Shown here: positions 1 to 64,000 of the stretch, piece by piece
How the letters are laid out: every line of letters starts with the position of its first letter
How positions within the stretch are numbered: position 1 is the first letter of the stretch
NCBI GenBank assembly: GCA_045613785.1
Contig: JAZLBQ010000001.1
Coordinates: 2,571-66,570 of the forward strand
Source: Candidatus Enterousia sp.
GTDB lineage: Bacteria > Pseudomonadota > Alphaproteobacteria > Rs-D84
Length of the DNA: 64,000 bases
Direction of reading: 5' to 3'
Made by a program: the position numbers and the translations under genes
The notes under the pieces: generated by a model
What the model was told of the DNA's origin: nothing
The model's database searches: none
What the model saw: only the letters and a program-made list of their open reading frames with translations

Positions 1-557
1 GTGCATTCTGAAAAAAATCTATTAAAATCAGCATCTTCTGCACAATTTCTGAAATCGGCAGTGCAACGTTGGTCTTGGATTAAACATGATTTAATTTCCG
101 AAGAACAGACCGTTTTAGATTTCTTTTTTGCCATCTTGTCCAGTGTTTGAGACATCTGAATTGATATCCCAGCAGCACGGCAGGACTGTTCAATAAGTTT
201 GTCATATGCTTCAGAAACGTCGTCAGGGGTGCAACCAGAAACTTTCTTGGTGCATTGCGTCGTTGCCCAGGCATAGCGTTCGCCAGGGGCAGATGGGGCA
301 GACTTTAATTCTTTGTCAGAAATGTTGTATTTTGCCGACGTGCCAACCGATACACTGTTCATCTTTTTTGCATTTGATGGTGTGCCAGCGTTCGCAGTGC
401 CGCAATATTGACACCGTGCCGCAGGATTTGATGATACATTTATCGCACATACTGAATCCAGGCAACGGGTCAGATTTGCACGGGAACATGTTGTTGCAGC
501 ATTGGCCGCAGGTGCCGCCAATATCGCAGTTAGTAAAAATATTCTATATGTTTTCAT
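1..557 (-). CDS. secreted cysteine-rich protein, paralogue of the CMDxFC family (N-terminal part only; ORF runs off the window start)
   Basis: ATG at 557 and open with no stop to nt 1, translated by hand. It is missing from the ORF track because no stop lies in the window. Signal peptide MKTYRIFLLTAILAAPAANA. The Cys framework CSRANLTRCLDSVC..RCQYC and ..SCLIQDQRCTADFRNCAED aligns with 9828..11981 and 12004..14508. Confidence 0.7.
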   Translation of the reverse strand, partial: MKTYRIFLLTAILAAPAANAATTCSRANLTRCLDSVCAINVSSNPAARCQYCGTANAGTPSNAKKMNSVSVGTSAKYNISDKELKSAPSAPGERYAWATTQCTKKVSGCTPDDVSEAYDKLIEQSCRAAGISIQMSQTLDKMAKKKSKTVCSSEIKSCLIQDQRCTADFRNCAEDADFNRFFSEC

Positions 558-689
558 TTCTCTCTTGGTTCTTATTATAACAAAAATCAAAAGTGCTAGC
601 AAAAGAAAAAATATTTAATCTTAGTCTTGACAAAATGATATTCTTTGTCTATATTTTGTGTATAAATAACTTTAGAAAAGGATTAAAAA

Positions 690-1511
690 ATGGCAAGAAC
701 AAAAGAATGGTGGTGGATACACGCTTCGGCTGGGGTCGTTTCAGTTCTGTTGTTGGTAGGACTGTGCGGAACATGTAGTTCTGCGAATAATAAAAATGCA
801 GAATTGGAAAAGAAAAATGCAGATTTTAAAGAGGCAATCAATATACTGAAAAAAGCGAATGAAGCAATCGAGGGTTTGAAGTCTGAAAATGCTGTAAAGG
901 ACTCTATTATTGAAAAGCAGAGTGCTTTGTGGGCGGTAGTCGAAACTGAAAAAGGCGTTTTGCGTGATTCTATCACTGTGCTGAATGATTCTATTGATGG
1001 GTTAAACGAAGAATTAAAGCAGGTAAATGCTGATTTGGAAGATTGCAGAAACTCAAAAAAGTCTGCAGTAAAGAAGCCTGCAGTAAAGAAACCAGAACAG
1101 AAGAAAACGACTCCAAAAAAGTCAGAACAAAAGAAATCAGAACAAAAGAAGTCTGAGGAAACAAAGCCAGTGGTTGTGCCTGTTCAGCCAGTCAAGGTGG
1201 TTAAACCAGATACTGTTTATGTCGTTGTGGAACAACCAAGAAAGGATTGTGCAGGCGGTAAGACAAAAATCAATCTGGATAATTCGGATAACAATGGTGC
1301 TGTTGTTGTTGGTAAGCAATGTGTTCAGGATACAGAAATTACATTGCAGAACGGATCTGTCAATAATGGTGCAATTGTCGTAGGTAGCAATAATCACGTT
1401 GTTATTGGTGGAACTCAACAACAGGTGGTAGATACTTTGCGTCGTATTGAAAATGCTAATAAGGCATATGGTTATTACAAGGTAAAACGTGTTGTTCGCC
1501 GTGTAAGATAA
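690..1511 (+). CDS. membrane-anchored coiled-coil protein with Lys-rich tandem repeats (hypothetical)
   Basis: 273-aa ORF with an N-terminal hydrophobic anchor (WWWIHASAGVVSVLLLVGLCG) followed by heptad-like coiled coil. Repeats are KKPAVKKPAVKKPEQKK and KKSEQKKSEQKKSEE, encoded by 15-nt tandem repeats near 1063..1160. A terminator follows. Confidence 0.7.
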   Translation: MARTKEWWWIHASAGVVSVLLLVGLCGTCSSANNKNAELEKKNADFKEAINILKKANEAIEGLKSENAVKDSIIEKQSALWAVVETEKGVLRDSITVLNDSIDGLNEELKQVNADLEDCRNSKKSAVKKPAVKKPEQKKTTPKKSEQKKSEQKKSEETKPVVVPVQPVKVVKPDTVYVVVEQPRKDCAGGKTKINLDNSDNNGAVVVGKQCVQDTEITLQNGSVNNGAIVVGSNNHVVIGGTQQQVVDTLRRIENANKAYGYYKVKRVVRRVR

Positions 1512-1530
1512 TGTTGTTGTTTGTTAGTAT

Positions 1531-1559
1531 TCGGTTCGCATGTGCGAACCGATTTTTTT
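1531..1559 (+). terminator. rho-independent terminator
   Basis: Hairpin TCGGTTCGCA-TGTG-CGAACCGA followed by T7. Confidence 0.8.
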
Positions 1560-1629
1560 ATGTGTTTTTTTATCTGGACAGGTAAAATAATCTTGTGCTA
1601 AGATTTATTTGTATATAGAGAGAATAGAT

Positions 1630-4600
1630 ATGAAGTTTATCAGATTTTTAGCGTTTTCTTTGTTCTTTGCTCCGTTCGCAGCAAGTGCAGCAAGCAGTGA
1701 TTTTATGATGGCAGCACAGTTGTTGGCAGCGGCCAAGGCAGCCGATATTCAACAGGTGCAAAGTTTGGTAAATGCTGGTGCTGATATAAACTTTGTTGAT
1801 TCAACAGGGGTTTCTATCGTTTGCACCGCTTTGATGAATAATGATGTGCGTGCGGCACAAATCTTGCAGATGTATGGGGCGGATGCGTCAAAATGTGATC
1901 GTCAGATAAAGCAATTTAATAATCGTAATAAACCCAGGGCCAGTGGAGGGCTGTTTAGCGGACTGTCGTCTGTCCAGGGGATTACGTTAGCGGCGGCGGG
2001 GGCCGCCGTTGTTGTAGGTGGCTTGTTGTTGCTGACTGATGTGTTCGACCCTGGTAATGATAATGATGCTGCATCATCAGATGGTAATCGACCCGACAAT
2101 AATCCAGATGATAATACTGATCAAAGTGCAGTGGCTTATTTGTCTGTGCCGTATAGTCCAGCGTATTTGGGACTTGATGGAAAAATCACAACAAGTGATG
2201 AGACTTATCGTGCAAATTTAACCTTGTGGGATCCAACCGCTGGCAGTGCTTTGCGTCAGGCGGATTTTAATTATTTTAGACCGCAGGTTCAGGCTGAAAA
2301 TAACTATGTTATCGACGGCTTATATTTGCCAATGCAGAATTATCTGTTGATGATGCATGGATATTCAGCCTTTGCTAATGAATATATGGGGCAGGGAATC
2401 TTTCGTGATACGGCAACTCGTAACCCGATATTAGTTGGAAACAGTGCTACTGGAGGGCGTCCTGTGATTGCAGGATTGGTAACAGATAATGGGGTTAGTC
2501 CTGTGGGGGCGTTGGATAGGTCTGGTGGTATAGTGTATGCAATTAGTGCGGCGGCAGATTCGGCAACTTATCTGGTGGATAAATTTACAAACTTTAATAA
2601 TCCAACATCTGATGGATTGGGAACTGAAATTGTTGGTTTTGATTTCTCGGGAAATGGAACTGCGATGAATTTGTTTGCCGATTCGTATGATAATGCACTG
2701 GGGAAAATTGTCGCCGGATGGGAGGCAGGTGGTCGCACAGATGGCGATTTAATCGGTTTTGTTCCAAATGGACGCTTGGGAATTTTTAGAACAGGTGGTG
2801 GTAAATATTGGCAGGATTTGGTTAGTCCACTTGAGGGGGAAGTTCTGGGAACGGTCGTAAATGGTGATGGGGCAGATGAAAATGCGATTGATGTTGGTGA
2901 TACGATAACCTTTGGTGGAAAAACTTATTTGATTTCGTTGGCTGTTGCAGATTCTACAATTGTCAATCCAACGATTACTATCAATGGAACGACCTATAAA
3001 TTGCCAAGTAATAGCACGCTGTTAAAGGGTGTTTGTTCGTCAAGTGTTGAAGGGGAATGTGATGACGTTTCTGATATTGCTATTTATCTTGGGGATGATG
3101 GTGCTTATTATGTAAATACAACAGGTACTAATTCTGTCGATAATGTCTTGATGGTAAATGGTGGTAATATTTATGCAAAAAAAGAATTAGTTGATGCAGA
3201 TTATAAAAATTTTCAGGCTTTATATAATGCACGCACTGTTAGCGATGTCTTGGCAAATGTATCCGTGATTGATGCGGCACGTGGAAATGATTATTTAACG
3301 ATTGCAGACGTGCCGGGCTTGTTCGATTTGACTTCGGCATCCAAGGAAGAAGTTTTTGCCGCACTGATAAATTCTGCGTATGACAAGAATAATTCTGATA
3401 TAAACAGCCAGGGTATGTATGCACACAGAATGTTTAATAATTATACTGCTGGTTCGCCAATTCTGCTTATGCCAGCAGGTGAATTTCAATGGACAGGTGG
3501 GGCAGCAAAATACGCAACATTTGAAAATTATGCTCCGTTGTTATATGACGGTAATTTGGAACATATGTTTATGACAATTGTTGCAGTTCAGCATACAGGT
3601 GGAACTGCAGGGGCTGGGTCTATTGCAGGTTATGGTAATGGCACTGGCGATAGTTATGGCCCGTTGCGTTTGTCTGTCTGGCAGGATTATAATGGAACGT
3701 TAGAAGATGCGTCTGATGATATTGTTTATATGTCCAGAAAATGTGGGGTTGCTGGTGTCGGATTAAATGGAATTGACCCTTGGTGCTTTGCAGCAGCAGG
3801 GCCAACAGCAGAAATGGCGACGGCTGCGGCGGCAGGGGCGGTTGCTTCATTGAAGGGGGCTTTTGATTATATGTCGAATCCTCAGATATTTATTTTGATG
3901 GCACTGACAGCGGACGGGTATTTGTTAGGAACAGATTCTACAGGTGGTGTTTTCACCAAGGATGCTTTGGTCGGATATTTGAAGAATATGTATTCGCTGC
4001 CATCGGAATATTATGAAGATACTTTGACAGGAGATGCATATTTACAGGCTTTTGCAGATGTGTTTGGTTATGGCTTGATAAATCTGGAACGGGCAATGAC
4101 ACCAAACAAGAAAATTTACTTCTTTGATGGAACAAATATTGTTTCCGCAGGCGGCAATGCGTATTGGCGTGCAGCACAAAATACAGTGTTTAGACCGTCA
4201 TCTGTCTTAAATATACGTGGGGCAACAATTCGGGCACCTTTCTTTGATGTTTTGGAAAGCGTTGATGGCAGTATGAGTCTGCCACGTGTTTGGGAAAATG
4301 AGTTTGCTTTTGGCACAAATGACAAGCGTGGTTTGTATATGGGTGATGTGTTGGGTGAATTAAAAACACGTCGTGATACAGAACAACGCACACAGGTTGG
4401 GGCATTGGGTGTTTCTATGCGGTTTTCAGAACGTGCCTATGTTGATAACTTAAATGGTTTGGATAATTTGAATTTGGATTTCCAAAGCGGAAAATGGAAT
4501 TTTGCGGCGTCTTATCAACGTTATTTAACAGATGGGGCGTCTAGATTCGATGGAACTGCTAATCCTGTTTTGGGATTGGTTTCAAATGCAGTCGTTTCCG

Positions 4601-5337
4601 ATGTTGTGTATAAGTCTGGTAATTGGTCTTTTGGTGGACGTGTCTTTTCAGGTGCAATCACAGATGAGGGGCTGTTAGAAAATGATCCGACAATTTCTGC
4701 CCAGTATATGCCTGCAAAGTTAGGATTGATGAACGGTGGACAGTCAACAATTGCATGGGAAAATGAAAAATTCAGTTTTGCAGGTAATTTTGGTGCTGCT
4801 TATGAAACAAATACATTGTTGGGGGCATGGACAGATGGACTGTTGAATTTGGGAAATGGTCAGACAATGTATGTGGATTTTGTTGGACAGTATAATTTTG
4901 CTGATATGGCTGAATTGACAGCACGAGCAACTTTTGCACAGACGATGTCTGATGTTGCCGGTGATTTTGTTTTGGGTATGTCTGATGTTTATTCAAATGC
5001 ATTTGCATTGGGGGTAAATTTTGGTGCCTTTGAATTTGCTGTGTCTCAGCCGTTGGCTATTACACGTGGGAATTTACAATATGCGTATGCTGACTATGAT
5101 GTTGTAGAAGTGGATAAAAACAAATATGAATTAAAGGTTGTTGATGCGTATGTTGCAGATTTAGATCTGCGGCCTGAAAAACGTGAAGTCCGTTTTGCAG
5201 GAACGTATCGTCATAATTTTGGTCAATTTACAGATGCTGCGTTTGGATTTATTTATAGGGTGAATCCAAATAATACAGATGATTTTGGAGATGAATCAAT
5301 ATTTATGATGAAGTTATCACATCGCTTGGGAATATAA
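1630..5337 (+). CDS. autotransporter-like outer-membrane protein: ankyrin repeats + degenerate subtilase (S8)-like domain + C-terminal beta-barrel
   Basis: The ATG at 1630 gives signal peptide MKFIRFLAFSLFFAPFAASAA; the track start at 1609 is TTG. An ankyrin-like segment reads LLAAAKAADIQQVQSLVNAGADINFVDSTG..NNDVRAAQILQMYGADASKCD. The region GPTAEMATAAAAGAVASLKGAFDYMSNPQI..FGYGLINLERAMTP is homologous to the Ser-motif region of the S8 protein at 51467..53332 but lacks the Ser. The last ~350 aa have an alternating beta-strand pattern. Confidence 0.7.
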   Translation: MKFIRFLAFSLFFAPFAASAASSDFMMAAQLLAAAKAADIQQVQSLVNAGADINFVDSTGVSIVCTALMNNDVRAAQILQMYGADASKCDRQIKQFNNRNKPRASGGLFSGLSSVQGITLAAAGAAVVVGGLLLLTDVFDPGNDNDAASSDGNRPDNNPDDNTDQSAVAYLSVPYSPAYLGLDGKITTSDETYRANLTLWDPTAGSALRQADFNYFRPQVQAENNYVIDGLYLPMQNYLLMMHGYSAFANEYMGQGIFRDTATRNPILVGNSATGGRPVIAGLVTDNGVSPVGALDRSGGIVYAISAAADSATYLVDKFTNFNNPTSDGLGTEIVGFDFSGNGTAMNLFADSYDNALGKIVAGWEAGGRTDGDLIGFVPNGRLGIFRTGGGKYWQDLVSPLEGEVLGTVVNGDGADENAIDVGDTITFGGKTYLISLAVADSTIVNPTITINGTTYKLPSNSTLLKGVCSSSVEGECDDVSDIAIYLGDDGAYYVNTTGTNSVDNVLMVNGGNIYAKKELVDADYKNFQALYNARTVSDVLANVSVIDAARGNDYLTIADVPGLFDLTSASKEEVFAALINSAYDKNNSDINSQGMYAHRMFNNYTAGSPILLMPAGEFQWTGGAAKYATFENYAPLLYDGNLEHMFMTIVAVQHTGGTAGAGSIAGYGNGTGDSYGPLRLSVWQDYNGTLEDASDDIVYMSRKCGVAGVGLNGIDPWCFAAAGPTAEMATAAAAGAVASLKGAFDYMSNPQIFILMALTADGYLLGTDSTGGVFTKDALVGYLKNMYSLPSEYYEDTLTGDAYLQAFADVFGYGLINLERAMTPNKKIYFFDGTNIVSAGGNAYWRAAQNTVFRPSSVLNIRGATIRAPFFDVLESVDGSMSLPRVWENEFAFGTNDKRGLYMGDVLGELKTRRDTEQRTQVGALGVSMRFSERAYVDNLNGLDNLNLDFQSGKWNFAASYQRYLTDGASRFDGTANPVLGLVSNAVVSDVVYKSGNWSFGGRVFSGAITDEGLLENDPTISAQYMPAKLGLMNGGQSTIAWENEKFSFAGNFGAAYETNTLLGAWTDGLLNLGNGQTMYVDFVGQYNFADMAELTARATFAQTMSDVAGDFVLGMSDVYSNAFALGVNFGAFEFAVSQPLAITRGNLQYAYADYDVVEVDKNKYELKVVDAYVADLDLRPEKREVRFAGTYRHNFGQFTDAAFGFIYRVNPNNTDDFGDESIFMMKLSHRLGI

Positions 5338-5364
5338 AAAAATCCCCCAAAAGGGGATTTTTTT
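5336..5364 (+). terminator. rho-independent terminator (TCCCC/GGGGA family)
   Basis: AAAAAAATCCCCC-AAAA-GGGGATTTTTTT, immediately after the stop codon. Confidence 0.85.
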
Positions 5365-5419
5365 ATTGATTTTTGTTGTTATCTCTTTACTATTGTTTCG
5401 CAATTAAAGGATAAGAATA

Positions 5420-5848
5420 ATGGATATTAGTTTTAAGACAGTTGTAGAATATGTGAAAAATTTGTTCCCTGGTGCAGCCCCTGTTCAAATTAGCACGAAT
5501 CCAGAGTTGGATGCGGCTACGTTATTAAGAATTTCATCAAATAATTTGTATTTAAAGGCTAGAAATGGTAATCATTATTGGTATTGCTTTGTCGATGATG
5601 ATAATTTGCCAATGGCAAGATATTTGCTGAAAAGTAATGGTGTTAATGTTTCAAAACATTTTAGTCATTATAATCGGCCTTTTTATTCGACGTCAGCACA
5701 ACCGGTTTTACGTGTCAGGGTTTCTATATTGAACAAGAATCCTAAGGCTAAGAATTTTGTTGATTTGGTTATGAAACGCAAGGTGCTGAATTTTTCAGAT
5801 GAATGTGTTATGAAACATATGAATTCTGTAAGGCAAAATATGAAATAA
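5420..5848 (+). CDS. hypothetical basic cytoplasmic protein
   Basis: 142-aa ORF with an AAGGA RBS 7 nt upstream and a terminator directly after. No recognisable motif. Confidence 0.6.
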   Translation: MDISFKTVVEYVKNLFPGAAPVQISTNPELDAATLLRISSNNLYLKARNGNHYWYCFVDDDNLPMARYLLKSNGVNVSKHFSHYNRPFYSTSAQPVLRVRVSILNKNPKAKNFVDLVMKRKVLNFSDECVMKHMNSVRQNMK

Positions 5849-5874
5849 AAAATCCCCAAATCGGGGATTTTTTT
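5847..5874. terminator. bidirectional terminator (TCCCC/GGGGA family)
   Basis: AAAAAATCCCC-AAATC-GGGGATTTTTTT between convergent genes. Both stop codons abut its A and T tracts. Confidence 0.85.
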
Positions 5875-5878
5875 GTTC

Positions 5879-6595
5879 TTATTCAGTTTTGAAATATTGT
5901 TCTTTTTGTTGTTGAGATAGGCGGAACATTTCATCAAAAATTGCGTCGGCATCCGCCATTGTAGTTGGGATGTCTTGTGTGGCATTTTGAATGTCTGTGC
6001 CGTTCAGAACAATTATGCGGGCCGGCAATAAATCACGTCCGCCATTGCAATCAATATAATATTCGTTCGGATTGTAATACTTGCCATAACAGCGACCGTT
6101 TTCAATAGCAATAAATCCGTCGTTTGCCAGAACTTCGCATGTTGGCTGAGTGTCATAGGTTATTTCGCCGTTTGCCAATGTTTCATCAGGTTTGATCAAA
6201 ATACCGTTGCACCATACTGGGACATATTTGCCGTTTACAGATGCCATTGCACCATCTTCGGCAGTTTTACGGCGGCCAAAGCAGTCGCCATCGGCACCCA
6301 GTAAATCTGTGTCAAAGTCAGCGTTTATTCCTGTGCCCTTGGCGATTTCAGCACGCCCCATAGGGACAGCGTCACGACCGCCAGACGTTAGTGCGTCAGG
6401 ACAAATCAGTTTTAAACCACGACAGTTGCTGGTGGCGTCCCACATTTCTGTGTCAAAACCAATGCCCATTGATGAATAGCAGTTCGTTGGACTTAGTCGG
6501 CAAATGGTTGGTTGCAGCCACCATGGTGTCGTGGCAGCATTTCCAGAAGCAATGCTGAATATTGATAATAGTGAAAGTGCCAATATTTTTTTCAT
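5879..6595 (-). CDS. secreted cysteine-rich protein (hypothetical), co-oriented 31 nt downstream of 6627..9344
   Basis: The internal ATG at 6595 gives signal peptide MKKILALSLLSIFSIASGNAA. The mature part has 12 Cys. No known motif. Confidence 0.7.
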   Translation of the reverse strand: MKKILALSLLSIFSIASGNAATTPWWLQPTICRLSPTNCYSSMGIGFDTEMWDATSNCRGLKLICPDALTSGGRDAVPMGRAEIAKGTGINADFDTDLLGADGDCFGRRKTAEDGAMASVNGKYVPVWCNGILIKPDETLANGEITYDTQPTCEVLANDGFIAIENGRCYGKYYNPNEYYIDCNGGRDLLPARIIVLNGTDIQNATQDIPTTMADADAIFDEMFRLSQQQKEQYFKTE

Positions 6596-6626
6596 AGTTC
6601 TCTCTTTTGATTCTATTTTATCAGAT

Positions 6627-9344
6627 TTAATTTGTTGGTTCAACTGTTGAAGTTTCTTCTGTCCATACTGCGTGCAGATTTACAAATGTTGACAAGTTGT
6701 ATATTTCCTCATATTCAAGAGTGTTTTTGATACATTGGCCGTTATTGTTGTAGTATTGGGTTTTATCCCCATTGTTCGGGTTTATGTAGAAATAACCTTG
6801 GAATTTATATGCTTCATCTTCGCACTCAGGAATCTCAACTGTTTCTGGTAGTTCTTCTTGGTGTTTAAGGTTTGCACCTGTGATGTTTACGGCTTTTTTG
6901 ACCGCTTGGCAGGTTTTCTCGTCTGTGTTCACAAAACTAACATTGATTGTGCTGCCTGAATTGTTGCTGGGGGTTGTGATGGTTGTGGTAGTTGTGTCAA
7001 CGGCACAGAATCCCCATTTGGTGTTTGCAGATGTTTCGTCATAGAATTTTTTGAATAATTCTTGACCTGTGGTGTCGTGCGTATCGTCGCCGGTTTTGTC
7101 TGTCCAGACCGTATCAACCCACAGTCCGCCCAGGCGTTCGCATTCGGCAGATAATGTGTTTGCCATTTCTGTGCGGATTTTGTCCATGACAATATTGATG
7201 TCTTGTAAAACGGTTGCGGGCAGGGCGTTTTTGGATTCTGATGGACGGACGCAGGCCTGTATTGCATAGCGTGCAATTTTGTGATACAGACTGCCAATAT
7301 AGTCTGTTCCACATTTGTCATTCTCGGTATCAGTGCTGGAATAAAGTGGTTCTTTGTTGGCTGTTCCGCCTGGACAGTATGAGTCTTTGGGACATGGTGT
7401 GCAGTTGTTGTTTTTCTTTGGTGTGCCGTCATATTCCCCATTTTGGTCTGTCATGTAGTAGCCAGGTTTGCAAGATGTGTATTTTATCAGTTCTGGACAT
7501 GCGTATATCTGTGTGATGTTTGATGTTTGTGTTGTAATGCTTTCAAATGCGGAACCACCACTGTTGATGTTTTGGGTTATCAAGTTGCATTGGTGGATTG
7601 ATGCATACATTTTGTCACCAGGTGCGTATGTTCGACAGGCGTATGGATAGGCGTGCAGGGTGTCGCTGCTGGGGACGGCACACAGGTCATGTGCGTAATC
7701 TTGTAATGTGGCCAGGCATTGGTCGGCAATGCGTTGGCTGGTTATGTCGTGCATCGCGGTAAGCAGTTCTGTCATGCCGTGTGAGCCGCCACCATATAAA
7801 TTACTGCAAGCGTCTAATTTTTCTTGGCACATTTCTTCGGATAATTCCAAACGTTGGCCTAGTAGTAATTGGTCTTTGACGTTGCTAAAATCTTTTAATG
7901 ATTTTGTTTGTTCGTCATAGCATTTTGTGACGATTTCAAAACAGTTGTTTTTTACCTGGCGAACACGTTCTTGTTGATTTTGGTAGATTTCCGCAATCGC
8001 TTGACGCATGAATTCGTCCCAAACTTCGTCCGATAAATCACGGCATGTGTCCAGGGATTGTTCGGCAAATTTTCGTTTGGAATTTAATGTTGCAACAAAT
8101 AGACGGTTTGTTTGGTTGTTTAAAACATCGCCAGATAATGATATTTGTGTTTCAAGTTTGTAAAAGTCAGGACTGTAAATCGGTTCGCCTGTTGTGTAGT
8201 TTAGATAGCGGCCTGTTACGTCAAGACAGTGAACGTAGTTTGGACCGCATGCTAATTCTGATGTTATGTCTGAACGGACGTTGGCGACACAATCATTGAT
8301 TGAAGTGGAATTGTGGTTGTTGTAATTTTCCAAACGTGCCAGGTTCATTTCACGTTCAGCAGCACGAATTGTGCTGTTGGCTGTGTTTAATTTGTCGTCA
8401 AGGTCATTTAATAATATCGAACAATCGTTTTCAATATACATCCCATATGCAGTTGTCACCATTGTCTGGGTGGCTGTGTCGGGGCATTTGTCGATTGTAA
8501 TTTCTGCACATTGGGCGTGAACTGCGTTGTATAAGGCTTCGCCTGTAAGGTTGCTGATGTTTGCACCGCCCATTAAATCGGTTGTTGCCCAGATTGAATT
8601 TATGTCGCCTGCGATATCTAATTTGCCCTGGGTCGATAATGATTGCGATTTCGTTTTTGATAAAACGTCCCTGATGCCAGCAAGTTGTGATGCACTGCCA
8701 GATGTGTCATTGGTAATTGATTGGGTGAATTCGCCAGTCGATGCAGAAAGCATTGCTTTGACTTCGGCCTTGGTTTTGTCAATTACTTCTAGGTTCAGGT
8801 TCTTGAAATCTTGTAATTGGTCGGCGGCTTGGGATAATGCACGTTCTCGTGATTGGATTTCAGGTAATTTTGTCGAACATATACAGCGACGATATGTGTC
8901 GTTGGCTATGCCACAGAACTGATCCATACAGGTAAAGTATGCGTCACGGCATGTGTTGTAGCCAGTGCCAAATGTGTTCGATTGAGTCGTGTTCATCGTA
9001 ATCGTTGCACGAGCAGGACGAATGGCACTGCGTGCAGAATTGGTGCGGTTCGCAGTTGTTCGAATTTTGTTGCCACTGATTGCACTTCGTGCAGTAGATA
9101 CTGTTTTTGTAGTTTGTGCTGTTGTTGCTGTGCGTGAATTACTGCGGTTCGTTGTCGCTGTGCGTGAAACAGTGCGATCAGACGTGGTGCGTGCCGTTGT
9201 TGTTTTTGTTGGGGGTGTTGTTTGAACTTGCGTTCGTGATGTTGTGCTTGTGTTACGGACAGGGCTTTTTTCACTGCGAACAGCGGCGTTGGCAAAACCA
9301 ACACCTAGCAATAGTGCTAGAATTGAAATGTTTATCCTTTTCAT
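6627..9344 (-). CDS. giant secreted Cys-rich/coiled-coil protein, CMDxFC family, with Thr/Arg-rich N-terminal low-complexity region and a CxxCP module
   Basis: Start moved to the ATG at 9344 (MKRINISILALLLGVGFANA signal peptide). The longer track ORF would overlap infA and its terminator. Family box TCRDAYFTCMDQFCGIANDTYRRCICS. Also contains CKPGYYMTDQNGEYDGTPKKNNNCTPCPKDSYCPGG. Confidence 0.8.
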   Translation of the reverse strand: MKRINISILALLLGVGFANAAVRSEKSPVRNTSTTSRTQVQTTPPTKTTTARTTSDRTVSRTATTNRSNSRTATTAQTTKTVSTARSAISGNKIRTTANRTNSARSAIRPARATITMNTTQSNTFGTGYNTCRDAYFTCMDQFCGIANDTYRRCICSTKLPEIQSRERALSQAADQLQDFKNLNLEVIDKTKAEVKAMLSASTGEFTQSITNDTSGSASQLAGIRDVLSKTKSQSLSTQGKLDIAGDINSIWATTDLMGGANISNLTGEALYNAVHAQCAEITIDKCPDTATQTMVTTAYGMYIENDCSILLNDLDDKLNTANSTIRAAEREMNLARLENYNNHNSTSINDCVANVRSDITSELACGPNYVHCLDVTGRYLNYTTGEPIYSPDFYKLETQISLSGDVLNNQTNRLFVATLNSKRKFAEQSLDTCRDLSDEVWDEFMRQAIAEIYQNQQERVRQVKNNCFEIVTKCYDEQTKSLKDFSNVKDQLLLGQRLELSEEMCQEKLDACSNLYGGGSHGMTELLTAMHDITSQRIADQCLATLQDYAHDLCAVPSSDTLHAYPYACRTYAPGDKMYASIHQCNLITQNINSGGSAFESITTQTSNITQIYACPELIKYTSCKPGYYMTDQNGEYDGTPKKNNNCTPCPKDSYCPGGTANKEPLYSSTDTENDKCGTDYIGSLYHKIARYAIQACVRPSESKNALPATVLQDINIVMDKIRTEMANTLSAECERLGGLWVDTVWTDKTGDDTHDTTGQELFKKFYDETSANTKWGFCAVDTTTTTITTPSNNSGSTINVSFVNTDEKTCQAVKKAVNITGANLKHQEELPETVEIPECEDEAYKFQGYFYINPNNGDKTQYYNNNGQCIKNTLEYEEIYNLSTFVNLHAVWTEETSTVEPTN

Positions 9345-9414
9345 CCGTATATATTCTGTGTTTATTTTATCAAAAATATGTGCTGATAACAAGCAAAATG
9401 AAATTGTTTTATTA

Positions 9415-9446
9415 AAATAAAAAACCGCCTTTTGGCGGCGTTTTTT
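9415..9446 (-). terminator. rho-independent terminator of infA
   Basis: Minus-strand hairpin CGCCGCC-AAAA-GGCGG followed by a T run. It overlaps the infA stop codon. Confidence 0.8.
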
Positions 9447-9693
9447 ATTGGTTTGTTGTTTCCCCCGTAGGACGATTGCGTTCAACGAATGTTATGCGTC
9501 CTTTGTCCAGGTCGTATGGGGTCATTTCAACACGAACACGTTCGCCAACGTTTACCCAAATGCGAGCCTTACGCATTTTGCCGCATACGGTCGCCAAAAT
9601 TTCATGTCCGTTTTCTAGTTTTACACGGAACATTGTGTTAGGTAATTTGTCTTCGACTGTGCCAGTGAAAACGATTACATCATCTTTTGCCAT
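9445..9693 (-). CDS. infA: translation initiation factor IF-1
   Basis: 82 aa, with [57 protein letters not shown]. This is the canonical IF-1 S1-fold sequence. Confidence 0.95.
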
Positions 9694-9827
9694 TGTGTTT
9701 TATTCCTTGGGTTTTTATGGGGTATATCTTATTGTTTTTTATGGAAAATTGCAAGGAGTTTTTATTTGCTTGTGAATTTGGGGAAGTTTTGATAAAATAA
9801 AAACAAATTATGTAGGGTGGAGAAAAG

Positions 9828-11981
9828 ATGAAAATTAGAGTCTTGACTGCGTTATTGGCGTTGGTTCCAGGTGTGGCAGTGGCTGCAACCCGTGATGAAA
9901 CAGCACGTATTGGTGTAAATCGTGTCGCTGCTGCTGGTGTGCGTGCACCAACAATGGCTGTGAATATGTCGCCAAATATGAGCGTTGATGTTTCTGTGCC
10001 TGCAAAGAAGGAAGATAAAAATAATTCTGTCGTGGTTCAGCCAGGTGGTGATAAGCCAAGTGGTGGTGATGATTCTGGTGAAGGTAAAGAGCCTGTTATA
10101 AATGTAAATTGTCGTGAGGCATATCGGGCTTGTATGGATGAGTTTTGTTTGTTAGATGAGTCCGAAGGTTATCGTTGTGCTTGTTCGTCTAATATCAATA
10201 AGTCGAAAGATTTAATCAAGGAAATCCAAAAAATTCAAGAAGAGGCGGATAAGTTATATACCGAAGGTGTAGAACGGGAAAATTTGGGGGCAAAAGCACG
10301 CTTGGTCTTTGGTGAAAGTGAGGCGGCTAAGAAAAGTTCTCGTGTGTCGGGGCTTAGTTTCTCGGAGTGGTTGAATTCTGGGGCGATAGATGATGAAGCC
10401 TTGGATACTGATAATGATATTGGTGACGGTTTGTATGCGATGGCTTCTGAATTCTGCTCTGCGGAATTAGAGGGGTGTGCTGATAAAGCTGAAATGGAAG
10501 AGATGTTGTATTCTCGTCAGATTGTTGCAGACTGTAAATCATTTAATTCTTATTTGTCAGAACAGAAAATAAATGCCCAGGCAAATAAACGCACTGCAGA
10601 GGCCGCAGTTCGTCAGGCACGTCTGGCGATGCTGGATACGACTGATAAATATAATCGTGGTGAATGTTTGTTGGCGTATCGGTCCTGTATCGCAGACAAA
10701 GGTGGTTGTGGGGCGAATTTTGAAAACTGTTTAGATGCGGATTTGTTGGGGCGTCGCGCGTATGCCTGTGAAAATGTTTTAGATCAGTGTATGGCGGTCA
10801 GAAATTATGTTTTGCAAGACTGGGAAGCAGAATCAGAATCAATCTTGGTAGATGCGGCAAAGTATGCCGATAAATATCGTCGTCAGACTTGTTTAGCACA
10901 AATTCAGGTTTGTTTGGAAGATGGCTGTTCGACAGGAACTAATTCTGCGTGTTTGACTGATGTCAATGTCGCAGCAGGTGTTTGTCCAATTATTGATGAA
11001 TGTAATGCAATAATCCCTGGTTTAAAAAGTGTAGTAAATGACAAATTAGGTTATCTGCGGACACAATTCTGTCAAAACGATGTTGATGCGTGCTTGCGTG
11101 ATAAGTGCGGTGAAAACTTTACTGCACCAGAGTGTGTCGGTAAAAAAACTTCTGAGATAATCGCAATGTGTCCACAGACAATGTTCCCATCATGCAAAAA
11201 TGAAACTCAGTTTGATATTATTGTGTCGGCTGCTGTTTTGCAGATGGATTATCAGATGTTGCAAGGGTGCGTAAATTATTTTGGCGAACAACTGGGTAAG
11301 GTTTGTGGCACGGATATGGCGTGCTTGCCAACTGATGATGTTGTTGCTGGCTTGATGGAAATTCCTGATTCAGAACAGGGAATGGCAGACTTGCGTGTTA
11401 CGGTTCGTGATAATTCTAAGGCGGCGGTTAATGAATTCTTTAAGCAATTTGAAAAAGATATTACTGTTTCCGCTTGTGTAGATGCAAAAAAACCAGCAGG
11501 TCGCAAGAATTTAGGAGAAAATGTATTTAATACTGCAAAGTTGATTGCTGAAATTGGTGCAGAAAATCGTGCAATGCGTGAACTGGAAGCAAAGATTGCA
11601 GAGTTGTCTCGTCAGCAGGATATAGAAGAGGCCGAAGCAAATTGTTATGCGACATATAAGGTGGAAACACCAGATAAGTCGAGTAAAAATTATAGCTATG
11701 TTCGTAGCGTTGCCTTTGAACCAAGTTTAAGAAATTGTCATGTTTGCCGTATGCAGCAGGTCTGTGAAAAGGGTGGTGAATCCAAGGGAGCAGCTGGTCT
11801 GAAAGGTGCAGCAGGTGGATTGTCAGCTGGGGCTGCGGCAGGAACTATGGTTATGCCTGGCTGGGGAACAGCAATCGGTGGTGTCATCGGTGCAGTCGGT
11901 GGATTGTTCGCAGGACGTAGTGGTGCAGGTGAACAAGAGTTCTGTCAGGAAATCGAAAGTTGCGAAGATATAAATATGTAA
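9828..11981 (+). CDS. giant secreted Cys-rich/coiled-coil protein, CMDxFC family (glycine-zipper C-terminal segment)
   Basis: GGAG RBS and signal peptide MKIRVLTALLALVPGVAVAA. Family box NCREAYRACMDEFCLLDESEGYRCACS. More than 40 Cys. C-terminal GWGTAIGGVIGAVGGLFAG, then ..CEDINM. Confidence 0.85.
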   Translation: MKIRVLTALLALVPGVAVAATRDETARIGVNRVAAAGVRAPTMAVNMSPNMSVDVSVPAKKEDKNNSVVVQPGGDKPSGGDDSGEGKEPVINVNCREAYRACMDEFCLLDESEGYRCACSSNINKSKDLIKEIQKIQEEADKLYTEGVERENLGAKARLVFGESEAAKKSSRVSGLSFSEWLNSGAIDDEALDTDNDIGDGLYAMASEFCSAELEGCADKAEMEEMLYSRQIVADCKSFNSYLSEQKINAQANKRTAEAAVRQARLAMLDTTDKYNRGECLLAYRSCIADKGGCGANFENCLDADLLGRRAYACENVLDQCMAVRNYVLQDWEAESESILVDAAKYADKYRRQTCLAQIQVCLEDGCSTGTNSACLTDVNVAAGVCPIIDECNAIIPGLKSVVNDKLGYLRTQFCQNDVDACLRDKCGENFTAPECVGKKTSEIIAMCPQTMFPSCKNETQFDIIVSAAVLQMDYQMLQGCVNYFGEQLGKVCGTDMACLPTDDVVAGLMEIPDSEQGMADLRVTVRDNSKAAVNEFFKQFEKDITVSACVDAKKPAGRKNLGENVFNTAKLIAEIGAENRAMRELEAKIAELSRQQDIEEAEANCYATYKVETPDKSSKNYSYVRSVAFEPSLRNCHVCRMQQVCEKGGESKGAAGLKGAAGGLSAGAAAGTMVMPGWGTAIGGVIGAVGGLFAGRSGAGEQEFCQEIESCEDINM

Positions 11982-12003
11982 TCTGTTTTTACGGAGAGAG
12001 TTT

Positions 12004-14508
12004 ATGAAAAGAAATATGACTGTTTTATGTTCTGTGTTGTGTGCCCTGGCAATGTTGCCAGGGAACAATGCGTTTGGAGCAACCATCAAAAAAACGACAA
12101 AGCAGTCGGCAATTCAAAAGGGAACTACTGTCAGAGCAAAAACTTCTGCGAATGGGTTGTATGATCAGGCGTGTTATGATGCATATTATGGATGTATGGA
12201 TCAATTTTGTATCTCTGAAAATGAATCAGGTGGCAGTTGTGCATGCAGCGATTTAAATCAGGGCTATAATGAACAGTTGTTGGATATTCAAAAAACTTTG
12301 GCCGAGGCAGAACGTGTCGCAACTGAAGAAGTAGAAAAGGTAAAACTTGGGGCAAATGCTGATATTGTATTTACAGGGACACGTAAATATGATGAAAATG
12401 GTAATTTGCTAGATGTTGATGAAATTGAAACTGAAACAGCGTCTAAGGAAAAAAAACGTGCCGATTTAATGGCGTTGTGGGATGCTAATTTAGGCGAAGA
12501 AGATGAAGATGTCTTTGCTAATGATGTGCTAGATATCGCAGATTTAACTGGTGATGCATTGTATGCAGCTGCTGAAGAGATTTGTTTGGCTCAGGTGCCT
12601 GATTCTTGTGCAAAAGATATGACTTTGTTGAAAAATATGTATTCTCGACAAATTGTTTCGGATTGCAAGGGGTTCGAAAATAGTATTGCACAGAAAAAAG
12701 CAGAGGCTGATTCTGCATTGGCACAGGCAAATGCTGATGTAAGAAGTGCATTAAAGGAATCGCTGGATGCGTCAAACAAGTATGATTTAGGGCAGTGTAT
12801 GGTTCAATTTAAGAACTGTATGAAAACAGATGATGCATGTGGTGAAAATTGGGAAAACTGTGTGTTCACTGTTGCGTCTGAAAATATGCAAAATAATATC
12901 GCAAAAAGCACCGCAGGAACAACAATCGCAACTGTGAATAAATATGATATCACAGAATCTACAATGGAAATTCTAAATTCAAAACGCACTATTTGTGAAA
13001 ATATCCTGGGGCAGTGTGTGAAGGTTCGTGATATGGTTTGGCCTGCTTTCCTGCGTGAGGCTGCACCAACAATCAAGGTGGCAGAAAGTGCGGCAGAATC
13101 TAAATTCCGTCAATCTTGTCTGACAAATATTTCTGGCTGTATTCAAAAGGCTTGTCGTGATGATATTGTCGGACGGGGCGTTGATACAATGGACGCTTGT
13201 CTGTCACGACCAGATATGGTGCGTAGTTTCTGTAAGGTTGAAATCGACCCGTGTGAACGTATGGAACCGTTGATTTGGGGGTATGTAAAAGATAAATTAG
13301 CAGCAATGCGTGTTGATGTTTGCACAAATGAAGTAAAAGAGTGTTTTACAGCAGAAACACGTTGTGGTGAAAATTTCCAGAACTGTATTGGTATGGATTA
13401 TGATTATATTCACGATATTTGTCCAATCGATAGTTTGGTTGTTTGCAAGGCTAATAATCCAGAATTTTCAATGGATGATTTGGATTCTATGTTGATGGGG
13501 CTGTATCTGAATATTGATAATTCAGCATTAGATCAATGTCAAGAACTGGTCGATCGCAAGATGGCAGAAATATGTGGTAGCACAACTGACTGTAATCGAT
13601 TTGCTAGCGATGATACAATTGGAACGGGCAGTTTGCGTTCTCAGAAAGACGGCACAGTTTATCGTGTAACTGGTATGATTTCTTTTGGTTCTATTAAGAT
13701 GGGTGATGCATCAGGACGAATGCTTGATGAGGGAAAGGATGATGCCATAAAGTTGGGGCCGGGTGAAATCGGTGTTGCTGAATATTTGCAGCAAATTCGT
13801 GATCGTAATGTAGGCGTTCAAAATGCAGATGGTATTATTTCAAGTATCGAGGAAGAATTGAATAATATCGCAGGAACAATCAATCGGACAATTGAAATGA
13901 TTGAATCTGACCCTGAAATTCAGTTCTGTGTTAGTGGGCGTGATTTGTCGCAAATTACAGGTAAAAAGGGTAAAACGACGGCTCGTTTCCCAAATCTGTT
14001 GAATCAGGTTAAAATGCAGATTGCGATTGCTGCACTGCGTCAGGCCCAGGATAATTATAATGCAAAATTTAATACCGCTGTTGCAGAGGCAACAAAAGAT
14101 GCATCTGCGGATATTGCACAATATATGTGTCATAAGATGGCGGAAGTAGGTGCAACAACGTTGAAAAGTCCAAATGTTGATTTGGCACCACCATATGCAA
14201 TCAGTTATGATGTTGGCACAGGACTTGTGACAGAAGATTTAACAACCGGTGGACATGCTGTTCAGGATCTGGCCAAGGTTAATTTCAAAAATGGTGGATA
14301 TCTGGGTGGTGCAAAAATGGATATGAATTCGGGGACCAAGGAAACCTCGGCTGTGTTTAATCGTGAGACAAGAACTTGTCATGTTTGCACAACAATAGTA
14401 ACACAAAGTTGTAAAACTACAGGCAGTTCGTCGTGGTTCCATAATAGTCGCAAGATTGACTGTAAAACAAATGATCCGATTGAAAAATGTGAAGATATTC
14501 CAATGTAA
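12004..14508 (+). CDS. giant secreted Cys-rich/coiled-coil protein, CMDxFC family (tandem paralogue)
   Basis: Lies 22 nt after the previous gene and has a signal peptide. Family box ACYDAYYGCMDQFCISENESGGSCACS. Colinear with 9828..11981, for example YSRQIVSDCKGF vs YSRQIVADCKSF and CGENWENC vs CGANFENC. Ends ..CEDIPM. Confidence 0.85.
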   Translation: MKRNMTVLCSVLCALAMLPGNNAFGATIKKTTKQSAIQKGTTVRAKTSANGLYDQACYDAYYGCMDQFCISENESGGSCACSDLNQGYNEQLLDIQKTLAEAERVATEEVEKVKLGANADIVFTGTRKYDENGNLLDVDEIETETASKEKKRADLMALWDANLGEEDEDVFANDVLDIADLTGDALYAAAEEICLAQVPDSCAKDMTLLKNMYSRQIVSDCKGFENSIAQKKAEADSALAQANADVRSALKESLDASNKYDLGQCMVQFKNCMKTDDACGENWENCVFTVASENMQNNIAKSTAGTTIATVNKYDITESTMEILNSKRTICENILGQCVKVRDMVWPAFLREAAPTIKVAESAAESKFRQSCLTNISGCIQKACRDDIVGRGVDTMDACLSRPDMVRSFCKVEIDPCERMEPLIWGYVKDKLAAMRVDVCTNEVKECFTAETRCGENFQNCIGMDYDYIHDICPIDSLVVCKANNPEFSMDDLDSMLMGLYLNIDNSALDQCQELVDRKMAEICGSTTDCNRFASDDTIGTGSLRSQKDGTVYRVTGMISFGSIKMGDASGRMLDEGKDDAIKLGPGEIGVAEYLQQIRDRNVGVQNADGIISSIEEELNNIAGTINRTIEMIESDPEIQFCVSGRDLSQITGKKGKTTARFPNLLNQVKMQIAIAALRQAQDNYNAKFNTAVAEATKDASADIAQYMCHKMAEVGATTLKSPNVDLAPPYAISYDVGTGLVTEDLTTGGHAVQDLAKVNFKNGGYLGGAKMDMNSGTKETSAVFNRETRTCHVCTTIVTQSCKTTGSSSWFHNSRKIDCKTNDPIEKCEDIPM

Positions 14509-14510
14509 AT

Positions 14511-14543
14511 AAAAAAGCAGGCCCTTTTGGGTCTGTTTTTTTT
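14511..14543 (+). terminator. rho-independent terminator
   Basis: GCAGGCCC-TTTT-GGGTCTGT followed by T8. Confidence 0.8.
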
Positions 14544-14623
14544 ATGTATTTTTTCCTGGACAATTTTAGATGTTGTTATGTTATAATCGTATTACAAGAA
14601 CGATTTAACCAAAGGGGACGATT

Positions 14624-15010
14624 ATGAAAAAACTTTCAATGGCGGTGTTGGTTGGTGTTATGTCTGTTGGTGCGGCGTTTGCTGAATTTGAAGGGCCAGC
14701 AGCACCTGATGCAGTTGCAACAAATCCTAAGGGTGGTTTTGTTGGCGGTGCAGAAACAATTGTGACGGTAAAGCAAGTAAATGAAATGCGTGATGATGTT
14801 CCTGTGATTGTCAAGGGGCATATTGTTCAGCGTATGGGTGATGAAAAGTATTTGTTTGAGGATTCGACTGGTTCAATTGCTGTGGAAATTGATGAAGATA
14901 ACTGGCGTGGTCAAACGGTAACACCTGCTGATACAGTTAAATTGTATGGCGAGGTTGACCGTGGATTATTCAAAACAGAAATCGATATTGATTATGTTGA
15001 AAAGTTGTAA
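14624..15010 (+). CDS. periplasmic OB-fold stress protein, YgiW/YdeI (BOF) family
   Basis: 128 aa with a signal peptide. GGFVGGAETIVTVKQV..DDVPVIVKGHIVQRMGDEKYLFEDSTGSIAVEIDEDNW..VKLYGEVD is the typical YgiW pattern. Confidence 0.8.
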   Translation: MKKLSMAVLVGVMSVGAAFAEFEGPAAPDAVATNPKGGFVGGAETIVTVKQVNEMRDDVPVIVKGHIVQRMGDEKYLFEDSTGSIAVEIDEDNWRGQTVTPADTVKLYGEVDRGLFKTEIDIDYVEKL

Positions 15011-15040
15011 AAAAAATCCCCCAGTTGGGGGATTTTTTTT
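15009..15040 (+). terminator. rho-independent terminator (TCCCC/GGGGA family)
   Basis: A8-TCCCCC-AGTT-GGGGGA-T8. Confidence 0.85.
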
Positions 15041-15278
15041 CTCTATATGGGGTGCTTTTTTGTATCTTTTGATTTTAACCCCAATCCCCGGGCGGGGGGT
15101 ATTTTTTTATGGGCGGGATAGTTTTGTGCTTGTGACACGATTTGATTATATGGAACGTCAAATAATGATCTGAATTGACTGTAATTTTGGGCAAAATTGC
15201 CCGTTGTGATAATCTTTATCAAATTTTCCTAAGGGCTGGACAGTGTGGGAAAATAGTCGATTTAATGTGTTCGGACTT

Positions 15279-15842
15279 TTATTTGTTTAGGGCGGTGTTG
15301 ATTTCCGCAAAGTTGTCTTTTGCATCGCCAGCAGCATCGATTTCAGAAAACTTTATATCAGGTGCAGTGCGAAGCCATTTTACAGCAGGCATTGTTATTT
15401 TTTGAAAGTTTTCTAATCTGTGTTTGATTATCTTTATTGCAGAGTCATCGGAACGGGTGCTGCCTTCGTTGACACGTTTTTGTATGCGTTTAATCAATGT
15501 TTGTTCGTCTGTATTTAGAAATAATACGTGTATATTGTATTTATTTGCATAATTTTTAACTAGCCATTTTGCTTGACCCAAGGTTCGTGGAAATCCATCT
15601 AAAATGATGTCGGATTTCTTTTTGTCCAGGCGTGGTTGTATTAGCTTGCAGACCAATTCATCTGGAACTAGGTCGCCTCCGGATATCAATTTCCCAATCT
15701 GAGAATTTGCAGGTTCAGCACGCAGCATAGCACCAGCTTCGATATGGTCAAAGTGGCGTTTGGTCATCAGCATTTGTGAAAAAGTTCCCTTGCCAACGCC
15801 GGGGCCACCCATCATAACAATAATTTCTTTCTTTTCAGACAT
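15279..15842 (-). CDS. adk: short-type adenylate kinase / UMP-CMP kinase family protein
   Basis: P-loop GGPGVGKGT, DGFPRTLGQA, and a lid-less RSDDSAIKIIKHRLENF segment as in short AK/UMP-CMP kinases. Lies directly downstream of rpsA. Confidence 0.8.
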   Translation of the reverse strand: MSEKKEIIVMMGGPGVGKGTFSQMLMTKRHFDHIEAGAMLRAEPANSQIGKLISGGDLVPDELVCKLIQPRLDKKKSDIILDGFPRTLGQAKWLVKNYANKYNIHVLFLNTDEQTLIKRIQKRVNEGSTRSDDSAIKIIKHRLENFQKITMPAVKWLRTAPDIKFSEIDAAGDAKDNFAEINTALNK

Positions 15843-15914
15843 AGTGTAATTGTATCATAAAAAACACGGTCGGGCAAGGTTGCACGACCGTGAAACAATT
15901 CATAAATATACAAA

Positions 15915-17630
15915 TTATTTTTTGCTGTTTTCAATCGCAGCACCCAAGATGTCGCCCAAAACAGAACCGCTGTCTGCTTCGTTCGAGAATTCTTTGACTG
16001 CTTGCTTTTCCAGTGTTACCTGCAAAGCACGGATTGACAGTTTAACAGTGTTGTCTTCAACAGATACAACAGATGCTTCGACGCTGTCGCCGATGTTGTA
16101 TTTGCTTGTGTCCTGTTCTGATTTTTCACGAGACAGGTCTGTGCGGCGAATAACGCCACGGATGTCGCCCTGTAATGACAAAATCAATTCGTCTGGTGTG
16201 ATTTCAGATACAGTTCCGCAAACTACTGCACCTTTTTTGATTGCAGCAGCATTGTTTTCGGCACTTTCTGTCAACTGTTTGATGCCCAATGTAACACGTT
16301 CTTTTTCTGGGTTGATGTCCAGAATCTTGGCTGTTACTTCCTGGCCACGAACGAATTTTTTCAATTCTTCTTCGTCCAGTTTGTTCCATGACAAGTCAGA
16401 AATGTGAACCATACCGTCTAATTCTGATGTCAAGGCAACGAACAAGCCAAATTCAGTTGTGTTCTTGATTGGACCTGTGATTACATCGCCAACATTGTGT
16501 GTTTCTGCAAACTGTTTCCATGGATTTGGTTGCAGTTGTTTATAACCCAATGAAATACGACGTTTGTCTTGGTCAATGCCCAATACAACAACGTTTACAT
16601 CCTGACCGTTTTGCAAAACTTTGCTTGGGTGGATGTTCTTGTTTGTCCATGACAATTCTGACATGTGAACCAAACCTTCGATGTTGTTGCCCAAGTCAAT
16701 GAATGCACCGTAATCTGTCAAAGACGATACCTTGCCAGAAACTGTGTCGCCAACGTTGAATGCACGTGATGCTGTTTCCCATGGGTCTTCTTCCAGTTGT
16801 TTCATACCCAATGAGATACGATGTGATTCTGCGTCGAATTGGATAACTTTGACCTGAATCTTTTCGCCAACATGAACCAATTCACGTGGGTGATTTACAC
16901 GCTTCCATGACAGGTCTGTGACGTGCAACAAGCCGTCAATGCCGCCTAAGTCAACGAATACACCATAATCTGTGATGTTTTTAACAGTTCCTTCCAGAAC
17001 TGCACCCAATGAAATGTTCTTCATTGCTTCACGTTGTGCAGCAGCGATTGTGTCAGACTGGATTGCACGGCGTGATACGATGGCGTTTGTGCGTAATGCG
17101 TCCATCTTTAGAACACGGAATTTGTCCTTTAAGCCAATCAAAGATTTTGCATCACGGATTGGTTTATGGTCAACCTGAGATGATGGCATAAATGCAAATA
17201 CGCCATTGATGTCAACTGTAAAGCCACCACGGACAACGTCAATAATTGTTCCTTCTGGATCAATACCTTCGGCAACTGTCTTTTCCAAGTCTTTCCATGC
17301 TTTTTCTGCACGTGCCTTGGTGTATGACAGAACTGCTGTGCCTTCACGAGATTCATAACGTTCAACAAAAACGTCGATGATATCGCCAATGCTTGGAACA
17401 GATGCACCAAATTCTTTTAATGGAACCCGGCCTTCGGATTTCAAGCCAACGTCAACCATTGCGAAATCGCCACGGATATCCTTGACTGTGCCTTTGGTTG
17501 CATAGCCTTGCAATGTTTCCTGAGAGCCATAGTTTGTGTTAAACATCTGGACAAAATCTTCGCCAGATAATGGATTAAATAAATCTTTGGATAAATCTTT
17601 CATAAGAAAATATTCATCAAAGTTTGCCAT
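15915..17630 (-). CDS. rpsA: 30S ribosomal protein S1
   Basis: Six S1 repeats, for example GTVKDIRGDFAMVDVGLKSEGRVPLKEF and GTVKNITDYGVFVDLGGIDGLLHVTDLSW. Start set at the ATG at 17630 (MANFDEYF..), giving 571 aa, the typical alphaproteobacterial length. Confidence 0.95.
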   Translation of the reverse strand: MANFDEYFLMKDLSKDLFNPLSGEDFVQMFNTNYGSQETLQGYATKGTVKDIRGDFAMVDVGLKSEGRVPLKEFGASVPSIGDIIDVFVERYESREGTAVLSYTKARAEKAWKDLEKTVAEGIDPEGTIIDVVRGGFTVDINGVFAFMPSSQVDHKPIRDAKSLIGLKDKFRVLKMDALRTNAIVSRRAIQSDTIAAAQREAMKNISLGAVLEGTVKNITDYGVFVDLGGIDGLLHVTDLSWKRVNHPRELVHVGEKIQVKVIQFDAESHRISLGMKQLEEDPWETASRAFNVGDTVSGKVSSLTDYGAFIDLGNNIEGLVHMSELSWTNKNIHPSKVLQNGQDVNVVVLGIDQDKRRISLGYKQLQPNPWKQFAETHNVGDVITGPIKNTTEFGLFVALTSELDGMVHISDLSWNKLDEEELKKFVRGQEVTAKILDINPEKERVTLGIKQLTESAENNAAAIKKGAVVCGTVSEITPDELILSLQGDIRGVIRRTDLSREKSEQDTSKYNIGDSVEASVVSVEDNTVKLSIRALQVTLEKQAVKEFSNEADSGSVLGDILGAAIENSKK

Positions 17631-17750
17631 CGCCAAATCTTTGTTTTTTATAGCGAGGACTTGTGGGGTTAGTCGGATTGATTCTGTGCCCACCCACAAA
17701 ATCAGTGTAATTATATATAACTTTATGATTTTTGCAAGTTTTTATTGGAT

Positions 17751-17775
17751 AAAAAAATCCCCGCAGGTGCGGGGA
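17751..17775 (-). terminator. rho-independent terminator
   Basis: Minus strand: TCCCCGCA-CC-TGCGGGGA followed by T7, just after the stop of 17780..18859. Confidence 0.8.
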
Positions 17776-17779
17776 AGGA

Positions 17780-18859
17780 TTAGTCTATTTTGACAGGAAC
17801 TATCGTTTGCTTCTTGGCTGTGTCCAGTGAGTGATATTGGAACGGAACAGATGCAAAATTTATCTCTTTCATGTCCAGACTGCGGACTGTGCGATTATAC
17901 ATCGTATGATAGTATATAACCATATCTTTTAGGTCTGTGGCAACAGTCCACTGGGTGGCCGAAGGCATATTGTTTGGGGCAGTACCTACTGCAAACTGAA
18001 CGCCCAGGGGAACGTCAAAGTTGTTCAGGATATGAAAGGCCTGTTGAATTGTGTCGTATGCATTATCTTGCTGTAAAGAGTAGGTTTTTAAGAATGCTGC
18101 ACGGACAAAGCGTGATGGTGGTGTAAAGTCGCCTGGCAAGCCCAAGAATCCAGAACCAGAACCGAATGAACGCAGTTTAATTGGACCGAACTCGGTTGGG
18201 CCAGCACCACCAGGATGCAGGTTTACATAGTTGTTCAGGTTCGTTAGTTGCCATTGGAATCCTGGGGAATTGGTCAGGACGCCGACTTCGTTTTCGTAAA
18301 AGTTTGGAATGCCATTTACAATTTCCAAGACAACTTGGCGACCATTGGGTTCGGTTATTCGCCAATGGACCGTGCCGGCATTTGGATCAACGTTTATGAT
18401 ACGGACATCATTGATGGCTGCTTTGACTTGGTCGATTGTGGCAAAGCGTGATAATATCCAAGATACAACCTGGAAATCAGCCAAGGATATGTCTTTGTTG
18501 GCTTCGTTATATGGTTCGTAACTGCCGTAGTTTGGAAAGTAAAACAGGGCGGCAGACAGACCGGCTTCGTTTGTGCCGTCGATTATAAATTCAGGCTGTT
18601 CGGTTGCGATGCCGGCATATCCATAGAGTGATGTAAATGACAGGCCGTTCATTGTGCCGTCTGGCAGTAATGATTGGGCAGCATGCCCACGTGGAACAAT
18701 GACATACATATTGTTGTTTTCAGAACCTGACCAGTCCATTGTTCGGGCAACAACAGTTGTGTTGTCTAGTGATTTTAATGTGATGCCTGTGCAGGCGTTT
18801 GATGATTGAATCAGTGCAAGGCACATGGTTAGTGTGGATAAAAATAGTAAATGTTTCAT
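17780..18859 (-). CDS. choloylglycine hydrolase family protein (bile-salt hydrolase / penicillin V acylase-like Ntn hydrolase), secreted
   Basis: Signal peptide ending ..IQSSNA, followed by the nucleophile Cys (CTGITLKS..VVARTMDW). The length and motifs are typical of linear amide C-N hydrolases. Confidence 0.85.
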   Translation of the reverse strand: MKHLLFLSTLTMCLALIQSSNACTGITLKSLDNTTVVARTMDWSGSENNNMYVIVPRGHAAQSLLPDGTMNGLSFTSLYGYAGIATEQPEFIIDGTNEAGLSAALFYFPNYGSYEPYNEANKDISLADFQVVSWILSRFATIDQVKAAINDVRIINVDPNAGTVHWRITEPNGRQVVLEIVNGIPNFYENEVGVLTNSPGFQWQLTNLNNYVNLHPGGAGPTEFGPIKLRSFGSGSGFLGLPGDFTPPSRFVRAAFLKTYSLQQDNAYDTIQQAFHILNNFDVPLGVQFAVGTAPNNMPSATQWTVATDLKDMVIYYHTMYNRTVRSLDMKEINFASVPFQYHSLDTAKKQTIVPVKID

Positions 18860-18931
18860 TTGTTTCCCCCTTTGACAGAATTATTTATGTTTTAGTGGGG
18901 GTAGGGCAATAGGAAGCATTGCCAGGGGATT

Positions 18932-19468
18932 TTAGGCGTTTAGCACAGGTCGCCAAATTTCCATAACAGCATCATGGTTGGCATAGGTGTCCAGGAATTG
19001 AATAAGATTGTTTATCAAATCAATTTGGTGTGATGACCAGTTGTATTTGGGGTTCTTTAAGATAACATTGTCAAAGTATTTTTGGACAGTATAGTCGTGT
19101 TTATCTTCGTGGGTGATAAAGCGTTGTTCAAAACTGGCACTGTGCCAATCACATACCATTTCGACAAGTGTTATGTCGTTGATTTTACTGACGTCGCAAT
19201 AGTGTTCTAAGTGATGTGGTTGCATGCGGTGATGTTCGGCGTGCATTTGGCGGAATAGGTCCAGATTGGCTTTTGGGATATTGTATTCGGGGTGATAACG
19301 GAAATAAATTCTGAATGCGTATGCGGTTTGCATTGGACCAGACATTTTGTCGTTATCATGTTCGGGAAAGTGGTATCCCAACAGGCCTGCAAAATAATTC
19401 AGGCTATTTATGTGTGCGCTGGTTCTGATTTTATGAAATTCGTAAATTGTGTCGATTGATATTTGCAT
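18932..19468 (-). CDS. hypothetical His-rich protein
   Basis: 178-aa ORF with His clusters (HFPEHDND, MHAEHHRMQPHHLEHY, CDWHS). It may bind metal. I cannot name a family with confidence. Confidence 0.6.
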   Translation of the reverse strand: MQISIDTIYEFHKIRTSAHINSLNYFAGLLGYHFPEHDNDKMSGPMQTAYAFRIYFRYHPEYNIPKANLDLFRQMHAEHHRMQPHHLEHYCDVSKINDITLVEMVCDWHSASFEQRFITHEDKHDYTVQKYFDNVILKNPKYNWSSHQIDLINNLIQFLDTYANHDAVMEIWRPVLNA

Positions 19469-19526
19469 AACTGGTATTTTATCATATTTTTTTGTGTTTT
19501 TTATGTGAAAAAATTTCTACTTGCAT

Positions 19527-19563
19527 TGGGGCATAGTTTAACGGTAGAACTCCGGACTCTGAC
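19527..19563 (+). pseudogene. tRNA-Gln 5' half (truncated in the anticodon loop)
   Basis: The 38 nt at 19526..19563 are identical to 24431..24468, covering the acceptor 5' strand, D arm, anticodon 5' stem and loop CTCTGAC. The sequence then diverges. Upstream TTTCTACTTGCATTGG matches the -35 region of the intact gene, but the 33 nt carrying the -10 box are absent. Confidence 0.85.
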
Positions 19564-19756
19564 AACCTATATGCTACACAACAAAAAATCCCAGATTCCC
19601 GCATATTACAGATTGAATCACGGGCAAAATGGCCGTTTAACATTTGTGCATATCACTGCATACAGGCTGGTTTAAGTTGGTTTGTATATGGTTTCAGTTT
19701 TACATATTTTTTACACAGGAAAAGTGTTGCAAAAGCATATCAATGTGTTCAGAAAT

Positions 19757-19783
19757 TAAACCCGCCAATCGGTGGGTGTTTTT
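19757..19783 (-). terminator. probable terminator of the 24039->19784 gene set
   Basis: Hairpin ACCCACC-GATT-GGCGGGT on the minus strand, followed by a weak T-rich run. Confidence 0.5.
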
Positions 19784-22700
19784 TTATTTTCGCATAAATT
19801 CAAAATATTTAGGATCTTCTTTAAATACCTGAACATCAAATATGCCTGTTCGCATTAGCGTTTTGGCGACATCTTCATAACCTTCCTTTTCTGTATTAAG
19901 CAAGAAGCTTACCGATTTATTTTGATCAAGCAAATCGGCCGCTAGGCTATTCACATTGGCATAGGAAGAAAATTTCCCAGTTACTCTGTCATATGGCACT
20001 GCACCCTGTCTTTGGACAGCAAGCATTAAAGCCTCTCCAACGTCAGTATAGTCTTCATAAGAATTCACCACAGATGCAACGTCCCCGATCCTATACGCAG
20101 TCTGTTCTGCTGGCGTTGCACGATACGCATCATCTGATGCACCATACAAGTCTTTAGTGGCATCATATAACTGTGCCCCTAATGCATTTGCGTTTGGGTT
20201 AAGTTCATCAATTGCATGTCCGCCATTTTCATGTGCCAAGGTATTTATAAAACGTTCATAATTTTGTTGCTCATCAAAATCTATGCGGGTTTTGTTTGTC
20301 TTGGGGTAATATGCTCCGACAGTATTATCTGTGAATTTGTGAGCTTCTATAGTCGGTGCACGGTGGCGTGGAATTCCGTTCATTTCAAGCAATTTATTAG
20401 AAATTTCTTGGGCAAATATCGTTTTTTGATCTGTTGTTAGGCTGTACCAATTTTGCTTCATTGATTTTAGCCATTCGTCAGATTCAATTATATCGTGTAT
20501 TTGGTCCGCACGTAATAATGCAATTTCATCTAGTCGTTCTATTTGAACAGTATTTCCCACATCAAGTAAAACTTTGTCTGTGGTTAATTTTCTGATTCGT
20601 TCAGATCCTGCTCTTTTTGCTTTTTTGGCTTCATCGGCTGTTGTTTCCCCTTTTTCAACTAGCTTGTTTTGATAGTCTTCTACCTGTGAATATCTGGCTT
20701 TATATTCATCTATATGCTCTTGCGCGGTTCTTTTTATTTGTCGTACATCACGATTAAATGTAGAATAATTACCGGTAAAACCGTGATTTAGGACATGTTC
20801 ATAACTGATCATTTTGGAGCGTAAAACTTCTATTTTTGGATATTGTCTGGCAAATTCTGTTGGGTTGTCTAGATATAAATCAAATACTTCATCGGGGGCA
20901 GTCCGCCAAAAATCATCCAATTCTTTTTTTACTTGGGGCAAATTTGTTCTTGCTTCATTCATTATTGCTTTCATGCTTTCATCATTCAATGGGGCATCCC
21001 AAGAAACCCAATTCTTTGACATTTGTTGCATCTTTGATAAATCATTGTCTGCCATCGCTTTGAAATCATCCAACGACTGGTTGCGTGGGGCGTATTTTCT
21101 GTGAAGTTCACGCCAAACCGCTTCAACATCATCCAAATTGTCGGTGGCACGCATTTGTGGAATTTTACGTTTTAATATCAGCCAGTTGCCAGTAAGGCTA
21201 TCTTTTTGAGCCCGTTCTACAATATCTATTATGGCGTCGAATTTCTGTTTTATTGCGGCGGTACTTTTGGCTATGCGACTGGATTTTGAAATCGCCCATT
21301 TGGTAATACCGGTTATCACCGATGCCAATTGCAGGCCAATACCAACCGCACGCCATACCTGTTCCGGTTCCCAAGATTCCCAGAACCCTGCTTTGTTATC
21401 CGCCATGTCGGTACCATTTACCAACATGGTTGCCCAGATTTCGTCATCGTCTGGTATCAGGTTTGCCAGGCGGGCCAGTTCACTGTCAACTGCGTCCGCC
21501 TCGGCATCGGTCATGTCATTTTGGACATTTGCCATGCGTTGCAAGTTTTCGGCCAGCATTTTCTTGGCACACGTTGCGTTTTTACATTTATTACTTTCCA
21601 CCAAGAAATTGTCTGCAATGCCGTTTATTTTTAGTTGACTGGTTATTTCAATACCGGCACCAACGGTTTCAATGGCGGTAAATGCAATTGCAGACTTGGT
21701 CGCTGTGGCCGTGCCAGCAACAGCGGCGGTGGCGGTCCCGACGGTCGCAACAGTGATAACAATCCCAACAATTGCACCACCAACAATCATTGTAATGTTT
21801 ATACCCCTTTGCAGGTTTTGTGCAGATGCAGATGATGGCAATACGCAACTTTGTGTTTTATCGTCCCATTTTGCAGCCTTGCATTCTGGACATTCTTTCA
21901 GGTTTGATTTTCGCAAGACTTCGCATTGTTGTTCGCCCAAGCCGATACAACGTTTGCCGCTGTATGTGCCGCCTGTGACGATACAGGACATTCCCTGAAC
22001 ACCACCGGCAACAGTCTTTTTCCATTTTTCATTTATATCATTAAAAACAAAGTCTATTTGATTGTCACCAACACGACATGTTTTTATGTCGTCTTTGAAA
22101 TCGGTTATGCCATTTCTTGCACAGCCCGTGCCGGTATATGTATTAAACCCAGAATCACATTTGACCGATGATTCCGATACACCCGCACGTTCGGCAACAT
22201 ATTGTTTCAGATATGTTTCAACATTGGGCGCATTTGTAACCTGAATGCCGTGACAGAATACAAAGTTATCAATGCCGTATGCTGTTTTTAGGTCTTTTTG
22301 TTTGGTGACTGTATTAAAGTTTATTTCGCATTTTCCATTTTTATATTCTGCTATATACCCAAATTTGGCCATGGATTGGTTTATTTTTGCACATTTTGCA
22401 CTGTCTGCCGCACAGGATGCAGACCAACATGTGGCGGTGCCACTGACATTTGTGCCGCCGCCCGCACAGCCGGCCGTGGTTGGTTTTGCATCATACATAC
22501 GACAGATTGCGTTTTGAATGCTGTTCTTTATGATTTGGTCTTTTGGTTCTTCTAAATCGTCAAACACGAATTCATAGTATGCGTTTTGGTTATGTGATGT
22601 GCACATTAACGTGTAGTCTAAGGTGCCTTTATCAAAGTTGCCTTTGCATTGTCCTGTTGTGTCGTTGTGTTTTAATCGTGCGTATTCCTTGGCTAATGTT

Positions 22701-23110
22701 TGGCCTGGGGTCAAATTGACCTGGGTTCCGCCATAGATTTTGTTTGTAAAGAAATCATCAACGCATATATAGCCGGCTTTGCCTTTGTATTGTTTGTCGC
22801 ATGCGTGATAAAATTTTATATTTGCTTTTTTAACCAGCGTATTTACAAATTTTTGACATTGTGATTTGCCGTCCGATTTTTTGATGTCCCAGCCAGCAAT
22901 TGCACAAATATTCCATAATTTTTGGGCGGATATACCAGTGCCATTGGATTGCTTTATTTGATTGTTATATTCGCTGATTACAGAAAATTGTTTTTCGGCT
23001 GGCACGAATTCTTTTACAACAGATTCCACCGTAGATGGATTTATGTGAATGTTTGCCAAACATGGTGTAATAAAAAACAGCGATAATAATGTCAGGGCTA
23101 TTTTTTTCAT
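19784..23110 (-). CDS. large membrane-spanning protein: Cys-rich ectodomain, Gly/Ala/Thr-rich TM region, ~500-aa C-terminal domain (hypothetical)
   Basis: The ATG at 23110 overlaps the upstream stop (ATGA) and gives signal peptide MKKIALTLLSLFFITPCLA. About 430 aa with >30 Cys come first. Next is ITMIVGGAIVGIVITVATVGTATAAVAGTA and a second hydrophobic segment. The long charged C-terminal domain contains the HENGGH motif. Confidence 0.75.
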   Translation of the reverse strand: MKKIALTLLSLFFITPCLANIHINPSTVESVVKEFVPAEKQFSVISEYNNQIKQSNGTGISAQKLWNICAIAGWDIKKSDGKSQCQKFVNTLVKKANIKFYHACDKQYKGKAGYICVDDFFTNKIYGGTQVNLTPGQTLAKEYARLKHNDTTGQCKGNFDKGTLDYTLMCTSHNQNAYYEFVFDDLEEPKDQIIKNSIQNAICRMYDAKPTTAGCAGGGTNVSGTATCWSASCAADSAKCAKINQSMAKFGYIAEYKNGKCEINFNTVTKQKDLKTAYGIDNFVFCHGIQVTNAPNVETYLKQYVAERAGVSESSVKCDSGFNTYTGTGCARNGITDFKDDIKTCRVGDNQIDFVFNDINEKWKKTVAGGVQGMSCIVTGGTYSGKRCIGLGEQQCEVLRKSNLKECPECKAAKWDDKTQSCVLPSSASAQNLQRGINITMIVGGAIVGIVITVATVGTATAAVAGTATATKSAIAFTAIETVGAGIEITSQLKINGIADNFLVESNKCKNATCAKKMLAENLQRMANVQNDMTDAEADAVDSELARLANLIPDDDEIWATMLVNGTDMADNKAGFWESWEPEQVWRAVGIGLQLASVITGITKWAISKSSRIAKSTAAIKQKFDAIIDIVERAQKDSLTGNWLILKRKIPQMRATDNLDDVEAVWRELHRKYAPRNQSLDDFKAMADNDLSKMQQMSKNWVSWDAPLNDESMKAIMNEARTNLPQVKKELDDFWRTAPDEVFDLYLDNPTEFARQYPKIEVLRSKMISYEHVLNHGFTGNYSTFNRDVRQIKRTAQEHIDEYKARYSQVEDYQNKLVEKGETTADEAKKAKRAGSERIRKLTTDKVLLDVGNTVQIERLDEIALLRADQIHDIIESDEWLKSMKQNWYSLTTDQKTIFAQEISNKLLEMNGIPRHRAPTIEAHKFTDNTVGAYYPKTNKTRIDFDEQQNYERFINTLAHENGGHAIDELNPNANALGAQLYDATKDLYGASDDAYRATPAEQTAYRIGDVASVVNSYEDYTDVGEALMLAVQRQGAVPYDRVTGKFSSYANVNSLAADLLDQNKSVSFLLNTEKEGYEDVAKTLMRTGIFDVQVFKEDPKYFEFMRK

Positions 23111-24039
23111 TTCAATACCCCCGTACATTTTTCGGCAACCGTTGCTACTTTTTTGATTGCACTGATTTGCGTTGCATTGAACACAGTTGCCATGGCGGAT
23201 GCCGCCGTTGTCCCAATTGCCAATGTGTTTGCCGCAGTATTTAGATTTTTTTCTTTTTGCTTGCCAGATTCTGTATTATCGTTGCGTGTTTTGTCTGTGT
23301 TTGCGGTGGCGGATATGATTGTTCCGGTCAGCCCAGTTGCGGCACCAACGGTAGATGATATCATTGCACCCTTGGCACGATTGTTGATTTTTGATATGTC
23401 AACATACTCGTATTCGCCACAGGCTGTGGCAATAGATTGTGCCTCAGTAATATCCTCGCCATTTATTCGTGCCTGTATTATGGATTTTTGCAAGGTTTTG
23501 ACACTGCTGATACAGTTATTGATTTGTGTTTGCAGGTCAGCATCTACTTTGTTCGTGCCGGCAATAATTGCACCGGCCACATTGGTTGCTGTGCTACCCG
23601 CCATTAAACCAGTACGCCAGTTGCCCAGTTTTTTGGATTGTTTGGTTAATTTATCTAACTCGGCCTGTGCGCCATCTATATCTTTGATTGCAATGTCATA
23701 GGATTGTTCAAACTCCGTCAGAAACGCCTGTTGTTCGGCATCGGTGGGATAGATTGCGTTTTTCTCTAATTATTCCAGCTCTTTGATAAGTTTTTCTAAT
23801 TCTTCGGCTTGATTGTCTTTGGATTGTTTTACGAACCCCGTGACCGTTGCACCAATGCCGGCCGCCGTTCCAACAGATGTAATTGCGGTGTTTATGCCGG
23901 CCATTGTTTTCAACTCACTCAATTCATCATCAATTCCCACACATGTAGCGTATGTGGCACGTAACGCATCATCCAACGGCAATATATTTGCCGATGCCAC
24001 AAATGGGAAAATTATAAAAAACAAGGTAATATATCGCAT
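23107..24039 (-). pseudogene. secreted Gly/Ala/Thr-rich repeat protein interrupted by a single in-frame TAA (23770..23772)
   Basis: Track ORFs 23770..24087 and 23107..23604 are in the same frame (483 nt apart). The 165 nt between them have no further stop and no ATG/GTG/TTG until 23604. The ATG at 24039 gives signal peptide MRYITLFFIIFPFVASA. Four similar G/A/T-rich hydrophobic modules span both halves. Confidence 0.55.
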
Positions 24040-24392
24040 GACTACATTCGTGTGAATTGTATCATATATTTGCATGGATTTATACACAATTTTTACATGC
24101 GTAGGCTTGTGGTGTAATGGGAAGAGAAATGTGAAAATATATTCAAAAATTATTTCAAAATGCCCCGGTTTTACATAGGAAGTAGTGGTTTTTTGTGCGT
24201 TTTTCAGATCAGCGGACTAGCGGAACAATGGTCTGGAAAAATTAAAAGTGGCGGGAATATGGTGTTTTTAATGTAAAATCAAGGTGATGGTTATTGTTTA
24301 GGGGTGTATTAGATACATATTTTATATGTATAAAAGTGCTTTCATTTTGCAAAAATTTTTACATATTTTTTACATGGGGATTAACTTTCTGC

Positions 24393-24421
24393 TTGCATTG
24401 GAAATAAAAAAGCCTTATAAT
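24393..24421 (+). promoter_or_regulatory. sigma70-type promoter of tRNA-Gln
   Basis: TTGCAT-N17-TATAAT. The -10 box ends 10 nt before the mature tRNA 5' end. Confidence 0.7.
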
Positions 24422-24431
24422 CCGCCGTGCT

Positions 24432-24505
24432 TGGGGCATAGTTTAACGGTAGAACTCCGGACTCTGACTCCGTCAGTGTTGGTTCGAATCCAGCTGCCCC
24501 AACCA
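24432..24505 (+). tRNA. tRNA-Gln (anticodon CUG)
   Basis: 74-nt cloverleaf folded by hand. Acceptor TGGGGCA/TGCCCCA, D arm GTTT/GAAC, anticodon loop CTCTGAC, T arm GTTGG-TTCGAAT-CCAGC, encoded CCA. Close to E. coli tRNA-Gln. One C-U mismatch at 27-43. Confidence 0.9.
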
Positions 24506-24650
24506 AGATTCTATTGTCCCCTTTTTGGGGGCGTTTTTTTATTAGATAGGGATAGGAATAAAAGAATAATTTTATTGATTATTTATTCTGATGTGCTATG
24601 AATTGTTTATCTGTAATTTTCAGAAATTTGTTTTTAGAAAAGGAGAGCTC

Positions 24651-27600
24651 ATGTCCAATACAAAACATTTGGCGGATTTTTTGAAAGTCTGCAGTTTATT
24701 GCCAGCATTGGCGATTATGCCTGCAATGGCGGAAACTGAGATTATTGAAGAACGATTGAATTTGACGGCTGATAAAATTTATCAAACAGATGTTTTGGCG
24801 GATGGGGTAGTTGGTTCGCAAGGTGGCGTTTTCTATGTCGGTAAGGATGTTGGACTGGTCTTTCAAGATGACGCGACGTTTAAAAATAATGTTGCACAGG
24901 GAAAAAATGTCCATGGTGGGGCAATCTATAATGAAGGTCGGGTTGATTTCGCAGATGATGCAACTTTTTCTGGCAACAAGACTTATTCTGGCGGTGGTGC
25001 AATTAGAAACTTGGCATCAGGATTGATGACTTTTAATGGTGATGCAGAATTTGATGGAAATTTGGTTCTGTATTCCAAAGACAATAGCGTTGGTGGCAGT
25101 GGAGCTGCAATAAATAATAACGGTAAAATCGTTTTTAATGGTGAAGCAACTTTTAAAAATAACAGTGCCTTAGATAGAAAAGATAGCTATTCACAGGGTG
25201 GGGCGATTTACAATGGTGGTGAATTAGTATTTAACGGCACTGCAAAATTTACAGGAAATGCTAGTTATAACAAAGGTAGTGTAATAGAAAATACTGCTGC
25301 TGGTAAAATAACTTTTAATAAGGGCCTTGTTGTAAATGGTAATGGAACAGATTTAAAAGGAAATTCTTCGAACGGTATAAATAATTCAGGAACCATGAAT
25401 ATCTCTGGTGGTGATGTAATTATTACAAACAATAATACTGGCGGAATTGCTGGGATTTCAACTGGTGCTGTGTTGAATATTGATGCAGGTGATTCCGGTA
25501 AGATTTTATTTGAAAATAATACAACACGGGATTCTATTGTTGGGTTGTATTCTTCAGGCAGTGAAACAACATTGTTAGCTGATTTAATCTCGTTTAAAAA
25601 TAATGTTCAGACAAGTAATACTGCCAAGGTTTATGGTGGTGCAGTTTATAATGGTGGGTCTGGTTCAGATCAGGGTGTGCTGAAACTGTTGGCGAAAAAT
25701 ATTGTCTTTGAAGGAAATACTTTGAACGGTTTCCAGGACGGGCATAAAAAAATTGGCGGTGCAGCACTGTATAATCGTGGTGGTGGCGATTCTGCTAGTG
25801 TGACAGAAACATTTGTTGGTTTGGCAGACGGAACAAGCACGATCTTGTTCAAAAACAATTCTTCGGCACAGCATGGAGGGGCGATTTTTGGGCGAACAGA
25901 TGACGGAACTGGTTTTGATGCACAGTTGACTTTGACTGGTAATGTTGAATTTTCTGGAAATAGTGCCGGTGAAAACGGTGGTGCTATTATGAACTGGACC
26001 GATGGTCGTGGTGGATTGACTGATATCAATATTGTTGGAAATGTTTCTTTTGAAAATAATATCGCTGGTAAAAGTGGAGGGGCTATTTTCAATAGCGGAA
26101 CAGTTGATTTAAGCAAAGCTGTTGCTGAATTTGAAGGAAATATCGCCAAAGGTAATTATGGTGGGGCAATTTATAATGCCGCTTCTGGTAAGTTCGTAAA
26201 TTTGACAGCAGAGTTTGAAGAGAACAAGGTTCAAAATGATGATTTCGCTGCCGGTGGTGCAATTGCAAATATTGGAAAGATTGCTGAACTGACTGGGGAA
26301 TTTGAAGAAAATTCTGTTCTTGCAACAACTGATAATGTTATAACATCCGCAAAAGGTGGTGCGATTTATACGTTTGCTGGTTCAACAATTGACTCAATCG
26401 TTGCTGACTTTGATGGTAATTTTGCTATCAGTGGTGGTGAAGCAATGGGTGGTGCAATCGTTAATGATGGTAAAATCGGAAAACTGCATCAGTTAAAAGA
26501 TGGTTTTGTAAATAATAAGGTTGATGCCAAGGTTTATGCCTGGGCAGGTGCGTTGTATAACAGTCAAGGGGCAACAATTGATGAATTAAAGGCGGACTTT
26601 ACTGCTAATTCTGTTAAAGGGGCATTGTGGTCCGTTGGTGGTGCGGTATTGAATTATGGCACTGTTGGCACATTGACTGGTAATTTTACAAATAATTCTG
26701 TAGTGGCAACTGAACAAGATGGGTCAGCATTGGGGGGGGCAATATTGAACTTTGATACTATCCAGGCATTGAGTGGTAATTTCATTGGAAATACAGCGTC
26801 AGCTGCAACAGCAGAGTATGCAATGGGGGGGGCAATTGAAAACTATTCCGGGACAATCAATGTCGTTGGGGATAATTTGTTCCACAAGAATATGGCTGAT
26901 TATGGTGGGGCAATTGACAACAATGATGTGCTGAATTTGACAGGTAAAAACGTATTTACTGGCAACAAGGCAAATTATGATGGTGGGGCAATTTATAATG
27001 CTGGCACGTTGAATTTGGCTGGGGAAATCATCTTCGCTGATAACGTTCATGGAAAATATAATGCTGCCAATGACATCGTAAATGAAGGTGCTTTGAATAT
27101 TACAGCAGGAACAACAACCTTTGGTGGTGGTGTCAAGGGAACTGGTGATTTGGTATTGGCCGAAGGGGCAATATTAAATATTGGCACAACTACAATTCAT
27201 CAGGGGACTATCAATTTACAGGGAACTGTTATCGCTTCGCTGGTAAATAATCAGCGTGGAAATGGATATGGTCGTTTCGTTGGTGATATCACAGTCGGGG
27301 CAAATGCAATGTTTGAATTGAACGTTGGTGCCGTTGGAACATATAATATCTGGGATGGTAATGTGATTAGTAAAGATCAGATTATTGTCGGTGATATATA
27401 TGAAATTGCAAATATTGATACCAATGGTGTTCAAATTGTGACTAAATCTGTCGAAAAGGTTGCACAAGATGTTGGACTTTCAACCCAGGCGGCGGGTGCG
27501 GTTGTAAGTATGGCAAATTCAAATATTGGTAAATCGCATCAGATTTCTTTGGCGTTGCAAAATGCGTTGAACAGTGGCGATGCAGAATATGTCGAGGCAG

Positions 27601-28514
27601 AAACCAAGAAATTAAACCCAACAGATAAACCTGTTACCCAGGCGGCTGCGGCTTCAATGCAAAATCAGATTTTGTCGCTGGCATCAGGACGTATGTCTGG
27701 CGGAATGGCAATGGGACGTGCCGGTGGTGACGAGGCAACCCAGGAAAATGGTTTCTGGATTCAAGGATTGTTTAACAAGTCTAAGTTCGCAGATAAATTC
27801 CATGGATATACACGTGGTGTTGCACTGGGGGCAGATACATTGCTTGAAAAGACTTGGACATTGGGTGGCGGTTTGGCATTTAATAATTCTGATGTTCATG
27901 CTGATGGTTTACATACAAATATCGACAGCAGAACCGTGTTCTTGTATGGTCAGTATAAGCCGGGCAAATGGTTTGTAAATTCGACTTTGACATATAACAT
28001 GTCTGAATATACAGACGATAAAACTGTTGCTGCAATCAAGTTGTCAAATACATACGATGTCGATTCGTATGGTGCCCAGATTATGACTGGCTTCGATTTT
28101 GCAACAGGTATCACGACCGAGGCTGGATTGCGTTATCTGCATATTGCACAGGAAGGCTATACAGATGAATTGGGTAATCCTGTTAGTGAAATGGACAACA
28201 GTTTCTTGTCTGGTGTTGCGGGCGTAAAGTATGCGTTTGAAATTGAAAACGATTGGTCCATTCAGTTGCGTCCAGAATTGCGTGCTGCAATGACATACGA
28301 TTTTGTCAGTGATGATGCGGTTGCAACGGTTGTCTTGCCGGGGGTTGCATCATACGAGGTTGCGACAGATCGTTTGAGTCGTTTGGGTGGTGAATTCGGT
28401 ATCGGATTGACTGCACTATATAAAGGTATGGAAATTTCCGTGATGTATGATTTAGATTTACACCAAGATTATACATCTCAGACGGGTATGATAAAGTTCC
28501 GTGGAAAGTTCTGA
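24651..28514 (+). CDS. autotransporter with polymorphic-membrane-protein (Pmp-type GGAI / FxxN) repeats
   Basis: The ATG at 24651 follows AAAGGAG and gives a signal peptide ..LLPALAIMPAMA. There are more than 20 GGAI[YFV]N / FxxN repeat units. The C-terminal ~280 aa are an autotransporter beta-domain ending ..MIKFRGKF. Confidence 0.85.
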   Translation: MSNTKHLADFLKVCSLLPALAIMPAMAETEIIEERLNLTADKIYQTDVLADGVVGSQGGVFYVGKDVGLVFQDDATFKNNVAQGKNVHGGAIYNEGRVDFADDATFSGNKTYSGGGAIRNLASGLMTFNGDAEFDGNLVLYSKDNSVGGSGAAINNNGKIVFNGEATFKNNSALDRKDSYSQGGAIYNGGELVFNGTAKFTGNASYNKGSVIENTAAGKITFNKGLVVNGNGTDLKGNSSNGINNSGTMNISGGDVIITNNNTGGIAGISTGAVLNIDAGDSGKILFENNTTRDSIVGLYSSGSETTLLADLISFKNNVQTSNTAKVYGGAVYNGGSGSDQGVLKLLAKNIVFEGNTLNGFQDGHKKIGGAALYNRGGGDSASVTETFVGLADGTSTILFKNNSSAQHGGAIFGRTDDGTGFDAQLTLTGNVEFSGNSAGENGGAIMNWTDGRGGLTDINIVGNVSFENNIAGKSGGAIFNSGTVDLSKAVAEFEGNIAKGNYGGAIYNAASGKFVNLTAEFEENKVQNDDFAAGGAIANIGKIAELTGEFEENSVLATTDNVITSAKGGAIYTFAGSTIDSIVADFDGNFAISGGEAMGGAIVNDGKIGKLHQLKDGFVNNKVDAKVYAWAGALYNSQGATIDELKADFTANSVKGALWSVGGAVLNYGTVGTLTGNFTNNSVVATEQDGSALGGAILNFDTIQALSGNFIGNTASAATAEYAMGGAIENYSGTINVVGDNLFHKNMADYGGAIDNNDVLNLTGKNVFTGNKANYDGGAIYNAGTLNLAGEIIFADNVHGKYNAANDIVNEGALNITAGTTTFGGGVKGTGDLVLAEGAILNIGTTTIHQGTINLQGTVIASLVNNQRGNGYGRFVGDITVGANAMFELNVGAVGTYNIWDGNVISKDQIIVGDIYEIANIDTNGVQIVTKSVEKVAQDVGLSTQAAGAVVSMANSNIGKSHQISLALQNALNSGDAEYVEAETKKLNPTDKPVTQAAAASMQNQILSLASGRMSGGMAMGRAGGDEATQENGFWIQGLFNKSKFADKFHGYTRGVALGADTLLEKTWTLGGGLAFNNSDVHADGLHTNIDSRTVFLYGQYKPGKWFVNSTLTYNMSEYTDDKTVAAIKLSNTYDVDSYGAQIMTGFDFATGITTEAGLRYLHIAQEGYTDELGNPVSEMDNSFLSGVAGVKYAFEIENDWSIQLRPELRAAMTYDFVSDDAVATVVLPGVASYEVATDRLSRLGGEFGIGLTALYKGMEISVMYDLDLHQDYTSQTGMIKFRGKF
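26732..26739 (+). repeat. G8 homopolymer inside the Pmp autotransporter CDS
   Basis: TGGGGGGGGC, encoding part of a GGAI repeat. Confidence 0.95.
26825..26832 (+). repeat. G8 homopolymer inside the Pmp autotransporter CDS
   Basis: ATGGGGGGGGC, a second tract 93 nt downstream of the first. Confidence 0.95.
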
Positions 28515-28518
28515 TTGT

Positions 28519-28546
28519 AAAAATCCCCCAAATGGGGGATTTTTTT
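28519..28546. terminator. bidirectional terminator (TCCCC/GGGGA family)
   Basis: AAAAATCCCCC-AAAT-GGGGGATTTTTT between convergent genes. The T tract contains the stop of 28545..29192. Confidence 0.85.
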
Positions 28547-29192
28547 AGCGAGAACGAATAACACCAAAATCGTTTATAACCCAGTCGCATAATTTATGTT
28601 TTAAACATTCGTCTGCGTCCAAGAAACCTTCTTCGTTTGATTGCAGTTTATTTAACATTTTTGGCGTTAAAGCAGTGTGTTGCAGATACATGTTTTTTTT
28701 CATGTTTGTTTGTTTCTTTATTCTGCTGGCAGCCATGTCGATTTCTGATTCTTTTTCAATGCTGGTGAGATGGCGACCAAAGTGAACAAAGTGATAGGCC
28801 TGGCTGAACATGATGCGAAAACCTGGGGTGCCAGTGATTGCTAGCAGGCTGCCACAACTGGATGCACGACCTAGGACAGTTGTGCGGATAATTGCACCTT
28901 TGGATTTTGCAATACTCAATAATGTGACGATTGAATCAAGTATTTTGCCGTCGCCACCAGTGGAATTTATGTAAACATCAATGACTGGATTCTTTATTGT
29001 TTGGTCATAAGGTGTTGTGATTTCATAGTCCGCTTGAGGTACTGGTTCAGTTGGGATGTTTGATACCAGGTCTGATAAATTTCCAATCAGTTCGTTGCTT
29101 GTTCTTGATGAAAATTCATCAAGAATAAAAATTTTGTTTTCCAGAATATAGTTTCCTGATTTTGATTCATTTATTATTTTGCTTTGTGCCAT
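28545..29192 (-). CDS. ClpP/S14-family serine protease-like protein (orphan)
   Basis: YINSTGGDG, GRASSCGSLLAITG (Ser position of the ClpP GxxASMG motif) and AYHFVHFG (His position). No clpX or clpA nearby. Confidence 0.65.
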   Translation of the reverse strand: MAQSKIINESKSGNYILENKIFILDEFSSRTSNELIGNLSDLVSNIPTEPVPQADYEITTPYDQTIKNPVIDVYINSTGGDGKILDSIVTLLSIAKSKGAIIRTTVLGRASSCGSLLAITGTPGFRIMFSQAYHFVHFGRHLTSIEKESEIDMAASRIKKQTNMKKNMYLQHTALTPKMLNKLQSNEEGFLDADECLKHKLCDWVINDFGVIRSR

Positions 29193-29295
29193 TATTAGTT
29201 CCTTGGGTAATTTTTGAAATTATTATATTGTACAAAAACAATAAATGTCAAGTTTTGAATGTGCTTTTTTGGGGGTAGGAGTCGCTAGGGTAATA

Positions 29296-29321
29296 AGAAA
29301 TCCCCCATTTGGGGGATTTTT
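29296..29321 (-). terminator. rho-independent terminator (TCCCC/GGGGA family)
   Basis: ATCCCCC-AAAT-GGGGGAT with flanking A/T tracts, 11 nt after the small ORF stop. Confidence 0.7.
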
Positions 29322-29332
29322 AAAGGAATACA

Positions 29333-29497
29333 CTATTTTTCATTGCCAGTGATGTCTGTCGGCCTTGGCATACTTGGACCAAAGGTAACGCCACGTGCCT
29401 GAAAAATCGCCGCCAGGTTTAGTGGTTCAAGATTTTTTCTGGGTCTTTGATTTACTGCTTCGCAACCCATATTCAATTTACTTACTATACTTGTCAT
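29333..29497 (-). CDS. possible small protein (54 aa), below the ORF-track size cut-off
   Basis: Hand translation gives MTSIVSKLNMGCEAVNQRPRKNLEPLNLAAIFQARGVTFGPSMPRPTDITGNEK. AAGAGG lies 8 nt upstream. There is an upstream TTGACA-N17-ATATAT promoter-like sequence, and a terminator right after the stop. Confidence 0.4.
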   Translation of the reverse strand: MTSIVSKLNMGCEAVNQRPRKNLEPLNLAAIFQARGVTFGPSMPRPTDITGNEK

Positions 29498-29585
29498 TTT
29501 TTAATGCCTCTTGTCAAAACATCTCTCTGACGCCAGTCAATATATATTACAAAAAACTTTTTGTCAAGTATTTTTGTTTTATATT

Positions 29586-31277
29586 TTACTGATCGCAACC
29601 ATACTCACCGCATGTTCCAGCTGAATATTCCTGGACATCGATTTCAACAGGAACTGGACGTGGATTTTCGGTGTAATGTGTTTCTTTGACAACACGAACA
29701 CGGCGGTTGGCGGCGTTTGGTGTGTTGTCAGGTGTTGGAACAGCCAAGTCTTCTTCGCCGGCAGATACTGCAACAATCTGGCTGGCTGGGATTCCGTATT
29801 GAATCAACATTTTCTGAACAGCTTCGGCACGGCGACCACCCAATGCATAATTGTAGTTCGTTGTGCCGGTTGTGTCTGTGTGACCAACAACAGAAATCTT
29901 GATGTTTTTGTTTTCCTGGGTGGCAGCCACCAATTGTTTAATCAATTCTTGGTATTCTGGTTTGATGATTGCCTTGTTGAAATCAAAACGTATTTCAAAG
30001 ACTTCTTCCATGACGTGTTGAGTTGGTTCTAGTGGAATCTGTTGAACCTTTATCATTGTTTTTTCGCCCTGGGCAGCTTGAATTTGATCCAGACGTGAAT
30101 TGATGGCGGCTAATTCTGCACGCATTGCCATCATCATGTTGATGAATTCTTCACGTGTGACCAATTCGTCGCTTATCATCGGAATTGGTTCTGGGCATGC
30201 CTGACATTCTGGACATGTTGGACATTCTGCACAGGCTGGACATTTTTGCTCTTTTTCTGTTACCACAACTGCAAATGATGGAGATGCAGGACAGTCTTTC
30301 TGACCATGTTGGCAGTTATGTTCATGCTCATGTGTTGCAGGAGCGGGGCAATTTGTTGCACCACTTGGGCATTCACTTGCACTTAGTGTGTTGTTGCTGT
30401 TGCGGATGCTGTTGTCGTTTGCACTTTTTGTAATTGATTTGTCGCCACCGTAAATATTCTGGTTGAATACCATTGGCTGAACTGGTTCTGGTTTAATCAG
30501 GTGTTCAGGAACATTTACATTGTTTACGATAATCACACCTTCACGGTTCTGAGATGCATTACGCATTGCAGCGGTGTTGCGTGTGTCTGGATAGTATTTC
30601 CCAGCAGTGCGTTCAACAGCAGTTTCAACGGTTGTTTGGCCGTTTGTTTTGATTGTTTCAGTAATTTTTTCTTGCTGTTCTAATTTTACCTTTTGTGCCA
30701 AGCTTTGGACGACTTTGCCACCATGGCAATCACGCAAGGCGACCATCGTTTTGTTAAAGCGGTCACGGCACTGATTGGCGGTTGCAATTTGACCACTTGC
30801 TGATGCAGATAGCCAGCAATCAAATTTAGCTTGGGCTTCGGCAGCCAACTGTGGATTGGTGTATGACGCATCATTTTTCAACTGTTCCATCAGTTCATTG
30901 TATGCATTATATAATTCAAATGCTTCTTGTTCGTTTTCAACAGGCCAATTTTCCAAACTTTCTGGGAAAGGAACTTCGCCACTGAATGCGGCAATAGCCT
31001 TGTTGGCGAATAATTCACCCATGTCCGCATAGCCACTGGTGCGGGCATTATATATTGCATAAGAACGATAGTTCATCGCCAGCTGGTTTAGAAATGAATC
31101 CTTGTGTGGGGCAGAATATACGTCCAGCGATTCAACATAGTCAACCGTTGGAGTTGATATAGGACCTTCATAGTTCGCATCGCCACCAGTATTTGCACAC
31201 GCAGTCAATGCAACTGCACTAACGATTGTCAGTATGCGTGAAATAACCCATGTTGCCACACAAGATTTATTTTTCAT
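29586..31277 (-). CDS. OmpA-family peptidoglycan-binding lipoprotein with central Cys/His-rich insert
   Basis: Lipobox ..AVALTAC. The C-terminal OmpA domain reads FDFNKAIIKPEY..VVGHTDTTGTTNYNYALGGRRAEAV..NRRVRVV. The insert is CPSGATNCPAPATHEHEHNCQHGQKDCP..KCPACAECPTCPECQACPEP. Confidence 0.85.
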   Translation of the reverse strand: MKNKSCVATWVISRILTIVSAVALTACANTGGDANYEGPISTPTVDYVESLDVYSAPHKDSFLNQLAMNYRSYAIYNARTSGYADMGELFANKAIAAFSGEVPFPESLENWPVENEQEAFELYNAYNELMEQLKNDASYTNPQLAAEAQAKFDCWLSASASGQIATANQCRDRFNKTMVALRDCHGGKVVQSLAQKVKLEQQEKITETIKTNGQTTVETAVERTAGKYYPDTRNTAAMRNASQNREGVIIVNNVNVPEHLIKPEPVQPMVFNQNIYGGDKSITKSANDNSIRNSNNTLSASECPSGATNCPAPATHEHEHNCQHGQKDCPASPSFAVVVTEKEQKCPACAECPTCPECQACPEPIPMISDELVTREEFINMMMAMRAELAAINSRLDQIQAAQGEKTMIKVQQIPLEPTQHVMEEVFEIRFDFNKAIIKPEYQELIKQLVAATQENKNIKISVVGHTDTTGTTNYNYALGGRRAEAVQKMLIQYGIPASQIVAVSAGEEDLAVPTPDNTPNAANRRVRVVKETHYTENPRPVPVEIDVQEYSAGTCGEYGCDQ

Positions 31278-31339
31278 AATATTCCCTTCTTTCTTTAATC
31301 TTTATTATTATACGTTTTTTTAAGGGGTTAGTAAAGCAT

Positions 31340-31365
31340 AAAAAAAACGCCCGAAGGCGTTTTTT
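31340..31365 (-). terminator. rho-independent terminator
   Basis: Minus strand: ACGCC-TTCG-GGCGT followed by T7, right after the MotB-like stop. Confidence 0.85.
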
Positions 31366-32476
31366 ATCGATTTGTTAGCTGTAATTCGATTCGACGATTC
31401 TTTTGCAGTGCCTTTGCGTCATTGCCCAGTTCGACAGGATGCATGTCGCCAAAGCCACTTGGGACAAGGCGACGCTTGGATACGCCTGCGTTGGCAAGCT
31501 CGTTAGCAACGGCAGTTGCACGCAATAGCGACAATTCTGTGTTGTTTTTATATCCCGGTGTGCCTGCAATTACTTGCTTTTTATCGGTATGACCGTCAAC
31601 ACGGATAATCCAGTTTATGTCTGTTGGAATTTTTTCTTCCATGTCTTTGATTACATTTGCTATCAGGTGTAGTTGTTTTTTGCCTTCGGGTGACAATTTG
31701 TATGAGCCACTTGGGAATAAAATGTCACTGTTGACAATAAAACGGTCGCCATCAGTCTGAATTGTGGTGCGGTCGCCCAGTGCTAGTTTTATAGCCTTGT
31801 AGAAATCAGATTGATATTTTGAAACATCTTTTAGTTCGGCAACCTTGTCGGCCAGAGCCTTGTTTAGGCGGTTTGACATTTCAACGTATTGGATTTCTTG
31901 GTTCCTAGATTTTTCTTCGGCAGCATCTAAGGCAGCTTGCAGTTTTTCTAGTTGCTGGGCCAATTCGGCACGTTGAGCTTCCATTTCTTGTTGTAGCTGT
32001 CGGCGTTCTTGTTCCAATTGTGCCGTTTTTTCTTTGTCCAGGGTTGCCTGGTTTAATTGTTGGGTTAGTGCGGAAACCTGTTCCTGCATATTTAGGCCTT
32101 GGCTTTGTAAATCAAGTATTTTAACCTCGTATGCGGTAATAAGGTCAGAAATGCTGTCGTCTATCTGATTTAGTTCGTCAGTCAGAACGGCGTTGTTTTT
32201 TTCTAAAGTTTCCAGCTCGTTTCGTGCCAAAATCAGCAGGCGTTTTGCTTCTTGCTCGTCGGCCAGCATTTGCTGAATCGTTTGAGTTTGTTCAGCGTTT
32301 GTTGCCTTTAAATCGTCAAGTGATTTTGTGTTGCCAACCTTGTTGAATACACTGGTCGTAGTCCACAAAAAGACAAATACAATCATTAAAAATATCAGTA
32401 TAATTACAAGATTCGAAAATAAATCTACGAATCCTGGCCATGCATTTGTATGTGTGCGATAACGAATGTTCATCAT
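31364..32476 (-). CDS. MotB-like protein: N-terminal TM with conserved Asp, long coiled coil, OmpA/MotB peptidoglycan-binding domain
   Basis: WPGFVDLFSNLVIILIFLMIVF matches the MotB/ExbD-type plug-TM region. About 170 aa of heptad-rich sequence follow. C-terminal FPSGSYKLSPEGK..RVDGHTD..NTELSLLRATAVANEL..NRRIEL. Confidence 0.8.
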   Translation of the reverse strand: MMNIRYRTHTNAWPGFVDLFSNLVIILIFLMIVFVFLWTTTSVFNKVGNTKSLDDLKATNAEQTQTIQQMLADEQEAKRLLILARNELETLEKNNAVLTDELNQIDDSISDLITAYEVKILDLQSQGLNMQEQVSALTQQLNQATLDKEKTAQLEQERRQLQQEMEAQRAELAQQLEKLQAALDAAEEKSRNQEIQYVEMSNRLNKALADKVAELKDVSKYQSDFYKAIKLALGDRTTIQTDGDRFIVNSDILFPSGSYKLSPEGKKQLHLIANVIKDMEEKIPTDINWIIRVDGHTDKKQVIAGTPGYKNNTELSLLRATAVANELANAGVSKRRLVPSGFGDMHPVELGNDAKALQKNRRIELQLTNR

Positions 32477-32504
32477 TGGTGTTTCTCTCTCTTGTTTTGT
32501 TTTT

Positions 32505-33278
32505 TTATTTGTCTAAGACAGATTGCTCTAGATTTTGGACGGATTGTGTCAATTCCCGTGTGGCTAAATTGATTTTTGGTAAAATCTTGGCAACGTCATC
32601 GGATACGGCAACATGTGTGTGAGCTGCCAGATAATCTTCTAGTTCGTGATAGATTGTATTCTGGGCAGATTGAATTTGTAACCCAAGAAAACCAATTGTA
32701 AGGCTGCCCCCCAGACCAAGCAAAGAACTGGTAAATGCAGTCGCCATCCCAGCCAGTGGGCGGGTTAGTCCAGCCTGCATAGATGTTAAAACTGTTTCGT
32801 CTGAAAAGTTTAATCCACCAATCAGTTCAGCAAAACCACCAACTGTTAAAATCAAACCCCAGAATGTTCCAAGCAGACCTAAAAAAATCAAAGTGTTGGT
32901 TATATAACGGATGGATTCACGTGAATCTTCGAAACGCATCAATATCATATCCATAAAACCGTTTAATGTCGCAGCAGAAATGCGACGTGGACGAGATGCC
33001 AACATTGATGCGACAGGACGCAATAGATACGGTGGTAATGCCAAATTACGGCGACCAGTTGTGTAGCCGTGTAACCATTTATATTCGGGTAATAATTGGA
33101 ATATTTGCACAAAACAAAGACCAATTCCAAACAAGGTTGTGCCAATAATCACGCCGTTTAACCATATGTTGGCGATTGATATTTGTATGAATTCAGCCCA
33201 AAAATACATCACGCCCGCAAACAAAAATGCGGTAAACAATGTCATGCGATTTAGTGCACTGTGAAAATGTCTAGTCAT
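32505..33278 (-). CDS. MotA/TolQ/ExbB proton-channel family protein
   Basis: 257 aa with four predicted TM segments. Signature region IFLGLLGTFWGLILTVGG...LAGMATAFTSSLLGLGGSL. GAGGGG RBS. Confidence 0.8.
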   Translation of the reverse strand: MTRHFHSALNRMTLFTAFLFAGVMYFWAEFIQISIANIWLNGVIIGTTLFGIGLCFVQIFQLLPEYKWLHGYTTGRRNLALPPYLLRPVASMLASRPRRISAATLNGFMDMILMRFEDSRESIRYITNTLIFLGLLGTFWGLILTVGGFAELIGGLNFSDETVLTSMQAGLTRPLAGMATAFTSSLLGLGGSLTIGFLGLQIQSAQNTIYHELEDYLAAHTHVAVSDDVAKILPKINLATRELTQSVQNLEQSVLDK

Positions 33279-33351
33279 GTGTCTGAACCCCTCGCTTAAA
33301 CATAGAATAGTAAATTTTTGAAATCTGTGTCAATAGGGATTTGATTGAATC

Positions 33352-34344
33352 TTATATTTTATAAATTCTGATAAATGATATTTCGGATGTGCCAGTTGAA
33401 CCAGAACCACCGTCGCCACCATTTATGCCTTTTTTATAATTAGATGAAACGGATGCACCGCCACCACCACCACCGTATGTTGTTGCAGTTTGACCACCGC
33501 AGGAATATGAAACTGTTTTGCCACCACGGCCGCCGACTACTGATATCATATTTATCAAATCGTATTCTGTGTATGATGTTACATCGCCACCATTGCCCCC
33601 GGCGTCTGGAGTAGCGTCTTCGCCAGGATTTACAATTACACCTTCGACATTGTTGTTCTTGTTAAATTGCCATTTTGTGCCACCAATTCCTTCTGGTGCA
33701 CCGCCACCACCGCCGCCAATGGAATTTATATATTTGTTGCTGGTTGATGAATATGTACGAGAAAAAGAACGATAGCCGTTTATATGGCCTGCAAGATTTG
33801 TTGTGTTGCCACCAAATCCATTTCCGACTTTGACTGTGGTAGATGCTGGCACTTGATTTGTTGCAGAGCCAGAACTTGCAGAAATGCATGATTTGCCTGC
33901 ACCGCCAGGAGCACGCCATGTGTTGTTGCCTACAACTAGGATACAGTCAACGCCAGATGCACCGCCGCCAAATGAACCCTTGGACGAACCGCTGGTGATA
34001 ACTTGACCAGGGTTGCCGTCGCCACCACGTAATGCATAAACTGTGGTTGGTTCAGAAATTGAAAATAATGCTGATGTGTATGTCGTAAAGTCTGGTTCAA
34101 CATGGTCAAGGCATTCGGGGTTTGGTGCCCCAATGCCACCACTTAATTCTGCACGATAACAGCCAGGTTCTAGTAATATTTCATTACATGTGTTAAAATT
34201 TTCTGCGGTAAATACCAGTTCTTCGGTGCCTTCCATTACACATGCCCCTTGGGGTAATTCGTTAACAGTGTGATATTTTGCACCTGTTGGTGTGGAAAAG
34301 TATAGGGCAGGCGATAATAGTAAAGGTGCGATTATTGGTAGCAT
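33352..34344 (-). CDS. glycine-rich (polyglycine-II / ALK-type Gly-rich-domain-like) protein, copy 2
   Basis: Contains GCYRAELSGGIGA, VYALRGGDGNPG, FGGGASGVDCILVVG, SIGGGGGGAPEG, TTYGGGGGGAS and C-terminal GGDGGSGSTGTSEISFIRIYKI. No convincing Sec signal. The start codon lies 2 nt after the stop of copy 1. Confidence 0.75.
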   Translation of the reverse strand: MLPIIAPLLLSPALYFSTPTGAKYHTVNELPQGACVMEGTEELVFTAENFNTCNEILLEPGCYRAELSGGIGAPNPECLDHVEPDFTTYTSALFSISEPTTVYALRGGDGNPGQVITSGSSKGSFGGGASGVDCILVVGNNTWRAPGGAGKSCISASSGSATNQVPASTTVKVGNGFGGNTTNLAGHINGYRSFSRTYSSTSNKYINSIGGGGGGAPEGIGGTKWQFNKNNNVEGVIVNPGEDATPDAGGNGGDVTSYTEYDLINMISVVGGRGGKTVSYSCGGQTATTYGGGGGGASVSSNYKKGINGGDGGSGSTGTSEISFIRIYKI

Positions 34345-34346
34345 GA

Positions 34347-35360
34347 CTATCCTATCTTGTGAATTCTGACAAAGCTGGTTGATGACGTGCCTGTTGAACC
34401 AGAACCGCCATCGCCGCCGACTTCACATTCATTATTACACCAAGAACCACTGTTGTTGCAAGTAGATGTTATTTTTGTTGTGCAGGTAGCACCACCACCG
34501 CCACCGCCATAGGTTGTGGCGGTTGTTCCGCCACACGAATATGAAATAGTTGCACCGCCATTGCCGCCATGAGCAAAATTTAGTGTGTTGGAATTATTTT
34601 GCAGGTTTGTAACACTGCCACCATTGCCACCATGGGTTGAGGTTGCAAGTGTGCCAGCAGTATTAGATAATTTTGTCGTTGCTTCTGCACCATTTCCAGG
34701 CAGTCCAGTGTTGCTTGGGGTCGAACCTGCACCGCCACCACCGCAGACATAATTAGATTTAACTGTTCCATTTCCGCCGTTGTTGATGTATTTGTCTGTA
34801 TAAAAACCGCCACCACCACCGCCGCATAGTGCAGAGATTCCCTGGCCACCACCAGGATGGGCAGTAATTGAACCGTTCATACAGCGTGAACCAGGAGCGC
34901 CTGTCGCACGAATTACACGGTCTCCAATTACCAAAATACTGTCAACACCAGAAGCACCGCCACCTGATACTTGGTGGCTTGAAATGGTTGGTGCGTTGTT
35001 ACCATCGCCACCACGTAGGGCATAAATCGTTGTAGGACTGTTTGTTTTAAAGAACGAGGACACATAGTTGCCTGGAAAATGTTGCTTGCCAGTTCCAGCG
35101 TTGCAGCGAGAAGGCATTCCGCCAGCACCGCCTTGTAGTTCTACACGGTAAATTCCAGCAGGCAGTTCATAGGATATGCATGTGTTTATAGGGGCAACAT
35201 CAATGATGATGTTCTCGACAGCATCCATAATCTGACCGTCAACAGGAACAAGCATGACATAATAAATTTCCCCGTTGGATTGCTTTATGTGCAGGGCAGG
35301 CGAGGTCATTTGTTGTGTGTGTGCTACTATTTCTATATTATCCAGATGTAATACTGGCAT
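34347..35360 (-). CDS. glycine-rich (polyglycine-II / ALK-type Gly-rich-domain-like) protein, copy 1
   Basis: Contains GIYRVELQGGAGG, IYALRGGDGNN, SGGGASGVDSILVIG, CGGGGGGFY, TTYGGGGGGAT and C-terminal GGDGGSGSTGTSSTSFVRIHKIG. No signal peptide. Confidence 0.75.
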   Translation of the reverse strand: MPVLHLDNIEIVAHTQQMTSPALHIKQSNGEIYYVMLVPVDGQIMDAVENIIIDVAPINTCISYELPAGIYRVELQGGAGGMPSRCNAGTGKQHFPGNYVSSFFKTNSPTTIYALRGGDGNNAPTISSHQVSGGGASGVDSILVIGDRVIRATGAPGSRCMNGSITAHPGGGQGISALCGGGGGGFYTDKYINNGGNGTVKSNYVCGGGGAGSTPSNTGLPGNGAEATTKLSNTAGTLATSTHGGNGGSVTNLQNNSNTLNFAHGGNGGATISYSCGGTTATTYGGGGGGATCTTKITSTCNNSGSWCNNECEVGGDGGSGSTGTSSTSFVRIHKIG

Positions 35361-44936: not shown

Positions 44937-45437
44937 ATGAGATGTCCATATTGCAATTCTACGGATAGCAGGGTGACGGATTCGCGACCAGATATAGAGG
45001 ACGCGATTATTCGTCGTAGGCGTGTTTGTGAACAGTGCGGTGCGAAATATACAACCGTTGAACGTGTTCAAATGCGTGATTTAATGGTGCGAAAAAATAG
45101 TGGTAAGTTAGAGGCTTTTGATAGGGAAAAGCTGCGTCGCAGTATTAAATTAGCATGTAGAAATCGTGATGTCGGCGATGAACAGATTGAACGACTGGTG
45201 ACTTCAATCCATCGCAGATTAGAAACAGAAACCCCAGACGATACGGTCACAAGTGCATTAGTTGGTCAGATGGTTTCGGATTCTTTGTTAAACTTGGATC
45301 CAATTGCTTTTGTGCGTTTCGTTTCAGTGTATCGCAAGTTCTCTCGTGTTTCTGATTTTAAAAAAATTATCGATAAAATACCAGAAGATGATGATGATGC
45401 AGTTGTATGTAAATTGCCGAAAACATCGCTGTTTTGA
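44937..45437 (+). CDS. nrdR: transcriptional repressor NrdR
   Basis: MRCPYCNSTDSRVTDSRP..RRRRVCEQCGAKYTTVERV is a zinc ribbon plus ATP-cone. Start set at the ATG at 44937; the track start is TTG. Confidence 0.95.
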   Translation: MRCPYCNSTDSRVTDSRPDIEDAIIRRRRVCEQCGAKYTTVERVQMRDLMVRKNSGKLEAFDREKLRRSIKLACRNRDVGDEQIERLVTSIHRRLETETPDDTVTSALVGQMVSDSLLNLDPIAFVRFVSVYRKFSRVSDFKKIIDKIPEDDDDAVVCKLPKTSLF

Positions 45438-45446
45438 TGATATAAA

Positions 45447-47171
45447 ATGAAAAAAATTCTGTCTATTTTTATTGGATTGGTTTTGCCGCTGAATTTGTTG
45501 GCGGCGGATTTGCCACAGATTTTGTCTGATGTGGATGCTAGTCTTTATGAACAAATCTTTATGTTGCAGGATAAGGAAAAGATAAACACAGCAATAAATG
45601 TGCAAAACCAAGTCGCAGATAAGTTGTTGATGAACGAAGTTCTATATCAACGCTATATTTCTGATTCTTATCGCACAAAGGGACGTGAAATTGTTGAGTG
45701 GATGGAACGCTATTACGATATGCCAGGAGCAACTCGTATGGAAAAGTTGGCCAAAATAAAGCAGGCAACCGTTCGCAAGGCAAAAGTGCCAAGTATTATG
45801 ACAGGCTCGGAATCAATCGAAACGGCACAATCTGAAACCTGGACCGCAAAAAAATATACGGGTGCGACAGAAAAAAAGATAAATGAATTTAAACGGGCGA
45901 TTCGTAGCGGTTCAACTAAGGTGGCACGTGAAATTTTAGAGACTAGGTCGTTCAAAAAGAAACTTACAGAATCTGATTATGGTCGTTTGGCCGGGCGTTT
46001 AGCGTATATTTATTATACTAATGGTGAAATGGAATTGGCAAAAAAGTGGGGGTTCGTTGCGTCAGATGCAAATTCTGAATACGGTTTGTGGGCGATGGGA
46101 CTGCTGTATTTTAAAGAAGAAAAATATGCCGAGGCTCAAAAGTATTTTAGTCGAATCTTGGATTTGCCACAGATAAATAATGCACGAAAAACCGAAGCCG
46201 CTTTTTGGGCAGGACGTGCCGCAGACTTTAACGGGGATAGAAATACCGCAAGAAAATATTGGCAGGTCGCTGCTGCATATCCAATGGCTTTTTATGGTGC
46301 GTTGTCAGCAACTATGTTAGGACAAAAGCCAGAATATGAATTCTTTGAACAGGAAGTGACCGATGAGGATATCGAAGAACTAAGTGCGTTAAAATATGGT
46401 AAAAAAGCCTTGGCCTTGTTGCAGGTCGGACGCAAGGATAGAGCGGAAGAGTATTTGAAGTATTTAATTACTTCTAAGGCTTCAGATAGAACATTGCATG
46501 CAATAAATGCAGTTGCAACGGCGTATAGTATGCCACGTGTGTCAATTCAGGCGGCCTCTGTTATCAAAGATAGGGGAATTTTAGAAATTGATGATGATAT
46601 TATTTATTCTGCCCAATATCCTTTGCCAGATTGGGAACCAATGGGTGGGTGGTCTATTGACCGGGCGTTGTTGCTGGCAATCACAAAACAAGAAAGTAAT
46701 TTTAGAGTTTCTGCAAAGTCTGGGGCAGGAGCTAATGGTTTAATGCAATTGATGCCAAGCACTGCAAAACGTGTCGCACGGGCAAACAAGGTTGATATTA
46801 CCCAGATGGATATGTCTAATCCTGAACATAATATGTTCTTGGGACAGCAGTATATTGTTGATTTGTTGGCTCATCCAAGTGTTGAGAACAGTATTATTAA
46901 AATGTTGGCGGCTTATAATGCAGGAATGGGGACAATGGTCAAGTTTGAAAAATCGTTCTATACCTATGACCCGTTGTTGTATATCGAGAGTTTCCCAGCC
47001 TATGAAACACGCAGTTATATCAAGCGTGTGATGTCAAATCTGTGGCTGTATCGTGCCAGATTAGGGCAACCATTGACTTCTATGGAAGAATTAGCCGATG
47101 GTAATTGGCCGTTGTATAATAGCGAAGATGCTTATGTGCAACAACAAATTGCAGAACGTATGACGATATAA
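45447..47171 (+). CDS. slt: soluble lytic murein transglycosylase (Slt family)
   Basis: Signal peptide, superhelical N-terminal region, and an SLT domain with LLAITKQESNFRVSAKSGAGANGLMQLMPSTA..AAYNAGMG. Confidence 0.9.
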   Translation: MKKILSIFIGLVLPLNLLAADLPQILSDVDASLYEQIFMLQDKEKINTAINVQNQVADKLLMNEVLYQRYISDSYRTKGREIVEWMERYYDMPGATRMEKLAKIKQATVRKAKVPSIMTGSESIETAQSETWTAKKYTGATEKKINEFKRAIRSGSTKVAREILETRSFKKKLTESDYGRLAGRLAYIYYTNGEMELAKKWGFVASDANSEYGLWAMGLLYFKEEKYAEAQKYFSRILDLPQINNARKTEAAFWAGRAADFNGDRNTARKYWQVAAAYPMAFYGALSATMLGQKPEYEFFEQEVTDEDIEELSALKYGKKALALLQVGRKDRAEEYLKYLITSKASDRTLHAINAVATAYSMPRVSIQAASVIKDRGILEIDDDIIYSAQYPLPDWEPMGGWSIDRALLLAITKQESNFRVSAKSGAGANGLMQLMPSTAKRVARANKVDITQMDMSNPEHNMFLGQQYIVDLLAHPSVENSIIKMLAAYNAGMGTMVKFEKSFYTYDPLLYIESFPAYETRSYIKRVMSNLWLYRARLGQPLTSMEELADGNWPLYNSEDAYVQQQIAERMTI

Positions 47172-47197
47172 AAAAATGCCCGGTTGGGCATTTTTTT
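47170..47197. terminator. bidirectional terminator
   Basis: A7-TGCCC-GGTT-GGGCA-T7 between convergent genes. Confidence 0.85.
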
Positions 47198-47507
47198 ATC
47201 GGGTTTTGTAATAATCGCACAGTTTTGCAATTTCGGCGGCTTTTTTTATTGCGATTTTTTCGGCTTCGTCGTGTAGCCAGGCGCCGTCTTTGCATATTAG
47301 GCGTTGACTTGTTTGTTGGATTTTGCCGTTTGGTAGTTCGTATTCTTCGATGCTGTTTCCGTCGATTGTCGGGCAAAATGATTCTTCGATATGAATGTTG
47401 AAATAAAATCTGACGCCAAATTTACAATGTTTTGCACAGCCGTTACAAAAATTATCATAAGAATTGTTATAATGTGTGTTTATTTTTTGTTTCTGTGTAA
47501 ATGACAT
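47196..47507 (-). CDS. small Cys-containing hypothetical protein (103 aa)
   Basis: ORF with CNGCAKHC..CPTIDG..ICKDG. Ends ..CDYYKTR, sharing an identical 17-nt 3' end with the upstream gene. Confidence 0.55.
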   Translation of the reverse strand: MSFTQKQKINTHYNNSYDNFCNGCAKHCKFGVRFYFNIHIEESFCPTIDGNSIEEYELPNGKIQQTSQRLICKDGAWLHDEAEKIAIKKAAEIAKLCDYYKTR

Positions 47508-47523
47508 CTTGAAACCTTTGTGT

Positions 47524-47835
47524 TTATCGGGTTTTGTAATTGTTATTAAGTTCGTTTTTTAATTTGCGTAGTCGTTGAATACTTGCAAGGCTGTTTTGGG
47601 CACACTGATGATTCATACCTGCAATATATAAATTGTATGCACCAATCAAGGCATCCAAGGCTGCCCAATGATAGTCGCCTTTGATTGCCAGACCAATTGC
47701 GGTGGCCAAGACAATCGTGCCTGCGCCAAAGCATAGGTGGCCGACGGTGGAATTGCGGCGGACATTTTTTGAGTTTTTATTTATGCAATTGTCAATGTCG
47801 TTGGTTATGGTCTTGATTAGTTTGTCGTTTGTCAT
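47524..47835 (-). CDS. small membrane protein (103 aa, hypothetical)
   Basis: Start moved to the ATG at 47835, 4 nt after the upstream stop. TM segment HLCFGAGTIVLATAIGLAI. Ends ..NNYKTR. Confidence 0.55.
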   Translation of the reverse strand: MTNDKLIKTITNDIDNCINKNSKNVRRNSTVGHLCFGAGTIVLATAIGLAIKGDYHWAALDALIGAYNLYIAGMNHQCAQNSLASIQRLRKLKNELNNNYKTR

Positions 47836-47839
47836 CTTT

Positions 47840-48103
47840 TTATCTTTGTTTGTTGTTTTGGTTGTTTTTATTATTTGTGTGAATCTCATATATTCGCTGG
47901 GCGGAATATGTGAAAAGTAACAGATATAACAGAGTTGATGTCATTGTGTTGTTGTCATAGCCGTGCTGAATCATTTGGGTCGTTTGTGCAATAATGCGAC
48001 CTGTTGCTATGCCGTTGACGGTTAAAAAAAGAATAATCCGAAAATTAAAACCAGGTTTTGGTTCGTTTTCTGTGTTTTTGTTAAGGTTATAATTATTATT
48101 CAT
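47840..48103 (-). CDS. small membrane protein (87 aa, hypothetical)
   Basis: ATG at 48103; the track start at 48145 is TTG. Two hydrophobic segments: FRIILFLTVNGIATGRIIA and LLYLLLFTY. Confidence 0.5.
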   Translation of the reverse strand: MNNNYNLNKNTENEPKPGFNFRIILFLTVNGIATGRIIAQTTQMIQHGYDNNTMTSTLLYLLLFTYSAQRIYEIHTNNKNNQNNKQR

Positions 48104-48176
48104 AGTGGTTTTATTGTTTTGCAGAAAAGACGATTTGTCAAGCAAAAACAGTTTTGTTTTTACTTTTTATAATGCT

Positions 48177-48815
48177 ATGCTTATTGGTATGAAGAAAGAT
48201 ATTCCTGATTTTAGTATTGAGGCTGAATCTGGCTTTGCGATGGTCGCTGGCGTTGATGAGGCAGGGCGTGGACCATTGTGTGGGCCTGTTGTTGCGGCGG
48301 CGGTTGTTTTCCAAAATCGTGATGCTGAAATACCGGTTGTTATTCGTGATTCAAAACAGATGACTCAAAAACAACGGCAGGCTGCATTTGAATGGATTTG
48401 CCAAAATACTATATGGGCAGTGGGGCAATGTAGTCCGGCTGAAATTGATGAATTGAATATTTTATGGGCATCCATGTTGGCAATGCAACGTGCAGTTCAA
48501 AATTTGCACTGTAATCCACAATATTGTCTGGTGGACGGGAACAGGTTGCCGAACAATTTGGTTGGAAAAGCAGTTGTGAAAGGTGATGCAAAGTCAATTT
48601 CTGTAGCGGCGGCTTCAATTGTTGCCAAGGAAACCAGGGATAAAATTATGGCAGATTTGGCACGCCAATATCCTGAATATGGGTGGGATAAAAATGCAGG
48701 ATATCCTACAAAATCGCATTTGTGTGCAATTGAAAAGTATGGTATAAATCAGCATTATCGAAAAAGTTTTGGACCAATAAAGGAAAGGATAAAAAATGAA
48801 ACTGCGAACGATTGA
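48177..48815 (+). CDS. rnhB: ribonuclease HII
   Basis: VAGVDEAGRGPLCGPVVAAAVV..DSKQMT..LVDGN..KGDAKS..AAASIVAK. The start is uncertain (ATG at 48177 or 48189; the track start is GTG). Confidence 0.9.
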   Translation: MLIGMKKDIPDFSIEAESGFAMVAGVDEAGRGPLCGPVVAAAVVFQNRDAEIPVVIRDSKQMTQKQRQAAFEWICQNTIWAVGQCSPAEIDELNILWASMLAMQRAVQNLHCNPQYCLVDGNRLPNNLVGKAVVKGDAKSISVAAASIVAKETRDKIMADLARQYPEYGWDKNAGYPTKSHLCAIEKYGINQHYRKSFGPIKERIKNETAND

Positions 48816-49965
48816 AAATATTGATGTCCGGGGTAAATTTGTTTTGTTGCGTGATGACTTTAATGTTCAGATTGTTGATGGGAAAATAACAGATCCGTTC
48901 AGAATCGAGCAAAGTATGCCAACAATAAAGGCGTTGCGTGATGCGGGGGCACGTGTTGCAATTGTTGCACATCGTGGTCGTCCAAAGGGTGAAAGAAATC
49001 CAGAATATTCATTAAAGCCAATCGCAGATTATATGGGAATTAAATTGATTCCTGATTGTCTGGACAAGGATTTTATGAAAGATATGCATGATGGTGATTT
49101 GGTGTTGTTGGAAAATGTTCGTTTTTATGCAGGTGAAGAAAAAAATGACCCTGCATTTGCGGCGGAATTGGCACATGGGTATGATATTTTTATAAATGAT
49201 GCATTTGCTGTTTCGCATCGTGCACATGCCAGCACAGTTGGTGTGGCGGAAATTTTGCCGTCATATGCCGGTAATTTATTGTCGTCCGAGATAGAGCATT
49301 TAAGTGCGGTTATGGAAAATCCGAAACGTCCATTGTTGTCGATTGTTGCAGGCAGCAAGGTTTCAACAAAAATTGGTGTGTTAAAAGCATTGGCAAAATT
49401 GTCAGATACATTGATTATTGGCGGTGCGTTGGGGACAACGTTTAATTATGCAATGGGGGGACGTGTCGGTAATTCGTTGTATGAGGCGGATCAAAAAGAT
49501 ACTGCGTTGGAAATTTTGAAGTATGCCAAGGAAAATAATTGCGAGGTTTTATTGCCGTTGGATAAAGGTGTGGCCAAGGTATTTGAACGTGATGCTGTGC
49601 GGATGAACAAAGATTTTACAGAAATCGAAGAAGATGATGTGATTATTGATGCTGGTGAAAAAACAACCCGGCGTGATGTTGATGCAATTCGAAAAGCTGC
49701 TACAGTTATTTGGAATGGAACTGTTGGTATGGCCGAGTGGATGCCAACATGGTCGTATGGTTCGTTTGCATTGGCAAATGCAATTGCCCAGCAAACAAAA
49801 GCTGGTAAATTGGTAAGTGTTGTTGGTGGGGGAGATACAGTTGCCGCACTGGAAGCGACAGGATTAAAAGACGATATAACATATGTTTCAACAGGCGGTG
49901 GAGCGTTCTTGGAATTTATCGAAGGGCGAATATTACCGGGAATTGCAATTTTGGAAAACAAATAA
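48796..49965 (+). CDS. pgk: phosphoglycerate kinase
   Basis: VLLRDDFNVQI..ITDPFRIEQSMPTIKAL..AHRGRPKG..FINDAFAVSHRAHAS..STGGGAFLEF. Confidence 0.95.
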   Translation: MKLRTIENIDVRGKFVLLRDDFNVQIVDGKITDPFRIEQSMPTIKALRDAGARVAIVAHRGRPKGERNPEYSLKPIADYMGIKLIPDCLDKDFMKDMHDGDLVLLENVRFYAGEEKNDPAFAAELAHGYDIFINDAFAVSHRAHASTVGVAEILPSYAGNLLSSEIEHLSAVMENPKRPLLSIVAGSKVSTKIGVLKALAKLSDTLIIGGALGTTFNYAMGGRVGNSLYEADQKDTALEILKYAKENNCEVLLPLDKGVAKVFERDAVRMNKDFTEIEEDDVIIDAGEKTTRRDVDAIRKAATVIWNGTVGMAEWMPTWSYGSFALANAIAQQTKAGKLVSVVGGGDTVAALEATGLKDDITYVSTGGGAFLEFIEGRILPGIAILENK

Positions 49966-49989
49966 AAATCCCCCAGGTGGGGGATTTTT
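49964..49989. terminator. bidirectional terminator (TCCCC/GGGGA family)
   Basis: AAAAATCCCCC-AGGT-GGGGGATTTTT between convergent genes. Confidence 0.85.
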
Positions 49990-50839
49990 ATTTGTTTGTG
50001 GCATTGCATTTTGTGTTTGTGTCGTCCTTTATTATTTCAAAATATCCTGCGTCGTTTACGTATTGTTGGGGAGGTAGGTAGCATTCACTGAGTTGTGTTG
50101 CACCTGTACCCTCTGTTGTGCCGTTATGTGGGCATTGTGTACAGGTATTGTTAGTTTTGTAAAAAGACTTGTTGCATGAGAAATCTTCGCTGCCATCACA
50201 ACTTGCGTTTGCTGGACATCTAGTGCACTGATTATTGTTTATGAAGCGATCTGATCGACATATGCATGCGTTGGTGGTTTCGGTAAAACCGTTGTTGCAA
50301 GTGAATTTTAGACCGTCACATGTTGCGTGCTCTGGACAGTCGTAACATTCGCCATTGTAGATGAATTGATTATCAGAACACGTGAGACCTTCCTTTACAC
50401 AAATGGTTCCGGTTTCATTTTTTTTATAGCCGTCTTTGCAGGCAAAGGTGCTGTTGTTGCCACCATTGCATTCTGCGTTATCGGGGCATTTTGTGCAGCC
50501 TGTTGATGCTGATGTTGCCGAGCCATAATAACCGGGGGCACATTCGTATGTTGTGCTGATTATTTTACATTCGCATGTGTAACGACCTTCTTGATTTGGA
50601 CAGTTTTCATAAAATGATTTTTTCAATCTTTGTCTAACACCGTTATTGACAATACCGAACGTATCCTCTTTGCATAACTTGCATGCATCGTCGGAGCATG
50701 TTTCATCTGGGGTTATAAAGTCACGATCACCACACTCGGGTCTGAGTTCTTTGATGCAGGTTGTTGTTGTGGTGGTGGCGGCGTTGGAATTTTCAATCAG
50801 GCAGATTGATGTAATGAATATAAATATCAGTTTTTTCAT
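49988..50839 (-). CDS. secreted protein made of CxxCP cysteine repeats (furin-like / ephrin-receptor-like / Giardia-VSP-like)
   Basis: Signal peptide MKKLIFIFITSICLIENSNA. The mature sequence has 42 Cys, with repeated units CAPGYY..CTKCPDNAECNGG, CYDCPEHATCDG, CTRCPANASCDG and CTQCPHNG. Confidence 0.75.
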   Translation of the reverse strand: MKKLIFIFITSICLIENSNAATTTTTTCIKELRPECGDRDFITPDETCSDDACKLCKEDTFGIVNNGVRQRLKKSFYENCPNQEGRYTCECKIISTTYECAPGYYGSATSASTGCTKCPDNAECNGGNNSTFACKDGYKKNETGTICVKEGLTCSDNQFIYNGECYDCPEHATCDGLKFTCNNGFTETTNACICRSDRFINNNQCTRCPANASCDGSEDFSCNKSFYKTNNTCTQCPHNGTTEGTGATQLSECYLPPQQYVNDAGYFEIIKDDTNTKCNATNK

Positions 50840-50902
50840 TTTATTTTCAGGGGTTGTTATTTCAAATGTATAGTATCAGATTTTATGGCGGTTTCCTAGA
50901 AT

Positions 50903-50931
50903 AAAAAAATCCCCAATTTGGGGATTCTTTT
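50903..50931 (-). terminator. rho-independent terminator of ssb (TCCCC/GGGGA family)
   Basis: Minus strand: GAATCCCC-AAAT-TGGGGATT followed by T7. Confidence 0.8.
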
Positions 50932-50933
50932 AT

Positions 50934-51392
50934 TTAAAACGGAATTTCGTCGCCAATGTCCCCAACAGATATATCTTCACGTGGGGCGGCAGTAGGTGCA
51001 GCGGATGCGACATATTCTGATGTTGTGCCGTCAACACCCTTGGCACCAGACAGGATTACCATTTGACCGGCAAATGGGTTCAAGACAACTTCGGTTGTGA
51101 ATACGTCTGCACCAGACTGATTTTGCCATTTGCGAGTTTTTAATGAACCTTCAAGGTATAATTTTGTGCCTTTTTGCAATAGGCGTTCTGCAACTTCTAC
51201 CAAATTAGGGTTGAAAATTACAACACGATGCCATTCGGTTTGTTCTTTCTGTTCGCCAGTCGCACGATCACGCCAACGATCCGATGTCGCCAGTGAAAAA
51301 CTGACTACTTTCTGACCACTGCCCATGGTGCGAACCTGTGGTTCTTGGCCAATGTTGCCAACCAATATTACTTTATTTATGCTGCCTGCCAT
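50934..51392 (-). CDS. ssb: single-stranded DNA-binding protein
   Basis: [30 protein letters not shown].. and an acidic tail ..DIGDEIPF. Confidence 0.95.
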
Positions 51393-51466
51393 ATCACTTC
51401 CTTTGTTTTGTTAAATTCTTTAACCGATTTGAGCAATATTTTAGGCAAATTGCAAGTTTTTTTATA

Positions 51467-53332
51467 TTAAAACTGTATTTTCGTTTTGGCGATTGTATAA
51501 ACTTCGTCCGTGCCGTATGGATTGTCTATAAATCCAACCGTCAGGAATTTGTAAGTTGCATTAAATGCAACAGATGGACGGTCAACCAGATTCAGGTTGT
51601 AGTCTTGGTATTCAATGCTACCATCAATACGACGACCCGTCGGGGTGCGTAAATTCATATGCCCACTGATGATTGTGTCAGGAGTTCCAATGCTGAATGT
51701 CCAATCGTTGTGGCGAACGCCGATTTCAAATGATGCAGTATAGATATCTGAAAAGTGGTTGATTATTGATTCTGGTGATGAACTTGGGTTTGTCGTTCCC
51801 AGCGTTGTGCGGTGAAATAATTCATATTCGCCAATGTTGTATTGGTTGTTGAAACCAACATAGGTTATGATGTTTTCTGAATCTGTGGATAAAAAGCCGT
51901 CGCCAGTGAACATGTTTGTCTTGCGAACGCCAAATTCAATGTTGTTTAACTGAATCTGTGGTGTTTCGCTGTTTATCAGGCGTTCAAAACCAATGCTGCG
52001 GTTCTGGACAGAAATGTTGTCGTTTAGACGTGTGTCAAATGCACGACCATAACTGTCAACAAATGAAAATGTTAAATTCTGGGATTTAATTTGATGACCG
52101 ATTGTGCCGCCAATGTGTGCTGTGCGAAGTGGAACAGTAACATCATCTGATAATGGAACAAGGGCGGCGCCGACTGGACGGGTTGCACGTTCCAGGTCTA
52201 GCATGCCATGACCATAAACACTGTCAATGCCAACATCGCCAATATCACGGGCAGTTTCGAATAATAGTGATGTTATCTGGGGAGATGTCATGTATGGAAA
52301 GGCTTCTTGGATAACGGCGATGGCGGCCGATACGATTGGGGCGGCAAAGCTGGTGCCGTCAAGTGGGGCGGCGGCCATTGTTGAATCAAGACCTGTGCCA
52401 GGGGCAGTAATGCAATAGTTCTGGGTAATGCCACAGGCGTTGCTGAATGTTGCTAGTGTTCCTGTTGTGGTGTCAAATGCAACAACGTTCACAAAGTGGC
52501 CGGATAGTTCAGGAATATGCAGGGGCAGGGCAGATAATGCACTGGATTCGGAATTGTATTCGTTGCCTGCTGCCCAAACAAATATCGCATCGTTTTGTTC
52601 GACAGCATTCTTTAATGAATTGATAAAGTTTGCGTCTGTGTTGCGAATCATCTGTTGGGTGTTGCGGATGTCTGTGGCAGACATATTCTGGGCTGCCCAG
52701 CTGAAATTATAAATGTTTGCACCGTCATTTGTTGCGTTGTTGATGACCTCTCCGATTTCATAGAAAGATTTAAATTCGTTCTGACTGTATGAAACCTGAT
52801 ATGATTTGACTGTTGCGTCAGGGGCAACCTGGGCACCGGCAAGATAGGCAACGTTGCCACCGTGATATGAGTTTTTACCGCCGTCCAAGACTGCAATAGT
52901 TGAATTTTTGCCGGTATAGCCACGTGCTAGTGAATATGCCAGGCGGATTTCATTGTATTGATTTTGATTGCGGCTGTATTCGCCAGCGTTTGTAATTGAT
53001 GCCAGGCTGAGCTGATCAATGTCGCCACCAACCATAGTATATGATGGCAGTGTTGGAATTGTGTGTGGAGTATTGGTTGTTGTGCTGTTAGAATCATTAT
53101 TACTTGATGAAGACAAGCCAACCAAGGCTGCAATGCCACCAATGACAGCGGCTGTGCCACCGACAGCTGTGGCGGTGGTGGCAAATGAAAAACCACTGTT
53201 TTCAGTGTAGTTTGCACACTTGTCAGGATTATAGCGACGGAACATTTCGTTGTCGCAATTGCTTGCAAAAGCAGGGACACAGGTAAGTGTGCCAAACGTA
53301 ATGAACGCCAAAAATGTCTTGTATGCAGCCAT
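51467..53332 (-). CDS. S8 (subtilisin-family) serine protease autotransporter
   Basis: Signal peptide. Intact Asp (IAVLDGG), His (SYHGGNVAYLAGA), Asn (NFSWAA) and Ser (DGTSFAAPIVSAA) motifs. C-terminal beta-barrel ending ..IAKTKIQF. Confidence 0.85.
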   Translation of the reverse strand: MAAYKTFLAFITFGTLTCVPAFASNCDNEMFRRYNPDKCANYTENSGFSFATTATAVGGTAAVIGGIAALVGLSSSSNNDSNSTTTNTPHTIPTLPSYTMVGGDIDQLSLASITNAGEYSRNQNQYNEIRLAYSLARGYTGKNSTIAVLDGGKNSYHGGNVAYLAGAQVAPDATVKSYQVSYSQNEFKSFYEIGEVINNATNDGANIYNFSWAAQNMSATDIRNTQQMIRNTDANFINSLKNAVEQNDAIFVWAAGNEYNSESSALSALPLHIPELSGHFVNVVAFDTTTGTLATFSNACGITQNYCITAPGTGLDSTMAAAPLDGTSFAAPIVSAAIAVIQEAFPYMTSPQITSLLFETARDIGDVGIDSVYGHGMLDLERATRPVGAALVPLSDDVTVPLRTAHIGGTIGHQIKSQNLTFSFVDSYGRAFDTRLNDNISVQNRSIGFERLINSETPQIQLNNIEFGVRKTNMFTGDGFLSTDSENIITYVGFNNQYNIGEYELFHRTTLGTTNPSSSPESIINHFSDIYTASFEIGVRHNDWTFSIGTPDTIISGHMNLRTPTGRRIDGSIEYQDYNLNLVDRPSVAFNATYKFLTVGFIDNPYGTDEVYTIAKTKIQF

Positions 53333-53598
53333 TTTTTCACCTTTGGTTGCGTGCGAGCAACCTCACACTACTTATATAGGACAAAGTGCTTGGTTTGTCA
53401 ATGTTTAATAGGCTTTTTTGCCCAGGGAAAAATTGTGCTCTTTTTTATAATTTTACTTGATTTTTTCTGGTGGATTGGGTATTATCTGGCCACGCACTTT
53501 GTGCGAAGAACACAGCCGTTCTGTAAAAATTGTGTCCAAATCTCTGATTTGGGTGGTCGCAGGCGGTGAGGATAACAACACAAAAAAAGGTAAAAAAT

Positions 53599-54450
53599 AT
53601 GGCATTGCCAACATTTACAATGAAACAGTTGATGGAAGCTGGTGTTCACTTTGGTCACCACACTCGTCGCTGGAATCCATTGATGACACCATATGTTTAT
53701 GGCGTAAAAGATAAAATTCACATTATCAACTTGAATAAAACTGCACCATTATTACACCGTTCTTTGGTCGCATTGGAAGCAATCGCAGCCGCAGGTGGTA
53801 AGGTTCTGTTCGTTGCTACAAAGCATCAGGCAAAAGATATTGTCAAAGATGCAGCAGAACGTTGTGGGCAGTATTATGTCAATAATCGCTGGTTGGGTGG
53901 TATGTTGACAAACTGGACAACAGTTTCACAGTCTATCCGCCGTTTGAAGAAAATGGAAGCCGATATCGAAAACGCTGAAAAATTGGGATTGACCAAGAAA
54001 GAAGTCGGCGTTATGACCAAGGAAGTCGCAAAATTGCGTGATATCTTTGGCGGTATTATGGATATGCACGGTGTTCCACAGGCGATGGTCGTTATCGACG
54101 TGCCTCGTGAAACGAACGCTGTTCGTGAAGCGAAAAATTTGGATATCCCAACAATCGCAATTTGCGATACAAACGCAAATCCAGAAATGGTTGACTATCC
54201 AGTGCCAGGTAATGATGACGCAGCTCGTGCAACACAGTTGTATTGCGACTTGTTCGTAGATGCGATTTTGTCTGGTATCGAAAAACGCTTGGGCGGTGTT
54301 GCCGGTAAAAAGGTTGAATCTGATATGCGTGCAGAAGCCGCTGATGATTTAGAAGATGAAATCAAGGAAAAAGAAGCCAAGATTAAATCAAAAACATCAG
54401 AAGCACGTGCAGAACGCCGTGGCAAAATGGCCGAAAAAGCAGATAAATAA
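53599..54450 (+). CDS. rpsB: 30S ribosomal protein S2
   Basis: The ATG at 53599 gives MALPTFTMKQLMEAGVHFGHHTRRWNP.., the canonical S2 N-terminus. Followed by tsf. Confidence 0.95.
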   Translation: MALPTFTMKQLMEAGVHFGHHTRRWNPLMTPYVYGVKDKIHIINLNKTAPLLHRSLVALEAIAAAGGKVLFVATKHQAKDIVKDAAERCGQYYVNNRWLGGMLTNWTTVSQSIRRLKKMEADIENAEKLGLTKKEVGVMTKEVAKLRDIFGGIMDMHGVPQAMVVIDVPRETNAVREAKNLDIPTIAICDTNANPEMVDYPVPGNDDAARATQLYCDLFVDAILSGIEKRLGGVAGKKVESDMRAEAADDLEDEIKEKEAKIKSKTSEARAERRGKMAEKADK

Positions 54451-54525
54451 TTTATCTGGACTTAAATTGGTGGGGTCACGTTATGACCCCACAGACTTGA
54501 AATTTTTAATACGGGAGATTTTATT

Positions 54526-55395
54526 ATGGCAGAAATTACAGCAAAATTGATTCAGGAACTGCGTGAAAAAACATCTGCAGGGATGATGGATTGTAAAAAA
54601 GCCTTGATGGAAAATGATGGCGATATTCAGGCTGCCGCAGATTGGTTGCGTCAAAAGGGTATTGTAAAGGCCGCTTCAAAAGCTGGTCGTGTCGCAGCAT
54701 CTGGCTTGGTAACTGTGGTTAAATGTGATGATATGGGCTGTGTCGTCGAATTGAATGCAGAAACAGACTTTGTTGCGAAAAACGAAAAGTTCCAGAAGTT
54801 GGTTGCAGATGTTGCAAGCAAAGCAATGGAATTAAAAGGTGATTTCGATGCAACAATGGAAGCTGTAAAAGATGATATCGCAGCAACAATTTCAACAATT
54901 GGTGAAAATATGAACTTGCGTCGTATCGCAAAAGTTCAAGGTGATAAAATCTTTACTTATATTCACAACGCTTTGGTTCCAGGTATGGGACAAATTGGTG
55001 TTGCAGTTGCAATCAATGGAACAGATGCAAAAATCGATGAAATTGGTTCAAAAATCGCAATGCATATCGCTGCAAACAAGCCAGAATTTATGACCGTTGC
55101 AGACGTTGATCCAGTTGCAGTTGAACGTGAAAAGAAAGTTTTCATCGAATCTGGTGCAACAGCAGGTAAACCTGAAAATATCGTCGAAAAGATGGTCGAA
55201 GGTCGTATTAAAAAATACTATGGCGAATCTGTTCTGGAAGAACAGCCTTTCGTTATGGACCCAAGCAAGACAGTAAAAGATGTTATTGCAGAAGCTGGCG
55301 GTAAATTGGCAGGTTTTGCATACTTTGTTTTGGGCGAAGGTATCGAAAAACGTGAAGACAACTTGGCAGATGAAGTTGCTAAAATGTTGGGCTAA
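54526..55395 (+). CDS. tsf: elongation factor Ts
   Basis: MAEITAKLIQELREKTSAGMMDCKKALMENDGDIQAAADWLRQKG.. Confidence 0.95.
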   Translation: MAEITAKLIQELREKTSAGMMDCKKALMENDGDIQAAADWLRQKGIVKAASKAGRVAASGLVTVVKCDDMGCVVELNAETDFVAKNEKFQKLVADVASKAMELKGDFDATMEAVKDDIAATISTIGENMNLRRIAKVQGDKIFTYIHNALVPGMGQIGVAVAINGTDAKIDEIGSKIAMHIAANKPEFMTVADVDPVAVEREKKVFIESGATAGKPENIVEKMVEGRIKKYYGESVLEEQPFVMDPSKTVKDVIAEAGGKLAGFAYFVLGEGIEKREDNLADEVAKMLG

Positions 55396-55409
55396 ATCGT
55401 TGAAGGTAT

Positions 55410-55439
55410 AAAAAATATCCCCCGTTTGGGGGATTTTTT
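55410..55439. terminator. bidirectional terminator (TCCCC/GGGGA family)
   Basis: AAAAAATATCCCCC-GTTT-GGGGGATTTTTT between tsf (+) and grpE (-). Confidence 0.85.
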
Positions 55440-55473
55440 ATTGCTGTTTATCTTTTTTTATTTTTCTTATTTT

Positions 55474-55995
55474 TTATTTTGCGACGATAACCATTGCTGT
55501 GCGTAAAACGGTGTCGCCAAACATATATCCAGATTGCATTTCGTCAATAATGGTATTGGTTTTGTTGTCTGGGGACTCAATAACCTGAATCGCATTATGG
55601 AACATTGGATTTAATGTTTCGCCAACTGATTCTATTTTTGTAATTCCAATTTGAGCAAAGGCAGATTCCAGGGCAAGTGCCATTGATTTTATGCCTGCAT
55701 CATCAGGTGCGTGCTTTTGTGCAGCAATAACTGCATCCATTACAGGTAGAATTTTTTCCGCAACAGACATCGCACGATTGCGGGCACGAGATTCAGCGTC
55801 CAGAGCCGCACGACGACGTGTGTTTTCAAGTTCTGCCGCCAGGCGTAAGTATTTGTCTTTGTATTCTGCCAGTTGTTCGTTCAAGCGTTCTTTTTCAGAT
55901 TTTTCAGAACTTTGTGCCTGTGGTGTGTCGTCGTTCGCTGCAACGTCATCAACAGATACTGTTTCGATTTTTACTTCTTTGCTTTCGTCTTTCAT
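55474..55995 (-). CDS. grpE: nucleotide exchange factor GrpE
   Basis: ..YKDKYLRLAAELENTRRR.. followed by a C-terminal beta domain ..FHNAIQVIES.. Confidence 0.9.
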   Translation of the reverse strand: MKDESKEVKIETVSVDDVAANDDTPQAQSSEKSEKERLNEQLAEYKDKYLRLAAELENTRRRAALDAESRARNRAMSVAEKILPVMDAVIAAQKHAPDDAGIKSMALALESAFAQIGITKIESVGETLNPMFHNAIQVIESPDNKTNTIIDEMQSGYMFGDTVLRTAMVIVAK

Positions 55996-56025
55996 AACTG
56001 TTTTTCCTGTTTATATACTATACAC

Positions 56026-56730
56026 TTATTTGACACTGGTTATTATAGGTATGAAATCATCACTTTTCAAGGATGCACCTCCAACTAAAACGCCATCTAC
56101 GTTTGCTATCGACATTATTTCGGCGGCATTTGATCCTTTGACAGATGCACCGTATAAAATTGGAGTGCCACCCAGACCCATGTCAGTCAATGTGTTCGCA
56201 ATCAACGTGTGAGCGGTGGCAATTTCAGATGGTGTGGGAGTCAGACCTGCACCAATTGCCCAGCGTGGTTCGTATGCTACAATAATCGGTGAGTTTGTGT
56301 CTGATGGAATTGATTCACGAACCCCAGATTCAATGACCGACATTGTCTTGCCTGCTTGCTTCTCGTCCATTGTTTCTCCAACGCAAATAATTGGAATCAG
56401 ACCGTTTTCTATTGCGTTTATTGCCTTGTGACGGACAGTGGAATTTGTATCGCCGTGGTATTGACGGCATTCACTGTGCCCGATAATAACGTATTTCGCT
56501 CCGGTTTCAGCAATCATTTTGGCAGAAACTTCACCAGTATAGGCACCGTGGTCGTGTTGGCTTACATCCTGAGCACCAATGTTCGTTTTTCCAGAATTTA
56601 TACCCAACATTGTATATGGAACACACAAAATAACTGTGTTCTCTGTGGAAATATTTGACAGGTCAGAAATCATTGTTTCTAGTTGCTTGCGTGAACCGTT
56701 CATCTTCCAGTTGCCAGCAATAATTTTCAT
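56026..56730 (-). CDS. tpiA: triose-phosphate isomerase
   Basis: MKIIAGNWKMNGS..IIGHSECR..VAYEPRWAIGAG.. are the catalytic Lys/His/Glu motifs. Confidence 0.95.
   Translation of the reverse strand: MKIIAGNWKMNGSRKQLETMISDLSNISTENTVILCVPYTMLGINSGKTNIGAQDVSQHDHGAYTGEVSAKMIAETGAKYVIIGHSECRQYHGDTNSTVRHKAINAIENGLIPIICVGETMDEKQAGKTMSVIESGVRESIPSDTNSPIIVAYEPRWAIGAGLTPTPSEIATAHTLIANTLTDMGLGGTPILYGASVKGSNAAEIMSIANVDGVLVGGASLKSDDFIPIITSVK
56041..56072 (-). promoter_or_regulatory. promoter for grpE inside the 3' end of tpiA (sigma32-like and/or sigma70-like)
   Basis: The minus strand reads CCTTGAAA-N15-CCTATAAT. This fits the sigma32 pattern CTTGAAA..CCxxAT but also fits TTGAAA-N17-TATAAT for sigma70. 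It lies about 45 nt upstream of the grpE ATG. Confidence 0.5.
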
Positions 56731-56798
56731 TGCTTTTTCCCTTTTTTTAATTGATTTTTATTTGCTCGTTTTGCTATGGTATCGCAAAAGGGGAACAA

Positions 56799-58211
56799 AT
56801 GCTAGAATATTTAAGAAATGCATCAGAAAAACCAGTCGCAAAGTTTTTTATCGCAGTATTGGCTTTTTCGTTCGTGGGTTGGGGCGTCGCTGAGTGGATT
56901 TTTGGCGGTGGCGTCGGTGATAATACAATGGTTCGTGTTGGAAATACTGAAATTTCTGCAAATCAATTTAGTTTGGAAAAATCTCGTGAGTTGGCAAAAC
57001 TGTCCAAAGAGCAGCAACGTGAAATATATACAGATGCCGCCGCTGGAAATGCTTTTGCACAAAAGGTTATGACAAAGTTGGCAACACAGCAAATGGCAGA
57101 AAATCGTGCAGATGATTTGGGGTTTGTCGTTAGTGATAAACGAATCGCACAGGAAATTCGTGAATTCCCTGAATTTCAGGTCAATGGTGAATTTTCTACG
57201 CTGGCATTTGATACGGTGCTGAATAATTCTGGATATTCTGAAGCAGACTTTGCTGAGGTTTTGCGTGGTAATGTTTTGCGGTCTATGGTTTTGGGGGCGG
57301 TGTCTATTGAAGTTCCTGTGCCTCAGTTCGCAGTTCAGGCAATGTATAATGCACGCTATGGCAGTCGTGAAATCGAATATGCAACAGTTGATTATTCTGA
57401 TTTTGCAGCAGAAAAACCGACTGATAAACAGTTGTCTGAATTCTATGCGAAAAATCCAAAGATTATTCCAGAACAGCGTTCGGTTTCTTATGTGTTTATC
57501 CCAGCTGAAATGGCACAGCCTGATAAGTATGAGGTTGGTTATGCAGCAGCAGTCAAGGTTGAAGATGATATTATCGCTGGCGAATCAATGAAGGATGCCG
57601 CTGAAAAGCATAGTGCAAAGTATGTCAATTTGGGCACGTTTGCACGTGATAAACGACCTGTTGATTCTGTGCTGACGGATAAAATAGTCGCAAAGTTGTT
57701 CGATATGGACGAAGGTCTGGAAAGTGAAATGATTGAAACCAAAGATGGGTTCTTGTTCTTGCGTGTTGATAAGGTTTTACCAGCACATACAGCAGAATTT
57801 GATTCTGTAAAGAATTCTTTGGTTGCTGATTGGCAAAAAGATCAAAAAAAGAAGCAGGCATATGTTCGTGCAAATGAAATCTTGGTCAAGTTGAACAAGG
57901 AAAAGGTTTTTGATGGTGCGAAAAAAGCAACTGTCTCACGTGCATCAGGTGCACCATTAGATGTTTTAGTTGCTGCTTTCCGTAATGATATTGAAACAAA
58001 TGCGATTGTTTCAGGATCAGATGCTTTCTATGTGTTGAGAGTGAAGAGTGCAAAGATGCCAACAGTAGATAAAGCAAAAATGGCAGAATTAAAAAAGGAA
58101 ATGCAGAACGTCTCGAAAAACGGAGTTATGGATGACTATAATTCGTTCTTGATGCGTGAGTATCCAATGAAAATAAACGAGAAAGTATTTAACCGTTTCT
58201 TTGGAAACTAA
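56799..58211 (+). CDS. PpiD-like periplasmic chaperone (SurA N-terminal domain protein)
   Basis: The ATG at 56799 follows AAAGGGGA. The N-terminal anchor MLEYLRNASEKPVAKFFIAVLAFSFVGWG is typical of PpiD. The parvulin region appears divergent. Confidence 0.7.
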   Translation: MLEYLRNASEKPVAKFFIAVLAFSFVGWGVAEWIFGGGVGDNTMVRVGNTEISANQFSLEKSRELAKLSKEQQREIYTDAAAGNAFAQKVMTKLATQQMAENRADDLGFVVSDKRIAQEIREFPEFQVNGEFSTLAFDTVLNNSGYSEADFAEVLRGNVLRSMVLGAVSIEVPVPQFAVQAMYNARYGSREIEYATVDYSDFAAEKPTDKQLSEFYAKNPKIIPEQRSVSYVFIPAEMAQPDKYEVGYAAAVKVEDDIIAGESMKDAAEKHSAKYVNLGTFARDKRPVDSVLTDKIVAKLFDMDEGLESEMIETKDGFLFLRVDKVLPAHTAEFDSVKNSLVADWQKDQKKKQAYVRANEILVKLNKEKVFDGAKKATVSRASGAPLDVLVAAFRNDIETNAIVSGSDAFYVLRVKSAKMPTVDKAKMAELKKEMQNVSKNGVMDDYNSFLMREYPMKINEKVFNRFFGN

Positions 58212-58240
58212 AAAAAATCCCCCGTTTGGGGGATTTTTTT
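58210..58240 (+). terminator. rho-independent terminator (TCCCC/GGGGA family)
   Basis: A8-TCCCCC-GTTT-GGGGGA-T7. Confidence 0.85.
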
Positions 58241-58345
58241 GTGGGTAAAATGTTTTGTAGGGTCGGGGTTGTTGCAAGGAATATATATTGTTTTATCTGT
58301 ATGCTGGGTGTATAATAAGTGGGAATAAAATAAAAAGGATTTGTT

Positions 58346-58657
58346 ATGGCGATGATTTATTGTCGTGAATGTGGTGCAAAACATTCTGATAAGGCGGCGT
58401 CCTGCCCAAAATGTGGTTATTCGGCTTGTGCAGAAAAATCAGTGTTGGTTTATGCGTTGTTGGCATTGTTTTTGGGATGCTGGGGCGTGCATAAATTTTA
58501 TGCAGGACATAATGGGGCCGGTGTTGCAATGCTGTTGATGGGAACAATTGGCTGGTTGTTGATTATACCGGGAATTGTGGTATGTATTTGGGCCTTTGTT
58601 GATTTTATTATTGGCTTGATAAATATGAATAATCCTGAAAATATTTTTGCTAAATAA
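58346..58657 (+). CDS. TM2 domain protein with N-terminal zinc ribbon
   Basis: CRECGAKHS..CPKCG is followed by the TM2 signature LFLGCWGVHKFYAGHNGAGVAMLL. Confidence 0.8.
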   Translation: MAMIYCRECGAKHSDKAASCPKCGYSACAEKSVLVYALLALFLGCWGVHKFYAGHNGAGVAMLLMGTIGWLLIIPGIVVCIWAFVDFIIGLINMNNPENIFAK

Positions 58658-58752
58658 TTGAACGCCCGTTTGGGCGTTTAATTATTTTTGTGTTTGTTTT
58701 GTTTGTTGCTGATGCTGCGTTCCGAACCGACGGTTCTTCGTCCGCACAGGGC

Positions 58753-58779
58753 AAAATAAAAATCCCCAAATGGGGATTT
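58753..58779 (-). terminator. terminator downstream of tRNA-Leu (TCCCC/GGGGA family)
   Basis: Minus strand: ATCCCC-ATTT-GGGGAT followed by TTTTATTTT. Confidence 0.7.
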
Positions 58780-58784
58780 AATTC

Positions 58785-58869
58785 TGGTGGCCCTGGTCGG
58801 ACTCGAACCGACACTCATTGCTGAACTTGATTTTGAGTCAAGCGCGTCTACCAATTCCGCCACGGGGCC
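58785..58869 (-). tRNA. tRNA-Leu (anticodon CAA)
   Basis: 85-nt class II tRNA folded by hand. Sequence GGCCCCG-TG-GCGG-AATTGGTA-GAC.., anticodon stem-loop CTTGA-CTCAAAA-TCAAG, long variable arm, T arm GTCGG-TTCGAGT-CCGAC, encoded CCA. One C-A mismatch in the acceptor stem. Confidence 0.9.
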
Positions 58870-58890
58870 GTGGACTCAAGCTGTATCTTA

Positions 58891-59259
58891 TTATGCAGCC
58901 TGTTTCGCTTCAACTTTTTTTACCAAACGTGCACTGCGGTTTGCCTTGTGAACTGGCTTTTTCGCAACAGACGATGGTTTGCCGACTTTCTTTTCAATGG
59001 CTTTTTTGATTGCCGCCATTTCTTCGGTCAAACGTGATACTGGTTTTGATGTTACATAACCGTCTAGACCGCCGTGCTTGGTCAATGTCCGCAAGCCAGC
59101 AGTAGAAATGCGTAATGAAAAATCACGTCCCAAAATATCACTGTGGAACTTTAATGTTTGTAGATTTGGCAAGAAAGTCCGCTTAGTGCGACGATGTGAG
59201 TGGGAAACGTTCATCCCAACTTCTGTTTTCTTACCTGTAACTTTACATACACGTGGCAT
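58891..59259 (-). CDS. rpmB: 50S ribosomal protein L28 (with C-terminal Lys-rich extension)
   Basis: MPRVCKVTGKKTEVGMNVSHSHRRTKRTFLPNLQ.. is the canonical L28 N-terminus. Confidence 0.9.
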   Translation of the reverse strand: MPRVCKVTGKKTEVGMNVSHSHRRTKRTFLPNLQTLKFHSDILGRDFSLRISTAGLRTLTKHGGLDGYVTSKPVSRLTEEMAAIKKAIEKKVGKPSSVAKKPVHKANRSARLVKKVEAKQAA

Positions 59260-59346
59260 AATACTTTACCTTTAATTTATAGCGGATATGAATTTATAAC
59301 AAATTTATACAAATGTCAAGTGATGATTTGTCTTTTTTGTTATTTT

Positions 59347-60753
59347 TTATTGATGCTCTGGTTTTATTAGGTCAGAAATCGTTTTCGCAGGCGTAAATGT
59401 GGATTGTGGTGTTTCAATAAACACGGTATTCCAATGTGCCATAGCACCGTTCCAAAGGCCCGGGCGTTCCATTGCACGTATAGGATGACCTTGGTAAGAT
59501 TTTTCCGAGATAAAGCCAGTGTTTGGATCAATGAATTTACGCAGGTCAAATTTATCTCCCTTAAAATCACGAACAAAGCAGACCAAGTCCACGGGGTTAA
59601 AATATTGACCTTGGGTTAAGATGTCTTGCTGTGATGGGGATATTTGACTGGATTCAACTATTTGTAAAGTTTCGTTGCCGTCGCTGTCAAGTGTCCAGAA
59701 TGGACCACCACCAGGGGCACCTGTGTTGGCAACCATACCACAAACCCTTAACGGGCGGTTCAGAATAGAACGTAGGTCGGCATTTGTGCTTGGGCGGTAG
59801 CCTAAATAAGTTTTTATAAATTCTTTGATTTCGTCTGTGTTGGCGGTGTCGCTATCGATTGCATGAATATAATCAAATATTTTTTGCTGGATAAACAGAC
59901 CGATATTCATTAGTTGACGTTTAGTTCTGATTGTGTCGGCACGTTTATTGTCAGGACAGACGTTGTCGATATTCTTTATAAATATAATGTCTGCATCAAT
60001 GTCGTTTAGGTTTTCAATCAATGCACCGTGGCCTGCCGGACGAAATACAGGTTGACCATTGTCATCATAAAATATGCTGTTGTCTGGATTTACGGCGATT
60101 GTATTAGTTTCTGTTTTTTGTGTTGATAATGAAACTTTGTATTCTAAGCCGAATTTAGAACGATACTCGTCGACAAGTGTTGGGATTAGTTCATTGAATT
60201 TATCAATATGTTCAGGTGAAACTGTGAAATGCAGGTTGACAATACCGTTTGAAGCAGCGTATTTTGCACCTTCGGCAAAGTGTTCTGCCAGGGCAGTGCG
60301 GTTTTCGTTGTCGTATTTATGGAATTTTAGCAGGCCTTTGGGAAGGTGACCGTAATCTAGACCTGGGGCGTTTACAATATAATTTATTATATCGTGTGGT
60401 GTTGCGTTGTCTGGCAGTATTTTCTGTAAGTCTTTGTAAAATGCGAATTTTTCAGGGTTGTCCAAGACAGATTGTGTGGTCTGGTTCATTTGACCAGATG
60501 ATAAAAAATCGAATAAATCACGAAACATACGAGTCGCAGCACCAGATGCTGGAACAAATTTTACTATTTCATAGTTGTCTGTTGAATAATCGGGGGTGTC
60601 AAATGGGGCGGTTATTCCGTTGCCCAGTGTCGCAGCAGATGTGATTTCTGTAAAGGGAAAACCTGATTTGAAATTGTTTATCTGTTTCAGGACTTCATCC
60701 AGTGTTGGGCCGTTTGGATTGTTGTATTCATTGATGAAATTTTTTTCTGTCAT
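59347..60753 (-). CDS. DUF4301-like protein (UGPase-fold nucleotidyltransferase-like, function unknown)
   Basis: 468 aa with motifs FVPASGAATRMF, RPAGHGAL and GLWNGAMAHWNT, which I recall from the DUF4301 family. The assignment is from memory only. Confidence 0.5.
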   Translation of the reverse strand: MTEKNFINEYNNPNGPTLDEVLKQINNFKSGFPFTEITSAATLGNGITAPFDTPDYSTDNYEIVKFVPASGAATRMFRDLFDFLSSGQMNQTTQSVLDNPEKFAFYKDLQKILPDNATPHDIINYIVNAPGLDYGHLPKGLLKFHKYDNENRTALAEHFAEGAKYAASNGIVNLHFTVSPEHIDKFNELIPTLVDEYRSKFGLEYKVSLSTQKTETNTIAVNPDNSIFYDDNGQPVFRPAGHGALIENLNDIDADIIFIKNIDNVCPDNKRADTIRTKRQLMNIGLFIQQKIFDYIHAIDSDTANTDEIKEFIKTYLGYRPSTNADLRSILNRPLRVCGMVANTGAPGGGPFWTLDSDGNETLQIVESSQISPSQQDILTQGQYFNPVDLVCFVRDFKGDKFDLRKFIDPNTGFISEKSYQGHPIRAMERPGLWNGAMAHWNTVFIETPQSTFTPAKTISDLIKPEHQ

Positions 60754-60838
60754 TTGCTGCTTTCCCTTGGTTTGTGATGTTTTCTATATGCTAGCCAAAA
60801 AATGATTCTGGTGCAAGTATGGGGATTTGTTCTTGTAT

Positions 60839-60869
60839 CCTTGAAAGGTGTGATTGTGGCACTATATAT
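60839..60869 (+). promoter_or_regulatory. promoter for clpB (sigma32-like and/or sigma70-like)
   Basis: CCTTGAAA-N15-CTATATAT, with the same -35 octamer and spacing as the grpE promoter. It lies 33 nt upstream of the clpB ATG. Confidence 0.45.
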
Positions 60870-60901
60870 AGTGCAAATAAAACAATTCAAGGAGCATATA
60901 T

Positions 60902-62959
60902 ATGAATCCAGATGATTTAAACGAATCGCCAAAGCAAGCGATTGAAAAATATACTACGGATTTTACAAAGTTGGCGGCTGATGGAAAGTTAGACCCTGTG
61001 ATTGGGCGTGATGAAGAAATTAGACGTGCAATTCAGGTTTTAAGTCGTCGAACCAAGAATAATCCCGTTTTAATTGGTAATCCGGGGGTTGGAAAGACTG
61101 CGATTGTAGAAGGGTTGGCGAATCGCATTGTTTCGGGAGATGTGCCAGAAAATCTGTTGAAAAAGCAGCTGTTGAGCCTGGATATGGGGGCATTGATGGC
61201 GGGTGCGTCATTTCGTGGTCAGTTTGAAGGTCGGTTAAAGGCGATATTAAAGGCGGTCAAAGAAGCCGACGGTAAAATTATTTTGTTTATTGATGAATTG
61301 CACACATTGGTTGGGGCAGGCAAAGGTGAAGGCAGTATGGATGCCGCAAATCTGTTAAAGCCAATGCTGGCACGTGGTGAACTGCACTGCTTGGGGGCGA
61401 CGACACTGGACGAATATCGTCAATATATAGAAAAGGACCCAGCGTTGGCACGTCGTTTCCAGCCAGTTTATGTTGATGAGCCAACGGTTGATGATACTAT
61501 TTCTATCCTGCGTGGGTTAAAAGAAAAATACGAAGGACATCATGGGGTGCGAATCGCTGATGCGGCGTTGGTTTCGGCAGTGAAATTGTCGAATCGGTAT
61601 ATCACAGACAGATTTTTGCCGGATAAGGCCATAGACTTGATTGACGAAGCGGCCGCTCGTGTTCGTATTGAAATTGCTTCAAAGCCAGATAGATTAGATG
61701 AAGTTGATCGCCATTTGATGCAGTTGAAAATAGAACAACAGGCCTTGAAAAAAGAAAAAGATGATGAATCCAAAAAGCGGCTGAAAGATTTGGAAAAAAT
61801 TATCAAGGATGTAGAGCAGGAATCTGCTGTTTTGACCGATAAATGGCGGGCAGAACAACAAAAGATGCGTGGTTTGTCAGATGCAATGGCGGCATTGGAT
61901 GCAGCCAAGGCCGAAGTCGCAACGGCAATGCGTAATGGCGACTATGAAAAGGCATCTGCATTGCAATATGGGAAAATTCCAGAATTAGAAGAACGTATTG
62001 CTAAAATGAATTCAGATGCACGTGAGTATAAAACGGTGTTGCCGGAACATATTGCCGCAGTTGTCAGCAAATGGACAGGTGTTCCAGCGGATAGATTAAA
62101 TGCCGAAGAACAGTCAAAATTGCTGAATATCGAAGATGAATTGCGTAAACGTGTTGTCGGTCAGGATCATGCGTTGGGTGTCGTTGCCCGTGCAATCAGA
62201 CGTAGTCGTGCGGGGCTAAGTGATCCACGCAGACCAATGGGCAGTTTTATGTTCTTGGGGCCAACAGGCGTCGGTAAGACCGAGGTTGCAAAATCATTGG
62301 CAGAATATTTGTTTAATGATGATGCTGCCATGACACGAATCGATATGAGCGAATATATGGAGCCACATTCTGTTTCACGCCTGATTGGCAGTCCCCCAGG
62401 GTATGTCGGGTATGAACAAGGTGGTGTCCTGACAGAAAGTGTTCGACGTCGTCCATATCAGGTTTTGTTGTTTGATGAAATAGAAAAGGCAAATCCAGAT
62501 GTGTTCAATGTTTTCTTGCAGATATTGGACGATGGACGTTTGACTGATGGTCAGGGACATGTGGTGAATTTCACAAACACAATTATCATAATGACCAGCA
62601 ATTTGCCAGATATGGATGCGGTAAAGCGTAATTTCAGACCGGAATTTGTAAATAGAATTGATGAAATTGTGTTCTTTAACCCATTGGGCAAAGATGTGAT
62701 GGCGGGTATTGTGCGGATTCAGTTGCATGGCTTGGAAAAGCGGTTGTCTGAACGCAGGATTGAATTAAATATCACAGACAAGGCTATCAAGTGGCTGGGA
62801 GATAATGGATATGATGCGGTCTTTGGTGCACGTCCGTTAAAACGCCTGATAACATCAGCAGTCGAAGACAAGATTGCTGATTTAATACTGACCGGTTCAA
62901 TCGGTGAGGGCAGCACAGTATATATAGATGTCAAAGGCAAGGATTTGACAGTTGGTTAA
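60902..62959 (+). CDS. clpB: ClpB disaggregase lacking the N-terminal domain
   Basis: Begins ..[32 protein letters not shown], equivalent to about residue 150 of E. coli ClpB. Both Walker A sites ([16 protein letters not shown]) and the coiled-coil middle domain are present. Confidence 0.9.
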
Positions 62960-62988
62960 AAAAAATCCCCGTTTGCGGATTTTTTTTT
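62958..62988 (+). terminator. rho-independent terminator (degenerate TCCCC/GGGGA family)
   Basis: A8-TCCCC-GTTT-GCGGA-T9, with one stem mismatch. Confidence 0.7.
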
Positions 62989-63031
62989 GGCAAAAGTTAG
63001 ATGGTTTTATTTTTTTATTTTTTTTTTGGGA

Positions 63032-63061
63032 TTGACAGAAGGGGGGGGGGTCAGATAAAAT
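63032..63061 (+). promoter_or_regulatory. candidate sigma70 promoter with a G10 tract in the spacer
   Basis: TTGACA (63032..63037), an 18-nt spacer GAA-G10-TCAGA, then TAAAAT (63056..63061). A T10 run lies just upstream, and the downstream gene starts at 63135. Confidence 0.45.
63041..63050 (+). repeat. G10 homopolymer
   Basis: Ten consecutive G. This is the longest G/C run in the window. Confidence 0.95.
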
Positions 63062-63134
63062 AAACCAAAAGGTGTTAAAATTTTTTTTTAGCATTTTATA
63101 GAATGTTTTTGAAAGAAACAGGAGAGGAAATCAG

Positions 63135-64000
63135 ATGAAACGTGTGTTTATCAGGTTGTTTGGCTGTGTCTTGTCTGCAATCGGATTGGGGGCGTCGTAT
63201 GATACGACAATGACGCTTGTGATGGGCAAAGACAAGGCGCCAGGTTCAGCGTGGGCGGCAGCAAATGACAGTTGTTATTATAATTCTGGCTGTATTCCAT
63301 CAGGAATGTATACTAGTTCGTCTGGTATAACAGGTATAACAAGTGAGTGTAATAATGAAGATGGTGGGAAGTATAGCTATCATGTTCTTTTACGGCCTTT
63401 TTATGTTGGTTGGCTTAACAAGAGTTATTCGGGAACACCTATTACTGGAGAGTGGCCGTTGAATTTTGGCGGCAATAGTCGTGTGGATATCGATTATACC
63501 TTTAGTGGGACAGGTGGTATTTATCCACTTCAAGGGTCGTTTTATAAGTGTACTTCCAATACGCCGCAGGCCTCGACCACATTGAGCTTGTGTAGTCGTT
63601 ATGATGGTATTGGATATGGGACATCCACTGGTGTGGGTGATAGTCCAGATAATTTGTCTTTTAGAAACGGTTGTGTTCTAAATAGTGAAGAAGTTGGTGG
63701 AGTAAGTTATGATAACTATTATGCTGGCTCTAAAAGATATGGTGCGGTATATATGTATTCTCCTCAGCCGTTTATAGATTTGGGTTGTTGTTCGTATGGG
63801 GGGGGGTCTGGCTCTTCTGGTTCTACTTCTTCTGGTTCTGGTTCTTCTGGCTCTGGTGCTGCTTCTACTTCTGGAACAACTACGTCATGCAAGTGTTATT
63901 ATGCACAAGCGACACAGGAATATTCTTATTATTATTATAAAACGGCCTCTTCTACAGATACAGCTGGATGGGTTTATACACATACAGTTCCTTTTTATGA
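63135..64000 (+). CDS. secreted Cys-containing protein with Ser/Gly linker (hypothetical; 3' end beyond window)
   Basis: The ATG follows AGGAGAGGAAA. Hand translation gives MKRVFIRLFGCVLSAIGLGA.. and is open to nt 64000, so it is not in the ORF track. Contains CCSYGGGSGSSGSTSSGSGSSGSGAASTSG. Confidence 0.7.
   Translation, partial: MKRVFIRLFGCVLSAIGLGASYDTTMTLVMGKDKAPGSAWAAANDSCYYNSGCIPSGMYTSSSGITGITSECNNEDGGKYSYHVLLRPFYVGWLNKSYSGTPITGEWPLNFGGNSRVDIDYTFSGTGGIYPLQGSFYKCTSNTPQASTTLSLCSRYDGIGYGTSTGVGDSPDNLSFRNGCVLNSEEVGGVSYDNYYAGSKRYGAVYMYSPQPFIDLGCCSYGGGSGSSGSTSSGSGSSGSGAASTSGTTTSCKCYYAQATQEYSYYYYKTASSTDTAGWVYTHTVPFY
63798..63806 (+). repeat. G9 homopolymer inside the 63135.. CDS
   Basis: TATGGGGGGGGGTCT, encoding YGGG at the start of the Ser/Gly linker. 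Confidence 0.95.

Follow-up and report, generated by a model that had tools for sequence, protein, structure and literature searches.

Genes B, C and D of the 64-kb window (the whole stretch of DNA analysed) are true paralogues and form one family of exported, Cys-rich and largely helical proteins. The family is new, with no match among described protein families and solved structures, and its general kind is familiar. The host, Candidatus Enterousia (Alphaproteobacteria, order Rs-D84), represents an uncultured gut lineage with genomes <1 Mb; its genome has shed most metabolism, lacks respiratory chains and devotes ~0.8% of its length to the family. A first-pass annotation had proposed four clustered giant paralogues, and the four ORFs (A, B, C and D) are all present where it placed them, on the strands it gave. 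With the neighbours E and infA, the genes are:

1..557, minus strand: A, N-terminal 185 of ~288 codons, cut by the window edge
5879..6595, minus strand: E, ORF of a secreted protein of 238 aa with 9 Cys
6627..9344, minus strand: B, ORF of 905 aa with 32 Cys
9445..9693, minus strand: infA (translation initiation factor IF-1), ORF outside the family and gene-order anchor between B and C
9828..11981, plus strand: C, ORF of 717 aa with 36 Cys
12004..14508, plus strand: D, ORF of 834 aa with 38 Cys, following C after 22 nt

Paralogy is evident in BLASTP comparisons: C and D share 29% identity across 485 aa (E=9e-56), and B matches D with E=5e-22 and C with E=2e-11. As judged from sequence comparison, each of B, C and D represents a subfamily of its own, and A is a short remote relative bearing only the N-terminal Cys core. 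The size announced for all four (700–900 aa with ~30–50 Cys each) suits the first three, with 3.5–5% Cys, and not A, with ~288 aa and 20 Cys. A was not detected in plain HMM searches with the family; hhalign of its profile against the family profile gives a probability of 91.4% (E=9e-7) and puts the Cys in register, other hhalign comparisons giving 77–92%. The Cys of A also follow, in order and spacing, the first 20 of C and D. Full-length A orthologues, found in L003, L007 and 31 further loci, measure 285–295 aa in 31 of the 33 cases, most with 20 Cys. The genes occupy less than the >8 kb first estimated: 7.4 kb for B, C and D, or 7.9 kb once the A fragment is counted. An HMM search of the 64-kb window found no paralogue beyond B, C and D; several further Cys-rich exported proteins are encoded in the same window. 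Relatives fall into 953 clusters (50% identity) at E≤1e-3 and 441 at E≤1e-30, and their source labels, where named, are only uncultured gut Alphaproteobacteria, Rickettsiales or Proteobacteria. The four leaders read off the A, B, C and D genes (MKTYRIFLLTAILAAPAANA, MKRINISILALLLGVGFANA, MKIRVLTALLALVPGVAVA and MKRNMTVLCSVLCALAMLPGNNAFG, each followed by an Ala) have the positive N-terminus, hydrophobic core and AxA-type site of the Sec leaders that had been claimed. B, C and D gave no match to an autotransporter or other secretion domain.

The Cys framework is the hallmark of the family, and every motif quoted in the first-pass annotation occurs in the sequences. The reference elements lie in C:

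10110..10184, plus strand: N-terminal Cys box of C, residues 95–119, CREAYRACMDEFCLLDESEGYRCAC
10665..11195, plus strand: three consecutive six-Cys modules of C, residues 280–321, 355–392 and 415–456, found by regex
11775..11927, plus strand: Gly/Ala-rich hydrophobic hairpin of C, residues 650–700, GAAGLKGAAGGLSAGAAAGTMVMPGWGTAIGGVIGAVGGLFAG, candidate membrane tether

The Cys box corresponds to the family signature C-x2-AY-x2-CMD-x-FC-x9-C-x-CS, in which C95, C102, M103, D104, F106, C107, C117, C119 and S120 (C numbering) are invariant in 135 sequences. Aligned, these orthologues of B, C and D show 29 invariant columns, 21 of them Cys; across 150 representatives of <50% mutual identity, Cys makes up at least 96% of the residues in 29 of the 36 columns that hold a Cys in C. 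The six-Cys unit reads C-x6-C-x4-6-C-x6-9-C-x10-12-C-x5-7-C, with a longer gap in one D unit (the D modules cover residues 265–338 and 440–481), and C and D together hold five matches to its spacing, where composition-matched shuffles predict 0.012. The BLASTP E-values, the invariant columns and this excess over shuffles place the similarity well beyond chance; profile-profile tests for internal repeats were not significant (E 0.02–0.5).

Cys are lost pairwise, and singly never or rarely. C355 and C392 are both missing in five D-type representatives, with single loss in none; C367/C375 are jointly lost in the B type and one D-type representative, and C287/C314 in the B type; C640 mostly occurs together with C712, and C646 with C706. 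With subfamily structure as a partial confounder, this pattern supports nested disulfides that would clamp helical hairpins, with C1–C6, C2–C5 and C3–C4 as the predicted pairs of each six-Cys unit. The Cys number is even in 125 of 153 mature proteins (82%), and partner strands mirror each other in their i/i+7 Cys spacing.

AlphaFold2 models consist almost wholly of long helices, to which a small beta module is added at the C-terminus; their pTM is low (0.37 and 0.47), so that the overall rod shape is only proposed. In C (mean pLDDT 74.4), the signal peptide precedes a disordered linker (20–88), a helical Cys-laddered core (95–610) and a beta module (622–648 and 704–716) split by the hydrophobic hairpin; 10-residue blocks average pLDDT 77–95 at 201–540 and 75–92 at 561–640, and modelled helices include 211–272, 322–366 and 562–609. 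In D (mean pLDDT 73.4), the signal peptide is followed by a helical Cys-laddered core (55–535), a small beta region (545–590), a helical region (592–714) and a C-terminal beta domain (733–833) of ~100 aa with long beta hairpins, whose best Foldseek matches, leviviral coat proteins and secretin barrels, are not significant (E at least 0.59). C terminates in ...CEDINM and D in ...CEDIPM. In B, a Thr/Arg/Ser-rich low-complexity linker (~25–125) and a Cys-laddered helical core (~130–600) follow the signal peptide and lead to a variable Cys-rich C-terminal part. The hairpin of C is the only hydrophobic segment of the three proteins outside the leaders (Kyte–Doolittle), B and D having none. It is only borderline hydrophobic as a tether (19-residue means 1.2–1.3 at residues 677–682), is modelled with pLDDT <50, has a block identity of 0.76 among orthologues and gives sub-threshold Pfam Gly-zipper matches (PF13488 and PF13441). 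In the D2 subfamily of relatives the hairpin spans ~45 aa with mean hydropathy up to ~2.1, and a comparable segment occurs in 43 of 150 representatives.

The genes look like two operons, B–E and C–D, arranged around infA. Candidate signals are:

5847..5873, minus strand: terminator-like hairpin after E, 12-pair stem and T run, pattern match only
9364..9392, minus strand: tentative promoter-like site upstream of B, TTGTTA-17-TAAAAT with TG, consensus scan
9424..9439, minus strand: terminator-like hairpin just downstream of infA, GC-rich stem GCCGCC...GGCGGT, then T run
9770..9798, plus strand: tentative promoter-like site upstream of C, TTGTGA-17-TAAAAT with TG, consensus scan
14511..14542, plus strand: terminator-like hairpin after D, 14-pair stem and T run, 3 nt past the D stop codon

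Promoter-like sites in the region are no more numerous than in shuffled sequence. In the consensus scan, terminator-like sites of the block occur only after E, infA and D, with none between B and E. The latter, directly downstream of B (31-nt gap), is outside the family and without match in Pfam, NCBIfam and PHROG; it is probably the second gene of a B–E operon, and C–D is probably an operon as well. The E-B-infA-C-D block recurs in two related contigs, L001 and L037, where E-like genes of 237 and 234 aa adjoin B and PF01176 is annotated on the infA orthologues. A functional meaning of the position around infA finds no support: the hairpin at 9424..9439 separates infA from B, and since infA has its own terminator, the link is one of conserved gene order, not of demonstrated co-expression.

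C is the most conserved paralogue (orthologues at 74–92% identity), D orthologues showing 67–82% and B orthologues 53–84%. The dN/dS ratios are 0.084 for C, 0.094 for D and 0.098 for infA; purifying selection on C and D is strong and extends over the full length of both. It is not diversifying selection (orthologues have dN/dS ~0.09, like infA), and the implied picture of variable genes of adhesin or toxin type is not supported, both C and D being among the more conserved genes compared (0.08–0.09; infA 0.10). In B, block identity among orthologues is 0.69–0.76 at residues 101–550 and 0.55 at 551–600; the tail (801–905) is present in just 16–30% of 120 orthologues, its last ~100 residues are strain-specific, and it is hypervariable with Cys-rich C-x-PG-YY-type motifs.

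It is tempting, if tentative, to propose that B, C and D are membrane-tethered, disulfide-stapled rods that build a core envelope scaffold, whose location, periplasm or cell surface, we can only infer. After export, a periplasmic DsbA-type oxidase would close the nested disulfides, making each helix-loop-helix a two-rung ‘ladder’ with a clamped tip, and the laddered helices would be rigid, protease- and stress-resistant rods; a DsbA-family gene lies ~7 kb from the block in L037. Some paralogues (C here, the D2 type in relatives) would be tethered to a membrane by the C-terminal hydrophobic Gly-rich hairpin, and B and D, devoid of it, probably associate with these tethered paralogues; the strain-variable tail of B is perhaps the only exposed or adaptable part. 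Low dN/dS, high identity of C, the conserved block, the operon-like layout and the ~0.8% share of so reduced a genome argue for a core rather than a variable function. Against a scaffold stand the peptidoglycan genes retained in the lineage (SLT, M23), which may make a substitute wall unneeded, the anaerobic gut, where exposed disulfides would be less stable, and the B tail, which resembles an exposed, ligand-facing tip.

Known systems illustrate parts of this architecture. Twin CxnC hairpins (CHCH; twin Cx9C/Cx3C of the mitochondrial intermembrane space) appear to follow a similar principle, with two antiparallel helices, two nested disulfides, equal Cys spacing per helix and oxidative folding in a periplasm-equivalent compartment. 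In contrast, the units of B, C and D have Cx6C spacing, add a predicted third disulfide closing the hairpin tip and are strung into rods of 700–1000 aa, whereas CHCH proteins are single small domains; PF06747 has no match in the family at E≤1, and we take the resemblance to be an analogy, not homology. Helicobacter Hcp proteins are likewise secreted helical-repeat proteins with a disulfide bridging each helix pair, but they are much smaller, with one disulfide per ~36-aa Sel1-like repeat and other Cys spacing, and Sel1 (PF08238) has no match in 53 family proteins scanned. The envelope spacer Lpp and the periskeletal filament of Vibrio CrvA are Sec-exported, helical and elongated with a mechanical envelope role, as proposed here. 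They have few or no Cys, and homology was not found; unlike the small lipoprotein Lpp, B, C and D lack a lipobox, and their polymerisation or envelope spanning is only putative.

The main alternative, possible but more doubtful, is attachment, as a surface stalk holding Enterousia to a partner cell (microbe, protist or host epithelium). Stapled helices would be the rigid spacer and the variable tail of B, found in only ~17% of orthologues, the binding tip on its conserved stalk, while C-terminal beta modules would possibly anchor oligomers in the outer membrane; the beta-hairpin domain of D, despite its non-significant Foldseek matches, and the ...TQF ending of many D2-type relatives, an aromatic terminus resembling an outer-membrane-protein signal, point this way. 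So does the partner-dependent lifestyle proposed for Enterousia, which has no central metabolism or biosynthesis (PMC12306168). Surface-type proteins abound both around the block and in the genome, a Pmp-like autotransporter among them, and further exported proteins are encoded nearby; a surface location would agree with this too. The gene at 1630..5337, first described as autotransporter-like, is without Pfam or NCBIfam support and shows no more than a weak ankyrin match at its N-terminus. In type Vc (trimeric) autotransporter adhesins, leader, long helical stalk and short C-terminal beta module follow in a similar order. However, their stalk is a continuous trimeric coiled coil instead of the predicted disulfide-clamped hairpins, and no adhesin, autotransporter or YadA-type domain, YadA anchor included, was detected in B, C and D. 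Many long-range disulfides, such as 30–40 Cys would form, fit type V passenger export poorly. The block has no dedicated secretion genes, and adhesins exposed in a gut community are seldom under such strong whole-length purifying selection as C and D.

Quite unlikely is a thiol-rich protective coat, in which Cys that are largely free or metal-bound would act at the cell periphery as a buffer against oxygen, oxidants or metals; such a role has been proposed for the Cys-rich proteins on the surface of anaerobic protists of the gut. The Cys content in an anaerobic organism devoid of respiratory chains and the other Cys-rich exported proteins of the window would agree with it, but the Cys are arranged as C-x6-C on helices, not as the CxxC or CxxH typical of metal or redox sites, and their pairwise loss, mostly even number and strict positional conservation are easier to reconcile with structural pairs than with a buffer of bulk thiols, in a lineage with a DsbA-family gene. 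Secreted effectors or toxins acting on host or competitor cells are most improbable: Sec leaders, large size and absence of recognisable domains would allow them, some helical pore-forming or translocation proteins being just as featureless by sequence, but the three paralogues stand in fixed order by infA with housekeeping-level conservation, the block has no partner immunity, secretion or activation gene, no toxin-like structure appeared among the matches of B, C and D, and C and D2 carry a membrane-tether-like segment.

For the scaffold, a parallel in role comes from chlamydial OmcB and OmcA, which belong to a disulfide-cross-linked outer membrane complex with MOMP and Pmps. They too are exported, with 4–5% Cys, from a small genome, and share with B, C and D a proposed structural role via disulfides, a proposed partner-dependent lifestyle and a Pmp-type autotransporter encoded in their genome region. 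In contrast to OmcB, a beta-rich repeat protein, B, C and D are predicted almost all alpha-helical; no sequence or profile match links them, intermolecular cross-linking is known for chlamydiae and only hypothetical here, and Enterousia, unlike chlamydiae, keeps peptidoglycan-related genes. B, C and D together would form a constitutive envelope scaffold or strut in an organism with a genome <1 Mb, resembling the chlamydial disulfide-cross-linked envelope complexes in role, not in ancestry.

The window holds three large paralogues, together with what is best described as a short, distant relative, of an exported cysteine-rich protein family that is real, well supported and unannotated, with a distinctive and testable cysteine-ladder architecture. 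The four reading frames are present as the first-pass annotation gave them, and every motif quoted there is found in the sequence.

A, 1..557, minus strand: reading frame cut by the window edge; fragment of 185 aa with 13 Cys
B, 6627..9344, minus strand: reading frame of 905 aa with 32 Cys
C, 9828..11981, plus strand: reading frame of 717 aa with 36 Cys
D, 12004..14508, plus strand: reading frame of 834 aa with 38 Cys

Read directly from the sequence, all four have putative signal peptides, as proposed earlier: the N-terminus is basic, a hydrophobic core follows and the cleavage motif is AxA-like. A lipoprotein anchor was ruled out for A–D because no lipobox is visible. In BLASTP comparisons, C and D share 29% identity across 485 aa (E=9e-56), and B matches D (E=5e-22) and C (E=2e-11). 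An alignment of 135 orthologues of B, C and D contains 29 invariant columns, 21 of them Cys; among the others are M-D-x-F, which belongs to the N-terminal box, and two residues of Y-x3-I-x2-DC, namely its Y and its D. C has 36 Cys columns, and across 150 representatives with mutual identity <50% Cys occupies 29 of them at a frequency of 96% or more. The spacing C-x6-8-C-x4-6-C-x6-9-C-x8-60-C-x5-8-C has five matches in C and D and none in other reading frames of the window, against a mean of 0.012 and a maximum of one in composition-matched shuffles. Judged on sequence, the similarity among B, C and D exceeds chance, and the shared, ordered cysteine pattern stands for these three. The claim of four giant paralogues holds for B, C and D but not for A, and the large paralogues number three.

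The family proteins are built from parts in a common order: leader, disordered linker rich in Arg, Thr and Ser (a long one in B and C), N-terminal box (C-x2-AY-x2-CMD-x-FC-x9-C-x-CS), helical stretch, the element G-[DE]-x-LY...C-x6-7-C...Y-x3-I-x2-DC, six-Cys modules (residues 280–321, 355–392 and 415–456 in C), more helices and a small Cys-containing beta module. This last ends in ...CEDI[NP]M in C and D; B has a further C-terminal extension beyond the CED motif. AlphaFold2 predicts long helices almost throughout, plus the small C-terminal beta module, for both C (mean pLDDT 74.4; in blocks of 10 residues, means of 77–95 over residues 201–540 and 75–92 over 561–640) and D (mean pLDDT 73.4). 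Beyond the leader, hydropathy reveals a hydrophobic segment in C only, a Gly/Ala-rich hairpin at residues 650–700 with borderline values (1.2–1.3), where residues 658–697 score 11–13 bits against the Gly-zipper families PF13488 and PF13441 (cut-offs 25–29). A hydrophobic hairpin segment, ∼45 aa long in the type named D2 (a fourth long subfamily found in relatives), occurs in 43 of the 150 representatives.

Within a module, whose cysteines are numbered C1–C6, the first two Cys lie 7 apart and the last two likewise, within one residue, a geometry that two disulfide rungs across an antiparallel helical hairpin would require. We infer a nested pairing C1–C6, C2–C5 and C3–C4, with which natural co-losses agree, some of these paired losses being single evolutionary events. 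In the numbering of C, C287 and C314 are both missing in all B-type sequences, C367 and C375 in the B type and one D-type representative, and C422 and C448 in two D-type representatives, while C355 and C392 are missing together in five D-type representatives and singly in none. C640/C712 and C646/C706 mostly co-occur, and the number of Cys is even in 125 of 153 mature proteins. Module repetition appears as a spacing pattern only, significant against shuffles; a core made of true tandem repeats of one ancestral module was rejected on non-significant hhalign comparisons between module sub-alignments (E 0.02–0.5). In the orthologue contig L037, a DsbA/thioredoxin-family gene (19685..20506, plus strand; 273 aa, N-terminal hydrophobic segment, CPYC motif) lies ∼7 kb from the block containing the family genes; tblastn finds no counterpart in the window.

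Gene A had been counted among the giant proteins. Its full-length orthologues, from 33 related genomes, are mostly 285–295 aa long (20 Cys in most) and A is therefore no giant protein. Plain HMMs made from 3 or 135 B, C and D sequences do not detect it, which makes A a remote member, and against A and the gene beside it in relatives the B/C/D HMM gives just local CGxxF/YxxC matches (E ∼0.006–0.8). Each of the 20 Cys of A has a collinear counterpart among the first 20 Cys of C and D, in groups of 5+3+4+2+6 with near-identical spacings. With an independent pair of alignments, hhalign aligns A to the family profile over 185 columns with Cys in register (probability 91.4%, E=9e-7); another profile–profile run gives a probability of 77–92%. 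This significant profile match and collinear framework place A in the B/C/D family, seemingly as a member carrying the N-terminal core alone. B/C/D HMM searches find no further paralogue in the 64-kb window.

In relatives, the gene after A, beyond the window edge here, encodes 502–586 aa with two copies of the six-Cys spacing and weak local matches to the B/C/D HMM. It is one of three genes downstream of A in related genomes (L003 10886..12646, plus; L007 12411..15956, plus; L007 16177..19035, minus): the exported 502–586 aa protein, with its two six-Cys spacings (CDANLRACMQSKCGNDYSKC...) and a Gly-rich segment; a 1181-aa, 72-Cys protein with a C-terminus that looks OmpA-type-like by eye; and a protein of 952 aa and 68 Cys whose Cys repeats are ephrin-receptor-like. 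On the window side are two genes.

690..1511, plus strand: 273 aa, N-terminal hydrophobic segment, coiled-coil stretch and Lys/Pro-rich repeat (KKPAVKKPEQKKTTPKKSEQKKSEQKK); no family match; kept in relatives between A and the 1235-aa protein
1630..5337, plus strand: exported protein of 1235 aa with 6 Cys and a weak N-terminal ankyrin-repeat match; conserved beside A in L003 and L007 (1235 and 1227 aa)

The latter had been labelled autotransporter-like; the search returns no autotransporter domain, only the weak ankyrin match, so that the label is unsupported.

The description of the family as unrecognised is borne out by Pfam, NCBIfam, PHROGs, PDB profiles and Foldseek (AFDB not among the libraries), none of which yields an assignment. 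For A–D, no Pfam-A or NCBIfam match comes near a curated threshold, the best being Gly-zipper, YbgS and DUF7631 fragments. Shortness and scores under the cut-offs led to the dismissal of the Pfam matches to YbgS, LAMB4, Baculo_PEP_C, HAM1_C and DUF7631. Among 49 diverse long members (the 49 longest of the 150 representatives), one protein alone gives a Pfam match, a DUF7631 fragment that stays under the threshold. PHROG matches, to tape-measure proteins, are confined to the Gly-rich segment of C and were judged compositional. A three-sequence profile searched against PDB sequences finds nothing relevant (two chance-level matches, E=0.63), two other family profiles find no match at E≤10, and the best Foldseek values are E=1.2 for the C model and E=0.59 for the D model. 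By these comparisons, the group is new as a family and probably new as a fold unit.

Its general kind is familiar, that of exported, disulfide-stabilised helical structural or adhesive proteins, with function as yet unproven. Two known groups may resemble the family units in principle. Twin-CxnC helical hairpins (CHCH proteins) have two Cx9C motifs in a helix-turn-helix of ∼40–60 aa, whereas cysteines in the family are spaced x6 (i, i+7) and every unit has a third pair, and CHCH/twin Cx9C (PF06747) has no match at E≤1. CHCH hairpins also have an outer and an inner disulfide nested between their helices; for the family such nesting is a candidate arrangement, with which the paired Cys losses are compatible. 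The disulfide-bridged helical repeats of Helicobacter Hcp are tandem Sel1 repeats with one bridging disulfide each; the family lacks Sel1 repeats, PF08238 having no match at E≤1 in window proteins nor at E≤1e-3 in the 49 members. Chlamydial Cys-rich envelope proteins would be alike in proposed role only, OmcB having beta-rich repeats while the family models are nearly all alpha-helix, with no related Pfam match; the same likeness of role may apply to Lpp and CrvA, which are periplasmic coiled-coil struts. All of these are analogies rather than assignments: the tests for family profiles, CHCH motifs, OmcB-like architecture, Sel1 repeats and autotransporter domains came out negative. In A–D the Pfam search shows neither PF03797 nor a YadA anchor; since it recovers PF03797 from another protein of the window, 24591..28514 (E=5e-29), the autotransporter search works in this genome.

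The first-pass annotation had also called for a test of diversifying selection, which is excluded on whole genes. Against orthologues in contig L001, dN/dS values, approximate because dS is saturated at 0.9–2.0, are 0.084 for C, 0.094 for D, 0.124 for B and 0.141 for E (5879..6595, minus strand; the gene next after B, outside the family), alongside 0.098 for infA, 0.059 for NrdR and 0.037 for SLT. The large paralogues are under purifying selection. From residue 101 to its C-terminus, C keeps an identity of 0.73–0.95 to 120 orthologues in every block of 50 aa; conservation peaks in D at residues 251–550 (0.76–0.93), and B has a conserved core (0.69–0.76 over residues 101–550) and a last ∼100 residues found in only ∼17% of orthologues. 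Hairpins resembling terminators lie after E, infA and D and are absent from the B–E gap (31 nt) and the C–D gap (22 nt); these positions and short gaps indicate two probable operons, B–E and C–D, that run away from each other on either side of infA, itself separately terminated. Exact-sequence look-ups of the proteins at 690..1511 and 1630..5337 and of D returned no contig. Among orthologue contigs, two (L001 and L037) repeat the order E-B-infA-C-D; their D proteins share 80% and 70% identity with that of the window, and the outer neighbours differ.

Enterousia has been placed in the order Rs-D84, with a partner-dependent lifestyle proposed (PMC12306168). The related contigs, labelled Candidatus Enterousia or ‘Alphaproteobacteria bacterium’, are metagenome-assembled genomes from the gut of ruminant, horse, chicken and human. 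When clusters at 50% identity are counted, an exhaustive profile search gives 953 that reach E≤1e-3 and 441 that reach E≤1e-30; by nearest subfamily, the best 150 representatives divide into D or D2 (101), B (33) and C (16). Source names met are always ‘hypothetical protein’, from Alphaproteobacteria, Rickettsiales or Proteobacteria metagenome-assembled genomes, and literature searches on Enterousia, on Rs-D84 and on Cys-rich proteins from gut alphaproteobacteria with reduced genomes gave genome descriptions in which the family is unmentioned. D2, absent from the window, is found in seven of 34 A-centred related loci.

L006, 13520..16402: D2
L008, 1157..3925: D2
L012, 1104..4160: D2
L016, 3..2630: D2
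L019, 849..3863: D2
L020, 1..2955: D2
L026, 6334..9234: D2

It is 31–34% identical to D and ∼910–985 aa long from the first Met (four copies measured), often ends in ...TQF and, in three of the four measured copies, has a strongly hydrophobic ∼45-aa hairpin in the region equivalent to the Gly/Ala-rich hairpin of C.

On the observed leaders, Cys framework, conservation and gene order and the predicted helicity, it is tempting to build a proposal for disulfide connectivity, tethering, hetero-association, location and role. Sec export followed by DsbA-type oxidation would give rigid, disulfide-laddered helical rods; the hydrophobic hairpin would tether C and D2, with which B and D would associate, and the four together would form a constitutive envelope scaffold or strut. 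This is the best reading, held tentatively and at somewhat less than an even chance. It is supported by housekeeping-level conservation, fixed gene order and operon layout, by the gene cost in a <1 Mb genome, by the lack of a recognisable route across the outer membrane and by the tether-like segment in some paralogues. A distinctly less likely proposal, taken as a whole, is that the twin Cx6C hairpin with its tip disulfide would be an undescribed bacterial fold unit and that B, C, D and D2 would form an essential membrane-tethered exoskeleton, either periplasmic or at the surface, held by intra- and perhaps intermolecular disulfides. Such an exoskeleton would give a sub-1-Mb, partner-dependent gut alphaproteobacterium mechanical integrity or an attachment structure. 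It would have evolved independently of the cysteine-rich envelope complex of chlamydiae, to which it would be the all-helical equivalent.

The leading alternative to a scaffold is an attachment stalk, with the variable tail of B as tip and the C-terminal beta modules as outer-membrane anchors; the proposed partner-dependent lifestyle, the variability of that tail and the aromatic ...TQF terminus of D2 speak for it, and it is only somewhat less probable than the scaffold. A thiol or metal-binding protective coat is improbable, and a secreted effector or toxin more improbable still.

Other exported or envelope genes accompany the family in the window.

19784..23128, minus strand: exported, 1114 aa, 25 Cys, no Pfam match
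24591..28514, plus strand: 1307 aa, Chlamydia polymorphic-membrane-protein (Pmp) repeats (PF02415, E=1.4e-14), ending in the PF03797 autotransporter beta-domain; in L037 a similar Pmp-like gene directly adjoins the E-B-infA-C-D block
29586..31277, minus strand: OmpA-domain protein of 563 aa, lipobox-like leader (..LTAC), six Cys at two-residue spacing (CPACAECPTCPECQACP, residues 346–361)
31364..32476, minus strand: second OmpA-domain gene
49988..50839, minus strand: small exported protein, 283 aa, 30 Cys (10.6%), repeated C-x-PG-YY / C-x2-CP-type motifs; unrelated to B/C/D by HMM, its sole Pfam match a spurious MSC fragment
63102..63998, plus strand: exported, partial reading frame, 11 Cys, no Pfam match

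Taken with A–E, the proteins at 19784..23128 and 63102..63998 suggest an envelope unusually rich in Cys-containing proteins. Elsewhere in the window, 17780..18859 (minus strand) encodes a member of the choloylglycine (bile-salt) hydrolases (PF02275, E=1e-64) whose leader ends right before a catalytic-type Cys (..SSNA|C), a gut-adaptation gene within a very reduced genome. At 40400..42061 (minus strand) a Fic-domain gene (PF02661) adjoins an APH/choline-kinase-like phosphotransferase gene, a pair that recurs at the edge of L001. Over 1..64000 (∼41% GC), GC skew is positive in nearly all 2-kb bins and the cumulative skew climbs steadily, so neither replication origin nor terminus appears inside the window.

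Uncharacterised lineage-specific families are common in metagenome-assembled genomes, and no long-standing question is yet answered by the B/C/D family. The ∼950 unannotated clusters at 50% identity share a clear sequence signature, from which a new family model could be started, and offer a specific, testable disulfide topology. Candidatus Enterousia and other Rs-D84 are widespread, uncultured gut bacteria with <1 Mb genomes and most metabolism lost, and the family proteins are candidate markers or antigens for visualising or enriching them. Such a genome devotes ∼0.8% of its length to three large, unrecognisable exported proteins conserved at housekeeping level; this cost, and the presence of several more exported proteins rich in Cys, points to a structure of the envelope or for attachment that is central to the organism.

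What the first reader, a model, noticed from the sequence alone, without database searches (positions are those of the whole stretch)
11736..14508. Conserved C-terminal CHVC ... CEDI[NP]M tail shared by the tandem paralogues
The two tandem family members diverge strongly in their last ~150 aa. Even so, both keep the nucleotide-identical TGTCATGTTTGC (C-H-V-C) about 80 and 43 codons before the end. Both also terminate in C-E-D-I-[N/P]-M-stop (..ESCEDINM and ..EKCEDIPM). The first copy additionally carries a glycine-zipper segment, GWGTAIGGVIGAVGGLFAG, between the two motifs. A conserved extreme C-terminus on otherwise diverged secreted proteins is the pattern expected for a sorting, anchoring or processing signal. 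I do not recognise this tail as a known sorting signal (not LPXTG, a T9SS CTD, PEP-CTERM, or an OMP terminal Phe).
Basis: seen in the sequence. Interest (0 to 1): 0.55.

Follow-up and report, generated by a model that had tools for sequence, protein, structure and literature searches.

The report
Disulfide-stapled C-terminal domain, not a sorting tag
The two shared motifs are most likely the two halves of one small disulfide-bonded end domain, found across a large uncharacterised family of secreted cysteine-rich proteins in reduced-genome gut alphaproteobacteria, and nothing found here shows it to be a stand-alone sorting signal.

Summary
ORF1 (9828-11981) and ORF2 (12004-14508) both carry CHVC and end in CEDI[NP]M.

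The tail is not private to this pair:
- About 240 orthologue clusters keep it.
- A 72-position profile of the C-terminal module matches 92 of 150 family representatives that are less than 50% identical to each other.

The family has about 950 such clusters. It has no Pfam, NCBIfam or PDB relative. It belongs to Candidatus Enterousia (order Rs-D84) and related uncultured Alphaproteobacteria.

Main result: the second Cys of CHVC and the Cys of CEDI are present together (34) or absent together (31), never alone. They switch jointly at least 9 times on a tree. The third and fourth Cys also covary (62 both, 3 neither). AlphaFold2 places the CHVC segment and the tail in beta-strands. In ORF1 both covarying pairs fall in exact antiparallel register.

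I conclude that the tail is the last strand of a disulfide-stapled mini-domain. ORF1's glycine zipper is an insertion in the loop closed by the third and fourth Cys.

About 30% of members continue past the final Met, often with Pro or Gly. No sorting enzyme or known sorting-signal model was found. A recognition role for the hydrophobic end, [IV]-x-[MF]-COOH, is not excluded.

The parts
9828..11981 (+). ORF1, 717 aa. It has a Sec-type signal peptide (MKIRVLTALLALVPGVAVA|A, judged by eye), and the mature protein has 36 Cys. This is the family member that carries the glycine-zipper insertion.
   Evidence: ORF list. 120 orthologue clusters at 74-100% identity. Cys count. AlphaFold2 model with mean pLDDT 74, helical over 95-609 and then beta.
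12004..14508 (+). ORF2, 834 aa. It has a signal peptide, and the mature protein has 36 Cys. This tandem paralogue has no hydrophobic insertion.
   Evidence: AlphaFold2 model with mean pLDDT 77.7, helical over 55-720 and then beta. The highest 19-residue Kyte-Doolittle hydropathy average outside the signal peptide is 0.91.
11691..11978 (+). C-terminal module of ORF1, residues 622-717. Order: strand 1 (YSYVRSVAFE), strand 2 (NCHVCRMQQVCEKG), inserted loop, last strand (QEFCQEIESCEDIN) and the terminal Met.
   Evidence: Predicted strands E622-631, E636-649 and E703-716. Module profile hit. Leave-clade-out profile hit.
11736..11765 (+). ORF1 CHVCRMQQVC, carrying Cys C1 (637), C2 (640) and C3 (646).
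   Evidence: C1 is invariant in the 106-sequence alignment. C2 covaries with C5 and C3 with C4.
11787..11915 (+). ORF1 Gly/Ala-rich glycine-zipper hairpin, residues 654-696, with a PGWG turn. It is inserted in the C3-C4 loop and is a candidate membrane-associating element.
   Evidence: Sequence. Sub-threshold Pfam glycine-zipper hits (13.3 bits against a cut-off of 25). Low-confidence helices, pLDDT 33-48. Highest 19-residue hydropathy average 1.31. Relatives carry much more hydrophobic inserts at the same position, with a shared P-x-x-G-W turn.
11937..11978 (+). ORF1 tail EFCQEIESCEDINM, with C4 (706) and C5 (712). It forms the last beta-strand, and the stop codon is at 11979-11981.
   Evidence: Register check: 646+706 = 640+712 = 1352. 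Net charge of the segment after the hydrophobic stretch is -6.
14329..14505 (+). C-terminal module of ORF2, residues 776-834.
   Evidence: Predicted strands E776-786, E791-806, E817-822 and E826-833, with pLDDT 62-83. Profile hits.
14377..14412 (+). ORF2 CHVCTTIVTQSC, carrying C1 (792), C2 (795) and C3 (803).
14413..14460 (+). ORF2 short polar C3-C4 loop (KTTGSSSWFHNSRKID). This is the position where ORF1 carries the glycine zipper.
   Evidence: Family alignment and coordinates.
14458..14505 (+). ORF2 tail DCKTNDPIEKCEDIPM, with C4 (820) and C5 (829). It forms the last two short strands, and the stop codon is at 14506-14508.
   Evidence: Orthologue tails are CED[IV]xM.
14511..14542 (+). Intrinsic-terminator-like hairpin with a T-run directly after ORF2. 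None lies between ORF1 and ORF2, which are separated by a 22-nt gap containing GGAGAGAG. The two genes are therefore probably co-transcribed.
6627..9344 (-). ORF3, a third paralogue. It shares the same N-terminal CRDAYFTCMDQFC signature, and its probable start is MKRINIS at 9344. It lacks the C-terminal module and instead has the subfamily ending ...TKWGFC followed by an extension. It sits in the conserved cluster with ORF1 and ORF2.
   Evidence: The module profile does not hit it even at E <= 10. Synteny in 72 of 80 loci. Start coordinate.

Best explanation
CHVC and CEDI[NP]M are two parts of one conserved C-terminal module of about 60-70 residues. The module is the end domain of a large, so far undescribed family of Sec-exported, fully disulfide-bonded proteins. 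These proteins are mostly alpha-helical, and mature ORF1 and ORF2 each have 36 Cys.

The module is a small, polar antiparallel beta-sheet. Its pattern is [KR]-E-x-x-T-x-F-N-x-x-T-x-x-C1-x-x-C2-x(5-7)-C3, then a loop, then C4-x-x-[WF]-x-x-P-x-x-x-C5-x-[DE]-[IV]-x-[MF].

Inferred wiring:
- C2 (second Cys of CHVC) bonds to C5 (the Cys of CEDI).
- C3 bonds to C4, closing the base of a variable loop.
- C1 pairs with an upstream invariant Cys.

The last six residues are therefore the end of the final beta-strand. That strand is pinned by a disulfide onto the CHVC strand. The [IV]-x-[MF] residues supply the hydrophobic face or cap of the strand.

In ORF2 the C3-C4 loop is short and polar. In ORF1 and many relatives it holds a glycine-zipper or hydrophobic helical hairpin (Ala/Gly-rich helix, P-x-x-G-W turn, second helix). 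That hairpin probably dips into a membrane. The disulfide 'clasp' then holds both ends of the hairpin together on the extracytoplasmic side.

Shown here: the motifs, their family-wide conservation, the Cys covariation and the predicted strands. Inferred: the disulfide connectivity, the membrane insertion and the topology. The biological role of the family is unknown. A surface or envelope complex formed with ORF3 and the neighbouring 254-aa Cys-rich protein is my guess.
For: 1. Family-wide module. A profile search finds 951 representatives at <=50% mutual identity. A 72-position module profile hits 92 of the best 150. Of those, 71 reach the profile's end.
2. Terminal residue. Among the 150 representatives the last residue is M in 36 and F in 15. 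The background frequencies are 2.9% and 2.5%. Position -3 is I/V/L/F and position -6 is C.
3. Covariation. C2 and C5 are both present in 34 sequences, both absent in 31 and discordant in 0 (Fisher p = 3e-19). C3 and C4 are both present in 62 and both absent in 3 (P0246, P0289, P0323), with 0 discordant. The same result came from the MAFFT alignment, where the three apparent exceptions are one-column shifts.
4. Repeated joint changes. On a neighbour-joining tree built only from the N-terminal ~760 residues, the joint C2/C5 state changes at least 9 times.
5. Structure prediction. In the ORF2 model the CHVC segment (791-806) and the tail (826-833) are beta-strands with pLDDT of about 80. In the ORF1 model, 636-649 and 703-716 are strands with the zipper between them. 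In ORF1, 646+706 = 640+712. Both covarying pairs therefore face each other in one antiparallel register.
6. Cys count. Both mature proteins have exactly 36 Cys.
7. Charge of the tail. The tail after the hydrophobic insert is acidic in 21 of 21 members, mean -3.6. This fits an extracytoplasmic location.
8. Independent detection. A leave-clade-out profile recovers both modules.
9. Restriction to the family. The tail occurs only on family members in 83 loci totalling 1.15 Mb.
Against: - No coordinates were available, so S-S distances in the models could not be measured. The disulfides rest on covariation and strand register alone.
- pLDDT in the module is moderate (62-83), and the whole-chain pTM values are only 0.44-0.49.
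- In ORF2 the two pair sums differ by one (1623 against 1624). In other subfamilies the C2-C3 and C4-C5 spacings differ (6 against 10), so bulges must be assumed.
- The Fisher tests are not corrected for phylogeny. The count of 9 changes comes from a rough neighbour-joining tree.
- A structural role does not explain why the chain so often stops exactly after M or F.
- The glycine zipper of ORF1 is only moderately hydrophobic (highest 19-residue hydropathy average 1.31). It misses all Pfam glycine-zipper cut-offs, so membrane insertion is unproven.
Confidence: 0.7

Rival explanations
1. The tail is a true C-terminal recognition or processing signal. The free [IV]-x-[MF]-COOH end would be read by a periplasmic PDZ-type protein, such as a C-terminal processing protease or a DegP/DegS-like protease. 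Alternatively a dedicated sorting enzyme would read it. The result would be targeting, tethering or trimming of the protein. Members with extensions would be cleaved after the Met.
For: - The terminal residue is strongly biased. It is M or F in 51 of 150 representatives, against about 5% expected.
- About 50 of 71 complete modules end exactly there.
- The hydrophobic-x-hydrophobic-COOH pattern resembles class II PDZ ligands (my own knowledge).
- The window encodes an S41 protease with a PDZ domain at 42220-43638.
- The [IV]-x-M ending is kept even in subfamilies that lack C2 and C5, for example QVIKM and QSIKM.
Against: - About 21 of 71 modules carry extensions of 1-39 residues. One apparent 106-residue case is doubtful.
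- Six or seven of these extensions begin with Pro, which is a poor residue immediately after a cleavage site for most proteases (plus general knowledge).
- The Cys of the tail behaves as a structural disulfide partner.
- The motif is restricted to one protein family in all the sequence examined.
- The S41 protease is a housekeeping gene 28 kb away.
- No protease, transpeptidase or transporter is syntenic in 80 related loci.
- No known sorting-signal model matches.
Confidence: 0.15
2. The C-terminal strands are an outer-membrane insertion signal. The tail would act like the OMP beta-signal or like a trimeric-autotransporter anchor, in which a helical stalk is followed by four C-terminal strands that oligomerise into a barrel.
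For: - The architecture is superficially similar: a long helical region, then 3-4 terminal beta-strands ending in a hydrophobic or aromatic residue.
- The genome makes classical autotransporters, one of which ends in ...FRGKF.
Against: - The strands are polar and rich in Cys.
- Positions -5 and -7 are E/Q/T and S/T/K rather than hydrophobic.
- The tails are strongly acidic.
- There is no Pfam hit to YadA_anchor, Autotransporter or any OMP family.
- Disulfide-stapled strands are not expected inside a membrane barrel.
Confidence: 0.05
3. CHVC...C...CEDIxM is a metal-binding or redox-active site. This could be a Cys/His/Met copper or zinc centre, or a thioredoxin-like CxxC.
For: Cys, His and Met are classical metal ligands, and C-x-x-C is a common metal or redox motif (my own knowledge). 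The motif is conserved in the close orthologues.
Against: - Across the family the His is replaced by K, R, T, E, S or L.
- The Met is replaced by F, Y, L or I.
- C2 is absent in 31 of 65 sequences, and always together with C5.
- These substitutions fit a disulfide plus a hydrophobic cap, not a ligand set.
- C1 and C2 do not covary, so they are not a CxxC pair.
Confidence: 0.03
4. The shared motifs are leftovers of a recent duplication or of gene conversion between the tandem copies, and have no functional meaning.
For: The two genes are adjacent and share an identical 12-nt string.
Against: - The tandem pair is present in 79 of 80 related loci.
- The copies are only 29% identical.
- The flanks of the 12-mer are diverged, and the identity has a chance probability of about 0.05 given the shared residues.
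- The module is conserved in relatives below 30% identity.
Confidence: 0.01

Closest known systems
Glycine zipper 2TM proteins: SlyB/PCP, YfgH, the Rickettsia 17-kDa antigen; Pfam PF05433, PF13488, PF13441
   Same: ORF1 residues 654-696 are two Gly/Ala-rich GxxxG-type segments joined by a PGWG turn. These outer-membrane lipoproteins have the same kind of two-helix zipper hairpin. Weak Pfam hits point to these families. The membrane role of SlyB and YfgH is described in bioRxiv preprints 10.64898/2025.12.22.696046 and 10.64898/2026.06.08.730324. I saw only their listing and abstracts.
   Different: All hits are below the curated cut-offs. ORF1 is not a lipoprotein. Here the zipper is an insertion inside a disulfide-closed loop at the end of a 700-aa helical Cys-rich protein. 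ORF2 lacks it altogether.
OMP C-terminal beta-signal, and the trimeric autotransporter (YadA-like) anchor
   Same: Both have a terminal hydrophobic or aromatic residue and a hydrophobic residue at -3. Both also have a helical stalk followed by a few C-terminal strands.
   Different: There is no alternating hydrophobicity further upstream. The strands are polar, acidic and rich in Cys. No barrel is predicted and no Pfam match is found.
Tripartite C-terminal sorting signals: LPXTG/sortase, PEP-CTERM/exosortase, GlyGly-CTERM/rhombosortase
   Same: Both involve a conserved short motif at the extreme C-terminus of secreted proteins. In ORF1-like members a hydrophobic segment lies nearby.
   Different: The order is reversed, with the hydrophobic segment before the motif. 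The end is acidic rather than basic. ORF2 has no hydrophobic segment. No NCBIfam model matches and no sorting enzyme was seen.
T9SS C-terminal domain
   Same: Both are folded beta-type C-terminal domains on otherwise diverse secreted proteins.
   Different: The T9SS domain is a 7-strand sandwich of about 80-100 aa in Bacteroidota. The module here has 3-4 strands in about 60 aa, is disulfide-stapled and occurs in Alphaproteobacteria. There is no TIGR04183 or TIGR04131 hit.
Disulfide cross-linked cysteine-rich envelope proteins of Chlamydia (OmcA/OmcB). This is an analogy drawn from my own knowledge.
   Same: Both are abundant Cys-rich exported proteins in a host-associated bacterium with a reduced genome. 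That bacterium also carries Pmp-type autotransporters.
   Different: There is no sequence or fold similarity. This is an analogy of lifestyle only and was not tested.

Membership tests
Sortase/exosortase/rhombosortase-type C-terminal sorting signals | A signature motif, followed by a transmembrane helix, followed by a basic cluster at the extreme C-terminus | tested here: not met
   ORF2 has no hydrophobic segment; its highest 19-residue hydropathy average is 0.91. Where a hydrophobic segment exists, it precedes the conserved motif. The terminal 12-27 residues are acidic in 21 of 21 members, mean -3.6.
Sortase/exosortase/rhombosortase-type C-terminal sorting signals | A match to a curated sorting-domain model (LPXTG, PEP-CTERM, GlyGly-CTERM, MYXO-CTERM and so on) | tested here: not met
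   The NCBIfam scan of ORF1, ORF2 and ORF3 at E <= 1 returned only irrelevant weak hits.
Sortase/exosortase/rhombosortase-type C-terminal sorting signals | A cognate sorting enzyme encoded in the genome | not testable with these tools
   Only a 64-kb window and 6-kb flanks in 80 related loci could be read. None was seen there. Whole genomes could not be scanned.
T9SS C-terminal domain | A match to TIGR04183 or TIGR04131, and a 7-stranded beta-sandwich of about 80-100 aa | tested here: not met
   There is no NCBIfam hit. The models show 3-4 strands over about 60 residues.
OMP beta-signal (BAM substrate) | A C-terminal aromatic or hydrophobic residue | tested here: inconclusive
   Among 150 representatives the last residue is M in 36, F in 15, L in 9, I in 7 and Y in 6. 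The end is hydrophobic, but Met dominates rather than Phe or Trp.
OMP beta-signal (BAM substrate) | Alternating hydrophobic residues at -3, -5 and -7, forming the last strand of a membrane beta-barrel | tested here: not met
   Position -3 is I/V/L/F, but -5 is E/Q/T and -7 is S/T/K. The models are helical with a small polar sheet. No OMP or autotransporter Pfam hit was found.
Trimeric autotransporter anchor (YadA_anchor) | A Pfam PF03895 match and four amphipathic transmembrane strands after a coiled coil | tested here: not met
   There is no Pfam hit at E <= 1. The strands are polar and contain Cys.
Glycine zipper 2TM / Gly-zipper_Omp (ORF1 insert only) | A score above the Pfam gathering threshold | tested here: not met
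   ORF1 scores 13.3 bits against 25 for PF13488 and 11.1 against 28.9 for PF13441. The best relative, P0354, scores 21.9 against 25.
Glycine zipper 2TM / Gly-zipper_Omp (ORF1 insert only) | Two GxxxG-rich helices joined by a tight turn and inserted in a membrane | tested here: inconclusive
   The sequence pattern is present: GAAGGLSAGAAAG..PGWG..AIGGVIGAVGGLFAG. The predicted helices have pLDDT of only 33-48. The highest 19-residue hydropathy average is 1.31. Membrane insertion was not tested.
CxxC metal-binding or thiol-redox motif | Both Cys of the CxxC, and any ligand His or Met, invariant | tested here: not met
   C2 is absent in 31 of 65 sequences, always together with C5. The His and the Met are freely substituted.
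Type I secretion C-terminal signal | No N-terminal signal peptide, a Cys-poor substrate, and an adjacent ABC transporter, membrane-fusion protein and TolC-like outer-membrane channel | tested here: not met
   Both proteins start with Sec-type signal peptides, judged by eye, and have 36 Cys. No transporter is present in the conserved cluster.
New C-terminal module of this family (defined here) | A profile match to the C1-x2-C2-x(5-7)-C3 ... C4 ... C5-x-[DE]-[IV]-x-[MF] module at the C-terminus of a protein that carries the N-terminal C-x3-[YF]-x2-C-M-D-x-F-C signature | tested here: met
   ORF1 and ORF2 both carry the N-terminal signature. They match the module profile. They also match a profile built without their own clades. 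ORF3 has the N-terminal signature but not the module.

The most novel reading that the evidence does not exclude
The four-gene cluster comprises the 254-aa Cys-rich protein, ORF3, ORF1 and ORF2. In this reading it encodes a disulfide-rich surface or envelope assembly specific to the reduced-genome Rs-D84 gut alphaproteobacteria. The [IV]-x-[MF]-COOH end of the module would then be a previously undescribed C-terminal docking or recognition tag in addition to a structural strand. It might tether the zipper-less ORF2 to membrane-anchored ORF1, or it might be read by a PDZ-type periplasmic factor.
Probability: 0.12. Interest if true: 0.6.

Novelty: new member of a known kind. Interest (0 to 1): 0.35.

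Why it matters
The result turns an apparent orphan sorting signal into a defined, testable structural unit. That unit is a roughly 60-residue domain with two inferred disulfides. Its closed loop can host a membrane hairpin.

The result also brings to light an unannotated family. It has about 950 clusters at 50% identity. It has no Pfam or NCBIfam model, no similar solved structure and no literature that I could find. Its members are among the largest exported proteins in Candidatus Enterousia (order Rs-D84). These uncultured gut bacteria have genomes below 1 Mb and are presumed to depend on partners (PMC12306168).

Such proteins are candidates for the cell-surface interface of these organisms. 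The inferred disulfide map and domain boundaries would guide construct design for expression and structure work.

For genome annotation, the practical message is that this tail should not be catalogued as a new sorting signal without evidence from mass spectrometry.

Tried and rejected
1. ORF3 as a third tail-bearing copy. MAFFT aligned its internal ...EIPECEDEAY to the CEDI tail. The module profile does not hit ORF3 even at E <= 10 with filters off. A close orthologue of ORF3 lacks that segment altogether. I treat the match as chance.
2. Gene conversion as the source of the identical 12-mer. Rejected.
3. Search for the module outside the family with a 25-sequence tail profile against 5.8 billion proteins. 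Only 8 candidates passed the word filter. The 4 hits are C-terminal fragments of family members. This search had low power and is not evidence of absence.
5. A genome scan with the 106-sequence alignment failed for lack of a conserved stretch. It was repeated with 10 sequences.
6. Pfam and NCBIfam scans of the three paralogues gave nothing above the cut-offs.
7. Window-wide Pfam annotation, looking for a linked protease, transpeptidase or transporter. It found only housekeeping genes: an S41+PDZ protease, an M23 peptidase, an S8 subtilase and a SurA-like protein. None is syntenic with the cluster.
8. Literature searches found nothing on this family.
9. Metal-binding, type I secretion, T9SS, BAM beta-signal and trimeric-autotransporter readings are rejected in the membership table.
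Full report
**What is in the window**

ORF1 (9828-11981, 717 aa) and ORF2 (12004-14508, 834 aa) are adjacent on the + strand. They are separated by 22 nt that contain a GGAGAGAG ribosome-binding site. A terminator-like hairpin follows ORF2 at 14511-14542, and none lies between the two genes.

The string TGTCATGTTTGC occurs only at 11736 and 14377. It encodes C-H-V-C at residues 637-640 of ORF1 and 792-795 of ORF2. The proteins end in ESCEDINM and EKCEDIPM. No other ORF in the window has either feature.

BLASTP gives 29% identity over the N-terminal ~485 residues (E = 2e-56). Beyond that it finds only tiny matches at CHVC and at the tail.

The nucleotide identity adds nothing. With the local codon usage, four identical codons for the same four residues have a probability of about 0.05. 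The flanking DNA is diverged, with 24 of 51 bases identical.

**Organism and family**

Close homologues come from MAGs named Candidatus Enterousia, Alphaproteobacteria or 'Rickettsiales'. Enterousia belongs to the uncultured order Rs-D84, whose gut-dwelling members have genomes below about 1 Mb (PMC12306168).

None of the three paralogues reaches a Pfam or NCBIfam cut-off. The third paralogue is ORF3, at 6627-9344 on the minus strand.

A profile search of 1.84 billion representatives at 50% identity finds 951 family members at E <= 1e-3 and 762 at E <= 1e-10. Of the 152 sequences examined, 140 share the N-terminal signature C-x3-[YF]-x2-C-M-D-x-F-C...G-G-R-C-x-C-S. No paper describing the family was found.

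**The tail is old and family-wide**

- All 120 ORF1 orthologue clusters (74-100% identity) end in CED[IV]NM and have C-H-x-C at -81.
- 119 of 120 ORF2 orthologue clusters end in CED[IV]xM.
- In the 80 best-matching loci from the species-representative genome collection, the arrangement is [254-aa Cys-rich protein <- ORF3 <- infA] [ORF1 -> ORF2 -> BOF]. It is complete in 42 loci, and ORF1 plus ORF2 are present in 79.

This removes the 'recent duplication' explanation.

Among the 150 best representatives, all below 50% mutual identity, many end in a recognisable common module. An example is WNYKETVTTTFN..T..CHKC....Q.C ... YC..W..P.E.C.DIQ[MF]. Their last residue is M in 36 and F in 15, against background frequencies of 2.9% and 2.5%. 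Position -3 is I/V/L/F, -4 is D/E and -6 is C.

A 72-position profile of the module hits 92 of the 150 representatives. A profile built only from 19 distant members, none ORF1-like or ORF2-like, still ranks ORF2's end (E = 3.9e-6) and ORF1's CHVC half (E = 5.5e-3) as the top two of 771 window ORFs.

**The two motifs are one structural unit**

I number the module's cysteines C1 to C5. In ORF1 they are residues 637, 640, 646, 706 and 712. In ORF2 they are residues 792, 795, 803, 820 and 829.

- C1 is invariant in the 106-sequence alignment.
- C2 is the second Cys of CHVC and C5 is the Cys of CEDI. They are present together in 34 and absent together in 31 of 65 non-redundant complete modules, and never one without the other.
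- The MAFFT alignment gave the same picture. Its three apparent exceptions are one-column shifts.
- C3 and C4 are present together in 62 and lost together in 3, again with no discordant case.
- On a neighbour-joining tree built only from the N-terminal ~760 residues, the joint C2/C5 state changes at least 9 times. The association is therefore not a single inherited event.

The simplest reading is two disulfides, C2-C5 and C3-C4, with C1 bonded to an upstream invariant Cys. Both mature proteins have exactly 36 Cys, which is consistent with full pairing.

**Structure predictions agree**

The ORF2 model (mean pLDDT 77.7) is helical from 55 to about 720. It ends with strands 776-786, 791-806 (TCHVCTTIVTQSCKTT), 817-822 and 826-833 (IEKCEDIP). 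pLDDT in this region is 62-83.

The ORF1 model (mean pLDDT 74.1) has strands 622-631, 636-649 (NCHVCRMQQVCEKG) and 703-716 (QEFCQEIESCEDIN). The Gly-rich segment between the last two strands is modelled as low-confidence helices.

In ORF1, 646+706 = 640+712 = 1352. Both covarying pairs are therefore cross-strand neighbours in a single antiparallel register. In ORF2 the sums are 1623 and 1624, which fits the break between its last two short strands. I could not obtain coordinates, so S-S distances remain unchecked.

**The glycine zipper is a loop insertion**

The alignment places ORF1's segment 654-696 in the C3-C4 loop (GAAGLKGAAGGLSAGAAAGTMVM-PGWG-TAIGGVIGAVGGLFAG). In ORF2 that loop is the 16 polar residues KTTGSSSWFHNSRKID.

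Many other members carry longer and much more hydrophobic inserts at the same place. Their highest 19-residue hydropathy averages are 1.9-2.9, against 1.31 for ORF1. These inserts share a P-x-x-G-W turn.

The 12-27 residues after the hydrophobic stretch are net acidic in 21 of 21 cases, mean -3.6. That is the opposite of the basic tail of sortase- or exosortase-type signals. It also argues against a cytoplasmic location.

Because these members keep C3-C4, and often C2-C5, both ends of the insert should lie on the same, oxidising side. This implies a re-entrant or two-helix hairpin rather than a single membrane span. This step is inference.

Pfam glycine-zipper families are hit only below their cut-offs.

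**Is it nevertheless a sorting signal?**

Points in favour:
- The chain ends exactly at the M or F in about 50 of 71 complete modules.
- The [IV]-x-M ending persists in subfamilies without C2 and C5.

Points against:
- About 21 of 71 modules continue for 1-39 residues, and one doubtful case continues for 106. The first extra residue is Pro in 6-7 and Gly in 5. This is what a domain boundary looks like, and Pro immediately after a cleavage site is unfavourable for most proteases.
- In 83 loci (1.15 Mb), all 164 ORFs of at least 150 aa with such a tail are family members. The five without the N-terminal signature are truncated or broken copies.
- No sorting-domain model matches.
- The neighbourhood contains no candidate enzyme in the window or in 80 related loci.
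- The window does encode a C-terminal processing protease (S41+PDZ, 42220-43638). It is a housekeeping gene 28 kb away.

An OMP-type beta-signal or an autotransporter-like anchor is unlikely. The strands are polar, acidic and rich in Cys, and positions -5 and -7 are not hydrophobic. A metal or redox site is unlikely because the His, the Met and C2 are freely substituted.

**Verdict**

Their best-supported meaning is structural. They are the two disulfide-linked halves of the C-terminal beta-module of a new family of Cys-rich exported proteins. ORF1 carries a membrane-type hairpin in the loop that the module closes.

A recognition role for the hydrophobic C-terminus cannot be excluded. I give it about 0.15.

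The family is undescribed, but the kind of thing is ordinary: a disulfide-stabilised extracytoplasmic domain with a glycine-zipper insert. The interest is moderate. It lies mainly in the family's size, its restriction to reduced-genome gut symbionts and the clean covariation signal.

Noticed in passing
window 5879-9344 (-) and 9828-15010 (+): A conserved divergent gene cluster is present in most of 80 related loci: [254-aa secreted Cys-rich protein <- ORF3 <- infA] [ORF1 -> ORF2 -> periplasmic BOF/OB-fold protein]. The arrangement is complete in 42 loci, and ORF1 plus ORF2 are present in 79. A terminator-like hairpin (9439-9424) and a promoter-like site (9392-9364) lie between infA and ORF3.
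   Followed up: partly
window 6627-9485 (-): ORF3 is a third paralogue. It has a Thr/Arg-rich low-complexity N-terminal region and a different subfamily ending (ECERLGG.W...FY.ET.AN.KWGFC). After that comes a lineage-specific extension of about 130 aa that is absent from a close orthologue in L001. The listed TTG start at 9485 would overlap infA. The real start is probably the ATG at 9344 (MKRINISILALLLG...).
   Followed up: partly
window 5879-6643 (-): This is a 254-aa secreted protein with about 12 Cys and no Pfam hit. Its start overlaps the end of ORF3 by 17 nt. It is conserved next to ORF3 in 69 of 80 related loci and may be a partner of the large Cys-rich proteins.
   Followed up: no
window 24591-28514 (+) and 1609-5337 (+): The first gene encodes a 1307-aa autotransporter with Chlamydia-type Pmp repeats (PF02415) and an Autotransporter beta-domain, ending ...IKFRGKF. 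The second encodes a 1242-aa secreted protein with a C-terminal region that looks barrel-like by eye but has no Pfam hit.
   Followed up: partly
window 19784-23128 (-): This gene encodes a 1114-aa protein with a signal peptide, a Cys-rich N-terminal half, a long hydrophobic Gly/Ala/Thr/Val segment (about residues 440-500) and no Pfam hit. It is another large uncharacterised envelope protein. In L001 a further unrelated 720-aa Cys-rich protein (4048-6210) sits near the cluster.
   Followed up: no
window 39299-40372 (+) and 42220-43638 (+): An M23 peptidase and a C-terminal processing protease (S41 with a PDZ domain) lie 1.8 kb apart, with a phosphotransferase-family gene and a Fic-domain gene on the opposite strand between them. 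The S41 protease is the only PDZ protein seen in the window. It is a possible reader of hydrophobic C-termini, but nothing links it to the family.
   Followed up: no
window 17780-18859 (-): This gene encodes a choloylglycine (bile-salt) hydrolase family protein (PF02275, E = 1e-64). It fits a gut habitat.
   Followed up: no
locus L064 (CAVGNU010000011.1): This contig is labelled 'Bacteroides fragilis isolate ... cleanbin'. It nevertheless carries a full-length ORF2 orthologue at 65% identity. It is probably mis-binned or mislabelled Enterousia-like DNA.
   Followed up: no
P0245, P0266, P0336, P0342, P0358, P0383, P0389 (family representatives): In these members the module's final ...I-x-M is followed by short, unconserved polar extensions that start with Pro or Gly, for example KCEDIQM|GSGAVTPSAPTPAP.... 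Whether these are trimmed is unknown.
   Followed up: partly
P0246, P0289, P0323 (family representatives): These are the three representatives in which C3 and C4 are lost together while C2 and C5 are kept. They are natural 'single-disulfide' variants and would be useful controls for any disulfide mapping.
   Followed up: yes

What the first reader, a model, noticed from the sequence alone, without database searches (positions are those of the whole stretch)
19526..24505. A 4.9-kb three-ORF cassette bracketed by a duplicated 5' half of tRNA-Gln
The 38 nt at 19526..19563 are identical to 24431..24468, the first 37 nt of tRNA-Gln(CUG) plus one upstream base. Identity stops exactly at the 3' edge of the anticodon loop (..CTCTGAC). 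The left copy also retains the tRNA promoter -35 region (TTTCTACTTGCATTGG vs TTTCTGCTTGCATTGG). It lacks the 33 nt containing the -10 box, and that deletion is bounded by TTGG microhomology. An additional 18-nt repeat, TTTTACATATTTTTTACA, occurs at 19699..19716 and 24357..24374. The bracketed DNA carries only minus-strand genes for secreted or membrane proteins (19784..23110 and 23107..24039). There is no integrase, transposase or inverted repeat. Anticodon-loop breakpoints are classic integrase crossover sites. However, islands usually duplicate the 3' part of a tRNA, whereas here it is the 5' half plus promoter. This could be a decayed integrative element of unusual polarity that supplied its own tRNA 5' half and promoter. 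It could also be the product of a different duplication mechanism.
Basis: partly seen in the sequence, partly recalled or inferred. Interest (0 to 1): 0.65.

Follow-up and report, generated by a model that had tools for sequence, protein, structure and literature searches.

The report
Reverse-polarity gene cassette in tRNA-Gln
Two secreted-protein genes (4.9 kb) sit inside the tRNA-Gln gene of a small-genome gut alphaproteobacterium, apparently brought by an element carrying its own promoter and front half of the tRNA; similar integrase-less cassettes occupy this site in about twenty related species.

Summary
A 38-nt exact repeat (19526-19563 = 24431-24468) and an 18-mer (19698-19715, 24357-24374) bracket two minus-strand genes.

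It is not a one-off. A scan of species-representative genomes found the tRNA-Gln 5' half cut at the last base of the anticodon loop in about 20 Candidatus Enterousia (order Rs-D84) assemblies. Each time it is followed by the same ~160-nt conserved block, which ends in the 18-mer. Variable cargo follows, then usually the 18-mer, a conserved promoter and the intact tRNA.

Near-identical genomes differ by presence or absence of this structure (L003/L108 99%, L008/L119 97%). The window's closest relative carries different cargo at the same site.

No cargo encodes an integrase. In the same clade, however, a tyrosine-integrase element of normal polarity uses exactly this 7-nt anticodon loop. A P4-like integrase plus excisionase also sits directly beside a promoter and tRNA-Gln 5' half.

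Best reading: a decayed, non-autonomous integrative cassette of reversed polarity. The leftover promoter has lost its -10 box and one cargo gene has a nonsense codon.

Reversed polarity is known but rare. The conserved integrase-less att module is a new variant.

The parts
19511..19526 (+). Remnant of a type-A tRNA promoter (-35-like TTGCAT at 19521-19526), fused directly to the tRNA fragment. The 33 nt with the -10 box are deleted.
   Evidence: D13 (89% to 24383-24401). Searches read directly. The same kind of deletion occurs between TTGGGG repeats in L003 relative to L108.
19527..19563 (+). Displaced 5' half of tRNA-Gln(CUG): gene positions 1-37, ending at the last anticodon-loop base. The exact repeat is 19526-19563.
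   Evidence: The same truncation point occurs in 22 other loci.
19564..19722 (+). Conserved ~160-nt non-coding block. Inferred to be the P' arm of the element's att site.
   Evidence: 89-96% identical to the blocks in about 20 species whose flanking CBAH protein is only 62-84% identical to the window's. Occurs only once in the window. No Rfam hit. No covariation.
19698..19715 (+). Left copy of the 18-mer TTTTACATATTTTTTACA, which forms the end of the conserved block.
19760..19777 (.). GC-rich hairpin terminator just after the stop codon of the large gene. It is part of the cargo.
   Evidence: Homology to L001 extends to 19746.
19784..23110 (-). Cargo gene BIG (about 1108 aa from the MKKI start; the ORF runs to 23128). 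It has a signal peptide, a Cys-rich N-terminal domain, a hydrophobic segment and a helical C-terminal domain with an invariant HExxxH.
   Evidence: No Pfam, PDB or Foldseek match.
23107..24039 (-). Cargo gene SMALL (about 310 aa, with a signal peptide), interrupted by a TAA nonsense codon at 23770-23772.
   Evidence: Intact in L086, L011 and L102.
24069..24099 (+). Degenerate 18-mer-like sequence (24080-24097) within the leftward promoter region of SMALL. It repeats 24346-24376 at 81%.
   Evidence: D3, D6. (compare L011).
24100..24356 (+). About 260-nt non-coding spacer ('family a'). Also found upstream of the 18-mer in L017, L047, L084, L086 and L097.
   Evidence: Fold z-score -0.67.
24357..24374 (+). 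Right copy of the 18-mer, 57 nt upstream of the tRNA (76 nt start to start). Inferred to lie in the P arm.
24383..24431 (+). Type-A promoter inferred to be supplied with the cassette: TTGCAT at 24393-24398, a 17-nt spacer, TATAAT at 24416-24421, then 10 nt to the tRNA.
   Evidence: Conserved in front of the intact tRNA in nearly all occupied loci.
24432..24505 (+). Intact tRNA-Gln(CUG). The 5' half (24432-24468) is inferred to be element-borne and the 3' half chromosomal.
   Evidence: Against the closest relative L080, the sequence is about 97% identical from the tRNA onward but diverges upstream, with a D-loop C/T difference.

Best explanation
The segment 19564-24431 is what remains of a non-autonomous integrative cassette. 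It recombined with the chromosomal tRNA-Gln(CUG) gene inside the 7-nt anticodon loop (CTCTGAC) with reversed polarity.

The element's attachment region had three parts:
- a P arm: the 18-mer, a sigma-70-type promoter and the tRNA 5' half;
- the anticodon loop as the crossover segment;
- a P' arm: the ~160-nt conserved block, which ends in a second 18-mer.

Strand exchange by a tyrosine integrase placed the element's promoter and 5' half in front of the chromosomal 3' half, which gives the working tRNA at 24432-24505. It left the previous promoter and 5' half fused to the block (19511-19722).

The cargo is a two-gene module for secreted proteins of unknown function. The integrase is not in the cassette. 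It acted in trans or was lost.

Later decay removed the -10 box of the displaced promoter and put a stop codon into SMALL.

Shown: the anatomy, its recurrence, presence/absence polymorphism, and integrases acting at this loop in the clade.
Inferred: that a site-specific integrase made this particular insertion, which integrase it was, and that the 18-mers are arm sites.
For: 1. Recurrence with a fixed break point. 23 truncated copies were scored against 106 full tRNA-Gln copies (one, L126, is only cut by a tile end). All end at the loop base ...CTCTGAC and continue into the same conserved block.

2. Anatomy of two-copy loci. Eight loci were examined (the window and seven others): fragment, block with 18-mer, cargo of about 0.7-4.6 kb, promoter, full tRNA. 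Six have an exact or near-exact second 18-mer and a type-A promoter; L029 (A2 promoter) and L035 (different promoter) lack the second 18-mer. Cargo differs between loci: S8 peptidase, NUDIX, class I aaRS, helicase, restriction-modification methylases, GNAT, SMALL/BIG.

3. Empty sites. CBAH(-DUF5662)-tRNA-Gln is directly adjacent in many relatives. L003 (occupied) and L108 (empty) are 99% identical over 1.5-3.1 kb up to the promoter. L008 and L119 are 97.4% identical through the 5' half.

4. Promoters. The displaced fragment carries the lineage's own promoter type, of which there are several. The rebuilt tRNA carries type A.

5. Closest relative. JAZTYU (L080) is about 97% identical from the tRNA onward but has other cargo, another promoter variant and a D-loop difference. 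The switch point therefore lies inside the tRNA.

6. A shared crossover. Integrase P0088 (PF00589) lies about 340 nt downstream of tRNA-Gln in L087 and L131-L138 (84% homologue in L046). Its 5-7 kb element ends in a 3' repeat whose identity to the tRNA starts at CTCTGAC. The 5' and 3' repeats overlap in exactly the 7-nt loop.

7. An integrase joined to a promoter and 5' half. A P4-like integrase plus an AlpA-type excisionase lie immediately 5' of a promoter and tRNA-Gln in L098, L134, L140 and L141-L146. Remnants of the excisionase gene lie upstream of type-B promoters in L016, L027, L059, L107 and L125.

8. Published background. Recombination with the 5'-distal part of tRNA genes is known but 'considerably less frequent' (PMC6563490).
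Against: - None of the cargo regions examined with the type-A module, the window included, contains an integrase.
- The block and P arm lack the GGGACA arm repeats of the P0088 element. The cognate enzyme is therefore unidentified.
- The 5 nt after the loop vary (TCCAC, AGCCC, AACCT, ACCCC). That is loose for a core binding site.
- One cargo is a class I aminoacyl-tRNA synthetase, which could be a housekeeping gene.
- Type-A-like promoters also occur at sites that look empty (L108, L087, L097). 'Type A equals element-borne' is therefore not absolute.
- No excised circle or free attP was seen: there were no hits in viral contigs.
- Recombination between the 37-nt repeats could by itself explain losses.
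Confidence: 0.62

Rival explanations
1. The 5' half and block were duplicated once, long ago, in the Enterousia ancestor. The space between fragment and tRNA then became a hot spot where genes are gained, lost and swapped by ordinary homologous recombination using the conserved block and tRNA as anchors. Empty sites would arise by deletion between the 37-nt repeats. No site-specific enzyme acts today.
For: - No integrase in any type-A cargo.
- Cargo includes ordinary metabolic or housekeeping-like genes.
- Block variants look mosaic.
- Deletion between the repeats would restore the native promoter and tRNA exactly, so near-isogenic empty/occupied pairs do not by themselves prove integration.
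Against: - The block is 89-96% identical to the window's in lineages whose native tRNA promoters are unalignable and whose CBAH is only 62-84% identical. That needs strong selection or horizontal spread.
- Transfer between lineages by homologous recombination would have to cross over within 37-38 nt tRNA halves, because the outer flanks differ.
- The break point is fixed at the loop.
- Integrases of the clade use exactly this loop.
- Integrase-excisionase modules are physically joined to a promoter and 5' half.
Confidence: 0.22
2. The fragment plus block is a functional about 200-nt RNA gene: a tRNA-derived chimeric small RNA driven by a tRNA promoter. Its conservation reflects that function, and the neighbouring variable genes are incidental.
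For: - Constant length (197-198 nt) and high conservation.
- Most copies keep a full -35/-10 promoter.
- The block ends in a T-rich tract.
- One hairpin tolerates changes only as G-U wobble pairs.
Against: - RNAalifold gives -23 kcal/mol for 199 columns, with 0 compensatory pairs.
- No Rfam family matches.
- The window and L003 have lost the -10 box. L003 has lost 48 nt of the block. L054 and L128 keep only the first ~70 nt. L021 and L102 keep only the tail.
- The block was never seen at an empty site.
Confidence: 0.08
3. The left fragment is the relic of an independent second tRNA-Gln gene (a tandem gene duplication) that decayed, with unrelated genes between the two copies.
For: Both copies are in the same orientation, and the left one keeps part of a promoter.
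Against: - Decay would not cut 23 copies in about 20 species at the same base and join them to the same 160-nt block.
- No 3' half remnant follows any fragment. There is no orphan 3' half in the window.
- In the tiles examined, more distant relatives show one copy directly beside the conserved flank.
Confidence: 0.04
4. Assembly or binning artefact of a metagenome-assembled genome.
For: All sequences are MAGs. Several contigs break at the repeated 5' half.
Against: The repeat is only 38 nt. The window contig spans both copies. The same layout occurs in more than 12 independent assemblies from different studies and assemblers.
Confidence: 0.01

Closest known systems
[quoted passage not shown] The paper was not readable here; it is known through its citation in PMC6563490 and from my memory.
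   Same: The displaced repeat is the 5' part of the tRNA. The element must therefore provide the 5' part and a promoter for the rebuilt gene. The crossover lies at a stem-loop of the tRNA.
   Different: The elements here mostly carry no integrase. They share a conserved ~290-nt att module (18-mer, promoter, 5' half, block, 18-mer). They recur in about 20 species of one reduced-genome clade, with very diverse small cargo and sometimes in arrays.
Classical tRNA-targeting genomic islands and prophages with tyrosine integrases that cross over in the anticodon loop (Williams 2002, Nucleic Acids Res 30:866; recalled from memory. Its title is listed among the references of PMC1635311).
   Same: Direct repeat of a tRNA segment, an identity block ending at the 7-nt anticodon loop, sporadic distribution among relatives, and restoration of an intact tRNA. 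A bona fide member (the P0088 element) uses the same loop of the same tRNA in this clade.
   Different: Polarity is opposite: the 5' part is duplicated rather than the 3' part. A promoter is supplied. There is no integrase in the island.
Non-autonomous islands and satellites that lack their own integrase or have lost it. They are discussed in bioRxiv 10.1101/2020.01.24.918748.
   Same: Bounded by att-like repeats, cargo only, presumed dependence on an enzyme encoded elsewhere.
   Different: No helper was identified here. The att module itself is the conserved part and includes a promoter and half a tRNA.
Integron gene cassettes.
   Same: One fixed chromosomal site collects short, promoter-less or self-contained cargo of unrelated functions. 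Arrays occur (JAZLDK has 2 fragments plus 1 full copy).
   Different: There is no IntI, no attI/attC hairpins and no common Pc promoter for the cargo. The repeat unit is half a tRNA gene plus arms.

Membership tests
tRNA-targeting integrative element made by a tyrosine integrase (anticodon-loop sublocation) | The island is bracketed by a direct repeat of a tRNA segment, and one copy lies inside an intact tRNA gene. | tested here: met
   38-nt exact repeat 19526-19563 / 24431-24468. Intact tRNA-Gln at 24432-24505.
tRNA-targeting integrative element made by a tyrosine integrase (anticodon-loop sublocation) | The identity block ends at the 7-nt anticodon loop, which is flanked by the stem. | tested here: met
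   All truncated copies end at ...CTCTGAC. The 3' repeats of the P0088 element begin at CTCTGAC.
tRNA-targeting integrative element made by a tyrosine integrase (anticodon-loop sublocation) | An integrase gene lies inside the island next to one att site. | tested here: not met
   No Pfam family for the cassette ORFs. No tblastn hit of either clade integrase in the 64-kb window. None in the other type-A cargo examined.
tRNA-targeting integrative element made by a tyrosine integrase (anticodon-loop sublocation) | Sporadic presence: empty target sites in close relatives. | tested here: met
   L108 vs L003 (99%), L119 vs L008 (97.4%), and many empty CBAH(-DUF5662)-tRNA sites. The window's nearest relative has different cargo.
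tRNA-targeting integrative element made by a tyrosine integrase (anticodon-loop sublocation) | Excision to a circle with a reconstituted attP. | not testable with these tools
   No reads were available. P-O-P' junctions exist (L054, L090, L125, L129) but are equally expected in tandem arrays.
Reverse-orientation (5'-replacing) tRNA integrative element | The displaced partial copy is the 5' part of the tRNA. | tested here: met
Reverse-orientation (5'-replacing) tRNA integrative element | The element supplies the promoter and 5' part of the rebuilt gene. | tested here: met
   The type-A promoter and 5' half travel with the cargo. Native promoter types stay with the fragment. A D-loop C/T difference separates fragment and full copy in L022 and L047, and the window from L080. 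This is comparative inference, not an experiment.
Reverse-orientation (5'-replacing) tRNA integrative element | A cognate integrase is adjacent to the promoter/5'-half end. | tested here: inconclusive
   Met for the type-B relatives L098, L134, L140 and L141-L146, which have a P4-like integrase plus excisionase. Not met for the window's type-A module.
Integron cassette array | IntI integrase, attI, and attC hairpin sites at cassette ends. | tested here: not met
   No integrase. No inverted repeats at the cassette ends.
Transposon / insertion sequence | Transposase, terminal inverted repeats, short target-site duplication. | tested here: not met
   No transposase. No terminal inverted repeats. 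A 38-nt direct repeat is far longer than usual target duplications (established knowledge).
Split tRNA genes (Nanoarchaeum type) | Separate 5' and 3' half genes with complementary extensions, and no intact gene. | tested here: not met
   An intact gene is present. There is no orphan 3' half in the window.

The most novel reading that the evidence does not exclude
In Candidatus Enterousia the anticodon loop of the tRNA-Gln gene is a two-sided docking site. Integrase-bearing elements enter on the 3' side. A family of integrase-less, trans-mobilised cassettes enters on the 5' side through a dedicated ~290-nt module (18-mer, promoter, tRNA 5' half, loop, 160-nt block, 18-mer). The working tRNA can therefore be assembled entirely from mobile DNA, as in L131, L133, L136 and L138. 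The site would act as an integron-like collector of accessory genes in genomes under 1 Mb.
Probability: 0.3. Interest if true: 0.75.

Novelty: new variant of a known kind. Interest (0 to 1): 0.6.

Why it matters
Islands at tRNA genes are textbook, but almost all replace the 3' part of the gene. An element that replaces the 5' part must also carry a working promoter, and few cases are described.

This study found a whole family of such cassettes. They share one conserved attachment module and are spread over about twenty uncultured gut species with genomes below 1 Mb. They carry unrelated accessory genes and no recombinase of their own. They share their 7-nt crossover with a conventional integrase element on the other side of the same tRNA.

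If the cassettes are mobilised in trans, three things follow:
- It would be a simple, so far undescribed route of gene flux in reduced genomes.
- Island-finding programs that require a 3' fragment and an integrase would miss it.
- It would be a compact natural design for site-specific insertion that rebuilds its target.

For this window specifically, it explains a strain-variable pair of secreted proteins next to an autotransporter gene.

Tried and rejected
- Composition: GC is flat and tetranucleotide deviation is only 2.2 sd. This gives no useful signal.
- Look-up of the window's own proteins in the assembly index found nothing.
- Rfam at E<=1 over 18800-24700 found only the tRNA.
- RNAalifold on 16 fragment-plus-block sequences gave no compensatory changes. 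The sequences are too conserved to test a structure.
- The fold of the 260-nt spacer is not better than shuffles.
- Two collection scans used a mis-specified junction pattern with one base too many, and are void.
- The tRNA 5' half pattern is also absent from viral contigs.
- Integrase search in cargo was negative, both by Pfam and by motif and tblastn over 1.05 Mb of fetched sequence. These searches did find the two integrase types outside the type-A cargo.
- Function of BIG: no Pfam family, no PDB sequence match, no Foldseek match below E=0.001, and only a sub-threshold NCBIfam HblD hit.
- I considered that the GGGACA arm repeats of the P0088 element might occur in the block. They do not.
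- I considered that the cassette pairs beside tRNA-Ser (L001, L002) refute the tRNA-Gln link. I rejected this because closer homologues are at tRNA-Gln and the family is multi-copy.
- The left end of an integrase-bearing 5'-side element could not be reached. Contigs end at the repeat or the flank limit.

Full report
**1. The observation**

The window holds an intact tRNA-Gln(CUG) at 24432-24505 (ARAGORN; Rfam tRNA 62.9 bits). A 38-nt exact copy of its first 37 nt plus one upstream base lies at 19526-19563 (D4). The copy stops at the last base of the anticodon loop (..CTCTGAC).

Upstream of both copies is a related 19-mer containing TTGCAT (89% identical, D13). In the right copy TTGCAT (24393-24398) is followed by 17 nt, a perfect TATAAT (24416-24421) and 10 nt to the tRNA. 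In the left copy TTGCAT abuts the tRNA. The missing 33 nt are bounded by TTGG.

It occurs nowhere else in 64 kb even with 2 mismatches, against 0.01 expected by chance.

Two overlapping minus-strand genes lie between the repeats:
- BIG, 19784-23110/23128.
- SMALL, 23107-24039, which has an in-frame TAA at 23770-23772 where homologues have GAA.

Neither gene has a Pfam family. GC content is the same as in the rest of the window, and tetranucleotide usage is only mildly deviant.

**2. Organism and ancestral layout**

BIG homologues and the tRNA pattern all come from uncultured gut Alphaproteobacteria, mostly named Candidatus Enterousia. This is order Rs-D84, whose genomes are mostly below 1 Mb (PMC12306168).

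I mapped the window's neighbours onto them. The arrangement across the clade is CBAH(-), usually DUF5662(-), about 80-190 nt, tRNA-Gln(+), often followed by an autotransporter. This is the empty site.

**3. The recurring structure**

There are 106 full and 23 truncated copies of the 5' half. One of the truncated copies, L126, is only cut by the end of a tile. Every truncated copy ends at the loop and runs into the same sequence: (T/A)NCNN-ATATGCTACACAAC...TTTTACATATTTTTTACA. Fragment plus block is 197-198 nt in all but one copy. The window's block is 19564-19722.

The block is 89-96% identical to the window's in species whose CBAH protein is only 62-84% identical to the window's and whose tRNA promoters are unalignable.

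After the block the sequences diverge into cargo. In the window and seven other two-copy loci the distance from fragment to full tRNA is 958-4905 nt. Six of the eight have an exact or near-exact second 18-mer and a 'type A' promoter upstream of the full tRNA. L029 (A2 promoter) and L035 (a different promoter) lack the second 18-mer.

Cargo is unrelated between loci:
- S8 peptidase
- NUDIX hydrolase
- a class I aminoacyl-tRNA synthetase
- ResIII/DEAD helicase
- PcfJ-like protein
- M16 peptidase
- GNAT acetyltransferases
- methyltransferases, including a Dam-type restriction-modification set
- histidine phosphatase
- SMALL homologues with various partners
- several proteins with no family

No integrase or transposase was found in any of it.

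The window's own layout, with SMALL and BIG as cargo, recurs in JAZRJE (L094 plus L086), L011, L102, L129 and L003.

**4. Presence/absence and turnover**

- L003 (occupied) and L108 (empty) are 98.8-99% identical over 1.5-3.1 kb of left flank, up to the promoter -35.
- L008 (occupied) and L119 (empty) are 97.4% identical, colinear through promoter and 5' half. They then continue into the block and the 3' half respectively.
- Fragments carry the promoter type seen in front of the intact tRNA in their empty relatives: L079/L091, L035/L030, L032/L025 and L125/L016-L098. The rebuilt tRNA carries type A in almost all occupied loci.
- The window's nearest relative is JAZTYU (L080). It is about 97% identical from the tRNA into the autotransporter. 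It has another promoter variant, a C/T difference in the D-loop, and a different cargo gene (the '368-aa family') next to the tRNA.

In that pair the boundary between the variable and the conserved DNA therefore lies inside the tRNA. That is what a crossover in the anticodon loop predicts.

**5. Integrases at the same loop**

A motif scan of all fetched DNA (1.05 Mb) found a tyrosine integrase about 340 nt downstream of tRNA-Gln in L087 and an 84% identical homologue in L046. This is P0088 (PF00589). It is carried by at least 24 contigs in a 5-7 kb element with a conserved gene set. The element ends in an exact copy of the tRNA 3' half.

At that end the junction reads ...ttattatgaaaaaaCTCTGAC-TCCGTCAG.... 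Identity with the tRNA therefore begins at the anticodon loop.

The normal-polarity repeat covers the loop to the 3' end. The reversed-polarity repeat covers the 5' end to the loop. They overlap in exactly the 7-nt loop, which is the length of a tyrosine-recombinase overlap region (established knowledge).

Four of the eight P0088 loci (L131, L133, L136, L138) also carry fragment, block, cargo, 18-mer and promoter A on the 5' side. In these, both original halves of the tRNA are displaced.

A second enzyme is a 406-aa P4-like integrase (Arm-DNA-bind_3 plus PF00589) with an AlpA/HTH_17 excisionase. It lies on the minus strand immediately 5' of a 'type B' promoter and tRNA-Gln in L098 and L134, where it is 100% identical. 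A 63% identical homologue with contact-dependent toxin cargo lies there in L140.

A 59% identical homologue, also with contact-dependent toxin cargo, lies on six contigs from six sequencing runs (L141-L146). All six start about 207 nt before the excisionase gene. The one read, L141, stops 31 nt into the 5' half, as expected if that half is a repeat in the genome.

Remnants of the excisionase gene lie upstream of type-B promoters in L016, L027, L059, L107 and L125. Modules of integrase, excisionase, promoter and 5' half therefore exist in the clade.

**6. Interpretation for the window**

The 4.9-kb segment is best read as a reversed-polarity integrative cassette that has lost, or never had, its own integrase.

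The displaced promoter is itself of type A. The site may therefore have been rebuilt more than once.

Two decay steps are visible: the 33-nt -10 deletion and the nonsense codon in SMALL. The same kind of -10 deletion occurs in L003, between TTGGGG repeats in an A2-type promoter. It is absent from L108, which is 99% identical to L003. It therefore arose independently there. This hints that silencing the truncated tRNA is favoured, but that is an inference.

**7. What remains open**

The enzyme for type-A modules is unknown. The block and P arm lack the GGGACA arm repeats of the P0088 element.

The 18-mer also occurs about 45-60 nt downstream of tRNA-Gln in L098 and L140, next to P4-like integrases. 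It may be an arm site, or simply an A/T-rich promoter element. Upstream of it, the ATTATATCAYAT sequence is the reverse complement of an extended -10 box for the leftward cargo gene.

The five bases after the loop vary. A structured-RNA role for the block is unsupported but not excluded. Homologous recombination between conserved anchors could account for part of the cargo turnover.

**8. Comparison with what is known**

Recombination with the 5'-distal part of tRNA genes is reported but 'considerably less frequent' than with the 3' part (PMC6563490, citing Zhao & Williams 2002). I could not read the original paper.

Typical elements carry a fragment of the tRNA in attP, keep int next to att, and may be satellites when they lack int (bioRxiv 10.1101/2020.01.24.918748).

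The present case meets the repeat, loop and sporadic-distribution criteria. It fails the 'integrase inside the island' criterion. It adds a conserved promoter-bearing att module. I rate it a new variant of a known kind.

Noticed in passing
L131 7897-16722; also L133, L136, L138: tRNA-Gln is flanked by islands on both sides. The displaced 5' half plus block lie to the left. A displaced exact 3' half lies 5-7 kb to the right, after the P0088 integrase element. The working tRNA would be assembled wholly from element-borne halves.
   Followed up: partly
L004 13500-17960 (tRNA-Met at 17880-17954, minus strand); L007 13600-13880: A second SMALL/BIG-like pair (309 + 903 aa) lies between an intact tRNA-Met(CAU) and a repeat of its 3' part that starts in the anticodon loop. 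There is also a 19-nt repeat running from the T-loop to the 3' end, about 165 nt after the tRNA. These are integrase-less cassettes of normal polarity at another tRNA.
   Followed up: partly
L139 4222-7351; L140 1-260: In L139, DUF5662 lies inverted on the 3' side of tRNA-Gln, and a truncated P4-like integrase lies between CBAH and the tRNA. In L140, an inverted copy of the 5' half lies about 160 nt downstream of tRNA-Gln. Both suggest inversions through the tRNA site.
   Followed up: no
L098 1937-2200: A mini-island: the full tRNA-Gln, then about 145 nt containing the 18-mer, then CTCTGAC plus an exact 3' half repeat. It looks like the stump of a normal-polarity element that also carried the 18-mer.
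   Followed up: no
window 23770-23772: A GAA to TAA nonsense change splits SMALL into ORFs 23770-24087 and 23107-23604. Homologues in L086, L011 and L102 read KELEELEKN. It is either a pseudogene or a single-base assembly error.
   Followed up: yes
window 19784-23110 (BIG protein): 35 homologues share invariant H966-E967-x3-H971, Y1002 and E1008, plus many invariant cysteines in the N-terminal half. The AlphaFold C-terminal domain (about residues 660-1020) has pLDDT near 90 but no PDB fold match. It could be a new metal-binding effector domain.
   Followed up: partly
window 24100-24356: An about 260-nt non-coding spacer with a conserved hairpin (CCAGACC...GGTCTGG, about 24207-24240). It is shared with L017, L047, L084, L086 and L097 whatever the cargo, and in the window it lies between 18-mer-like sequences. 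Its fold energy is not better than shuffles.
   Followed up: partly
window 24591-28514: A 1307-aa autotransporter with Chlamydia PMP repeats lies directly after tRNA-Gln. It is 96% identical in JAZTYU (L080) but only 30-60% identical in other species, so the 3' flank is also fast-evolving.
   Followed up: no
window 15000-24000: GC skew drops from about +0.25 to about 0 exactly where all genes (S1, CBAH, DUF5662, BIG, SMALL) are on the minus strand. Cumulative skew rises steadily elsewhere.
   Followed up: no
L051 and L121 (MAG SIG46); L008 and L052 (MAG63): One MAG holds both an empty tRNA-Gln locus and a separate contig that starts at the fragment plus block. This is probably a strain mixture with both alleles in one sample.
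   Followed up: no
window 58785-58869: A second tRNA in the window, tRNA-Leu(CAA) on the minus strand. It was not examined for partial repeats.
   Followed up: no

Follow-up and report, generated by a model that had tools for sequence, protein, structure and literature searches.

A lone in-frame TAA in an unannotated gene family of Candidatus Enterousia: a probable recent nonsense allele or a sequence artefact

In the 64,000-nt stretch of DNA analysed here (the window), a normally continuous 310-codon gene on the minus strand is interrupted by a single premature TAA at 23770..23772, in place of the GAA (Glu) of its closest orthologues. The reading that we favour, with moderate confidence, is a recent nonsense allele, that is, a null allele of this gene produced by a G-to-T change of codon 90. 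Whether it arose in the organism or in the consensus, the event is of a kind already known and common, an ordinary single-base disruption or a base-call error. The interrupted gene belongs to a family of predicted helical proteins and is followed, through an overlapping stop and start codon, by an intact gene for a large polymorphic partner.

Results

The interrupted reading frame

Translation of the minus strand from 24087 to 23107 meets one internal stop and no further stop or frameshift. From the ATG at 24039 to 23107, the window holds a single frame whose sole interruption is the TAA at 23772..23770, which is codon 90 when numbered from that ATG. The peptide around the stop (asterisk) reads EKLIKELE*LEKNAIYPTDAEQQ and, over a longer span, NQAEELEKLIKELE*LEKNAIYPTDAEQQAFL, with the stop-spanning sequence given as GAGCTGGAATAATTAGAG. 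The ORF listing breaks the frame into two pieces, 23770..24087 and 23107..23604 on the minus strand, and direct reading of the sequence shows that none of ATG, GTG and TTG occurs in frame after the stop until 23604 is reached. The initial annotation, which described one frame split by a single in-frame TAA, with neither a second stop nor an alternative start ahead of 23604, is thus confirmed on both points.

The frame is open for 148 codons on one side of the stop and for 220 on the other. At the window's GC content of ~41%, about 6% of random codons are stops by our own calculation, so that an open stretch of 220 codons has a probability of ~1e-6. In addition, a profile built from diverse members of the family matches both pieces at consecutive coordinates, 6–92 (E=2e-32) and 103–319 (E=4e-92). 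Because both pieces match the profile consecutively and the open stretches are so long, the frame observation is correct and not due to chance. The profile search found no other copy of the family within the window.

The N-terminal piece (codons 1–89, 23773..24039, minus strand) carries a signal peptide (aa 1–17, MRYITLFFIIFPFVASA), the invariant Cys33 and hydrophobic segment 1 (aa 49–70, 23830..23895, minus strand). The signal peptide had been proposed earlier; with its A-S-A cleavage motif, it is plausible and conserved in the alignment. Codons 91–310 and the terminal TGA form the C-terminal remainder (23107..23769, minus strand), with hydrophobic segments 2, 3 and 4 (23551..23610, 23302..23370 and 23170..23235, all on the minus strand) and Cys176, Cys207 and Cys305.

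A large family in small-genome gut bacteria

With the joined 310-aa sequence as the query, 1834 proteins were found at E <=0.01. The best 120 of these 1834 are single uninterrupted proteins of 280–346 aa with 67–91% identity and a query coverage of 89–100% (at least 95% in all but one); the few that are named are called 'hypothetical protein' and come from metagenome-assembled genomes (MAGs) of uncultured Alphaproteobacteria. When 1.84 billion cluster representatives were searched exhaustively with an HMM, 419 clusters at 50% identity emerged, typically of 300–330 aa. GTDB genomes, taken at one per species, yielded 63 loci, nearly all of them in MAGs labelled Candidatus Enterousia or Alphaproteobacteria that come from the guts of animals and humans. 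Two loci each were found in at least nine genomes, and tandem copies occur in two loci (L008 and L058). Candidatus Enterousia (order Rs-D84) has genomes of less than ~1 Mb and lacks the TCA cycle and respiration (PMC12306168). As judged from these searches, the family is large, unannotated and restricted to this lineage of small-genome gut Alphaproteobacteria. Over 103 diverse members, C33, C176, C207, C305, G68, G139, R142, T143 and S243 are invariant, and the least conserved region of the family lies between hydrophobic segments 1 and 2.

The interrupted codon is GAA in the closest orthologues

When the proteins are aligned, the closest orthologues have E where the window has its stop. The locus L001, 93% identical to the window in the DNA alignment, has GAA opposite the TAA with identical adjoining bases, and the six closest loci (86–90% aa identity) have GAA in six cases out of six, within the peptide EKLIKELEELEKNA(I/N)YP. 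Across all fetched loci, compared as 67 matched segments (one of them from the window), 30 loci have GAA at the aligned codon, and the other loci have a different sense codon or a gap. GAA and TAA are one step apart, as is expected of a sense codon and the nonsense allele derived from it. A metagenome scan in which the mutated base was set to N returned one contig (L065), which is syntenic with the window (tRNA-Gln and autotransporter) and carries G, giving GAA at the stop position. The comparison with orthologues that the initial annotation had called for therefore shows a sense codon, GAA in all of the closest relatives. The opposite outcome, orthologues consistently encoding two genes, was also looked for, and what we found is consistently one gene: 65 of the 66 other loci hold an uninterrupted single ORF.

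Among ~15 billion proteins, the two truncated products, of 165 and 101 aa, occur on a single contig, an NCBI entry of 67,153 bp on which the 1114-aa product of the window is encoded too. No sequence from the same species was found, and the best relatives are at most 87% identical in nucleotides across the locus. In one locus (L040), a different TAA stands at a position aligned to residue ~115 of the family protein, and the large partner gene is frameshifted into pieces of 521 and 664 aa. The stop and the frameshift of L040 represent independent decay of this cassette in an unrelated locus.

Constraint and stop-codon context

Against five close orthologues, the dN/dS of the window gene (Nei–Gojobori) is 0.07–0.14 before the stop and 0.08–0.13 after it, while intact orthologues compared with each other give 0.03–0.23, or 0.05–0.20 in the comparison drawn for the part after the stop. 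By this measure, constraint past the stop is indistinguishable from that of intact orthologues. Further decay, in the form of extra lesions or a relaxed dN/dS downstream, was not seen in the window gene. With no second lesion and no relaxation, the event is either very recent or an artefact.

As for the stop itself, TAA ends 33 of the 39 long ORFs in the window, a usage on which we reject reassignment of TAA in the genetic code. The base that follows is T (TAA-T), and in E. coli no termination context is known to be more efficient than UAA-U. The tRNAs found in the window are tRNA-Gln(CTG) and tRNA-Leu(CAA), with no suppressor tRNA among them, and an Rfam search of 19300–24700 gave no match beyond the tRNA; nor did a scan for promoters and terminators around the locus yield anything informative. 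Phase variation is rejected as well, there being no simple-sequence repeat at the stop.

Predicted structure of the small protein

The initial annotation saw four similar modules in the joined product. The four G/A/T-rich hydrophobic segments do exist, at residues 52–70, 143–162, 224–242 and 269–287, with Kyte–Doolittle means over 19 residues of 1.05–1.39, values that are low for membrane helices. Their homology as four tandem modules is statistically unsupported: profile–profile comparison of module sub-alignments (hhalign) gave E values of 0.007–0.36 at a probability below 6%, none of them significant. A first AlphaFold run with 87 close homologues reached a pLDDT of 48 and was unusable. With the diverse 103-sequence alignment, the model is confident and all-helical (pLDDT 86, pTM 0.65) and forms one helical bundle rather than four modules, with a very long hairpin of helices 36–93 and 100–162 followed by helices 167–192, 198–212, 216–246 and 257–309. 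Each G/A/T-rich segment sits within one long predicted helix, and the stop, at residue 90, falls just ahead of the hairpin tip. The model fits a four-pass membrane protein, with all four cysteines on the exported side and Lys/Arg-rich loops on the opposite one, and it also fits a soluble secreted bundle, in which case small residues would fill the core.

The large partner gene and its surroundings

The partner gene (19784..23110, minus strand) is intact, and its 1108-aa product is full-length relative to homologues of 1095–1113 aa. It comprises a signal peptide, a Cys-rich N-terminal domain of ~430 aa, strongly hydrophobic G/A/T/V-rich membrane segments at about aa 437–490 and 585–607, and a variable C-terminal part of ~450 aa. 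Over the first ~630 aa, the protein is 84% identical to its homologue P0144, and the last ~450 aa are essentially unrelated; in nucleotides, the similarity to six relatives ends at a common point, window positions 21234–21239. The overlap of the two genes that had been noted earlier is real in the sequence: the TGA of the small gene and the ATG of the large one share an ATGA at 23107..23110 (minus strand, TTGAAATGAAAAAAA), the AAATGA junction is common to most related loci, and a GGGGGT motif 8 nt before the partner's ATG is retained. No unit other than the pair is conserved across the loci, the small gene being found in 62 and the large one in 41, with differing flanking genes; no conserved third gene next to the pair, including any immunity-like gene downstream, was found across the loci.

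The window is otherwise ordinary chromosome, with rpsA, a choloylglycine-hydrolase-family gene, a DUF5662 gene, a tRNA-Gln gene and a Pmp-repeat autotransporter gene, and it further carries clpP, grpE, tpiA and nrdR. The cassette adjoins the tRNA-Gln gene and is bracketed by a half-tRNA repeat. On the promoter side of the small gene, it is bordered by tRNA-Gln(CTG) (24432..24505, plus strand), and on the other side by an exact 38-nt direct repeat (19526..19563, plus strand) that matches 24431..24468 and comprises nt 1–37 of the tRNA-Gln, i.e. its 5′ half, plus one base upstream.

Searches of both proteins against Pfam, NCBIfam, PHROGs, PADLOC and PDB sequences gave nothing above the cut-off. 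Weak matches to HblD, LeoA and keratin were treated as composition or coiled-coil noise.

Discussion

A recent nonsense allele would account for the interrupted frame with one event. A G-to-T transversion would have converted Glu codon 90 from GAA to TAA, and translation would then halt after 89 residues, leaving ~72 residues once the signal peptide is cleaved between ASA and N. This product would keep just the first of the six predicted helices of the bundle (residues 36–93), and the remaining 220 codons would yield no functional product. Since ribosomes would no longer reach the ATGA junction, translational coupling to the intact 1108-aa partner would be lost as well, possibly with some polarity. 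These consequences for expression are deduced from the position of the stop. Such a null allele would probably be tolerated, because the family is present in several copies in many related genomes. The mutation would be very young, and the T would be a base of the organism and not merely of its assembly. In favour of a real allele, the other same-frame ORF pairs tested in the window proved to be separate genes (e.g. an APH kinase and a Fic gene), which argues against an error-ridden assembly. These lineages are reported to be free of pseudogene accumulation (PMC12306168), which counts against a real allele. The missing further lesions and the unchanged dN/dS are equally expected from an artefact.

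The main rival is a sequencing or assembly artefact, in which the organism would have GAA and an intact gene, the T being a consensus error or a low-frequency variant in a low-coverage MAG. We consider this possible, though we do not favour it. It would fit a lone substitution in a frame that is otherwise perfectly kept, with dN/dS unchanged, and truncated products that occur on one contig only. Moreover, Enterousia MAG contigs in the collection often have ~6–13x coverage, judging by their names (cov_6.5 to cov_13), and low coverage makes consensus errors likelier in this group; G-to-T is also a well-known artefact of library damage. On the other hand, no other broken gene was seen among those checked in the 64-kb window, and genuine decay of the cassette does occur, as in L040. 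Substitution errors in short-read consensus sequences are rare, and rarer still are those that create a stop, as only a few percent of random substitutions do so.

A different view of the nonsense allele, that it was selected, appears unlikely to us. It holds that point mutations silence copies of the cassette, which thereby evade a phage, host or competitor that recognizes them. The cassette, made up of the small helical protein and the polymorphic 1108-aa partner, would then be a two-gene envelope or effector system not described before and found only in Rs-D84, and the TAA of L040, in the same variable hairpin region, would be a second example.

The initial annotation offered four explanations for the split frame and preferred none of them. 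Two still stand, namely a recent nonsense mutation and an error made in sequencing or assembly; the other two, programmed readthrough and a two-protein arrangement, are contradicted by the comparison with orthologues. Both of the latter predict a conserved arrangement, but 65 of the 66 other loci are single ORFs, and for this reason both fail. Sequence comparison thus leaves readthrough and a two-protein design effectively refuted and, even when the two are taken together, very unlikely.

Readthrough or recoding of the stop, which would yield the full 310-aa protein, could draw on the fact that the frame past the stop is still open and conserved. Nevertheless, no close orthologue has the stop, and neither does the syntenic metagenome contig; all of them have plain GAA. 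In addition, most genuine terminators in the window are TAA, the T that follows it makes an efficient termination context, and neither a suppressor tRNA nor an Rfam element was found nearby. We therefore regard readthrough as extremely improbable.

Equally hard to credit is an arrangement of two proteins, an 89-aa exported peptide and a 165-aa protein started from the ATG at 23604 or from a rare start codon nearer the stop. An ATG is indeed present there, and gene callers emitted the 165-aa product, but not one orthologue has this organisation. That first in-frame ATG past the stop (23602..23604, minus strand), the sole canonical restart codon and reported as '167 codons downstream', lies inside a conserved hydrophobic helix: it encodes the conserved internal Met146 of the near-invariant LGNWRTGLMAG (WRTGLMAG in its shorter form), in the middle of hydrophobic segment 2. 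The 20 nt upstream of it (AACTGGCGTACTGGTTTA) contain no Shine–Dalgarno-like sequence. The resulting product would miss half of the long helical hairpin of the AlphaFold model, and it would lack a signal peptide, yet hold three of the four invariant cysteines (C176, C207 and C305), which would most simply be extracytoplasmic disulfide partners.

As a candidate for recoding or for a split gene, the locus has no importance, and in annotation the gene should be flagged as a pseudogene or as possibly erroneous. The deposited fragment proteins of 101 and 165 aa are annotation artefacts of the stop, and the start called for the 1114-aa product is an artefact of an upstream ATG. The more useful by-product is an unannotated gene family whose helical products share four invariant cysteines and whose genes are coupled to that of a large polymorphic membrane protein. 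The two-gene cassette with its tRNA-Gln half-repeat borders is of more interest than the stop itself, and, with host genomes of less than 1 Mb, the pair is a reasonable target for the study of how these bacteria interact with their partners. As a best guess, held with low confidence, the two proteins may form an envelope complex in which the small helical protein assists or anchors a polymorphic surface or effector protein.

Several known systems offer themselves for comparison. Members of the ClyA superfamily (ClyA, Hbl, Nhe, Ahl, Smh and MakA) are alpha-helical pore-forming toxins encoded as adjacent components. For the small protein, a test for the ClyA-superfamily fold gave no specific match, and none of the superfamily's sequence models in Pfam and NCBIfam reached the cut-off. 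Trypanosoma HpHbR and ISG65 and Borrelia BBH37 and FbpC are elongated helical-bundle surface proteins whose identity to the small protein is 5–10%; de novo designed bundles score equally well, so this resemblance is one of fold class only. Polymorphic toxin and surface loci share with the partner the combination of a conserved N-terminal part and a swappable C-terminal part. Unlike them, however, the partner has no detectable known toxin, Rhs, CdiA, LXG or immunity domain and no conserved immunity-like gene downstream, and its predicted membrane segments precede the variable part, which makes export of that part uncertain. The interruption itself is best compared with an ordinary nonsense pseudogene or null allele. 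It differs from the ordinary case in showing no second lesion and no relaxed constraint, so that it would be either very young or not real. What it shares with such alleles is a one-base change from sense to stop relative to all close orthologues, a remaining ORF that is intact, and membership in a multi-copy, fast-evolving envelope family in which the loss of one copy would be tolerable.

A half-tRNA at the border of the cassette

The two-gene cassette, consisting of the small gene and its large partner, is bordered on one side by a tRNA-Gln(CTG) gene (24432..24505, plus strand) and on the other by an exact 38-nt direct repeat of the 5′ half of this tRNA (nucleotides 1-37), with the two copies located at 19526..19563 and 24431..24468 and spaced 4905 bp apart. 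The chance expectation for such a match is zero, and promoter-like upstream elements are likewise repeated. Two of the related loci, L003 and L005, share this arrangement of a complete and a half tRNA, the corresponding repeat positions being 8125-8161 and 10465-10501, respectively. The cassette seems to have been inserted or exchanged at the tRNA, leaving the repeat as a scar, with no integrase found between the tRNA-Gln and the half-tRNA repeat.

The half-tRNA resides in the intergenic stretch past the large gene (19523..19783), which is 94% identical to its counterpart in L005, whereas the adjoining coding DNA is just 75-85% identical. This difference suggests that either the non-coding region is under constraint or the tRNA locus has converted it; the stretch has no match in Rfam.

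Start sites and polymorphism of the large partner

In the deposited annotation, the small gene encodes a 101-aa product starting at ATG 24075 (region 24075..24087), and the large gene a 1114-aa product starting at ATG 23128 (region 23111..23128). Both of these starts lie too far upstream. Starts at 24039 and 23110, respectively, are supported by the N-termini of orthologues, by the signal peptides and by conservation of the ATGA junction.

The product of the large partner gene is polymorphic: the ~630 N-terminal residues (21239..23110) are conserved, with 84% identity to the homologue P0144, in contrast to the unrelated ~450 C-terminal residues (19784..21239), and in all six loci L001-L006 nucleotide similarity to the window stops at a common breakpoint, 21234-21239. 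The variable C-terminal domain carries a HENGGH motif (LAHENGGHAIDE; 20216..20233, minus strand), and P0144, whose C-terminus otherwise diverges, has a matching LAHEN-H stretch there. The motif may bind metal or be peptidase-like; no family match was found.

Other copies and neighbouring genes

In another MAG the cassette is decaying independently (locus L040, CALXMY010000007.1, 4652..9034): the small gene has an in-frame TAA (locus position 4997) within the variable hairpin region that also holds the stop in the window, and the large gene is broken into ORFs of 521 and 664 aa in different frames. Single genomes of less than 1 Mb can hold several copies of the small-protein family, and a scan of one genome per GTDB species identified at least nine with two small-protein loci. 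Some copies are arranged in tandem, as in L008 (3544-4455 and 6001-6933) and L058 (468-1358 and 2956-3873). The partner ORFs that follow the more distant small-gene copies are much shorter (220-550 aa).

Elsewhere in the window, no Pfam match was obtained for two more large orphan ORFs, at 1609..5337 and 6627..9485. Adjoining the cassette is a gene for a 1307-aa autotransporter (24591..28514, plus strand) with repeats of the Chlamydia-type polymorphic membrane proteins.
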